NCBI RefSeq assembly: GCF_035594765.1
Contig: NC_085842.1
Coordinates: 16,654,782-16,718,781, forward strand
Direction of reading: 5' to 3'
Length of the DNA stretch: 64,000 nt
Source of the DNA: Anolis carolinensis
Lineage: Eukaryota
Of the stretch, positions 1-64,000 are shown piece after piece. The translations under genes were made by a program, and so were the position numbers. Each line of letters starts with the position of its first letter. The stretch's first letter is position 1. Below the pieces are notes generated by a model. It worked only from the letters and a program-made list of their open reading frames with translations. It did no database searches and was not told the origin of the DNA.

Positions 1-50
1 AAAACTATTATTCTTGGTTCCTTGGAATTACTAAGGTGAAACTGTCTCAC

Positions 51-464
51 CTGGGGCTTCTTCTGCTTTCGCTCCTTTTCTGCCCGACTCAGAAGGAAAC
101 CTTCAGCCAAAGCCACGGCCTGGGAACTGGTCTCTGCCCCACATTCCCTCACCCAGCGCTCCATCTCCGCAGGAAGGACGGCCAGGAACTGCTCCAGGAG
201 CACCAGGTCCAACATCTGGGCTTTGGAGTGCTTCTCTGGCTTCAGCCACAGGCGGCAGAGAGAGTGGAGGCGGCTGCAAACCTCCCGGGGCCCCTGAGCC
301 TCCTCATAGTGGAAGCGCCGGAAGAGTAGGCATTGAAGGTCTGAACGGAGCAGACTGCTTTCCAGATTTTGCTTCAAAGGGTCCTTCCAGAATGCTCCAC
401 CTCTCTCTGCCCCAATAGCAGAAAATGTTTCTAACTGGAAGCCAGCTGGCTTTTGCCTTTCCAT
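51..464 (-). CDS. Gene 0: SCAN-domain coding exon of a SCAN(-KRAB)-ZNF gene that continues off the left edge
   Basis: ATG at 464 (MERQKPAG...[78 protein letters not shown]); 138 codons; donor CAG|GTGAG at 51/50; acceptor TTTTCAG|G at 545/544. Absent from the ORF track because the frame runs off the window. Confidence 0.9.
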
Positions 465-622
465 CTTTGTTCAGTGCTTCTCAGGTGCCTCCAAAGTGGA
501 TGAAGAGTGTAGCCAAAGGCAAGGATTGAGTGCGCTGAAAGTGCCTGAAAAAAGAAAACAAGATAATAATGAAACTCTCATACTGAGGCTTCTGGGGCAA
601 GACAAATGATTGACCATGAATG

Positions 623-1077
623 TGTGAGGGGAGATGCTGGGATAGGGAGTTAATCAATCATCTGACACCCTGACTGTTTGATGAGTCAGTTCTCTCCGTC
701 TGCTCACCCGAAGGACCACTTGATGCAGCAGCAAAAGTGGCAACCAACAAAACAACAGCTCAGTCGCTGTTTTACTGCTGATCCCAGCAGGTCTACTTAC
801 TTTATTTTACAATATATTTACAATTACTGAAAGCCATAACTCTCTGGACACATGACACTTTTCCAATCGCAAGCTTGTCTGTACAAGCAGGCACCTCCTG
901 TATTCCTCAGTTCACGATGAAAGTTCCGGTCAAACGGAAGCCCTGACCTATTGGTCCTGTGAGCAATCAATCAAGCTGGCTTGTGCTTAACCCATGCGCT
1001 GCTGGAATGCTCTGCTGGAAACACCCAACAGCATAACTTGATATAACATTTCACTTTAACAACAAAATACACTAACA
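623..1077 (-). mobile_element. Solo LTR (455 bp)
   Basis: TG...CA termini, 5-bp TSD GAATG (618-622, 1078-1082); the empty site is visible in the duplicated segment at ~1529; AATAAA on the - strand at ~801. Confidence 0.8.
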
Positions 1078-1241
1078 GAATGTTAAATAGATGGCTGGCT
1101 TCTCACTATGGATAGACGGCAAAAGCCTAGATTCAAAGAAAGGATCCTGAACTTCTCACAGAACAAAGTCAGGGTCCTCTCAGTTGTTCCCACCCCCAAA
1201 TCTCTCTTCTTATTTGTGAATCCACTGCATTCTCAAACTTA

Positions 1242-1391
1242 GGCTGGATTTACACTACCCTAGCACCCAGGATCAGATCCCACATTATCTACTTTGAACT
1301 GGACTATATGAGTCTCCACTGCCATATAATTTGAGATAAGCAGATCATCTGGGATCAGATCCTGGAATATAAAGGCAGTGTAGAAGGTGCC
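1242..1391. mobile_element. Palindromic PIF/Harbinger-like MITE
   Basis: GGC-start imperfect terminal inverted repeats, internal palindrome, TTA/TCA flanks; related copies at ~31310-32230 and ~41505-41735. Confidence 0.55.
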
Positions 1392-1705
1392 TCAGGTGCC
1401 TCCAAAGTGGATGAAGAGAGTATTCAAAGGCAAGGATTGAATACTCTGAAAGTACCTGACAAAAGAAAACAAGATAATAATGAAACTCTCATAATGAGGC
1501 TTTTGGGGCAGGATAAATGTTTGACCATGAATGTTTAATAGATGCCTGGCTTCTCTATAGGGATAGAGGGCAAAAACCTAGCTTCAAGAGTCCTAAACTT
1601 CTCACAGAACAAAATCAGGGTCCTCTCCGTTGTTCCATCCTGCAAATCCTTCCTATTCCTTTCTCTTATTTTGTGTATCCCTCTGAATCCCTTGTTTTCT
1701 CAAAC
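1391..1705. repeat. Local duplication of 480-1238 (gene 0 acceptor region plus adjacent intron) without the LTR
   Basis: ctcaggtgcctccaaagtggatgaagag...gaccatgaatgt at both 480 and 1391; colinear apart from the 623-1077 insertion. Confidence 0.85.
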
Positions 1706-2277
1706 CCAGTCTTTTGACTGTGGTTATTGCAAGTCTTCCCACCCTGCAGACCCCATAGCTCCCACCCAAGAGATTCTGTTGCCTGAAGCTAAGGTCTAGG
1801 AAGCCTCCTTTTCTTGACCTTGCAAGAGAAACAGGGGGACCAGCAAAGGGTCTCTTCCACTGAATGTAGAGATCCCTTGATCCAGAGCCCCTTCCTCCTT
1901 CCACTAGACAAGGGGGTCTTAAGCCTGCCTCCAATGCTGCCTCCCAAATTCTGCAGGAACAACCCCCTCAGAAGATAATGTTCATGTCCAAAAAACATTC
2001 ACATCCTTCCCTCTCTCCACCCTCCCTTTCTGGGACAGAAAATGAGGGAGACCACTTTTGGCTCTGTCCCTCGCAAACCCCTCAGAGGAGCCCCTGCAAC
2101 TGAAGCCCCCTTTGGCAGGAAGGCCCATGCCAACTTTGGCCCTCCCTCCAGGTATTTTGGACTTCAACTCCCACGGTTCCTAACAGCTTACTTACAGTCT
2201 AGTAATTGTGGAAATTAAAGTCTAGAACTCCTGGAGGAGGGGGCGAAGTTGGCCCAGGCCTGATTCAAATTGTGTTC

Positions 2278-4027
2278 TTTTTGTGTTGTCCAAAGCTTTC
2301 ATGGCCGGAATTGCTGGGTTGCTGTGAGTTTTCTGGGAAATGTGAGTTGTTGGACAGCAGTGTAAGTGGGAAGGCTGTGGATGAAGTCAATAGAATGAAG
2401 AAGCAAACATGAAGTGGGTTGCTGTGAGTTTTCCGGGCTGTGTTCCAGAAGCATTCTATCGTGATGTTTCGCCCACATCTATGGCAGCCATTCTCAGAGG
2501 TTGTGAGATCTGTTGGAAACTAGCCAAGTGGGGTTTATAAATCTGTGGAATGTCCAGAGTGGGAGAAAGAACTCTTGTCTGAGGAAAGTGTGACTATTGC
2601 AATTGGCCAGCTTGATTAGCATTAAATAGCATGGCATATTCAAAGCCTGGCTGCTTCCTGCCTGGGGAAATCCTTCGTTGGGATGTGTTATCTGGCTCTG
2701 ATTGATTCCTATCTAGAAGTCCCCTGTTTTCTGAAAGTTGCTCTTTATTTACTTCCCTGATTCTAGAGGTTTTTTTAATACTGGTAGTCAGATTTTGTTC
2801 ATTTATTAGTTTACTTCGTTTATATCCTGCTCTTCTCACCCTGCAGGCGACTCAGAGCGGTGTATAACATATATTTAGGCAAACATTCAATGCCTCAATT
2901 ATATGAACATTATAAACATAAAATAAAATCATTAAAACAGTAAACATAAAAATAATTTAAAACCAGTAACATTAAACACGATCAATCTAATACACAATTA
3001 TCACATTGCACCAATCCTTAGTCATAATTCAGCTACTTCATTTCTAACCGAGTCATGACAGGATGCTGGATTGCATTTCTGTCACTCTCTGAAAGCCTGT
3101 CTGAATAGCCAATTCTTAACCTGTTTCCTAAATGCCAGGAGGGAGGGGGGCAATCTGATCTCATTGGGAAGGGTGTTCCACAGCTGAGGAGCCACCGCCG
3201 AGAAGGCCCTGTCTCTCGTCCCCACTAATCATGCTTGTGAAGGTGATGGAACTGAGAGCAGGACCTGCCCGGCACATCTTAGTGCTCAAACTGATTCATA
3301 AAGGGAGATGAGTTTTGATAGGTAAACTGGAGCCATTTAAAGTTTTATAGGCTAAAGCCAGCACTTTGTATTGTTCCCGCTAGCAAACTGGCAGCCAGTG
3401 GAGCTGACACAACAGGAGTGTTGTGTGCTCCTTGTACGCCTCTCCAGTAAGGAGCCTAGCTGCCACAAATTGGACTACTTGAAGCTTTTGAACAGTCTTC
3501 ATAGGCAGCCCCATGTAGAGCGTATTGCAGTAGTTTATTCAAGATGTAACGACAGAGTGGACCATTTTCATGGTTTCCTCCTGTCTGTTGAAAATTGTCC
3601 ACATGCTTGTGGATTTCAATGGCTTCTCTGTGTAGTCTGGCATGGTGGTTATGAAAGTGGTCCAGCATTTGTGTTCTCAAATAATATGATGTGCCCAGAT
3701 TGGTTCATCAATGTTTTGCTATGGCTGACTTCTCTGGTTGAATTAGGCAGCAGGTCCAGCTAACACCTCCCAACAAAGGAAGCAGCCAGGCTTTGAAGCT
3801 ACAACTCTACTCAATGCTAATCAAGGTGGCCAGCTGAAACATTCACACTTGCCTCAAACAGACAAGAGTTCTTTCTCCCACCCTGGACATTATTCCACAG
3901 ATATATAAACCTCACTTGGTTAGTTTCCAACAGACCTCACAACTACTGTGAATGCCTGCTATTGATGTGGGAAAAACGTCAAGAGAGAATGCTTCTGGAA
4001 CACAGCCCGGAAAACTCACAGCAACCC
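2278..4027 (-). mobile_element. Penelope-like element fragment with an inverted pLTR, interrupted by an L2
   Basis: pLTR/3' end on - strand 2278-2802, resuming 3564-3742 with endonuclease C-terminal residues (HHARLHREAIEIHKH); inverted pLTR copy on + strand at ~3743-4027. Confidence 0.75.
2803..3563 (-). mobile_element. L2 LINE 3' fragment nested in the Penelope element
   Basis: Reverse complement of the RT C-terminus (YCNTLYMGLP-like) plus L2 3' tail; homologous to 8430-9320. Confidence 0.75.
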
Positions 4028-4221
4028 ACTTCATGTTTGTTTTTTCATTCTATTGACTTCACCCACAGCCTTCCCACTTACATTGCTGTCCACCAACTCA
4101 CATTTCCTTATGAACATATAGAAGAAATAGGACACTGGAGAGTCTTGTGCAAATTGATTTTAAGGGAGTAAGCTGCTCCCTTAAGCTGCTATCTGGTATT
4201 TTCACTTACATATGCTTGTTT

Positions 4222-4553
4222 AAAGTAAAGGTAAAGGTTTCCCCTGATGTTAAGTCCAGTCATGTCTGACTCTGGGGGTTGGTGCTCATCTCCATTTCTA
4301 AGCCGAAGAGCCGGCGTTGTCCGTAGACACCTCCAAGGTCATGTGGCCGGCATGACTGCATGGAGCGCCGTTATGTTCCCGCCAGAACGGTACCTATTGA
4401 TCTACTCACATTTGCATGCTTTCGAACTGCTAGGTTGGCAGGAGCTGTGGCTAACAGCGGGCGCTCACTCCGCTCCCAGGATTTGAACCTGGCACCTTTC
4501 GGTCCACAAGTTCAGCAGCTCAGTGCTTTAACACACTTCGCCACCGGGGCTCC
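4222..4553 (-). mobile_element. Sauria SINE, full length
   Basis: tRNA-like head, caacctagcagttcgaaa/gtagatcaataggtacc core, (ACCTTT)n tail. Confidence 0.85.
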
Positions 4554-5686
4554 CCATGTTTATAGAAAGGCACTATTTGGAAGAAACTAAAGGTCTGTAG
4601 CTTTACCTATTGATACTTCTGCCTTCAACCCTCATGCAGATATTTACAGAGTAGAAATTAAAGTTTAAAGTCCTGGATAAGGATACAATGCATTTCTCAA
4701 TTCCCACAGGGGAGAAACCATCAAATATTGGGAGTATGCGAGTTCAGATTTGCATTACATCCAATAATTAATATGGGGTGGATTTCCTAAATGCTTTCAC
4801 TGGATAACTTTGTAGTTGGAAAAGCAATGTCATCAGAGAATCCAGAGAGATGTAAAAATGTTTCAGTGCTTGGAATAGTAATAATATTTATTTACATCCC
4901 GCCACCATCTCCCTGAAGGGACTCCACAGTACACATATAACATACAACGGGTAAAAATGGTACAAAAGTATAAAACAAGTCATATAAAATTATAACAACA
5001 ACCCCCGTCAACACATATAGCATAAAATCAGAATAATACAATGTTAAAACAACAGTAGATAATTGCAATCATTTCACAAAGTGCCAAATGGGCCCATTTA
5101 CAAGTTTCACTCAGTGCACTTTGCCCAGCTCATTTTATGTTTTTATTGCTGTGTTTTTCATGTGTTTTATAATGATTGTGATTTTTTAATGCCTTTTAAA
5201 TTTATTTGTGTGTTTTTGTATTTGATATTTGTATTTGATATCACTGTATGCTGGTTTTATATCTGTAAGCCGCCCCGAGTCCCTCTGGGGAGATGGTGGC
5301 GGGGTAGAAAAATAAAATTATTATTATTTATTATTATTCAGCCTACTCAAGGTCAAAGGCCTGTCTGAACATCCATGTTTTCAGGTTGGAATTGAAGGAT
5401 TGAAAGGTGGGGGCTAATCAAATGCAAAGAAATAGCTATTCCTCTTTTCAAAAGAGAATTTCTTTTTCTCTCTGAAATGTTAAGAGGCTTCCAAATACTG
5501 CATTATATATAATCCTGAATTTGGGTAGATAAAACAGTGATATTTCTTTCAAAGGAAGGTAAATGAAGTGAATTTGGGATAAGAAATATACAAATCCAAT
5601 ATGACAATGCGGTCTGGAGAGAGAAGCTGGGATATAAATTAAGCAAGTTGAAGAGCAGCTGGCAATTAGGAGCTGCTAGCAATTAG

Positions 5687-6022
5687 GAGATGGAGTGGCA
5701 CAATGGGCTAAACCCTTGTGCTGGTTGAATTGCTGACCTGATGGTTGGTAGTTCAAATCCATGAGATGGGTTGTGTCCTTATCCGTCAGCCCTAGCTTCC
5801 CATGTGGGGACATGAGAAAAGCCTCCCAGCAGGATAGTAACATTCACACTTGCCTCCAACAGACAACAGAGTTCTTTCTCCTACCCTGGACTTTCCACAG
5901 ATATATAAACAGCACTAGTCCAATTTCCAACAGACCTCACAACCTCTGAGGATGCCTGCCACAGACTTCGGCAAAACGTTAGGAGAACATGACCAGACTG
6001 CCCAGAAAACTCACAGCAACCC
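5687..6022 (+). mobile_element. tRNA-SINE 5' part joined to a Penelope pLTR fragment
   Basis: 5687-5842 matches the A-tailed SINE at 45821; ~5840-6022 is pLTR with a decayed hammerhead motif. Confidence 0.55.
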
Positions 6023-6239
6023 GATGTTCTTTTTGGCTGTGACTGTGGTTATTGTAGGGCTCCCCCCCCCCCCCCCCGCAGGTCCCACAATCTCAAGTGG
6101 TAGTAGTCCATCTTTTCATGATACCTTAATAAGAAGAGATTATATAAGACCAGATAAGGTAGGCAGCAGGATCCCTGGAGGGAAGAGTAGTTCCCTTGTC
6201 CCTTGAATATTGCCCTGGCCCGGACTGAACCTCCTTGAT

Positions 6240-6988
6240 TCGTGTCTGGGCAATGCTATCTACAGAACCACTAACCAACAAATGCTACATTCAGCAAAGG
6301 ACAAGAAGGATCATCTCGCCTCTGCAGGAGTCTCCTGTATCCCATGGAGCTGTGGACAAGTCTACATAGGGGACCACCAAACGCAGCAACGCCCAGACAC
6401 GAATCAAGGAACATGAAAGACACTGCAGACTGATTCAACCAGAGAAGTCAGCCATAGCAGAGAACCTGATGAACTAACCTGGATACAACATATTATTTGA
6501 GAACACAAGGCCACTCTAACAACCACCATGTCAGGTTAAACAGAGAAGCCATTGAAGCAAGCATATGGACAATTTCCAAAAAAGGATGAAACCATGAAAA
6601 TGAACAAAATCTGGCTCCCAGTATTCAAAAACTCTAGAATCAGGACAATAAATAAAGCAACACTCAGAAGACAGGGAAATTCCAGACATGAAACAACCAG
6701 GGCCAGCTAACACCGCCCAACAAAGGATTCCCCCAGGCAGTAAGCAGCCAGGCCTTGAAGATGCAAGGCCATTCAATGCTAATCACTGTGATTAATTACA
6801 ACATTTATACCAACAGACAAGTTCTTTCTCCCACCCTGGACCTCATTCCACAGGTAAATAAACCCCACTTGCCTAGTTTCCAACAGACCTCTCAACCTCT
6901 GAGGATGCCTGCTATAGATGTGGGTGAAACGTCAAAAGAGAATGCTTCTGGAACATGGCCAGACAGCCTGAAAAACTCACAGCAACCA
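6240..6988 (+). mobile_element. Penelope-like element 3' fragment: decayed GIY-YIG endonuclease plus pLTR
   Basis: AGVSCIPWSCGQVYIG (GIY-YIG signature) then RIKEHERHCRLIQPEKSAIAE; frameshifts and stops; followed by pLTR with hammerhead core. Confidence 0.85.
6894..6938 (+). ncRNA. Minimal hammerhead ribozyme motif in a Penelope pLTR (core intact, stem I damaged)
   Basis: CUGAGGA 6899-6905, stem II GCCUGC/GUGGGU, GAAAC 6926-6930, GUC; 3' strand of stem I reads AAA instead of AGG. Confidence 0.55.
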
Positions 6989-6998
6989 TTCATTATTA

Positions 6999-7327
6999 CA
7001 GTAGAGTCTTGCTTATTCAACTTTTGCTTATCCAGCATTCTGTATTATCCAATGCAGTCTGCTTTTTAGTAGTCAATGATTTCAATACATTGCAATATTT
7101 TATTGCTAAATTCTTAAATACAGTAATTACTAAATAATGTTACTGTTTACAGAACTGCGTTTTCTGTCGATTTGTTGTAAAACATGATATTTTGGTGCTT
7201 TATTTTCAAAATCATAACCTAATTTGATGTTTAATATACTTTTCCTTAATCCCTCCTAATTGTCCAACATTTTCGCTTATCCAATATTCTGCCGGCCCCG
7301 TTACGTTGGATAAGGGAGACTCTACTG
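6999..7327. mobile_element. Tc1/mariner-type MITE
   Basis: TA-flanked CAGTAGAGTCT...AGACTCTACTG inverted repeats; repeated TTATCCAAC motifs. Confidence 0.8.
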
Positions 7328-7514
7328 TATTATTATTGTTGTTGTTGTTATTTTACAGGGGGTTCTGGAAAGACTTGGGCTAAACATTTGGGCTATATTT
7401 CCACCATTCCTGATTTAGATACGATTTATTTTGAAACTTTCATCATTATATAGTTTTTGAAGCAAAAACAAAATAGCTGTTGTCTTTAATTACATTGCAG
7501 TCAATGTGAGAAAG

Positions 7515-7802
7515 AAGCCGGACTTGGCCACAGTGGTCCATGCTCTTGTTACATTCCGATTAGACTACTGCAATGCACTCTACGTGGGGCTGCCTTTGAA
7601 GACAGTTCGGAAGCTTCAATTAGTCCAATGGGAGGCAACCAGGTTGTTAACCAGAGCGGCGTACAGGTAGCGCACTAATCCTCTGTTACGTCAGCTCCAC
7701 TGGCTGCCGATTAGCTACCGAGCACAATTCAAAGTGCTGGCTTTAGCCTATAAAGCTCTAAATGGTTCTGGCCCAGCTTACTTGTCCGAACGTGTCTCCC
7801 GC

Positions 7803-7861
<59 letters not shown>

Positions 7862-8430
7862 GCATTTCTATACTGCTTTTCTCACCCTTGGAGGGGACTC
7901 AAAGCGGTTTACAACATAATAAATGGCAAAATTTAATGGCTTACACACACACACACACACATATATATATGTATCACATATTTAAATAAAAAACATACAA
8001 CTGTAGATTAAAGCAATTAAAACTATAAAAACATCAAACATCGACATATGTATGAAACATATTACAGCAATTAACATAGGTCCCTTCTCTATCCCCACCA
8101 CCATCCGCCATCTCCCTCTCCATAGAGTTTCAACCTATCTTTATATACCCTCCCTGCTCCCAAAGGGAGCAAGATGGTGGAGGCCCTCGTAATTTAAGAT
8201 CTCCAGGGGAGGCCCTGCTCTTGGTCCCACCAGCCTCACAGGTGCGGCTGGTGGGGACGAGAGACAGGGCCTTCTCAGTGGTGGCTCCTCGACTGTGGAA
8301 CTCCCTCCCTAGTGACATCTGGCAGGCTCCATCCCTTTTGAGTTTTAGAAATAAAGTGAAGACCTGGCTATGCGAGCAAGCGTTCACAGAATAGGTTTTG
8401 TTGGTTTCAACTCGGTCTGGACTAAGGTTT
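7515..8430 (+). mobile_element. L2 LINE RT fragment split by an antisense L2 tail with (ATT)n and (CA)n microsatellites
   Basis: RLDYCNALYVGLPLKTVRKLQLVQ at ~7557-7630; (ATT)n 7803-7857; L2 resumes at ~8185. Confidence 0.7.
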
Positions 8431-9320
8431 ATGTATAAGGTTTTGTGGATGCACTCCCCCTGAAGACACAGGTTTGCAGTCTGGGTGTTCTCCTGGACTC
8501 ATCGCTGAGCCTGGAACCCCAGGTCTCGGCAGTGGCCAGGGGAGCCTTCACACAACTCCGCCTTGTGAGCCAGCTGCGCCCGTTCCTTGGGAAGTCTGAC
8601 TTGGCCATGGTGGTCCACACTCCGGTTACATCCCATTTGGACTACTGCAACGCTCTCTACGTGGGGTTGCCTTTGAAGACGGCCCGGAAGCTCCAACTAG
8701 TACAACGGGCGGCAGCCAGATTAATAACTGGGGCGGCTTACAGGGAGAGTACCACCCCCCTACTTAGCCAGCTCCACTGGCTGCCGATATGCTACCGAGC
8801 CCAATTCAAAGTGCTGGTTTTGACCTATAAAGCCCTAAACGGTTCTGGCCCAATCTACTTGTCCGAACGTATCTCCTCCTATGAGCCAGGAAGATCCCTA
8901 AGGTCATCTGGAGAGGCCCTGCTCTCGGTCCTGCCTGCCTCGCAAACGCGGCTGGTGGGAATGAGGGACGGGGCCTTTTCGATCGTGGCTCCTCGGTTGT
9001 GAAACACCCTCCCCAGAGATGTACGACAAGCCCCAACCCTTTTGAGTTTTAGAAAAGCCCTGAAAACATGGCTATGTGCCAGGCTTTCGAAGATTAAATG
9101 ATAAAGACGACCCGGACTGATTTACGGCTACAGCACGAGGATTTTGGATGAACGGATTTTTAACCATGTTTTATATTTTTATATTGTTTTAATTGGATTT
9201 TCATTGCTATGTTTTAATTATGTGTAGCCATCGAATTGTTGCCAATTGTGTACACCGCCCTAAGTCCCTTCGGGTGAGAAGGGCGGGATATAAATGTTGG
9301 AAATAAATAAAAATAAAATG
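8430..9320 (+). mobile_element. L2 LINE 3' end (RT C-terminus plus 3'UTR)
   Basis: ORF 8445-9002 LGVLLDSSLSLEPQV...LDYCNALYVGLPLKTARKLQLVQRAAARLITG...LHWLPI; tail gtgagaagggcgggatataaat...aaataaa. Confidence 0.85.
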
Positions 9321-9356
9321 AATGGCTCAAGTATTTTGTATTGTTTTAAATCTGTA

Positions 9357-9684
9357 AGGTAAAGGTAAAGGTTTTCCCCTGACATTAAGTCCAGCCGTAA
9401 CCGACTCTGGGGGTTGGTGCTCATCTCCATTTCTAAGCCGAAAAGCCGGTGTTGTCCATAGACACCTCCATGGTCATGTGGCTGGCATGACTGCATGGAG
9501 CACCGTTACCTTGCTGGAGCGGTACCTATTGATCTACTCACATTTGCATGTTTTTGAACTGCTAGGTTGGCAGGAGCTGGGGCTAACTGGGCGCTCACTC
9601 CGCTCCCGGGATTTGAACCTGGGACTTTTTGGTCCTCAAGTTCAGCGGCTCAGCGCTTTAACACACTGTGCCACCAGGGGCCAC
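9357..9684 (-). mobile_element. Sauria SINE
   Basis: Family motifs; TSD TTAAATCTGTA (9346-9356, 9685-9695). Confidence 0.85.
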
Positions 9685-9939
9685 TTAAATCTGTATTTAA
9701 CTGCTTTATGTTTTATTCTTTCGTGTTGTTGTGTATTGGCATCGAATTCTGCCAGTTTTGTAAGCCACCCTGAGTCCCTCTGAGTGAGAAGGGCGGGATA
9801 AAAATGATGGAAATAAATAAATAATAAATGATTATCTTGACTAAATGCATCTTACAGGCCCCACAGCTCCCAACCAGGGTATTTTGGTGCCTGAAGCCAA
9901 GGCCTGGGAGGCCTCCTTGTCCTGATTCCTGCAAAGAAG

Positions 9940-10420
9940 CAGCGGGAGCAGCAGAGGGGCTCTTCCTCTTCCTGTGGGGCAGGCACTGAAGGCCTGGGCC
10001 GCCTTAGAGGCCTCCACAGCCCCCTCCTCCCTCCACTGCCGCCTCCAAAGCTGTGCCGCCTGAGCCTTACTGGTGAAGGCCCTGCCTGCTGGCCCAGACC
10101 CTCACTGGCCACTCCCTCCCCGCCCTCCGGCCCTACCTGTCAGCCCTGAAAGGAGCCTCCAAATCCCCTCAGAAGACGACGCCTGCGCCCAGAAGACATT
10201 CCTCAGGAGGGACCACTTCCGGCCCCGCCCCCGCCAACGCCTCCGAGGAGTTACGCAGCGGAAACCGGAAGGGGAGGCGCTTCCTTTTCCGCTCCTTCGC
10301 CTGAGCTTTAACCTTTCAGGGGCGGGAGGAGAGGCAGCCGCGTTCTCCTCAGGGGGAGAGAAGGGCTGACTGGGCCTGACGCAGGCCTCGCCTCTCGCCA
10401 AGCCATTCCTACAGGCCTGG
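9940..10420. promoter_or_regulatory. CpG-island promoter, probably bidirectional for genes 0 (-) and A (+)
   Basis: The clearest non-repeat CpG/GC-rich block; ETS motifs in both orientations (CACTTCCGG ~10213, ACCGGAAG ~10264), GC boxes (CCCCGCCCCC); - strand donor CAG|GTAGGG at 10137/10136; lies between head-to-head SCAN exons. Confidence 0.7.
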
Positions 10421-10553
10421 AAGTCTCCAGTCAGATGCTGTGGGAAGTTTACAACAAAGGAATGAGTGAATGGTGCGATACTCACGGGATGCTCTGGTAA
10501 CCTCGCATTGTACACATACACAAAGGTGTTGACACCCACAGTCCGTTCTGGTA

Positions 10554-10876
10554 CACTAGAGTCTCACTTATCCAACATAAACGGGCCGGCAGAACGTTGG
10601 ATAAGAGAATATGTGGGATAATAAGGAGGGATTAAGGAAAAGCCTATTAAACATCAAACCAGGTTATGATTTTACAAATTAAGCACCAAAACATCATGTT
10701 ATACAACACATTTGGCAGAAAAAGTAGTCAAATATGCAGTAATGTTACGTTGTAATTACTGTATTTACTAATTTAGCACCAAAATATCACGATGTATTGA
10801 AAACATTGGCTACAAAAATATGTTGGATAATCCAGGATGTTGGATAAGCAAGTGTTGGATAAGTGAGACTCTACTG
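10554..10876. mobile_element. Tc1/mariner-type MITE
   Basis: TA-flanked inverted repeats, same family as 6999. Confidence 0.8.
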
Positions 10877-10968
10877 TATATTATATTACTAGCTATGCCC
10901 AGCCATGTGTTGCTGTGGGGGTTTTCTTCGTGGCATTTAAGGTGGCCTAGAAAGGATTCCCCTAGGTA

Positions 10969-11394
10969 CCCTGTTTCCCCTAAAACAAGACATCCCCAAA
11001 AAATAAGACCTAGCAGAGGTTTTGCTGAATTGCTAAATATAAGGCCTCCCCTGAAAGTAAGACCTAGCAAAAGTTTTGTTTGGAAGCATGCCCGGCACTC
11101 ACCAAACAAAAAAGCCATAGCATGCAAGATTGGTAAATGTACATACCAGTTGTATATGGAAATCATGGTAGTAACAAGAAATTCTTGACAGAAGTCACAG
11201 TTTGTCTGGTTTGGTTATGTTGGTTTGTGATGACAACTATTGTACAGTATAGAATAAATGTTCATTTTTTTGTTCAACAATAAATGTGAATTCTTCTTCA
11301 TGGAAAAATAAGACATCCCCTGAAAATAAGACCTAGCGCATCTTTGGGAGTAAAAAATAATATAAGACACTGTCTTATTTTCGGGGAAACACGG
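10969..11394. mobile_element. pogo/Tigger-like MITE
   Basis: TA-flanked inverted repeats CC(C/G)TGTTTCCCC..AAAA(C/T)AAGACA. Confidence 0.7.
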
Positions 11395-11584
11395 TATGAA
11401 GCAGCCAGGCTTTGAAGCTGCAAGGCTATTCAATAGTAATCAAGTTGGCCAACAATGGAGTCCCTTAGGTATGAAGCAGTTAGGCTTTGAAGCTGGAAGG
11501 TCACTCCTTGGAAAGTGATGAGTATTGTGGCCAAATTTGGTGTGATATGGACCAGTGGTTTTGTTGTTAACTCTGTCCTAATTA

Positions 11585-11919
11585 CAGTAGAGTCTCACTT
11601 ATCCAACATAAACGGGCCAACAGAATGTTGGATAAGTGAATATGTTGGATAACAAGGAAGGATTAAGGAAAAGCCTATTAAACATCAAATTAGGTTAAGA
11701 TTTTACAAATGAAGCACCAAAACATCATGTTATACAATACATTTGACAGAAAAAAGTAGTTCAATATGCAGTAATGTTATGTTGTAATTACTGTATTTAC
11801 GAATTTAGCACCAAAACATTGCAACATTTACTACAAAGACATTGACTACTAAAAGGCAGACTGCCTTGGATAATACAGAACATTGTATAAGTGAAGCTTG
11901 GATAAGTGAGACTCTACTG
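11585..11919. mobile_element. Tc1/mariner-type MITE
   Basis: TA|CAGTAGAGTCTCACTTATCCAA...TTGGATAAGTGAGACTCTACTG|TA. Confidence 0.85.
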
Positions 11920-24864: not shown

Positions 24865-25744
24865 TATTGCACTTTCAATCAGAACTGGGACCTTACGTAT
24901 TATCAAAGAATTCAGACACAGGAGGTACCATTTTGCTTGGAGCATGGAAAATGTTATTTCTCACAACTTATGACAGTCATGAAAAATCACCATGTAATGG
25001 GAACCAAGTCAACAGCTGTTAAGGAGAAAGACCAATGGTACCCAACAGAACTAGGTAATGTATCAAAAATGTATTGGCTGATTAATAGCTATGGAAAAGG
25101 GGAAAATGGAGTTCAAAGCAAATCCTCATCTCAACTTAAGTATTTGCTTCCTTGTTTGAATAGTGAAGATTTGTAATATTAAATATAGGGTGTTTCAGAA
25201 AGATGGACCCGATTTGAAATGGTTGTATCTCTATAACTATGAACCACCCATGAATGGAAGTCTTACCTCTTCAAAGTGTGAGTCATAGAGTTTCAAACAA
25301 TTGCCACTAGTTGCCTCTCCCTGTGCACAAACAGCACAAACAATCATTCCCAAGATGGCAACTCCACAATACAAGCCTATTCATTTGCAGAGTTTTTTTT
25401 TTCAGGCTTGTTTCTGGCTTAAAATCCTTAGTAAAATTTGATAACTTGATAACTCATTAAACAGTTTGAAACTTCTCGTGTAATTGTAACATATTGCTGT
25501 TGTAAAATATGTAGACTGTCTTGAACTTGGGTCCATCGTTTTGAAACCCCTGCATCTCGTTCCTATCCCGCTGTAATGTCATATAAAGCTCCCTTTGCTC
25601 TTGGATATTGAAATATGATACTTTTGGTTTATTGGTTAATGGTAGATAGTAACTAAAATGCAATAAATTTTGTTAAAAATATAAATAGTTAAAAACCATA
25701 TACAGATCTATAGATATGGTTACACACTTCAGCTCAAACAATAA

Positions 25745-25881
25745 TCCTCACAACCCCTGAGGATGCCTGCTGTAGATGTGGGCGAAACGTCAGGAGAGAA
25801 TGCTTCTGGAACATGGCCATACAGCCCGGAAAACATACAACAACCCTGTGATCCTGGCCATGGAAGCCTTCGACAACACAA
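25745..25881 (+). mobile_element. Short Penelope pLTR insertion
   Basis: Matches the pLTR 3' end (gaatgcttctggaacatggccatacagcccggaaa...gccttcgacaacac). Confidence 0.8.
25753..25796 (+). ncRNA. Minimal hammerhead ribozyme motif (core intact)
   Basis: CUGAGGA 25757-25763, U, stem II GCCUGC/GUGGGC, GAAAC, GUC cleavage triplet 25789-25791, AGG; the first stem I pair is a C-A mismatch. Confidence 0.6.
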
Positions 25882-26194
25882 CAGCTTTTGAATTATTATA
25901 GGAAGAGAATCAACTCATTTGCAATGCGGGGCTGGAGAAGAAGTCTGGACTACTAAAAAGACAACTAAATGGGTCCTAGAGCAAAACAAGCATTAACTCT
26001 TCCTTTGGAAACCAAGGTGACTTAGTAGATACTATCATAAATATAAATACTATATTTATGAGAAGATAGACTCTCTAGAAAAGACAGTGATGCTTGGCAA
26101 CGTAGAAAGCAGGAAAAGAAGAAGGCTTGGAGGCCTCTCATTTATAGGGTTGCTGTAAGTTGAATTTGATTTGAGGGCAGTTAATATCAAATTC

Positions 26195-26410
26195 CTCCTG
26201 CCAACCTAGCAGTTCGAAAACATGCAAATGTGAGTAGATCAATAGGTACTGCTCTGGCAGGAAGGTAATGGCGCTCCATGCAGTCATGCCGGCCACATGA
26301 CCTGGAGATGTCTATGGACAATGCCGGCTCTTCAGCTTAGACATGGAGATGAACACCAACCCCCAGAGTTGGTCATGACTGGACTTAGCATCAGGGGAAA
26401 CCTTTACCTT
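26195..26410 (+). mobile_element. 5'-truncated Sauria SINE, adjacent to a decayed RTE/BovB-like fragment (~25920-26190)
   Basis: Core motifs and cctttacctt tail. Confidence 0.75.
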
Positions 26411-26834
26411 ACTAATATCAAATTCCATGCTTAAGTAAGAGGGATGTCCTTTACTATGCATGTCTGAAGAACATCCCTAGACCATCTGCGAAAGGTCATA
26501 TATACATAGTTGGGAAATATGTCAGTGATATGATAAAACTGAATAAATGTGCCATTTTCAACAATAAATATACAAAAGATTTATAAAGCTGCATGTTGGT
26601 TCTCCTGTCACACAATTGGTGACACAAATTCCATGGATCCTCTGGGGCACGCATGGCCCAACTTCGACCCTCCTTCTAGATCAGTGGTTCTCAACCTTCC
26701 TAATGCTGTGACCCCTTAATATAGTTCCTCATGTTTTGATGATTCCCCAACCATAACATTATTTTCGTCGCTACTTCATAACTGTAATTTTGCTACTGTT
26801 ATAAATCGTAATGTAAATATCTGATATGCAGGAT

Positions 26835-27283
26835 TTATTTATTTGCAGTATTTATATTCCACCCTTCTCACCCCAAAGGGGACTCAAGGAGGATCACAAT
26901 GTACATATACATGGCAAACATTCAATGCCATATGACATACAGAGACAGACAAAGACACAGAGGCAATTTTAACATGTTCCAGCTTCATGAGGGCATGCTC
27001 GGTTTTGGCCACAGGGGGAGCTGCTGCTTCATCATCCACTGTGACACCAAGTCCTTGATGAATACTTCCTCATTCCTTTCCACATGCTGCTGGACGATTT
27101 TTATGGTGTTGTAAATTAACATAAATTTCCTACTTGACAGATGCAACTGTCTTTCGGGTTGCTTAGGTCAAGAACAAGCTGGGCTATTTTTAATGATCAG
27201 GCACTCAATCTATGCAGGCTGGCTTCGAACTTATGGCTTTTCGGTCAGTAGTGATTTATTGCAGCTGGCTGTTAACCAGCTTC
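26835..27283 (-). mobile_element. tRNA SINE with an L2-derived tail, nested in a hAT/Charlie-like element starting ~26682
   Basis: L2-type tail at the left, gttcgaag B-box at the right; homologous to 37080-37575. Confidence 0.7.
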
Positions 27284-27894
27284 ATTCACTATTTTCATTC
27301 ACTGGATCAAATTTGGCACAAATTCCCAATACGCCCAAATTTGAATACTATGGGGTTGGGTGGATTTATTTTGTCATTTGGGAGTTGTGGTTGCTGGAAG
27401 GGTTTGGTGCTTCTGGAACATAGCCATACAGCCTGGAAAACTCACAGCAATGCAGTGATTACTGCCATGAAAGCCTTGGACAACAATTTGAAGAACTATC
27501 TAGGCAAAACAGGGATATGTTGTGAGTTAAATGAAAGAGTAATTATTACACTTTTTTTGGATTGGGTCTTGTTGTGGGGATGTATATCTTTAACTCTTTC
27601 ATCCTTGCATGCAACAATGCATCCTTACATCTGGGGGGCCAAAGTTTTCCCGTATTTGCTGTAGTGTATGTTTATTAAGGGGTTACTTTGTAATAATAAA
27701 ATTAAGAGGTCTGGATAGAATGTATCCTTGGCTCTGGTAACTGCTGCAAGGCTCATCCATTCCCTCGGCCAGCTGGGCTCTGGGCTCCTGCTCTCCGCTG
27801 TGGCTTCCAATGTTAATATAAATTTGACTGGGAGGCTGTGGTGGTGCTTGACATCAACAGGATGGGTGAGGTCTGGCTGGACAACAGTCCATGT

Positions 27895-28557
27895 GAGAAA
27901 GATCTTGCGGTCTTCGTATACAACAAGTTGAACACAAGCCAACAGTGTAATGCAGCAACTAAAAAAAAAACCAATGGGATTTGGGCTGCATCAGAAGGAG
28001 TCTAGTGTCTAGACTGATGAAATTCATGATGCCGTTGTATTCTGCTTTGGTTAGACTGCTTTACCTGGAACACTGTGTCCAGTTCTGGACAACACAGTTC
28101 AAAAGAGAGATTGACAAACTGGAAGGAGTCCAGAGGAGGGCAACTAACAGGATCAAAGTTCTGGAGACCATGAATCCTTATGAGTATCTTAAAGGGCTGG
28201 GTATATTTAGCCTGCAGAAGAGACGGCTGAGGGGAGACATGAGAGCCATATATAAAGACATGAGGAGGTATCATAAGGAAGAGGGACCAGGCTTGCTTTC
28301 CGCTGCCCTGGAAATTATGACTCCGAGACATGGGTTCAAATTACAAGAAAGGAGATTCCACCTGAAGATTAGGAAGAACTTCCTGACCGTATGAGCTCTC
28401 TTCCCTGGAGTGTGGTGGAAACTCATTCCTTGGAGGCTTTTAAACAGAGGCTGGGTGGCTATCTCTTGGGGGTGCTTTGTGCTTTTCCTCCATGGCAGAG
28501 GTTGGACTAGATGGCCCATGTGGCCTCTTCCAACTCTATTATTCTATGATTCTATGA
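27895..28557 (+). mobile_element. CR1 LINE 3' fragment
   Basis: LYSALVR..LEHCVQFW...LEGVQRRAT; attctatgattctatg tail. Confidence 0.85.
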
Positions 28558-28629
28558 AAGAAAGTGATGGATGAACTTTGTGAAAAGTTGGGTTAGTTTT
28601 GTGATGTACTATCACAAAAATAATCTATC

Positions 28630-29590
28630 ATCTATTGGACAGATGGCACGCTATTTAACCTCAGCTGACTGAAAGCCAAAACCAAGATCACCACAACATC
28701 TGTTATAGAACTCCAACATGCCGATGACAACATAGTCTGTGCGCATTCAGAAGAAGACCTACAAGCCACTCTAAACACCTTTGCAGAAGCATACAAGAAG
28801 CTCGGTCTCTCACTGAACATCGAGAAAAACAAAATGCTCTTCCAACAGGCACCAGCTAATCCCTCTGCAATGCCAGAAATGCAGTTTAATGGTGTCACAT
28901 TAGAAAACATTGCTCATTTCTGCTACCTTGGCAGCCACCTCTCCACAAAAGTAACATCGACACTGAAATACAACACCGCCTGAGCTCTGCGAGTGCAGCA
29001 TTTTTCCGATTGAAGCAGAGAGCGTTTGAGGGTCGGGACATCCATAGGGAGACCAAGGTGCTTGTTTACAAAGCCATTGTCCTCCCAACCCTGCTCTACG
29101 TCTGCAAAACGTGGACGGTCTACAGACATCACACTCAACTCCTGGAACATTTCCATCAGCGTTGCCTCTGAAGAATCCTGCAAATCTCTTGGGAAGACAG
29201 GCGGACAAATGTCAGTATGCTGGAAGAAGCAAAGACCACCAGCATTGAAGAGATGCTCCTATGCCATCAACTCCGCTGGACTGGCCACGTTGTCCGAATG
29301 CCCGATCACCGTCTCCCGAAGCAGTTGCTCTACTCCGAACTCAAGAACGGGAAACATAATGTTGGTGGGCAGGAAAAGAGATTTAAAGATGGGCTTAAAG
29401 CCAAGCTTAAAAACTGTGGCATAGACACCAAGAACTGGGAAGCCCTGGCCCTTGAGCGCTCTAACTGGAGGTCAGCTGTGACCAGCAGTGCTGTGGAGTT
29501 CAAAGAGGCACGAATGGAGGGCTTAAGGGAGAAACGTGCCAAGAGGAAGGCGCGTCAAGCCAACCCTGACCGGGACCGCCTTCTGACTTG
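28630..29590 (+). mobile_element. RTE-clade LINE RT fragment (pseudogenised)
   Basis: ELQHADDNIVCAHSEEDLQ (YADD motif mutated), YLGS, QLRWTGHVVRMPDHRLPKQLLYSEL; frameshifts and stops. Confidence 0.85.
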
Positions 29591-29639
29591 AAACAGATGT
29601 CCTCATTCCTGGCTGGCTTCGAATGGGTTAACACCAGGG

Positions 29640-29861
29640 AAAATGGCATTCCTAGAGTTTCAGGAAGTGAAGGGGTGGGAGGTAGGGGGCAGTACTTCCT
29701 CTTCCCAAGCCCCTCCCCTTCCGGCCATCTGTCCCAGGGAGTCCAGATGGACTGAGAAGAGGCTGCAGAAAGAGGTGTTTTGGGTCTGTCTCTCTCCATC
29801 TGTCCCTTCTGCAGGAGGGCAGACTCTGCTGTTGTTCTGCCCCAAGGAGAGCCTGGTGAGT
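29640..29861 (+). promoter_or_regulatory. Candidate promoter and non-coding exon 1 of gene B
   Basis: Unique GC-rich sequence with ETS-like CAGGAAGT and CTTCCGG; strong donor CTG|GTGAGT at 29855/29856, 2.4 kb upstream of the SCAN acceptor. Confidence 0.5.
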
Positions 29862-30029
29862 CCCTTCTCCAGATGATCTGGATTGTATTGAGTCTACACT
29901 GGGATATAATCCAGTTCAAAGGATTATATATGGCAGTGTGGATGGGGCATAATTACAGGAACCTAGTTACGAACAAGATATGATTCATGCAACATTTTAT
30001 TTTGGAAGACTAGGTGTATCAAGTGTATA

Positions 30030-30364
30030 AAAGGTAAAGCTAAAGGTTTCCCCCTGTCATTAAGCATAGACGCATCCGACTCTGGGGGTTGGTGCTCATC
30101 TCCATTTCTAAGCTGAAGAGCTGGCGTTGTCCGTAGACCCCTCCAAGGTCGTGGCCATAGGCATGGCTGCATGGGGCAGCGGCACCTTCCCACCGGAGCG
30201 GTACCTATTGATCTACTCACACTTGAATGTTTCAAACTGCTAGGTTGGCAGAAGCTGGAGCTAACAGCGGGTGCTCACTCCGCTCCCCGGATTCGAACCT
30301 GTGACCTTTCGGTCCGCAAATTCCGCAGCTTAGCTCCTTAACACGCTGCACCATCGTGGGCTCC
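30030..30364 (-). mobile_element. Sauria SINE
   Basis: Family motifs; TSD AGTGTATA. Confidence 0.85.
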
Positions 30365-30596
30365 AGTGTATATGAAACATAAATGCATGCTGTGTTTGGA
30401 CTTGGGCCCCATATCCCCCAAGAGATCTAATTAGGGATATCCAAATATACAGATAAGAGATGCTCAACCTGTACAGCAGGCATGGGCAAACTTCGGCCCT
30501 CCGGGTGTTTTGGACTTCAACTCCCACAATTCATAACAGCCTCCCGTATCCTCAGTCTCAGAAAATCCCATCATAGGTTAATCAGAATTTGTTGTT

Positions 30597-31034
30597 GGTT
30601 ATTCTATGCCAAGTGGTCCAAACCTTCCCACCATCATGTTGCCAATTTTGTTCAAATTTTAGCTGTAGCGCCAGTCAGGTGTTAAACTAAGTTTCCCCAG
30701 ATGTGAGGTCTCTAACTGCCATAGTTGCTGATCCAGACTTCCTTATCTGAAGGGTGTTCAGTCCTTGTGCACACGGCATTTAACAAAATGCCATTTTGGG
30801 GTCTGATAAAATCTACCAAAGTTCGAAGCCAGTTATTCAAAAAGATTCTACCTGAATATGCTTGTGAATAGTATCATCTAAAACAGAAAATTTCAGAGAA
30901 ATCGGATACACACGATGTATTTTGTATGCACTATATATAACATCTGACTGGTGCTACAGCTAAAATTTGAACAAAATTGGAGAACAGATGGGGGAAACTT
31001 TCTAAAATTTTAGGCCACTTGGCATGGAATGACA
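30597..31034. mobile_element. Non-autonomous DNA element with terminal inverted repeats (family not assigned)
   Basis: TTATTCTATGCCAAGTGG ... CCACTTGGCATGGAATGA inverted termini. Confidence 0.55.
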
Positions 31035-31353
31035 TTGTTTAGAAGTGCAAGACCCCTGCAAAAGTGAGAAAGCTATAACTTTTTTTTTAACTTGAGAGAA
31101 TACAGTACCTCTCTGAGAATCCGGGGTATTTCTGTGGTCAAAGTAGTCTTTCTAGGAATGTTTTCAAAGGCAATGTCCTGTGGGAGCAATAAAGCGAGGT
31201 ATAAATATTATAATAATATATAATATAAAATAATAATAAAACTTTATTTCTATCTTTCCCTATCTCCCTGATGGGGACTCAGTCTATGGGTTGCCCTCTA
31301 AGATTCAGAGGGCCCTTCTAGACAGGCCCTATATCCTAGGATCTGATCCCAGG

Positions 31354-32140
31354 TGCAAAGATGTCAGGAAGGGGGAGAAATCTTTTAAAAAATCCCACCT
31401 CTGACACCAATTGCGGAGATGTGGAGGAGTTTCTATTAATTTATCATATTTTATATTATCGCTGCCACCACTTATTGAAGATGTTTTTATTTTAAATGTT
31501 GCCACCAGAGATAAAGATGTTTATAATGCGGCCACCAGATGTTAAGGGGATTATCCACTATTGCCACCACTATTGGAAGATGTAGCCACTAGCTACTTAG
31601 AGAGGAGACTTTTTAAATTTTATTTTTCTTCTTTCTGGTTTACTTTTGATGGTAAAATAGATGTCAGAGACTTAGATGGTAGAGAGAACAATAACACGTT
31701 TATTGAGGCACAAGCTTAACGGTTACAATAACTACTTTTTAGAGGTACTTTGAATAACAGTTGCAAAGCTATACTGAGGTGTTTCAAACTTTAAAATACC
31801 ACTTCTTTCTCTACTGCTTTAACCTGCAGTCACCCTGTGAATTACAATCACAGCCTATCTGTTCCTTATCTGGAAACAGACTATCTTAAAATAAGTCACC
31901 AAACTTATTTTAAACTGACTCAAAATCAAACATTTGAGCCTCCCTGATCCCTTCACTGAGGATCAGCCTTCTCTGCACCTCAGAAGGGCACAGACTAACA
32001 GCTCTTTTTCAAACCTGCACTTTTCTACTGAAACGACAGTTGGCTCCGCCCACTTCTCCATGGCAACCAACTCATGGGTGCAAAGTAACTGAAATATTGA
32101 CCCTTTTAAAACACAACTAAACATGGCACATTTCATTACA
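31354..32140 (-). mobile_element. Solo LTR (787 bp) nested in a Harbinger-like MITE
   Basis: TG...CA termini, 5-bp TSD CCAGG (31349-31353, 32141-32145); the flanks rejoin into the MITE seen intact at 1242; - strand AATAAA at ~31700. Confidence 0.8.
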
Positions 32141-32421
32141 CCAGGTTTTCTGCTTTTAACTGGATTATATGAGTCTGCACTGCCAGATAATCTGAGATAA
32201 ACAGAAAACCTGGGATCAGATTCTGATCCCCTTGTCTCCTGAACAATCTCTCTCTACTTCGGCATTCATTGCAGCTCATTCACATAATTTCTTTGTTTCT
32301 TTCTAGGGTGCTTCATATACAGAAGTTTGGACCTTTTCATGCCTTGAGAGAGTCTGAAGAAATATATCACACACAAAACCCTTCTGCTTTGCTGGAATCT
32401 GCCTGGGAGCAGCGCCGAAAG

Positions 32422-32835
32422 ATGGAAGAGCAAGACTCAGCTGGTCCTGAGTTGGAAACCGGCTGTGCTGCCACTCCGCTTGCAAGCAATGGGGAGTCCT
32501 GGGAAAGTAACCCAAAGAAGAGCTTGTCAGAAGATGTACTCAGTTCAGATGTGCAAAGGCAGCTTTTTAGGAAATTCCACTACCAGGGAGCCAAAGGACC
32601 CCGAGAGACTTGCAGCCAACTCCACACTCTCTGTTGCTGGTGGCTGAAGCCAGAGCGATACACCAAGGCGGAGATGCTGGACCTGGTGCTCCTGGAGCAG
32701 TTCCTGACCATCCTGCCCTGGGAGATGTCAGCCTGGGTGCGAGAGTGTGGGGCAGAGACCAGTTCCCAGGCGGTGGCTTTGGTGGAGGGCTTCCTCCTGA
32801 GTCAAGCAGAAGGGACCAAGGATGAGGAGAAACAG
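32422..32835 (+). CDS. Gene B coding exon 1: SCAN domain (exon starts 32307)
   Basis: [12 protein letters not shown]...[51 protein letters not shown]; donor CAG|GTAAA, phase 0. Confidence 0.92.
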
Positions 32836-33190
32836 GTAAAAAAAATCATCTGCAGTATTTCAAACATAATGTAAAGAAGACCTTCTTTAATTTCCAGCAA
32901 AGTACAACTCCCATCTCTGTGGGACCACAACTTGCGGTTTCATTGCAGTGACAAAATATGTCCTCCCTAAGCATTTTCTAATTCCTTAAGGTGATTCTTC
33001 CTAGGATTGTTTGTTGAGTAGGGTTTGTTATTGCTTGAGATTTTTGCATATCCACTCCAAGGTTTTTAAGAGCAAGTCAGAGGGTGCTATGATTTTTAGC
33101 TTTGAATAATAATTTGAATACTGGATTTTGACTGAATTTTAATACTGTTATTTTTAATTCTGTTTTAATGTTTGCATAGTTGTATATTTG

Positions 33191-33521
33191 GAGCCTCTGG
33201 TGGCTCAGTGTGCTAAAGCACTGAGCTGCTGAACTTGCAGATCTAAAGGTCCAAGGTTCAAATCCCGGGAGTGGAGTGAGCGCCCGCTGTTAGCTCCAGC
33301 TTCTGCCAACCTAGCAGTTCGAAAGCATGCCAATGTGAGTAGATCAATATATACCGCTCCGGCAGGAAGCTAACGCCGTTCCATGCAGTCATGCTGGCCA
33401 CATGACCTGGAGATGTCTATGGACAATGCCAGTTCTTGGGCTTAGAAATTGAGATGAGCACCAACCCCCTGAGTCGGATACGACTGGACTTAACATCAGG
33501 GGAAACCTTTACCTTTTTACC
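33191..33521 (+). mobile_element. Sauria SINE
   Basis: Full length; TSD TATATTTG. Confidence 0.85.
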
Positions 33522-34047
33522 TATATTTGTTGTAATAGTCACATGGTTTTTATTGTTTTAATTTGATTTGGATACTGGCTTTTAATTGTGTTTTATGTTT
33601 GGTTTTACTACATTTGTATTATATATGGCATCTAATTCTGCCATTTTGTAAAACCGCTCTGGGTTCCCCCTGGGGGAGAAGATCGGTATATAAAATAAAT
33701 AAATACATATTTTAAATTATCTGGTCATACCTTTAATTGTAAGGCGTCTTAAGTTTTCTTCGGGAGAGATAAAGTGGGGTATAAATAAACATAATTATTA
33801 TCATCAGAAGTAATAGTAGTAGTCCTGGAACATATTGTATTTCATTGCATAATAGTCACCACCACATAATAACAACAACAACAACAATAATAATTACTAC
33901 TACTACTACGACTACTACTTTATTTGCAGCCCCCCTATCTCCCCAAGGGGACTCAGAGCAGTTTCCAACAGAAAAATGGCAAACATTCAATGCCAAAGAT
34001 GAACAATAACCGATAAACAACCAAACTAAAACCAATAAACAAAGCAA

Positions 34048-34290
34048 TATTTTTTCTTATGTCAGGAGCGACTTGAGAAACTGCAGGTCACTTCCACTGT
34101 GAGAAAATTGGCCGTCTGCAAGGACATTGCCCAGGGGATGCCCGGATGTTTGATGTTTTACCATCCTGTCGGAGGCTTCTCATAACCCCATAACCCAAGC
34201 TGGAGCTGACAGACAGGAGTTCACCTCACCGGATTCGAACTGCCAACTTTTCGGTCAGCAGTCCTGCCGGCACAAGGGTTTAACCCATTG
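34048..34290 (-). mobile_element. tRNA-derived SINE with A-rich tail
   Basis: Reverse complement of the family at 45821-46090. Confidence 0.75.
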
Positions 34291-34816
34291 TTAAACCATA
34301 TAAGAACTTATAACAACAAAACAAGATAATAATCGCTTCCCCCCCCCCCCCCCCATTTTAGGATCCCAAAATGTTTTCCCCTTTCCTCAGATAATCATTG
34401 CAGTGTTATAAAAGTTGAGGAACTCCCTTCCAAGGACAGTTTAAATCAGTGTTTCTCAAACTCCTCCAGGTGTGCTCCTCCAGGTGTTTTGGACTTCAGC
34501 TGTTAGGAACTTTGGTAACCAAATCCCAAAACAACTGGAGGAGCACAATTTGAGAAACTCTGGTTTAAATGAACAGTAAAACATAGAATTCAGCAAACAG
34601 AAGGCACTAATTCTATTTCATCGCATAATAGTCGCCCCCCCCCCCCCCAACAAAACGGGATAAAAGGTTTGACTATTATGCGATGAAATACAGTATACCC
34701 CATGGACATGGGGATTGTATTGTATTGTCTGAAGGTCATCAAATGATCATTTTCCCAACCCTGCTCCTGTACCCATCCCTCTCTTTTTGCAGTCATCCCT
34801 GCTTTTTCTTTTCCAG

Positions 34817-34919
34817 AACCTGTTTGCTCAAGAGGGCTCAGAAGCAAAGACGACAGTCTCAGACTCCGGACAGAAAACAGGGAGCACGGAGGAAAATGAT
34901 GGGGATGCCAGCTCATTGG
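34817..34919 (+). CDS. Gene B coding exon 2 (linker)
   Basis: TTCCAG| NLFAQEGSEAKTTVSDSGQKTGSTEENDGDASSL(G) |GTAAGG; phase 0 to 1. Confidence 0.8.
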
Positions 34920-35094
34920 GTAAGGAGGAGAGGGGCATTTTTCAGCTTCATTCCTCCCTCTTCCGATGTCTCATGTCCACAGACTAACCATGATCTGCCT
35001 CTTGGATTTGTGTAGCCTTCTACTGTGTCTTGAACAAGTCAGGTAAATGAAGCAAATCAATTAAGTAGAACGAAAGTTGGAAGAATGATAGTTG

Positions 35095-35545
35095 AATGTG
35101 CTGTTGAAGGCTTTCGCGGCCGGAATCACTGAGTTGCTGTGAGTTTGAGTTTTCTGGACTTATTGGCCATTTTCCAGAAGCAGTCTCTCCTGACGTTCCA
35201 CCCACATCTATGGCAGGCATCCTCAGAGGTTGTGAGGTCTGTTGGAAACTAGGCAGGTGGGATTTATATATCCATGGAAGGTCCAGGGAGGGAGAAAGAA
35301 CTCTTGTCTGTTGGATGCAAGTGTGAATGTTGCCATTGGCCACTTTGATTAGCATTGAATAGCTGTGCAGATTTAAAGCCTGGCTGCTTCCTGCCCAGGG
35401 GAATTCTTTGTTGGGAGCTGTTAACTGGCCCTGATTGTTTCCTGTCTGGAATTCCCCTGTTTTCTGAGTGTTGTTCTTTATTTACTGTCCTGATTTTAGA
35501 GTTTATTTTAATACTCGTAGCCACATTTTGTTCATTTTCATGTCC
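35095..35545 (-). mobile_element. Penelope-like element 3' end/pLTR
   Basis: pLTR family sequence; hammerhead with GAAA changed to GGAA. Confidence 0.8.
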
Positions 35546-36363
35546 TAAAATAAGGACAGGATTGGATTATTCAGATTTGATAAACAAAGCTCTTCAGTAG
35601 GTAGATGGAGTGACAGCACCTCCTATTGGTCAGAACCGAGCACAAGCCTCCATAAAGCCAAAGTTGGGAAAGCCTATATATCTCTCTATCCATGTTCAAA
35701 TTGTCTGTCTTGTCTGTATAAAATGGCATTGAATGTTTGCCATATATTGTTTGTTGTGTGACCCGCCCTGAGTCCCTTCGGGTTGTGAAGGGCTGAATAT
35801 AAATGCTGTAAATAATAAAATAAATAATTCTAGGCATCTCTCTGTCCTCTAGTGTGACTCTGGTCAATTTTTTCTAGTCATTCTGGAGGACCTAGACATT
35901 TCTAGAGGGGACAAGTCTCTAGGAATTTCTAGGTCATCCAGTGGTGTTCTATAATTAGCTCCCAGTGGAAACTGACCATGGAACCATGTTGAAAGATGTA
36001 GAAAATATTCTCTAGGGTAAAAAAAAAACAAAAAGGAAATATCCTTATTTGCCATTTTTCACTTTCATGGGAGTTCTGAGCCCTTAACCCCAGCAAAGCT
36101 GGAGCGTCGATTGTATTTCTTAAGATGATTGCTAAGTTTCATGGACTTTAGCCAACCTTTCCCAGATGGCAGTCTTCAGTATAGTTTCCTTTAAAAATTC
36201 CATAACTTTTTCTATCTCTACTAATCTTCTTGGTTCCTTTGAATCCCCGAAGCTTACCTAATATCTTGGGGCTGCTTATATTTATGTGTGTTTTGAAAAA
36301 AAAATACGAATAGGAATTAGGGGCATTGCCAAACTTTATCTTTTCCTTTTTTGCTTTTCACAG

Positions 36364-36437
36364 GAGGGGAAACAACACCACCGAGTCACAGCAACTTGTT
36401 TGAGGACATGAGAACATCTTCAGTGAATCTGGATCAG
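36364..36437 (+). CDS. Gene B coding exon 3 (pre-KRAB linker)
   Basis: CACAG| GGETTPPSHSNLFEDMRTSSVNLDQ |GTAAAG; phase 1 to 0. Confidence 0.8.
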
Positions 36438-36744
36438 GTAAAGGCAGGAACCAAGAAAAGGCCAAGAAATGAGTAGTTTAGATGCCCTTGTTCCTGGAAC
36501 ATCGTAAGTCTGGCAGATTTGCATGGGGAGATGCGATCTTTCAAAAAGGCGAAAGATTTATACGATCTGAAGAGAAACCAGAGGAGATGCGATCTTTCAG
36601 ATACTCTGGGACCAAGCCACACAGGACCTTATAGGTCTTGATCTTGACCTATGTACCCAGGAAAGAACTAGTATTGTTGGGCACCTCTAAATTACCCAGT
36701 TTTCTTATCGGGTAAGGATTAGTTTTTTCCCCTTCACTCCTTAG

Positions 36745-36865
36745 GTGACCTTTGAGGAAATAGCTGTGGATTTCAGCGAGGAGGAGTGGGCCCTGCTGGA
36801 TCCGGGACAAAGGGCCCTTCATACAGAAGTGATGTCAGAGAATCTGGCCATCATGGCCAATCTGG
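36745..36865 (+). CDS. Gene B KRAB-A exon
   Basis: [40 protein letters not shown](G); 121 nt; canonical splice sites. Confidence 0.92.
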
Positions 36866-37079
36866 GTAAGGCTCCTTCTTTTTTATGACTGATGGAATCG
36901 AGTGCAAAAAACATCACTCTGGCTGTTCTGTCCCCCAAACTAATTCTTAAAGATGCTCTAATCTCACCAGAAACAGAGTTGGATTTACACAGGTGAACAG
37001 TAAACAAATAATTTAGTAAGATAATAATGGTCAGATCCTAATTCCTCCTCGGACTAACAACTAAAATGTGTAGGAAAAG

Positions 37080-37575
37080 TTTATTTATTTATTTACAGTA
37101 TTTATATTTTGCCCTTCTCGCCCCGAAGGGGACTCAGGGCAGATCACAATGTACACATAAAAGGCAAACATTCAATGCCATTAGACATACAGACAGAGAG
37201 ACGAAGACACAGAGGCTATTTAACTTTTCTCCAGCTTCCAGGCTTCTTGAGGGTATGCTTGATTCACAGGGGGTGCTACTGCTTCATCATCCACTGTGAC
37301 ACCAAGTCCTTTGATGGATTGCTTCCTCATTCCTTTCTGCATGTTCTTGGATGATTTTTATGGTGTTGTAAATTAGTTAAATTAGCCTCCTAAATTTTCC
37401 TACTTGATAGATGCAACTATCTTTCAGGTTGCTTAGGTCAACAATGAGCTGGGCAATTTATTTTTTTAATGGTCGGGTGCTCACTCCGACTCGGGCTGGC
37501 TTCGAACTCATGACCTCTCAATCAGTAGTGATTTATTGCAGCTGGCTACTAACCAGCTGTGTCACAACCTGGCTC
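37080..37575 (-). mobile_element. tRNA SINE with L2-derived tail
   Basis: Same family as 26835; (TAAA)n tail. Confidence 0.75.
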
Positions 37576-38785
37576 TGTGGAGTTGGAGGCTTGAATCGAC
37601 TGTGGTTCTTGCCTTCTTTCTGTGTCCTTTCTTGTCTAGTCTTCCATACACCTGTGGCAGAGTTTCTTTAACTTGTAACACTGACTTCTAAATGTGAAAT
37701 GTGTTTAGCTTTTGGCTCCTCTCAACACCTTCTTGCCGATGGTTCCAGATAAGCTGCTGGAATTGGTCATGAGGCTCTGCCTCTCAGGGGCGGTCTTAAA
37801 GGGATCTCCCAACTTTGTCTTGTGGATACAGATGTGCAGGATGTCTGGAAATCCATATGAAATCCACCTGATTTTTTTAAAAAAATTGTACCATGCACTG
37901 TTGTCAGTGTTACTCCAGAAACCGCTTAGACTGGTGATTCATGAATGCTGGTTTTCCAGATATTTGCAATTTCAGCTCTTGGAACCAAAGTTTGAGAACC
38001 ATTGGCTTAGACAAAATTATAAACAGAGTTATTCTCCTGAAACTTACATCTACTGTACTTATAGGCATAGGACTCCCACAAAAGTGGAAAAACCTCCCCC
38101 ACTCTCTTTCTCTATATATACACACACACAACGTTCTATGTTGATCATATAATTGCACTGGAAGACCTGCAAATGCCTAGAAAGGTTTTTTCACTAGGAA
38201 TCTTTAGGCCAGGTCTGCACAGCCTATGGTCTTCCAGGTGTTTTGGATTTCAGCTCCCAAAATTCTTGACTATTTGACAAGCTGGCTAGGGCTTCCTTGA
38301 GTTGGAGGCTCAAATACCTGGAGAGCCACAGGTTGTGCAGGCCAGCTCTAGACTCTTAAGCGTGATTCTGTAGCTGACTTCGAGACGAGAACCTAGAGAT
38401 TCCTAGGGAGAATATATTACTCAAATCTGTAATTAATCAGATCAAATTATGCCTGCCAATGTGGAGGGCTGATGATAAATGGAATCTCAAAAAGGATATT
38501 GTGTTGAGATATGAAAAAGGAGCTTAGCTGGGGTCAACCTGTTTGCAGAATTCTTTGCAAAATGGATGCAATGAAAAAGAGGAAGTTTATTGAAACTCAT
38601 GCAAAAAATGACTGCAAACCGGTACATTTAGCAACTACATTCCTTTTTTTAACTGGAGATTCTGGCAGAGGGTCCCTGCATGGAAGCTGGTTGAATTAGT
38701 TGGCACTTGTGGTCTCTTCTAGTCATTTGAGTCTGTGATTCTGCTTCTTGTTTGGGCTCTGATCTTTTGTTTCTTGCCTTTCAAG

Positions 38786-40311
38786 GTGGAGATGGGCGAG
38801 ATCATGGAGATGAAGAGGAACCGTATGGGACTTTCCTTGGAGGAGGCCAGTGTAATCAGAAAGAAGGACAGGAACCCAAAGCTGACCATCAAGAGAGGAG
38901 CAGGGACCCCTGTGGAATCTCATGTGAGGAAATAAAGCAAAATGAAGCGGAAGAAAATGAATACCTTTGCCACGAATGTGGAAGAGGTTTCAGCTGTCCA
39001 ACAAGCTTCAGCCTTCATAGGAAGACTCATACAAAGGGGACACTACCCATAGACAGTGAGGGTCCCAAGGCCTGCAGTGTTGCCAAGTGCCTGCCGCCTC
39101 ACAAAACAGACACAAGAGAACAACCACTTATGTCACTGTGGTGTGGAAAGAGCTTCAAATGGGGCTCACCGTTGTTCTCTCCTCCAAGAAACCACATCAA
39201 AGAGCAACCCTTTAAGTTAGGGGAATGTGGGAGGATCTTCAGTCAGAAGGCACACTTCTCTCTTCCTCAAGGAGAGAACCCCATTCCAAACATGGATCAC
39301 GGAACAAGCTTCACTTCCATGATAAATGTCACTCCTCCACAAGGAACCGAGCCAGGAGAGAAACCATTCAAGTGTTTGGAGTGTGGGAAGAGTTTCACTC
39401 AGAAGACACACCTGGTTTGTCATCAAAGAAGCCATTCGGGGGAGAAACCATTTAAGTGCTTTGAGTGTGGGAAAAGCTTTGGGTGGAAGTCGAGTTACAC
39501 AAACCACCAGGCGACCCACACGGGGGAGACGCCCTTTCAGTGCCTGGACTGTGGAAAGAGCTTCGGGCGGAAGACGAGCCTCATTAACCACCAAGCAACT
39601 CACAGAGGAGAGAAGCCATTCACATGCTTGGAGTGCGGGAAGAGTTTCCGATGGAAGACCAGCCTCACGAACCACCAAGCCATCCACACGGGAGAGAAAC
39701 CCTTTCAGTGCCTGGAGTGCGGCCAGACCTTCAGCCAGAAGGTGCACCTCACCTCACATCAAGCCACTCACACGGGGGCAAAGCCCTTCGAGTGCTCGGA
39801 GTGCGGCAAAACGTTCATGCAGAAGACGCGTCTCATTTGCCACCAGGCGGCTCACAGGGGGGAGAAGCCCTTCAAATGCGCCGAGTGTGGAAAGAGCTTC
39901 AGCTGGAAGACCAGCCTCACAACTCACCAGGCCTCTCACGCAGGAGAGAAGCGGTTCCAGTGCTTGGAGTGCGGGAAGAGGTTTGAGCGGAGGATCCACC
40001 TCCTCCGTCACCAGGGGACTCACACCGGGGAGCAGGCCTTCCAGTGCTTGGAGTGCGGGAAGGGCTTCAGCTGGAAGACCAGCCTCATCAACCACCAGGC
40101 CACTCACACGGGGAGCAGGCCCTTCCAGTGCTTCCACTGTGAAAGGAGCTTCCGGCAGAAGGCCCATCTCACTTCCCACCTGTCTACTCACACCGGGGAG
40201 AAACCCTACCAGTGCCTGGAATGTGGGAAAAGCTTTTGCTGGAAGACCAGCCTCATAAACCATCAGGCATCCCACACAGGCGAGAAGCCCTTTCAATGCT
40301 TGGAGATCTGA
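38786..40311 (+). CDS. Gene B terminal exon: spacer, 12 intact C2H2 fingers and ~4 degenerate fingers
   Basis: TTTCAAG|GT phase-1 acceptor in frame with ORF 38752-40311; last finger truncated (CLEI*). Confidence 0.93.
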
Positions 40312-40474
40312 AAGATGGTGCAACTCAGAATGCGGAGAAAGTGTTGAAATGTTTGAACTACAGATAGAGGTTGAGGAAGATGCCAGATTTCAAAGCCTTG
40401 GAAGCCAGCCCTTGTTTCTCATCAAGCCCTTGTTTCTCCAGAAGACAGGAGCAGAATTCAAAACGATTGTCACA

Positions 40475-41277
40475 GATTAGAAAGATGATTGGCCAAAACT
40501 AACAAAATGAACTTCAACAGGGACAAATGTAAGAGACTCCACTTAGGCAGAAAAATGAAATGCAAAGATACAGAATGGGATACAATGCCTGGCTCAACAG
40601 CAGGATGTCTGGAAAAGATCTTGGAGTCTTCGTGGGGAGGAAGGGGAACATGAGCCAACAGTGCAATGCAACAACTAAAAAAGCCAATGGGATTTTGGCC
40701 TGCATAAATAGGAGTATAGTGTCTAGATCCAGGGAAGTCATGCTACTTCTCTATTCCGTCTTGGTCAGACCTCACCTGGAATATTGTGTCCAGTTCTGGG
40801 CACCGCAACTAAAGGGAGATGTTGATAAGCTGGAATGTGTCCAGAGGAGGGCGACTAAAATGATCTGCCGAACAAGCCCTATGAGGAGCGGCTTAAAGAG
40901 CTGGGCATGTTTAGCCTGCAGAAGAGAAGGCTGAGAGGAGACATGATGGCCATGTATAAATATGTGAGGGGAAGTCATAGGGAGGAGAGAGCAAGATTGT
41001 TTTCTGCTGCCCTGGAGACTAGGGCGCAGGACAACGACTTCAAACTACAGGAAAGGAGATTATACTTGAACATTAGGAAGAACCTCCAGACTCAGAGCTG
41101 TTCAGCAGTGGAACTCTCTGCCCCAGAGTGTGGTGGAGTCTCCTTCTTTGGAGGCTTTTAAACAGAGGCTAGAAGGCCATCTGTCGGGGGTGCTTTGAAT
41201 GCGATTTTCCTGCTTCTTGACGGAATGGGGTTGGACTGGATGGCCCACGAGGTCTCTTCCAACTCTAGGATTCTATA
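40475..41277 (+). mobile_element. CR1 LINE 3' fragment
   Basis: KDLGVFV...KKANGILACINR...LYSVLVRPHLEYCVQFWAP; CR1-type 3'UTR. Confidence 0.88.
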
Positions 41278-41538
41278 AACAACTCACACAGAGAAAGAAC
41301 CATAAATTAGAATCACAGATTTGGATGAGGTGCCCAGGGCCATCCATTCCAACCCCTTCCTGCCATTCAGGAAGCACCATCCAAGCACGCCTGACAGATG
41401 ACCATCCAGCTTCTGATTTGAATCACTGCCAAGCATCTCTTAACATCAGGAAGTTCTTCCTAATGTTTGGGTGGAATTTCTTTTTTTGTAGTTTGAATCC
41501 ATATTGTCTGCTTTGAACTGGATTATATGAGTCTACAC

Positions 41539-41672
41539 CAGGCATGGGCAAACTTCAGCCCTCCAGGTGTTTTGGACTTCAACTCCCACAATTCCTAACA
41601 GCCGGTAGGCTGTTAGGAATTGTGGGAGTTGAAGTCCAAAACACCTGGAGGGCCGAAGTTTGCCCATACCTG
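41539..41672. mobile_element. Palindromic hAT-type MITE
   Basis: Near-perfect palindrome, 8-bp TSD GTCTACAC; nested in a Harbinger-like MITE. Confidence 0.88.
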
Positions 41673-42159
41673 GTCTACACTGTCATACAAGCCAGTTCAA
41701 AGCAGACAATATGGATTTTATATGGCAGTGTAGAAGGAGTTTCAGTCTCAGGAGCAGCAGTAAACTTGCCTGACCATAGAACATCCCTTCAGATATTTAA
41801 ACACGGCTATCACGGTGCCATTTAAGCACGTGGGACATTGATACTAGCAAGATGGAAACCCCAATTTGTTATCAAGCAACTCATCACGGTGGGAAACCAT
41901 TTCAGTGCTTCAAATGAGTGAAAGGTTTCACTTATCGTCTAGCAATTAATAAGCAAGGAACCATTGAAATGTTCTTTAACTGTGAAAAGAACTGTAATTG
42001 CAGAACTGATTTTTTGTTTCTACTACAGAGGACTCATTGAGGGACTGCATCTTTTTTCACAAAGCAAATATACAGCTCTCCTTTATTGGAATTATTGTTG
42101 ACCTTCAATTTAAGATGTCATTTGGTGCCATGTGGGATAAAATGGAAGCACTTAATAAA

Positions 42160-42635
42160 GTAATAATAATAAAAACACTTTATTTATATTCCGCCCTATC
42201 TTCCCAAGGGGACTCAGGGCGGATCACAGTACACATACAGGGCAAACATTCAATGCCGTTTGGACAGACCGACAGCACAGACAGAAAGGAGGTATGTGAT
42301 AAAGGTCCAGCTTCGGTACCTTGGAGGTTGTGCTCGGATTCAGCCACAGGGGGTGCTGTTGCTCCATTCTCTGACAAAGAGCCATCAGGACTTCCTCCTT
42401 CCTTTTGGTCACCAGCATTTCTGGTCTTGTTCTTTATGGTGTTAAATACATCCTCTGCTTAAGTAGCAGTACCTAATTTCTCTATTTACATCTCTAAGCT
42501 GTTTTCGAACTGCTTAGATAAACAGTGAGCTGGGCTTGACAGTCGGGTGCTCACCCCGACCGGGCTTCGAACCGGCCACCTTTTGGTTGGTAGATCTTAT
42601 TGTTGATTATTTACCAGCTGTGCTAAAGCCCAACC
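42160..42635 (-). mobile_element. tRNA SINE with L2-derived tail (second subfamily)
   Basis: Reverse-complement homolog of 48106-48621. Confidence 0.7.
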
Positions 42636-43395
42636 CTTAACTCTTTTTAATTTTCAGTTGTGATGAAGAGAATTTCAAGTGTCCAGAATAAAATCAAAGA
42701 GAACAGCGGTGTTTTAGACCATTGCAAGAATTCCTTGATGATATTGGGAATCTCTGCAAGTCTGCCTAATAAGCAACTGTTCATGAAGATTAGCTCTGAA
42801 GCTCATCTTTTTAAAAATGTTGTGTCTGTTTCATATTTTTCAGGGATTGCTCACTTATTACCTGATTGAAATTTCATTGGGTGATTTGTAAGTCCATAGC
42901 TGAGATAATAAAGGCAACACATGGGAATGATACAACTTCAACGTACTGTGAATCCTACATATATTTTATTTTGCATGTTGGTTTCCCTATCAGGGCTGTC
43001 ACCCAGACTTTCTTGAGTGAATTTCTTTCTGCCAAACTTTGCCGAGTTTTCCAGCTAAGCACCATCTTGGTTCTGAAACCAGTTAGTTCCTTTATTTAGA
43101 TAGTTTGGTTTGTTAACTGTGACAAGAAAGACCCTACAACTCTCTAAAAGATCTTAACATTTAAACCAGTGGTCTCTCAACTTTGTTTGACCAGATGTTG
43201 CAGACTTCTGTTCCCAGAATTCATGGCTGTTTGCCAAGTCAGCTAGGCCTTCCAATATACCTGAAGGACCAAACTTTGGTAACTACTCGCCACACGTGTT
43301 TTAACATCTTTCTGTATCACTTCATGCAGCAAGACATGATTTGCATCCTTCTGGATATTGCAATCCATCCCACTCTTGCAATTGTATAAATGTAA

Positions 43396-44650
43396 TTAGT
43401 TTGGGCACCGGGCATTGGCTAAGTTATTTGAAAAAGTCGATTTTTAATTGTACAAAATTCATAAGGTAGTAAGTGAACTACAAATCACATCATGCCAGGT
43501 TTACTCTGAGAAACTCCATCAGTATTTAAAGTTTGTTATGTTGAGCAAGTTTGCTCTAGATGCATCATTAGTGGGGTTCGGTGTGTTTTATGGCTGTAGG
43601 GTAAACTACAACTTCCACTATGGTGAGTCAGTAGGTTGAGTTTGTCATTAGTCATGGGGGTTCTGTGTGCCAGGTTTGGTCAGTTCCCCCACCCCAACCC
43701 CTCTAGTAATCAAATTCCGGCTTATCAGGTATGTGTGCCAGGTTTGGTCCAGATCCATCAGTGTTTGGGTTTATAGTGCTCTCTGGATGTAGGTGAACTA
43801 CAACTCCCCCAAATTAAGATGAATTTTCCTCAAAAACCTCCAGTATTTTTTTCTGATCATGGGAGCTCTGTGTGCCAAGTTTGGCCCCATTCCAATTTTT
43901 GGTGGAGTTCAGAGTGCTCAATGATTGCAGGTGAGCTATAAATCCCAGTACCTACAACTCCAAAATGTCCAGGCCAATTCTCCTCAAAACCCACCAGTAT
44001 TCAAATGTGGGCATATCGGGTGTGCATGCCAAGTTTGATCCAGATCCATCATTGTCTGGGTTCATAGTGCACTTTGGATTTAGGTGAACTACAACTCGGA
44101 TAAAGACCTCCAGTATTTTTATTGGTCATGGGGCTTCTGTGTGCCAAGTTAGTTCCAGGTCCATCGCTGGTGGAGTTCAGAGTGCTCTTAGATTGCAAGT
44201 GGACTATACAACCCAGTACCTTCAACTCCTATAAATCATGGTGAATTCTCCCCAAACCTCTCTAGTATGTTCAGTTGATCAATTCCTCTGTTTGCTGTGT
44301 CCCATAGACAATAATAGGAAAGGGTTATGGGAGAGGCATTGGGCGGAGTCATGCAAAAACACTAATGGAGAGAATAAGAAACACTGGGATGTCTGTGACA
44401 GAGGAAACATAAAATCTAGGGTGAAATTGTCCCCATATGAAAGCCTTGACTTGGGTGGTGGGCAGGATGGTGTTTGTGGAGGACATTGGCAGGGCTCTTG
44501 GACATGTTCATGGCGCTCGCTATAACTTGCAAGGTCATTGGAGGGAGGGCTGTTGGTGCCTCCTGAGTGGTGGAAGTTATGGCTATTTGTGGAAGTGGAC
44601 ACCCCAGCCACACACAAAATAGATACTTTCACTTTTATTATATGTATAGA
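43396..44650 (-). mobile_element. Non-autonomous Helitron-like element with internal subrepeats
   Basis: - strand begins A|TCTATACATATAATAAAA and ends in a GC-rich segment plus CTAA|T; repeated gtgaactacaact/gtgccaagtttgg units. Confidence 0.55.
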
Positions 44651-44743
44651 TTTATAACCCGAAACTTTCCTATTTTTTGGAATTGGAGCTGAAGAAATGG
44701 GTTTCTATCAATCAATGAGAGCTAATGCAAAAAATAAGAACTA

Positions 44744-45175
44744 CGGTAAATGGGTCGGCAGAATGTTGGATAAGTGAAAATGTTGGATAATGAGGGATTC
44801 AGGAAAAGCCTATTCAATGCCAAATTAGCTTATAATTTTGCAAAACATCATATTTTACCACAAATTGACAGAAAAAGCAGTTCAATAAATGGTAACCTTA
44901 TGTAGTAATTACTATATTTAGGAATTTAGCACCAAAACATTTCAGTGTATTGAAAACGTTGACTACAAAAAACATTGGCTACTAACAAATTGACTACAAA
45001 TAAAGATAGAATTGCATAACAAGAACTTACATAACAACATTGTCAGAAATTCAATGTGTAAAAGGTTCAGTCCTTGCTGCCTAGAGAAACAGTTGTGGAT
45101 CTGGGCAGGAGGCAAACTGTGCTGGATAATCTAGAATGTTGGATAAGCGAATGTTGGATAAGCGAGATTCTACGG
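44744..45175. mobile_element. Tc1/mariner-type MITE (longer variant)
   Basis: gttggataagc repeats, TA flanks; homologous to ~56990-57425. Confidence 0.7.
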
Positions 45176-45302
45176 TAGTCACAGATGCTGATGCCTTTTT
45201 CTCCCTAAATTTCCTTTCACAACCAAGTTATTTAGGAAGCTCTGCCAGAGAGCACTAGTTCTTTTCCAACCTACAAGTCCTAGGTTTGGAACAAGTCCTA
45301 GG

Positions 45303-45800
45303 TCTGGCTACCAGTATTAAAAAAGACTCTAGAATCAGGACAGTAAATAAAAAACAACACTCTGAAAACTGGGGAATTCCAGACAAGAAACGATCAGGGC
45401 CAGCTAACACTTCCCAACAAAGGATTCCCCCAGGCAGGAAGCAGCCGGGCTTTGAAGATGCAAGGCTTTTCAATGCTAATCAAGGTGGCCAATTGCAACA
45501 TTCACACTTGCCTCCAACAGACAAGAGTTCTTTCCCATCCTACACACCATTCCACAGATATATAAACCCCAATTGCCTAGTTTCCAACAGACCTCACAAC
45601 ATCTGAGGATGCCTGCCTTACTTACTTAGGCGATCACTCATTGTCCGATGGCCCTCCAAGTGTCGTGTCTTGGCAGTGGGTACATAGGTGACTGTAGAGC
45701 CCTATTCTTGACCAGCTGGCCTGCCATAGATGTGGGTGAAACGTCAGGAGGGAATGCTTCTGGAACATGGCGTACTGCCCGGAAAACTCACAGCAACCCT
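45303..45800 (+). mobile_element. Penelope 3' end/pLTR with a nested 101-bp antisense LINE tail (45618-45718)
   Basis: pLTR sequence; insert has a (TAAG)n tail on the - strand and TSD GCCTGCC. Confidence 0.8.
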
Positions 45801-45820
45801 GTGTTTCAGTTCCTACCAGC

Positions 45821-46091
45821 AGGAGCCCCCGGGTGGCATAGTGGTTTAAAGCCTCCTGACTTGAAGTTCGGGTTGCTGACCTGAAGGTTGCCGGTATGAA
45901 TCCAGCCCAGGGAGAGCGTGGATGAGCTCCCTCTATCAGCTCCAGCTCCATGCGGGGACAAGAGAGAAGCCTCCCACAAGGATGGTAAAAACATCAAAAC
46001 ATCTGGGCGTCCCCTGGGCAAGTCCTTGCAGACGGTGAATTCTCTCACACCAGAAGCGACTTGCAGTTTCTTGAACTGACGGGCGAAAAAC
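45821..46091 (+). mobile_element. tRNA-derived SINE with A-rich tail
   Basis: A/B-box-like head; TSD GTTCCTACCAG. Confidence 0.8.
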
Positions 46092-46429
46092 GTTCCTACC
46101 AGTGGGCAAGCAACACTTTTTTCAAAATCAAAATCTTACTTTTTTTTTTTACTCGTGCAGATGCATCTTGCATGTGATGAAGCCTACAAAAAGCTGAAGC
46201 TACCAATTTCTTTCTTACAAGATCCCTTTGTAGACTGGCTTTCTATGGGTTAAACTGAGTGAGGTGGATTCCTAGAGAAAAAGGAAACGCCAAGGGGACA
46301 AATGTGCCTCTTGCATCCAAGGTCCAGCCCTTTCCGTCCATGGGGGAGTCGGTCTGAGAAGGGGGAGGTCAGGTCCTCCCCCTCCAGATGTTTCTCTTTG
46401 ATTCAAGCTACTGTTGCCTTCTCTTCCAG

Positions 46430-46531
46430 GAGGAAGAGCAACTTTTGGTAGTGGATGCGATGCTCAGGCATCCCTCAGTCAACAGAAAGGATTAATCAGT
46501 CTGGAAGAGGAAAACGTTGCAAGAGCAGAAG
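46430..46531 (+). other. Gene C upstream exon (5'UTR or N-terminal extension), followed by an 81-nt intron
   Basis: CTCTTCCAG| acceptor, AAG|GTAAGA donor, next acceptor TTACCAG| at 46612/46613. Confidence 0.55.
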
Positions 46532-46671
46532 GTAAGAGAATTTCAGATTTTCATCCTGATACAGTACTTTCAAAAAGGATTCATTTACCAGACCTTTCCG
46601 TTTTATTACCAGGCTGGGGCTTTCTCATCAACCCATCTCTAGCCGTGAAGGAGAATCCCATAAAGGAGAGA

Positions 46672-47121
46672 ATGGCTCTTCTAGCCCTGCTGGAGCTTGC
46701 CTGGAAGAACAGGTCGCAGGTGGAAAAGCAAGACCTCTCTGGCCCCGGGTCAATGGAAGACTCTCCTGCCATTCAGAATGGGAGTGGAGGACAGCTTTTG
46801 GGAAAGACGTTACCAGGGAGTGCTCTGAGTTCAGAGACAGAGCGCCAGAGTTTCCGACAGCAATGCTATGAGATGGACAGCAACCCTCGAGAGATTTGCA
46901 GCCGCCTCCACTCTCTCTGCCGCCTGTGGCTGAAGCCCGAGCGACACTCCAAGGCGGAGATGGTGGACCTGGTGCTCCTGGAGCAGTTCCTGGCCGTCCT
47001 TCCTGCGGAGATGGAGCGCTGGGTGAGGGAATGTGGGGCAGAGACCAGTTCCCAGGCCGTGGCTTTGGCTGAAGGATTCCTCTTGAGTCGGGAAGAAGAA
47101 AAGACACTGAAAGAACAGCAG
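46672..47121 (+). CDS. Gene C coding exon 1: SCAN domain
   Basis: [11 protein letters not shown]...[51 protein letters not shown]; CAG|GTGAGA, phase 0. Start codon uncertain. Confidence 0.88.
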
Positions 47122-47244
47122 GTGAGAAAATTTTATCCCGACATTGTCAAAGAGACACAGGGATGATTATGATGACTCCAGATCCCACAACCAATCTAAT
47201 TTCTGGGTGCTGTGAGTTTTCCGGGTTGTATGGCCATGTTCCAG

Positions 47245-48020
47245 TTAAGGTAGCAGCTCTTGAATATGTTCTTTAAAAACCCTGCAAATCCCTTACCTAG
47301 ATGACACTTACTCAAAATCTTATTTTCCATGAAAGTGTTGACAGGACATGTTCTGTCTGATATTTGCTCTTTGCTCACAATATCAGGACGTGCAAACCAC
47401 AATAATGATTTGGCTTGCTGGATAATGCATATGTGGGATGAACTATGAACATGTCACCTGTGGATAGTGAATTCGTGGAACAAACTACGGACACTTCACC
47501 TGATGCAATGAATAATGAGTTATATAAGTTACAAGGCAACTACGCATGTCCAAAAGGATTATAATAGTCAGCAAATTCCATTGTTAGGTTTCTGCGCATG
47601 CTTGTGTAAAATTCTACAAAGCGGAAAGCCACAACAGGCAAGGTGTAGCATTGCATTTTCTGGGAATTAGCTAACATTGTCACCTGCTCTTGGCCAAAAG
47701 TAAACTATCTTGAAGACAAATTCTGCTGTCAGTCTGCTTTCTTCACCCACATCCAAACGAAATTCCGTAACAAATTCTGGTGCTGAAACCCGGGAATCAG
47801 GTCAGGTGAGTGTGAAAGTGACTAGGGGCCATTTGGGGCACTACCTGATGTCCACTCGAGGCAGGCGGGGAGAATGCACAGGGGAAAAACAAGAAGGGTA
47901 CCCACAAATAACAAACCTCTGCCCTAGCTACCGGCTGGGGTCATGGGGACACTGAGAAGTTGTTTTCAAGAGCAAGTAGGGGCAGCAATGACAGGGAAGA
48001 TCGATCCACAGGGAAGGTAT
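47245..48020 (+). mobile_element. Endogenous retrovirus fragment: 5' LTR (ends 47772), PBS-tRNA-Phe and leader
   Basis: TATATAA 47521, AGTAAA 47699, ...GTAACA end, TGGTGCTGAAACCCGGGA (47778-47795; 17/18 complementary to the vertebrate tRNA-Phe 3' end), donor CAG|GTGAGT 47805/47806. Confidence 0.8.
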
Positions 48021-48105
48021 AGTTACTCAATGCTATTCAAGCTTGCTAATTGCAACAATCACACTTTAAACAGACAAGGGTTATTTCTCAAACACTGGAT
48101 ATTCC

Positions 48106-48571
48106 GCAGGGGCTGGGCTTTCGCACAGATGGTAAATCACCAGCAGTAATAAGATCTACCAACCGAAAGGTGGCCAGTTCAAACCCGGTCGGGGTGAGCA
48201 CCCAACTGTCGAGCCCTGCTCACTGTTTACTTAAGCAGTTCGAAAACAGCTAAAGCTGTAAGTAGATAAATTAGGTACTGCTGCTAATTTAGCGAGGGAG
48301 GTATTTTACGACACCATAAAATATAAGTGACCAAAAGGAAGGAGGAAGTCCTGATGGCTCTTCATCATAGATAATGGAGCAACAGCACCCCCTGTGGCTG
48401 AATCTGAGCACAACCTCCAAGGCACCAAAGCTGGACTTCAAATCACAACACACTTCTTTTCTGTCTGTTCTGTTCTGTCCTGTCCTATCTGTCCAAACGG
48501 CATTGAATGTTTGCCCTGTATATGTACTGTGATCCGTCCTGAGTCCTCTTGAGGAGATAGGGTGGAATAGA

Positions 48572-48621
<50 letters not shown>
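48106..48621 (+). mobile_element. tRNA SINE with L2-derived tail and (ATT)n, nested in a Penelope pLTR (48022-48775)
   Basis: gttcaaaccc B-box; L2 tail; pLTR resumes at 48622. Confidence 0.7.
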
Positions 48622-48622
<1 letters not shown>

Positions 48623-48825
48623 TACACTCCACTTGACTCACTGCCAGCAGAACCTCTGAAGATGCCAACTACAGTGCAGGCTAAATGTCAGGAGAGAAGG
48701 CAACTGGAACATGGCCATACTGTCTGAAAAACTCACAGCAATCCAGTGATTCCAGCCATGAAAACCTTCAACAACCTTTTTTCCCTTTCCCTTTTCCATA
48801 TCCTGATCATTCTGTGTTTCTTTAG

Positions 48826-48955
48826 ATGGTTAACTTGTCTGCAGAAGAGGCCATGCCATTGGGGGTGTCTCCCTCCAACTCCAGCTGGATGTTGCAGCCC
48901 AAGCGGATTATACAGGACAGAGGTGGAACACCCACCTCCATAAATAAGGATGCAG
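48826..48955 (+). CDS. Gene C coding exon 2 (linker; begins with an in-frame ATG)
   Basis: TTTAG| MVNLSAEEAMPLGVSPSNSSWMLQPKRIIQDRGGTPTSINKDA(G) CAG|GTACAC; homologous to gene D exon 62636-62741. Confidence 0.7.
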
Positions 48956-50664
48956 GTACACTTTTATGGTTGTCTGCCCCATTTTAGGAGGCAACCCTTG
49001 GCAGTGAAACCAGGGAGAAACCTGTTGGCAGAAACCCAGGCAAGTGATTCGCCTGAGCTGCCCATTTTGAGTGAGTCCCTGCTTTGGCGAGCATACAGAT
49101 CAGGTCCAATTGACATTAGCCAGCAAGTAAGGAGAGAAGGTGATTTTCAGCCAAGGGAGATTTTATTATCTGCAGCTAAGATGCTAGCTAGTGTTTCATT
49201 CCCAAAGTAGATAGCATACAGAATACAGTTTCATAGCCCTTTTTGTACACAAGCGGGCATAGGCTGTAGCCAAGCCTCTAATTCTGACCAATCACGGCTG
49301 GCATGGCTGTTTACAATGGGTGATTTGAGTGGCGACAGGTGAAGTTCCTCTTTATTGATAGGAAAAACAATAAAATGATTGAGGGCCCTACCCAGGAAGG
49401 CTATTGTTCTATGAGATGAACATGACATGGCCCATTAAGAGGGCTGGCCTGGCAATTCCTGACCCCAGAGAAACAAAACATCATATATTAATGCAATCAT
49501 GGAGAAATGACAGAGGATGGGTTTTGGCTGTAGAAATGCTGATTCCTTCCGATGTGAGTGGTCCCAGGCGTCAAAGACATGGGTGGTGAATGGCTCTTTC
49601 CCCAAGGGGCAAGGGAGATTTTCCCTGCCTGAATAGAAGTATTGTGTTGCAATGTCCAGGTGAAGTCCAAAAATATAGGTGAAACTGGGAACTTGATGAG
49701 GAAGTTCCCAGCTTTGTTTCTTTCCCCCAGGCTACAATTGTGTGGGATGCAAGACATCTTTGGGTTCAAGAACACGGTTTACCCAAAGGGAAGGAATGGG
49801 GATCTCAGGAGCATAAAACATTAGGTTAACACAACATATATAGGCAAAATAGGAACACATAGGAAAAAACATGGAGTGTTTAGGGTAAGCTACCCCTGGT
49901 TTTCATGGCACATCATATAAACCTGCAGAGGCATCAAAGGAGTGCTCTTTGCCTTTCATTTGGTTAGTGCTCCGGCAGGCACCAGAGAGAGAAAAAAGAA
50001 AAGAAAAAAAGGAGATCAGTGAGCGGTGACCTGGCCCAGATAAACTAGACATCCCAAGGATCTGGGGCTAGTTTTCTAATGCAACATGCTCTGGTCCACT
50101 CCTTTTGATCTATCTCGGCTCAATCACAGTCTGTGTGAAATGGATCAAGGAGTCTTTGTAGACACAAGCTGAACATGAGTCAACAGTGTTATGCACCACC
50201 TAAGGCCAATGTGATTCTAGGAGTCTAGTGCCTAGATCGAGGGAAGTATGAGTACCACTCTATTTTGCTGTGGTCAGATCTTACCTGGAATAAAACGTGC
50301 AGTTCTGGGCACCACAACTCAAGAAGAATATCAACAAGCTGGAATGTGTCCACAGAAGGGCAACCAAAACATTAAAAGGACAGGAAGCAAACAAAATAAA
50401 GCAAAACCTTCGAGGAACAGTACAGGAAGGTATGTTTAACCTAGGGAAGATGCTCCAGAGATTAGGTGTGCATCTACACCAGATACGGGCAAACTTCAGC
50501 CCTCCAGGTGTGAGTAAGCCAGATAGGTTACTTTTAACGAAGTCTATTTTTGTCTCTTAAGAGCATGATATAGAAACAAGGGATTTTATGGGAGAGTAGA
50601 TGTTTCGGGGCACTAAAAAGAACACTTCTGAAATTCTGCTGTTTTTGTGTATTGGCATGACCTT

Positions 50665-51774
50665 TCAGAGATCGTAACCTTTTGGAAAACCAGAGTCTCC
50701 ATAATCTTTTGGAGAAAATGGCATTCAGAACCATTTGAAAATCATAACCTTTTGTAAAAATATTATCTTCCAGAGAAGAGCCAAAAACCCGTTGAGTAAA
50801 ATCATCTCCTCAGTGGTATATATCCACATATACTTATGCAAGGCAATTTGGCTTCTCAGTTGTTAGACTGGTAACCTGGTTGTCTCTGATTTGTTAGGAA
50901 CAGAGAGTATGCCAATGAACAAAAATAGCGGTCCTTCAGGAGTGTTCTTTTCAGTGCCCAAAAACATCTACTCTCTCATATAATATCCTGTTTCTATATC
51001 ATGCTCTTAAGAGACAAAAATAAAGTAGCTTTCATTAAAAGTAACATCTGGTTTACTCACCACCTTCATATATTCAGCATACAGGTACATAACTTATCAA
51101 TCCAGTTATAGATAGGGTTGAAGTAGTTTCTCTGTACAGATAACACAGGGCATCTTTCTTATAATCTTAACAGTCCAAAGTCTAATAGCGTTCTCATGGA
51201 GCCTGCACTCCAAGCAGTCTAAAATCTAAAGGCATCTCTGATGGAGTCTGATGGAATGGAGTCTGACCTCTGAGCAGTCTCAGATCTGATCATGTGCTCT
51301 GCAGCCCCTCCCACAACCTCAAGTAACATAGAGTAAAGGGAAAGCTGCATATCAAAGCATAAATATACAATACAGTAAGCAAACAATCATATACAGTAGA
51401 GTCTCACTTATCCAACATAAACGGGCTGGCAGAACGTTGGATAAGCGAATATGTTGGATAATAAGGAGAGATTAAGAAAAAGCCTTTTAAACATCAAAAT
51501 AGGTTATGATTTTACAAATTAAGCACCAAAACATGTTATACAACAAATTTGACAGAAAACGTAGTTCAATACGCAGTAATGTTATGTTGTAATTACTGTA
51601 TTTACAAATTTAGCACCAAAATATCACGATGTATTGAAAACATTGACTACAAAAATGCGTTGGATAATCCAGAATGTTGGATAAGCGAGTGTTGGATAAG
51701 TGAGACTCTATTGTACAAGCAAATTACTAGTGGAGGAGGCTTGAAGAAGGTTGCTATTTACAACAATCCAGTTC
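50665..51774 (-). mobile_element. LTR of the 20314 family with a nested mariner MITE (51394-51713)
   Basis: Shares gtttactcac/ggagtctga/gaaggttgctattt.caaca blocks with 20314-21192; left boundary uncertain. Confidence 0.7.
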
Positions 51775-52382
51775 AACATATTGTGATAATCAAAGCACTC
51801 CTGACTGATAGCCATTCAACCTGTTTAAAAGAAGGGGACCGCATCATACAGAACATTCCATTGTCAAACAGATCTTCCCGTCAGGAAGCTTTTCCTAATA
51901 TTCAGGTGGAATCTCTTTACCTGTGGTTTAAACCCATTGCTCTGTGTCCTAGTCTCTGGATCAACAGAAAACAAGCTTGCTCCATCCTCAACATGACATC
52001 CTTTCAAATGGGTTGTTGTGAGGGGTCTGGGAAGTTGAGGATGCCTGCCATAGATGTAGACAAAACGTCAAGAGAGAATGCTTCTGCAACATGGCCAGAA
52101 AACCCACAGCAACCCAGTGATTCCGGCCATGAAAGCTTTTGACAATCCTTTCAAATGTTTAGACCTGACTATCATATCCCCTCTTAATCTTTGCTTCTCG
52201 AGTCTAAATATAAGAACTCCCCAAGTCCTTCCCCGTAGGGCGTCCAAAGATGGCAATACATCAGCCAGCCTTGAGGTTACCTTCAATCTACTTCTTTTTC
52301 CAATAGTTGACATGTTTATTTGAAAGAGTATAAAAAGATAATAGCCAATTTTTTAAAACCCTCACCTTTTCTATTCCTACAG

Positions 52383-52462
52383 GAGATGAAACAGAGACAA
52401 TATGTCGTGGATCACCTCGCAGTTTCTACGTACACAGCTCGACGTATGTGAAACCAGATCAG
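52383..52462 (+). CDS. Gene C coding exon 3 (pre-KRAB linker)
   Basis: TTCCTACAG| GDETETICRGSPRSFYVHSSTYVKPDQ |GTAGGC; 80 nt, same size and acceptor as gene D 63859-63938. Confidence 0.85.
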
Positions 52463-52519
52463 GTAGGCACCAGGATCCCTGATGCACCAAGAAGGGGGTC
52501 AGACTTCCTGTATTCCCTA

Positions 52520-53101
52520 TATAAAACCTCCACGGCCTCAACATAATTTTGCTATTTCCCCCTCTCTCCATCCAAGAGGCTTGCAGCAAAGTCCCTATGC
52601 AAAGATTTAAATCTAAACAGGTCACCACAAGCAACTGATTTGTGGGGATTTGTAAAAAGGTACCTTGATGTAATGGGTTGACTGGAAAGGCATGTATCGG
52701 CAGCTGATTGGCTGAGCCAGCCAGGAACCAACATCCTGATTGGCTGTTTCTGGCTTGCTGCTGAGATAAATGGTTTTAACTGCCATTCTCACCTCAGAGA
52801 GTGAAGAGAGCGCTGACTGGAAACAATCAGGAATGAAATGGCTGCCAACTCTCCGAAGCCTGATTATTTCTAAGGCAAAAGAGGCATATTTAAAGACTGT
52901 TTAAAAGAACTGTTTATTCCCTCTCTTTTCTGTAAGAATTCAGAAAGACTGCTGTATATATTGTTACCCTGTTTGATCTTTTGAAATGAAGTAAAGTTAC
53001 TATTACTTGTTACGCAAACCTGAGTGACACTTTATTATAATGCAGGGTGTATTTTGGTCCAGAAACAGTGGTAAAGCTTCTATTTATTTACATCTACAAC
53101 A
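52520..53101 (+). mobile_element. Probable solo LTR (582 bp) in the pre-KRAB intron of gene C
   Basis: Ends ...ACAACA; flanks CCCTA/CCCAA; two GATTGGCTG (CCAAT) boxes, GATAAA, AGTAAA; 5' TG decayed. Confidence 0.5.
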
Positions 53102-53165
53102 CCCAACATGATTTTCTCCTTGGGGGTGAGCGTTTCCTGCTCACCAATAATGTTTCTGTGTCCAG

Positions 53166-53286
53166 GCCATCTTCCAAGAGGTGGCCGTGTCTTTCAGTAA
53201 GGAGGAGTGGGCCCTGCTGGATCCGGACCAAAGGGACTTACATCAGAAGGTCATGGAGGAAAATTTGGAGGCCGTGGCCTCCTTGG
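53166..53286 (+). CDS. Gene C KRAB-A exon
   Basis: [40 protein letters not shown](G); 121 nt. Confidence 0.92.
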
Positions 53287-53590
53287 GTAAGACTCCTGTT
53301 TTCTGTGTTGTCGAAGGCTTTCATGGCTGGAATCACTGGGCTGCTGTGTGTTTTTTGGGCTATATGGCCATCTTCCAGCAGCATTCTCTCCTGTGGCTGG
53401 CATCTTCAGAAGTTCTGTTGGCAATGAAGCAAGCGGAATGTATATATACCTGGGGAAGGCCCATGGTGGGAGAAAGTCCCCTTGTCTGTTTGAAGCAAGT
53501 ATGAATGTTGCAGTTAGCATACTCTTAACTCTTAAATATCAGTTTCTCTTTCTTGCCTGGACTTTCACCAAAGGTCTCTGTGCTTTCCAG

Positions 53591-53725
53591 GAGCTGGTGA
53601 CTGGGAGAATGTGAAAGAAGAACTAGTCAGGTCATTGATGGAAGGAGACAGATCCGCAGAGAGAGAAGACAGAGTTATCTCTTTTTGGACAGTCAGACAG
53701 ACGGAAAATGGTCCAGAAAAATCAG
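53591..53725 (+). CDS. Gene C spacer exon (separated from the finger array)
   Basis: TTTCCAG| GAGDWENVKEELVRSLMEGDRSAEREDRVISFWTVRQTENGPEKS CAG|GTAATG; phase 1 to 1. Confidence 0.7.
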
Positions 53726-54264
53726 GTAATGGGTCAAAGGCTAGGGCATTGTAATTCTTATTTGTAGTGCAAAAAACGATAAAAGAACAATGCAATATTT
53801 AAAATGAAGAACAGTTTTAACCAACATAAACTTACCAGTGTTTCCGTGGGAGTGAGGGCCTGCCTTTGGATGATGAGATGGTCAAGTTACTTAGGCCTGT
53901 TGTACCTCCAAATTTTTTCAGACGTAGGGGGACCCTATGTCTAAAATTTAGAGTGGGAGCTGGGTAAATGGCCTTGGAGGGCAACATTTGACCCACAGGC
54001 CTTGGTTTGGGGACGCCTGACCTTGAGGTTTGAGTGTTGGACTATGACTCTGGAGACTAGGCTTCGATTCCTTCCTTGGATACTTGGGCAAGTCACATTC
54101 AGCCTCAGAAAACCCTGTTCACTTGCCAGACAAGAAGTCTAAAACAGCCCAAAAGAGCTTAATAAACACCTATATGTCCCTCATTCCAGGTTTAGGCATT
54201 ACTTACTCCAGTATTTTCCTCTTTTTATATAAGTTTTGGTATGCTCAAACCACAGCATTTCTCC

Positions 54265-55320
54265 AATTTTTGGAAAATGGAAATCTCCATAACGTTTTGG
54301 AGATGGTATGATCTTAGGAAAGGCATGACCTTGTTAAAAGTCATAACCTTTTGAAAAATGATGTCATAACCTTTTAGGAAATAGCATTCAGGCAAGGCAA
54401 TTAGGTTGTTCAGCTGTTAGACTGATTTTTTTTCTGTGTCAGGAGCGACTTGAGAAACTGCAAGTTGCTTCTGGCGTGAGAGAACTGGCCATTTGCAAAG
54501 ACGTTGCCCAAGGGATGCCTGGATGTTTTGATGTTTTTACCTCCTTGTGGGAGGTTTTTCTCATGTCCCCACATGGAGCTGGAGCTGATAAGAGAGGTTG
54601 GATTTGAACCGGCAACCTTTAGGTCAGCAACCAAACCTCCAAGTCAGCAGTCCTGCTGGCACAAGGGTTTAACCCACTGTGCCACCGGGGAAGCCGGGTG
54701 TTAAACCGATGTACCTAGATACGTCTTTGAACAGTTAGGGACAAAGATATGCCAGTGCACAAATTCAGAAGTGTTCTTTTTAGGTGGCCAAAAAAATCTA
54801 CTCTCCCTTAAAACATATTTGCATTTAAATCATGCTTTCCAGAGACAAAAATAAGCAGACTTCTTTAAAAGTAACATAGTTGGTTTACTCACAAACTTCA
54901 TGTTCTCAGCATACAGGTATTTTGCATAGCGATCCAGTTAAAGATAGAATTTGAAACAATATCTCTGTGTAAATAACACAGGGCGTCTTTCTTATAATCA
55001 ACAGTCCATAGTCTGAACCATCTTTCTTTTCTGAGAATCTAATAGAGCCTGTCTAGTCTGAAAGTCCAAAGGATTCTTATCTCTACTGACATCTGAAAGC
55101 ATACATCTGTTTCTACTGAAGTCTCTAAGCATACTGTTTCTAAAATGGAGTCTGAGTCCTGAATAGTCCCAGATCTGATCACATGTTCTGTACCCCTCCC
55201 ACAACACAGAGTTAAGGAAAACTGCATATCAATACACACATATACAATACAGTAAACAATCTGAATTATATACACAACAAATAACTAGTGGAGGCTTAAA
55301 GAAGGTTGCTATTTCCAACA
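54265..55320 (-). mobile_element. LTR of the 20314 family with a nested A-tailed SINE (54426-54695)
   Basis: Ends gaaggttgctatttccaaca; internal homology to 50665-51774. Confidence 0.72.
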
Positions 55321-55473
55321 GCTCAAACCATAACATTTTCCTCAATGTAAGAAGAAAGTTATACTGAAACACCTCCCTTTACCAAAATGACTTTTCTTGT
55401 AATTTTAAACTATTTAATGAGCACTTTAATCTGATTATACCCATTATTTTTTCTCATTTTCCTCATCGTCAAG

Positions 55474-56669
55474 CAACTCACAGAGAAAAGGAATCATTTC
55501 AATACCCGGACTGTGGAAAGAGCCAGGAGATGTACCTCTCTGGCCAGCAAACAACATATACTAAGAAGAAGCCCTTCAAGTGCTTAGAGTGCGGAAAATG
55601 TTTCAGTCAGAAGATCAGTATAGCTTGTCATCAGGCAATTCACACAGGAGAGAAGCTGTTTACTTGTTTGGATTGTGGGAAAAGTTTCAGTCGGAAGAGA
55701 AGCCTCACGTGTCACCAAGCGATTCACACTGGGGAGAAACCCTTCAAATGCTCGGCGTGTGAAAAGAGCTTCAGCCAGAAAATACACCTCACTAATCATC
55801 AAGTAACCCACACAGGGGAGAAGCGGTTTCCATGCCCTGAATGTGGGAAGCATTTCAGTCGGAAGGAATACCTCCTTTCCCATCAGGCGATTCATTCTGA
55901 GGAGAAGCCATTTAAATGCCCAGAGTGTGGAAAGGGCTTCTGTCAGAAGAAACATCTCACCTATCATCAAGCTACTCATACTGGGGAGAAGCCATTCCAA
56001 TGCTTGGAGTGTGGAAAGTCTTTTATTCGGAAGGAACACCTCACTTGCCACCAAAAAACTCACTCCGGGGAGAAACCCTTCAAATGCTTGGAGTGTGGAA
56101 AGAGCTTCCGTCAGAAGGAATACCTTGCCTCTCACCAAACCATTCACACAGGGAAGAAACCCTTTAAATGCGTAGAATGTGAAAGCACTTTCACAGAAAA
56201 AAGAAGTCTAATTGACCATCAAGCAACACACTCTGGGGAGAAGCCATTCAAATGCTTGGATTGCGGGAAGAACTTCAGGCGTAAGACCCACCTCACAGTA
56301 CATCAAAGAATCCACACAGGAGAGAAACCCTTTAAATGCTTGGAGTGTGAAAGAAGCTTCAGTCTGAAGACAACGCTCCATCTTCACCAAGCTACACACA
56401 CAGGTGAAAAGCCATTTAAATGCCCTGAGTGCGGGAAAAGTTTCTCCCGAAAGACTCGACTTACTGCACATCAAGTCATTCACACCGGAGAGAAACCACA
56501 TAAATGCTTGGAGTGCGGAAAGAGTTTCAGTTGGCAGCGAAGCATGATTCGTCATCAGATAACTCACACAGGAGAGAAGCCATTTGCATGTTTGGAATGT
56601 GGAAAGAGCTTCCTTCGGAAGACAGACCTCAAGCGTCATCAAGCAATTCACAAAAGGGAAAAGCATTGA
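55474..56669 (+). CDS. Gene C terminal exon: 13 C2H2 zinc fingers
   Basis: ORF 55530-56669; predicted phase-1 acceptor (pyrimidine tract...GTCAAG|) keeps the frame with exon 53591-53725; frameshifted finger remnants follow the stop. Confidence 0.88.
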
Positions 56670-56933
56670 CAAGTTTGGAGTGCGGGAAGAGTTTCTCCCA
56701 GCAAGTTCGTCTCATTTGTCACCGAGGGGGGCAGTCGTTGAAGTGCTCAGAGTATAGAAAGCAGTTTTCCTTCAGCCAAAACCATGAGGGGCCTGAACTT
56801 TTGTTATAGAGAAAACAGAACTGAAAAAGTATTATTTTAGGGGTTTTGTGGGGATTATTAGAATTAAAAAAGGTTTCTTTCTGAACATACTTCTTTTAAT
56901 GAAATGTCAAATAGAGAGTTCCTGAAAATATCA

Positions 56934-56939
56934 AATAAA
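56934..56939 (+). terminator. Candidate polyadenylation signal of gene C
   Basis: First AATAAA after the stop codon. Confidence 0.35.
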
Positions 56940-57639
56940 GAGTTCCTGAAAATAATTAGAGAAGGGTTCAAGTTCGACAATGTTCAATGCCAGCAGAATG
57001 TTGGATAAGCAAAAATGTTGGCTAATAAGGAGGGATTAAGGAAAAGCCTACTAAACTCAAATTACTTTATGATTTGACAAATTAAGCACCAAAACATAAT
57101 ATTTTATAACAAATTGACAGAAAAAGCAGTTCAATACATGGTAATGTTATGTAGTAATTACTATATTTACGAATTTAGCACCAAAACATTGCAGTATATT
57201 GAAAACATTGACTATAAAAACATTGGCTACTAACAAATTGACTACAAATAAAGACAGAATTGCATAAAATGAACGTACAGTTACAACATTGTCGGAAGTG
57301 AAATCCGCAAAAAGTTCAGTCCTTGCTGCCTAGAGAAACAGCTGTGGATCCGGTGGGAGGCAAAGTGTGTTGGATAATCCAGAACATTGGATAAGCGAAG
57401 GTTGGGTAAGCGAGAATTTACTGGATATATTTGCTAGGTTGCTGTGAGGTTTTTGGGCTGTATGGCCATGTTCCAGCACCATTCTCTCCTGACGGTTCTG
57501 TTGAATGCCAGCCACAGATGCAGGCGAAACGTTAGGAGAGAATGCTACTGGAACATCACAGAAAAACTCACAGCAACCCAGTGATTCCAACCATGAAAGT
57601 CTTCGACAGTACATTAAGCATAAATTTTGATGGATTACT

Positions 57640-58002
57640 ACTATTTTTTAAAACATGTTATCAGAAAAAAGCTTTAGGATTTACAGAAAATAACATGAAT
57701 GTTGTAATCATGAGCAACATGACTTTACTCTTATCAGTCCAAAGTCTATGTGGTGTCTCATGGACCCTGTGCTCTAATGGAGTCTAAGTCTAAACATCTC
57801 ATGGTTAAAGCATTTCTGTGTTCTAAAATGGAGTCTGAGCTCTCAACAGTCCCAGATCTGATCATGTGGTTTGCAGCCACTCCACAACCTCAAGAAACAT
57901 AAAGGGAAATCCGCATATCAAAACGCACATATACAATACAGTAAGCAAACAGAATCATATACAAACAAATTACTAATGGAAGCATGAAGAAGGTTGCTAC
58001 AG
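57640..58002 (-). mobile_element. Partial LTR of the 20314 family
   Basis: atggagtctgag...cagatctgatcatgt...gaaggttgcta homology. Confidence 0.6.
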
Positions 58003-58867
58003 AATTGACCCTGGAAATTAGAATGTATAATTCACAAATTGAGAGCACTTTGAATCTAACTGATGATGGATCTTCACCAAACTTAACACACAATACCCTA
58101 TACGACCAGCTCTAAATACTGGCAAGGCTTTGGGCGGGTTGACCTATAATGTTGAGAGTTGCATTTCACCCGCTCCCAAAGAACACTGTAACTCCTACTA
58201 ATGATGGATCTGTGCCACACTTAGCACATATATCAATCATGACCAGCTGAAAACAACAGGGAGCTACATCAGGGGGATGAACACAGGAGCAGGGGAGTTG
58301 TAGTTAACTTGCATCCAGAGAGGCCTATGAATTGTGTTGTTTATTTGTTCAGTCGCTTCCAACTCTTCGTGACCTCAGGGATCAGCCCAGGCCGGAGCTC
58401 CCTGTCGGCCATGGCCACCCGCAGTTCCTTCAAGGACAAGCCAGTCCCTTCAAGGATACCATCCAACCATCTTGTCCTTGATCAGCCCCTCTTCCTTTTC
58501 CCTTCCATTTTCCGCAACATCATTCTCTTCTTCAAGCTTTTCTGTCTTCTAATTATGTGACCTAAGTACTTCATCTTCATCTCTAATATCTTTCCCTCCA
58601 GTGATCAGTCGGGCATTATTTCCTGGAGTGGTTTGATCTTCTTGCTGTCCAAGGCACTCTCATAATTTCCCCCCAACACCACAGTTCAAAAGCATCTATC
58701 TTCCTTCGCTCAGCCTTACTTATGGTCCAGCTCTCGCACCCATAGATTACTATGGGGAATACTATTGCTTTAACTATGCGGACTTTTATTGCCAGTATGA
58801 TGTCTCTACTCTTCACTATTTTATTGAGGTTGGACATTGCTCTCCTCCCAAGAAGTAAAAGTCTTCT

Positions 58868-59076
58868 GGGTTGTTGTGTGTTTTTCGGGCTGTATACCCA
58901 TGTTCCAGAAGTATTCTCTCCTGACGTTTCACCCACATCTATGGCAGGCATCCTCAGAGTTTGTGAGGATGTGGACAAAACATCATGAGAGAATACTTCT
59001 GGAACATGGCCATACAGCCATGGCCAAACACACAACAACCCTGTGATTCCGGACATGAAAGCCTTTGACAACACAT
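58868..59076. mobile_element. Short Penelope insertion made of inverted pLTR halves
   Basis: TSD TAAAAGTCTTCT (58856-58867, 59077-59088). Confidence 0.8.
58918..58961 (-). ncRNA. Minimal hammerhead ribozyme motif (core intact)
   Basis: - strand ACU-CUGAGGA-U-GCCUGC-CAUAGAU-GUGGGU-GAAAC-GUC-AGG. Confidence 0.6.
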
Positions 59077-59270
59077 TAAAAGTCTTCTGATTTCCTGGCT
59101 GCAGTCTGTGTCTGTAGTAATCTTCGTGCCTAGAAATAAAAGTGTCATTGCCTCCGCGTTTTCTCCCTCTATTTGCCCGTTATCAATCAGTCTCATTGCC
59201 ATTATCTTGGGTTTTTTTATGTTTAACTGCAACCCAGCTTTTGCCCTTTCTTCTTTCCGCTTGGTGATAA

Positions 59271-61280
59271 TGTTGTCGACCGCACTTTAGGGGATCGGGC
59301 CCTTAAGGAGAGACCCGACCCGGTCCTGAGGGAACGGACCTTGGCGAAGCCAAAAGGAGAATATAAGCCGCAATACAACCTGAAGCCTGAAATGAAGAAG
59401 GTCCGCCAAAGGTGAAGGAAAATCCGCCAAGGAGTCTTTATTGAGCAATTCAGCTGAAAAGGACGCTAATAGCGATCATTCAATCTACTAGCGTAACATG
59501 TGTTTCAAATAAAGCCATATTTATACAATGTTTCGGTCTGACAGCCCTTTGAATTTCCCGCCCCGCTCCTCCGCCCATCTGATCGCGGATAGGCTAGAGG
59601 GTTGAACGAGGCGGGCTTTCGTTTCCCGCCTTGCTCCGCTGGCCCAATAGGGAGCTGCTTTTTGTCCCCACCCGGGCCAATCGGGAAGGGGAAAGGCGGG
59701 AGTTATTGGAACAATGAAGTGACAGGACAGGAAATATCAGATTAATCCTGGCCCAGCCGATTTCTAAAGGAATTAATGGCACCCATCAAGGATGTCCGGG
59801 GTCCTGTCACGTTCACAGATGGTGTCAGGGAGAAGTGAAGAAGGGTGGTGATGAACCGTCATTGACGGGCTCCACAGGGGTGCCTTCCTGAGGCGTCCTG
59901 GCCTGGGATATGACAATGTTTGCCTTGGGGCCGAGTCACCTTTAGGAATTTGGTGACTCAAGCCCTATATTGTCCATGCAATCGGAATGAGATTGGATTA
60001 AACTGTGGCACATTATCCTTTTGTTTTTTGGGAAGGGAGGTTTGGGTCATAGGGCTAAGGTTCATGTTGGGGTCATAATGTTTCCCATTTGATTTCATGA
60101 TTTGACAATTATATGGGATAGAATGAAAATTAAAATATAGTTGGAACATAAACCCTGCTGGGAAGAATACATATTTTCCGGGGATCCCAAAGAGTACAAA
60201 TACATATAGGCAGATAGATAGATTTCAAGGAAATAAAGAAGAATCCATAAAGGTGGGTGACATTGCATAAAGGGGAATCATGAATGATATAAACAATTGA
60301 AAACATTTGATAAGAACGAAGTTTACAACATCTGGGGAACCCAATATAGAAGTGGAGTTCTAGCAGCATGATTTCACAATTCAGGAAGTTAGCCCAACGA
60401 TTAGAAGTTCATACAGCAGTGAGTCATGAGAGTGTCCAAGTACATAGAATATGAAAATTCACAAATACATGAGGAAAAAGAGTTCATAAGGAATTCATAG
60501 AGATGGCATGGGAAGGGGCACATGTGGGTTGTAGTCTTTGGAAGTATAGGATTTCATAAGTCCAGGGATAGGTCTGGGGAAGAGTGTTCTTCTCCTTCAT
60601 AAAATTATGAAAGTATGAATGAAACGTGGAGGGCACCCGTCCGGGCACCCCCTGGCAGCTGTAGATAGGGTAAGGGTTCTTGGAGAACTATGTTTCCCCA
60701 GCGAGAGAGCGATCCCCCCATCCCCAGTCCACAGAAAGGGGCTAGGGATCTCTTAAAACCATTCCGCGGGCCGCGGGGAGAGGAAAGTCCGGGATAAGGC
60801 TGGAGGAGGGCAGTCGGTCCCGTTTGACAGTCAGCTGTTGAGGTGCCGAAAACTGGACCGATTTCGGTTCCGCTGGTTGTCTTCGAGTCAGGAGCCTTAG
60901 AAAGGGTTAGGACTAAAAGAGGAGCGTTCTAGGGGTAATTTTGATAGAGATATGAGCCGATTTGTATCGTCCGCCATATTAATCTATGGCGGAGAAACCT
61001 CAGCCGGAGTTAAAGGGACAGGAGAGAGAGAGAAATTGCATGCGGAGGAAGGAGTCAGAGAAAGACACAAAATAACCAGATAGAGAGTGTTATTGTTAAA
61101 ATAAATGCTATTTTTATTGGAGGGTTTTGTTACATAGATCAGGGAAGGGGAAAATGAAGAAAGAAAAAAAGTCTTTTAATAATAGTCTGCTGCGGTCCCG
61201 CTTCGTTCCTTTGGTGAGTGATCTACGGAACTCTCCGCTGCGTTTTTAAATTAATTTAAAAGCCGGGGTTTCGGTTATCA
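59271..61280 (-). mobile_element. Very long solo LTR (2010 bp), CpG-rich
   Basis: TG...CA termini, 4-bp TSD ATAA, precise interruption of the BovB RT frame; - strand TATAAATA ~59520 and AATAAA ~59438; GC and CCAAT boxes at 59555-59690. Confidence 0.85.
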
Positions 61281-61899
61281 ATAAGGCTCCTCAGCTCCTC
61301 CTCGCTTTCAGCCATCAGAGTGGTATCATCTGCATATCTAAGGTTGTTAATGTTTCTTCCAGCAATTTTAACTCCAGCCTTGGATTCATCAAGTTGCATG
61401 ATGTGTTCTGCATACAAGTTGAATAGGGAGGGTGAGAGGATACAGCCCTGCTGTACACACAGACCAATGTTATACCTTCCACAGGAGGCTTTTTTTCGTA
61501 GTAAATTAATAGAGTTGCAATATTTACAATCACAAGGTTTCTATAACACAAATAAACAAACATATAGTACCTTTACAAGTAGCAGCCTTCACACACGGGA
61601 GCTTTAAACACAAGGCTTCTCTCAGACTGATGTTTACCTCACACTGACGGAGGAGTTCCCTCACTGAGGCAAACTACCTCTAACAGGCTTCAGCCTACTC
61701 ACTCTTTTGGTGCTTGAGCCACACTTTTGAAATTAAAAACACCCCAGTTAATATATAATATTTCTGACAAGGACCTCAGTTTGGGAACTGTTGCTTTAAG
61801 TTATTGGAACTGCATCTCTCCTAGTCTTTCAGAGGGAGGTTTTGCTCTGGTTTACCAAAGAGTTAAAGCAAATGATATGGATTCCTAGAAGGGAAGTCA

Positions 61900-62505
61900 A
61901 TGGCCAATGCTAAGCCTCCTGCAGGCGAGGTCCCTCCTCTTCTGGCCATGTGGGAATCTTCCTGGAGGAGGAGGAGTGAGTGGGTGAGCCTTGCAAGGCT
62001 TGTGGAGGAGGAGAGAGTGTGCCTTCCCAAGAGGGAGATGGCTCTTCTGCCCAGGCTGGAGCCTGGCTGCAAGGACACAGGGCAGGTGGGAAAGCAAGAA
62101 GCCTTAGACCCTGAGCCAAGCAAGGACCCTCCTGCCTTTCCTGCTGGGAATGGAGGGCAGTTCTGGGAAGGAGGCCTTGTGGGGAAGGGGCTGCGGGGAG
62201 ACAGCCCACCTTCAGAGGCAGCGCCAAGCCAGAGCTTCAGGCAGTTCAACTACAAGGAGACTTTGGGGCCCCGAGAGGTTTGCAGCCGCCTCCACTCTCT
62301 CTGCCGCCTGTGGCTGAAGCCTGAGGAACATACAAAGGCGGAGATGCTGGACCTGGTGCTCCTGGAGCAGTTCCTGGCCGTCCTTCCTGCGGAGATGGAG
62401 CGCTGGGTGAGGGAATGTGGGGCAGAGACCAGTTCCCAGGCTGTGGCTTTGGCGGAAGGATTCCTCCTGAGTCGGGAACAAGAGGAGACAGAGAAGCAGC
62501 AACAG
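61900..62505 (+). CDS. Gene D coding exon 1: SCAN domain (probable acceptor 61832/61833)
   Basis: ...[51 protein letters not shown]...; CAG|GTGAGA. The start could be a downstream Met. Confidence 0.88.
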
Positions 62506-62635
62506 GTGAGAGAATCTTCTCCCCACGCTCTCAAGGAGGCAGGGAGGCTTATTGTGAGGGAAGCCAAACTCCAGATCCCTCCCTCGCCTCTTTTCCTTAC
62601 TATCTGATCATTTTTCTCTGTGTCCCTTTTTCCAG

Positions 62636-62741
62636 GCAGCGGACGTGTGTGCAGAAGTGGCCACCACGTTGGAAAAGCCTCCCTCCACCTGCTGCCGGAT
62701 GCTGGATTGTGCCGGACAAAGAGAACCACCCAGATCCACAA
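62636..62741 (+). CDS. Gene D coding exon 2 (linker)
   Basis: TTTTTCCAG| AADVCAEVATTLEKPPSTCCRMLDCAGQREPPRST A|GTAAGT; phase 0 to 1. Confidence 0.8.
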
Positions 62742-63858
62742 GTAAGTACCAAGGTACACTTGGATGTCTTTACTCCACTCCTTTTGAGTCTTTGTGGCTC
62801 AGTGAACATATATCTGTATGGAAGGGATCTAGGAGCCTTTAGGCATACAGATTCTACTGAACATGCGTAAACAATACAATCAAGCAACTTAAAAAACAAA
62901 GCATTTTTGGCTGCATCATTAGGAATGTAGTGGTTAGGGTAGTGAGCTGCGTTGGTGGCTGGCTTTGCATGACAGTACCGTAAACTCATGCAAGCTGATC
63001 TTCAAGTTGTGTTTAAGTAGCTCTTTTTGAAAATTAGAGCGGCTCAACATGCATTATGTCAGTCTTCCAAAGCAATCTCAGCCATGTGATAATGCGCAGT
63101 GACTTTGAGGTCACGGACATATATGGTGGGTGTGTTGTGGCTGTTCCTCCTCTCCACTGCTGTTTTCTGCTCCCAATCTGTTCCCATTTGCCACTACTCA
63201 TAGCAAGCCAGAGAAAAAGTCCGGCTGCAAACCTAAACGTTTCCTAATTCTCCCCAATCATTTCCTGTAAAAAATGAATTAATTAAAACATCGACAGGGC
63301 TCTGTGGCTGTCCCTGGCCAAAGGTGACCAAAGTGGTCATAGGTCTGGATATCAGAAATCCCTACAAGGGGCAGCTTAGGGAGCCAAGCATGGTTAGCCT
63401 GGAGAACAGAAGGTTAAGAGGGGAATATGCTGAAAGAATATCATATTGCTATACATATTGCTATGCTATTCCCATGGTGAGAACCTATTTTTAGGTTGGG
63501 TATAATTTTCTTTCCCTAATATCCACCAAAAAAAAAGCAGAGGGAGGACACATTCCTCAAAGAGTCCAATGGGGATCGGGGTGTATAAAAGAGCTGAAGT
63601 ATCCAGGCCAGAGGTTGTTGCTGATGTCAACTACTCTCATCCAGTCTCAGCTCCCTTCCATGCAGGGGATACACATTCAAAGCACTCCTAATGGATGGCT
63701 ATCTTGCCCCTGCGTAAAAACCTCCAGAGAAAGAGACTCCATCACACTCTCAAGTCACATCATACTCTATCTGTTAGCATTAGCATTAGGAAGATGATAC
63801 CACCAGAAATGGAGACCATGGCCAATTAAAAATACCCCTGCCTTTTCTATTCCTACAG

Positions 63859-63938
63859 GAGATGAATCAAAACCAACACATACTGGCTTCCCTCTTCCTT
63901 TTGATGTACTCAGCACACATTCTGTGACACCACATCAG
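63859..63938 (+). CDS. Gene D coding exon 3 (pre-KRAB linker); gene continues beyond the window
   Basis: TTCCTACAG| RDESKPTHTGFPLPFDVLSTHSVTPHQ |GTAGGT; paralog of 52383-52462. Confidence 0.85.
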
Positions 63939-64000
63939 GTAGGTGAGAGAATCCCTTATGGACCAAGAAGGGCTCTCTCCTCTTTCCATTTTACTTACTA

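Follow-up and report, generated by a model that had tools for sequence, protein, structure and literature searches.

Probable recurrent gene conversion of the SCAN core among SCAN-KRAB-zinc-finger genes of Anolis carolinensis

A stretch of ~207 nt within the SCAN exon is nearly identical in dozens of old, otherwise divergent Anolis carolinensis genes that lie up to 14 million bases apart, most likely because recurrent conversion copies short tracts between paralogs. We put at roughly three in four the probability that this stretch is homogenized by recurrent interlocus gene conversion and that the homogenization is mainly a by-product of constraint. What is observed is low synonymous divergence limited to the tract, lost ancestry signal, linked patches, half-homogenized genes, and species-specific residues.

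The window (the whole 64,000-nt stretch of DNA that was analyzed) is part of an anole SCAN-KRAB-zinc-finger cluster (Table 1). All five of its SCAN exons contain the PF02023 SCAN domain (112 to 120 bits; cutoff, 27), five PDB SCAN structures are matched, and genes A, B, and C each have a KRAB-A exon and a tandem C2H2 array downstream on the same strand. The order of SCAN exon, KRAB-A exon, and single finger exon is that of amniote SCAN-KRAB C2H2 genes. A KRAB exon was found for 52 of the 53 tiled SCAN exons, and the remaining one is at a tile edge.

Table 1. Features of the SCAN-KRAB-zinc-finger genes in the window
Feature	Position	Strand	Remark
Gene 0 SCAN core (codons 7-75), homogenized tract	87..293	-	Pfam SCAN PF02023
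Gene 0 copy of the 100-nt block	100..199	-	
Gene 0 hinge patch, KPEKHS type	225..239	-	
Gene A predicted SCAN helix 1, outside homogenized tract	12468..12524	+	Low-confidence model (pLDDT 51); alignment to 3LHR, 1Y7Q, 2FI2, 4E6S
Gene A SCAN core (predicted helix 2 to mid helix 5), homogenized tract	12528..12734	+	
Gene A hinge patch (codons 25-29, KPERHS type), predicted helix 2/3 loop	12582..12596	+	
Gene A KRAB-A exon, outside homogenization	17516..17635	+	
Gene A zinc-finger reading frame, 18 C2H2 fingers	21438..23282	+	
Gene B SCAN core, mostly outside pool	32596..32802	+	35/207 nt differ
Gene B 44-nt run equal to pool consensus, possible short tract	32663..32706	+	p = 0.019
Gene B KRAB-A exon	36745..36864	+	
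Gene B zinc-finger reading frame, 12 fingers	38731..40308	+	
Gene C SCAN core, homogenized tract (KPERHS hinge)	46882..47088	+	
Gene C KRAB-A exon	53166..53285	+	
Gene C zinc-finger reading frame, 13 fingers	55368..56666	+	
Gene D SCAN core, homogenized tract (KPEEHT hinge)	62266..62472	+	

Identity and synonymous divergence of the SCAN core

The 100-nt block described in the first-pass annotation is identical in genes 0 (100 to 199, minus strand), A (12622 to 12721), and C (46976 to 47075) and has two differences in gene D (62360 to 62459), and a 41-nt block is exact in all four genes (238 to 278 on the minus strand, and from 12543, 46897, and 62281). The core as a whole had been called almost invariant. 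This holds for the two blocks only, since genes 0, A, C, and D differ by 12 to 17 nt over the 207-nt core (codons 7 to 75), mainly in the 15-nt hinge patch and the 5' part. Block sharing is nevertheless far beyond chance. A 51-nt piece of the core has 62 exact matches in genome G000 (reversed control, 0), all of them between 5.1 and 19.1 Mb of a single chromosome and some in each orientation. The 100-mer is exact in 22 of the 53 tiled SCAN exons and has one mismatch in 22 more, and 98 of 126 columns in codons 34 to 75 are invariant among 52 genes.

Three other statements of the first-pass annotation stand in part. CpGs were said to be preserved; a transition is present in at least one copy at 11 of 16 CpG positions, but in only 39 of 832 copy-site cells. 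The other exons were said barely to align; KRAB exons do align (73 to 79% of nucleotides), although their pS is 0.61 among genes 0, A, C, and D. Gene B, described as excluded, is 35 of 207 nt away from the pool consensus, but it has a 44-nt run identical to that consensus (codon-shuffle p = 0.019) and the species-typical Leu38.

Synonymous divergence across paralogs, the comparison proposed at the outset, is far lower in the SCAN core than in other parts of the same genes. Among 51 tiled genes (1,275 pairs), pS is 0.040 in SCAN codons 34 to 75, compared with 0.533 in KRAB and 0.471 in the N-terminus. Pairs from clusters 9 Mb apart have a pS of 0.038 in codons 34 to 75 versus 0.698 (608 pairs), and opposite-strand pairs have a pS of 0.040 (310 pairs). 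The earlier proposal of domain-restricted gene conversion that includes inverted copies is supported, and it holds for clusters separated by 9 Mb as well. Within the 16.5- to 17.1-Mb cluster, decay with distance is not significant (r = 0.08, p = 0.11). The tract edges are sharp and lie inside the SCAN exon, away from splice sites, where they coincide with a drop in amino acid conservation in other squamates (0.74 to 0.89 inside, 0.42 to 0.67 outside). With regard to GC enrichment, a possible sign of biased conversion, GC4 is 0.72 in the core, 0.67 in KRAB, 0.49 in the N-terminus, and 0.35 in the fingers, and singletons comprise 26 S>W versus 3 W>S changes.

Ancestry signal and comparison with Anolis sagrei

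The core carries little trace of the history of its flanks (Mantel r = 0.04 to 0.06, p = 0.11 to 0.20); for KRAB and N-terminus, r is 0.72 (p = 0.001). The retention index of the core is 0.37 versus 0.62 to 0.72. A three-substitution patch is common to 5 of 81 copies, which come from unrelated subfamilies at 5.1, 7.5, 7.6, 16.7, and 17.5 Mb. Among loci chosen for an exact 3' match, L161, L162, and L165 have 9 to 14 differences in nt 18 to 71 and none in nt 143 to 224, and L168 retains the 5' half of P0320, which is its counterpart in A. sagrei. Comparison of P0264 with the copy at C2:7.636 Mb hints that conversion tracts segregate as alleles. Two observations count against conversion: on the flank tree, clustering persists at 7 of the 22 informative core sites (p of 0.02 or less), and distances are slightly smaller for the youngest pairs (0.019 versus 0.029). 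In addition, recurrent mutation can produce homoplasy at CpG sites, and a Tajima's D of -2.1 is a poor fit to simple neutral conversion.

The species label has to change 12 times on the flank tree, and monophyly of the A. sagrei sequences is rejected (AU p = 3.2e-6), which indicates that subfamilies are common to the two species and that the gene tree predates the species split. The core comparison between species is protein only and rests mainly on one residue plus an S/T-ILPP patch. In A. carolinensis, 49 of 52 cases have Leu at codon 38, compared with 0 of 23 A. sagrei domains, some of which may represent the same gene twice because they come from two annotation sets (12 + 11); outside Anolis, 17 of 250 domains have Leu there. 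The S/T-ILPP patch is present in 7 of the 23 A. sagrei domains and in 0 of 51 pool genes of A. carolinensis. Over codons 34 to 75, gene 0 and L008 are 4 residues away from putative A. sagrei orthologues and 0 away from their own paralog consensus. The A. sagrei records have the same homogenized pattern with other residues. At the protein level, as Leu38 and the flank test show, paralogs older than the species split have species-specific core variants in common. A count of nearest A. sagrei paralog against orthologue (22 of 23) was set aside as biased, because it compares the lowest of about 20 values with a single value.

Group II cores are about as uniform, but the sequence they have in common is another one, which is 31 of 207 nt from the main pool (16 codons differ synonymously, and no shared run exceeds 23 nt). 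A point against conversion is that A. sagrei monophyly is not rejected for the group II N-terminus (AU p = 0.197, 49 columns). In group III, flanks and intron are near-identical too, which is the picture of whole-gene duplication.

Mechanism and alternative explanations

Under recurrent conversion, short core tracts would be copied between paralogs irrespective of orientation or distance. We infer that selection on the SCAN protein keeps the block, apparently the one long unbroken run of conserved coding sequence that these genes have, above the level of similarity that recombination requires; conversion would then remove silent drift and keep the block above that threshold. The minimum length for this is about 200 bp. 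Parts that fall below the threshold would escape, namely the KRAB exon with its 120 nt, the N-terminus, which drifts, and the finger arrays, and SCAN sets that are ~15% diverged (group II, gene B) would form separate pools, even within the same cluster.

A related possibility is that conversion is the mechanism but selection favors homogenized cores so that proteins with diverse finger arrays heterodimerize within a pool. In a study of Zfp206 (PMC3458555), helices 2, 3, and 5 form the core dimer interface, helix 4 makes no dimer contact, and helix 1 affects partner choice. Helices 2, 3, and 5 lie inside our tract according to PDB alignments and a single-sequence AlphaFold model, which is of low confidence (pLDDT 51) and was taken for helix limits only, where it agrees with the alignments. 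This arrangement is consistent with selection on dimerization, as are a pN/pS of ~0.27 in codons 34 to 75, the 425 distinct finger fingerprints among 759 fingers, and the rarity of variants reflected in the negative D value. However, helix 4 is also inside the tract and, although contact free, is as homogenized as the rest, as are silent sites. Moreover, helix 1, the reported determinant of selectivity, is outside the tract and escapes homogenization (40 variants among 52 genes), and the hinge between helices 2 and 3 remains dimorphic, with two forms kept in both species. We therefore consider selection for heterodimerization unlikely. Quite doubtful, too, is a scheme in which conversion splits several hundred SCAN genes into dimerization pools with a constant core, and helix 1 and a two-state hinge next to Lys41, maintained across anole species by balancing selection, set the partners, as a protocadherin-like code for transposon-binding transcription factors.

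A single recent spread, either by whole-gene duplication or by one wave of exon or segment shuffling into older genes, would fit the star-like frequency spectrum and the youth of some subfamilies. It is very unlikely, however, given that subfamilies are common to A. sagrei, which has its own homogenized variants, that tract ends differ between genes, that several haplotypes circulate, and that the edges are not at splice sites. The first-pass annotation had offered as its alternative an overlapping element at the DNA or RNA level. Such an element, whether a site bound by protein, a target of small RNAs, or an RNA structure, would constrain the nucleotides. The near-invariant silent sites and columns of codons 34 to 75 would be expected from such an element, but with 0 Rfam matches in the window, a folding z of 0.55, a group II that keeps a different sequence, and a consensus residue that changes between species, we regard it as highly improbable. 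Collapse of reads from similar cores during assembly or polishing is extremely unlikely: haplotig-like duplicate contigs are present in the assembly, but the copies have 39 private single-base variants, A. carolinensis protein records contain the same cores with flank residues other than those of G000 (P0250, P0258, P0283), and A. sagrei records repeat the pattern with other residues.

Two further candidates were rejected. Copies of a Gmr1-like retrotransposon capsid would be dispersed and followed by protease, integrase, and RT, but 62 of 62 exact matches are on one contig, and downstream of the tiled copies come KRAB and fingers. A promoter hotspot does not fit SCAN exons, which are not CpG islands (observed/expected of about 0.2 to 0.4). 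PRDM9 was not detected in A. carolinensis according to PMC5519329, and our analysis gives no link between it and the tract.

Relation to known systems and significance

The mechanism itself is already known, and the SCAN family probably adds to it a new case of domain-restricted concerted evolution like that of the protocadherins. In clustered protocadherins, conversion is restricted to ectodomains EC5-EC6 (Noonan 2004, as cited in PMC2764143). In both families, synonymous divergence in one domain is far below that elsewhere in the same genes, the parts that bear specificity diverge, and trees must avoid the converted region. They differ in that the SCAN tract is a sub-exon stretch that spans inverted genes and clusters 9 to 14 Mb apart and in that SCAN pools are defined by sequence. 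The anole protocadherin cluster itself is reported to have little conversion (dS ratios of 2.25 to 7.89), compared with about 13 to 18 for SCAN (KRAB over core, uncorrected pS).

More than 300 SCAN-containing models are given for A. carolinensis in PMC3971581. The accounts of amniote SCAN-KRAB genes covered here describe lineage-specific SCAN expansion and purifying selection (10.1101/2025.03.03.638093, from whose text the word "conversion" is absent); they do not describe SCAN as evolving in concert. Among poly-zinc-finger expansions, short GENECONV tracts are commonest in chicken sets (PMC2604467). Those tracts likewise represent conversion among paralogous zinc-finger genes, but they are reported as scattered, short, and to be filtered, from species sets that include no lizard, whereas the SCAN case is family wide and domain bounded. 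PRDM9 is also a KRAB zinc-finger gene with concerted evolution, but there it occurs between repeats of one gene and on the fingers, while in the SCAN case it occurs between genes and spares the fingers. We found no earlier report of SCAN conversion in the literature covered.

SCAN-domain trees have been read as rapid lineage-specific squamate expansion (10.1101/2025.03.03.638093, section 5). If conversion acts on SCAN cores within species, trees of this kind would misdate duplications, making old genes look recent and hiding orthologues, and estimates of SCAN dN/dS among paralogs would be affected. The family offers a clean natural test of the roles of similarity, tract length, and distance (9 to 14 Mb, both orientations) in vertebrate ectopic conversion. 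Finally, the family sets a dimer core that stays constant apart from a helix 1 and a hinge that vary, which makes SCAN partner selectivity testable with natural variants.

Near-identity within the SCAN exon

SCAN exons number five in the window, along with three KRAB-A exons and C2H2 arrays of 18, 12, and 13 fingers. The first-pass annotation described near-invariance of the SCAN core in genes 0, A, C, and D, and this is accurate for a 100-nt block (shared without change by genes 0, A, and C, with 2 nt different in gene D) and for a 41-nt block that matches exactly in all four, but not for the full 207-nt core (codons 7 to 75, numbered from window position 12510 in gene A), over which these genes differ by 12 to 17 nt. 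Gene B, which had been excluded from the set, is 34 to 40 nt from the other four over the 207-nt core but has one 44-nt run identical to the pool (p = 0.019), and is mostly outside this pool of SCAN-KRAB-zinc-finger genes with near-identical cores (group I). Other exons had been said to barely align, which is incorrect for the KRAB exons of genes A, B, and C (still alignable at 73 to 79%). The KRAB exon of gene A has EGEL in place of the conserved EEEW motif, and a closely similar KRAB exon, also with EGEL, is found at C2:7.357 Mb, 9 Mb distant.

Window coordinates of the hinge patch (codons 25 to 29, also present in paralogs) and of other gene features
Feature	Gene	Window position	Remark
Hinge patch	A	12582-12596	
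Hinge patch	C	46936-46950	
Hinge patch	D	62320-62334	
Hinge patch	0	225-239	minus strand
KRAB exon	A	17516-17635	
Finger frame	B	38731-40308	terminates within a finger; may be broken
Finger frame	C	55368-56666	without usual upstream spacer; may be broken

The assembly contains 62 exact matches to a 51-nt core piece, 40 forward and 22 reverse, where the controls gave 0. All 62 lie on C2, at 5.1 to 19.1 Mb, and the window itself is C2:16654782-16718781. Tiling of 664 kb around the window and of 400 kb at 7.3 to 7.7 Mb gave 56 SCAN matches. Of these, 53 are full-length exons; the other 3, a 5' fragment and the two pieces of a frameshifted copy, were left out. A KRAB exon is present in the tile for 52 of the 53 full-length exons. 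Because 37 of the 53 contain the exact 51-mer, we extrapolate a pool of roughly 90 genes. SCAN matches on contigs C29, C38, C52, C83, and C99 mirror C2 9 to 10 Mb with identical scores, and are probably haplotig duplicates in the assembly. The A. carolinensis SCAN-KRAB protein records P0284, P0293, and P0310 are fused to transposase-like Pfam domains (PF13359, PF03184, and PF03221).

In 51 genes, without gene B, codons 34 to 75 have a pS of 0.040, codons 7 to 24 of 0.139, and codons 25 to 33 of 0.448. Corresponding values are 0.471 for the N-terminus, 0.431 for the exon tail, and 0.533 for KRAB. Divergence is thus low at silent sites too, and the low values are confined to the domain. Between the two clusters (608 pairs), pS is 0.038 for the core versus 0.698 for KRAB. 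In 15-nt sliding windows, divergent subfamilies differ by 0.36 to 0.59 upstream, 0.01 to 0.03 in the 3' core, and 0.52 to 0.63 before the splice donor, so the tract has its edges within the exon. These edges match a fall in amino acid conservation in a set of 250 squamate SCAN domains from outside Anolis (0.74 to 0.89 inside and 0.42 to 0.67 outside). Otherwise distant KRAB exons (C2:16.571, 16.746, 16.858, and 7.38 to 7.44 Mb) have an NTDQR patch in common, a possible short conversion within KRAB.

Ancestry signal and comparison with Anolis sagrei

The ancestry of the core has been largely erased. Core distance shows no significant correlation with flank distance (Mantel r = 0.04 to 0.06, p = 0.11 to 0.20), whereas KRAB and N-terminus distances are correlated (r = 0.72, p = 0.001). 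On the N-terminus tree, the core has a retention index of 0.37, compared with 0.62 to 0.72 for other parts. However, 7 of 22 informative core sites still show clustering on the flank tree, and core distance is slightly smaller in the youngest pairs (0.019 versus 0.029). Homoplasy at CpG sites may also reflect repeated mutation. Stronger evidence of transfer comes from a patch of three linked bases found in 5 of 81 copies belonging to unrelated subfamilies, gene 0 among them, and from the SCAN loci L161, L162, and L165, chosen for their exact 3' match, in which an old 5' half (9 to 14 differences in 54 nt, where the mean is 1.8) is joined to consensus sequence throughout nt 143 to 224. Locus L168 has a divergent 5' half in common with protein P0320 (2 differences versus 7 from the consensus). 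The copy at C2:7636318 and protein P0264 have identical upstream (36/36) and tail residues and cores that differ at 4, including the hinge, which may be a segregating conversion tract.

The A. sagrei sample consists of 23 group I domains with KRAB from two annotation sets (12 + 11, with double counts possible); P0001 (without KRAB) and P0320 (outside the pool) were dropped. On a quick flank tree (106 columns), the species label requires 12 changes, with both species within deep subfamilies, and A. sagrei monophyly on the flanks is rejected (AU p = 3.2e-6). At the protein level, Leu is the residue at codon 38 in 49 of 52 genes here, whereas the 23 A. sagrei domains have Ile (21) or Val (2) and never Leu. 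Among non-Anolis squamate domains, Leu is uncommon (17 of 250). An S/T-ILPP patch is seen in different A. sagrei subfamilies (7 of 23 domains) but in 0 of 51 pool genes here. Within codons 34 to 75, gene 0 and locus L008 are each 4 residues from the putative orthologue (P0273 and P0262, respectively) and 0 from the consensus of their own paralogs. The Leu38 distribution by species, the mosaic genes, and a core pS of 0.040 in 310 opposite-strand pairs support the earlier proposal of domain-restricted gene conversion that includes inverted copies.

Alternatives, other pools, and mechanism

The first-pass annotation offered as an alternative an overlapping DNA- or RNA-level element that fixes the core sequence, but there is no Rfam match, the folding z is 0.55, and a second pool is homogeneous around another sequence. 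If the identity were an assembly artefact, it would have to accommodate 39 private variants among copies, the same cores in A. carolinensis records whose flank residues differ from the assembly, and a parallel pattern in A. sagrei. A mobile element was rejected, as there is no dispersal and the copies have KRAB and fingers downstream.

The second pool, group II (L131 to L160, C2 17.7 to 19.05 Mb), is 31/207 nt from the group I core though located between group I genes. Among the best 30 of 150 listed matches, core p is 0.027 versus 0.20 for the N-terminus, and codon 17 is Asp in 30/30 here versus Ser in 24/24 A. sagrei domains. Species monophyly is not rejected on the group II N-terminus tree (AU p = 0.197), so codon 17 is weaker evidence. 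Group III has near-identical flanks and intron as well (19 of 20 loci examined), which gives it the look of recent whole-gene amplification; loci L181 to L199 are at C2 0.03 to 2.7 and 8.5 to 10.1 Mb, 10/207 nt from group II. The SCAN domains of P0006 and of A. sagrei P0254, P0262, and P0273 resemble mosaics of groups I and II, a hint that sequence may occasionally leak from one pool to the other.

The feature is real, and we put the probability that it is domain-restricted concerted evolution by gene conversion at about 0.9, whether homogenization is a by-product of constraint or was selected for dimer compatibility. For ectopic recombination, two copies would have to share a near-identical segment of some length (about 200 bp in mammalian cells). 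The SCAN core may be the only such segment on offer, because protein constraint would slow its drift, and conversion would then undo silent and CpG changes within it (39 of 832 CpG cells are mutated). Tajima's D is -2.1 in the core, and core singletons are skewed (S>W, 26; W>S, 3), both of which suggest selection together with conversion that is biased or favours the majority variant. GC4, a possible sign of GC bias, reaches 0.72 in the core but also 0.67 in KRAB.

The hinge and dimerization

Alignment to solved SCAN structures and a low-confidence model indicate that the tract starts at helix 2 and ends midway through helix 5. For Zfp206, PMC3458555 and PMC5509000 describe a dimer core of helices 2, 3, and 5, no contact by helix 4, and an effect of helix 1 on partner choice. 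Helix 1 is outside the tract, and the 52 genes have 40 variants of it. Codons 25 to 29, the variable patch, are the predicted helix 2-3 hinge and, by our own mapping, would directly precede the lysine at Pfam position 41, a dimerization residue according to 10.1101/2025.03.03.638093. The hinge haplotypes EEHT, ERHS, and EKHS are up to 5 linked bases apart. EEHT is found in 25/52 genes here and 4/23 in A. sagrei, and ERHS in 17/52 and 12/23; both are kept in the two anoles despite turnover of a residue nine codons off. Since helix 1 is outside the tract and the hinge is dimorphic, universal dimer compatibility does not follow from the sequence.

This class of mechanism is already known, and the SCAN core would be a fresh instance of domain-restricted concerted evolution. 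A literature search, with most subscription papers beyond its reach, found no report of SCAN-domain conversion, and 10.1101/2025.03.03.638093 interprets its SCAN tree as lineage-specific expansion. The finding matters in practice for the phylogeny of squamate SCAN domains, and variation in helix 1 and the hinge is a testable lead.
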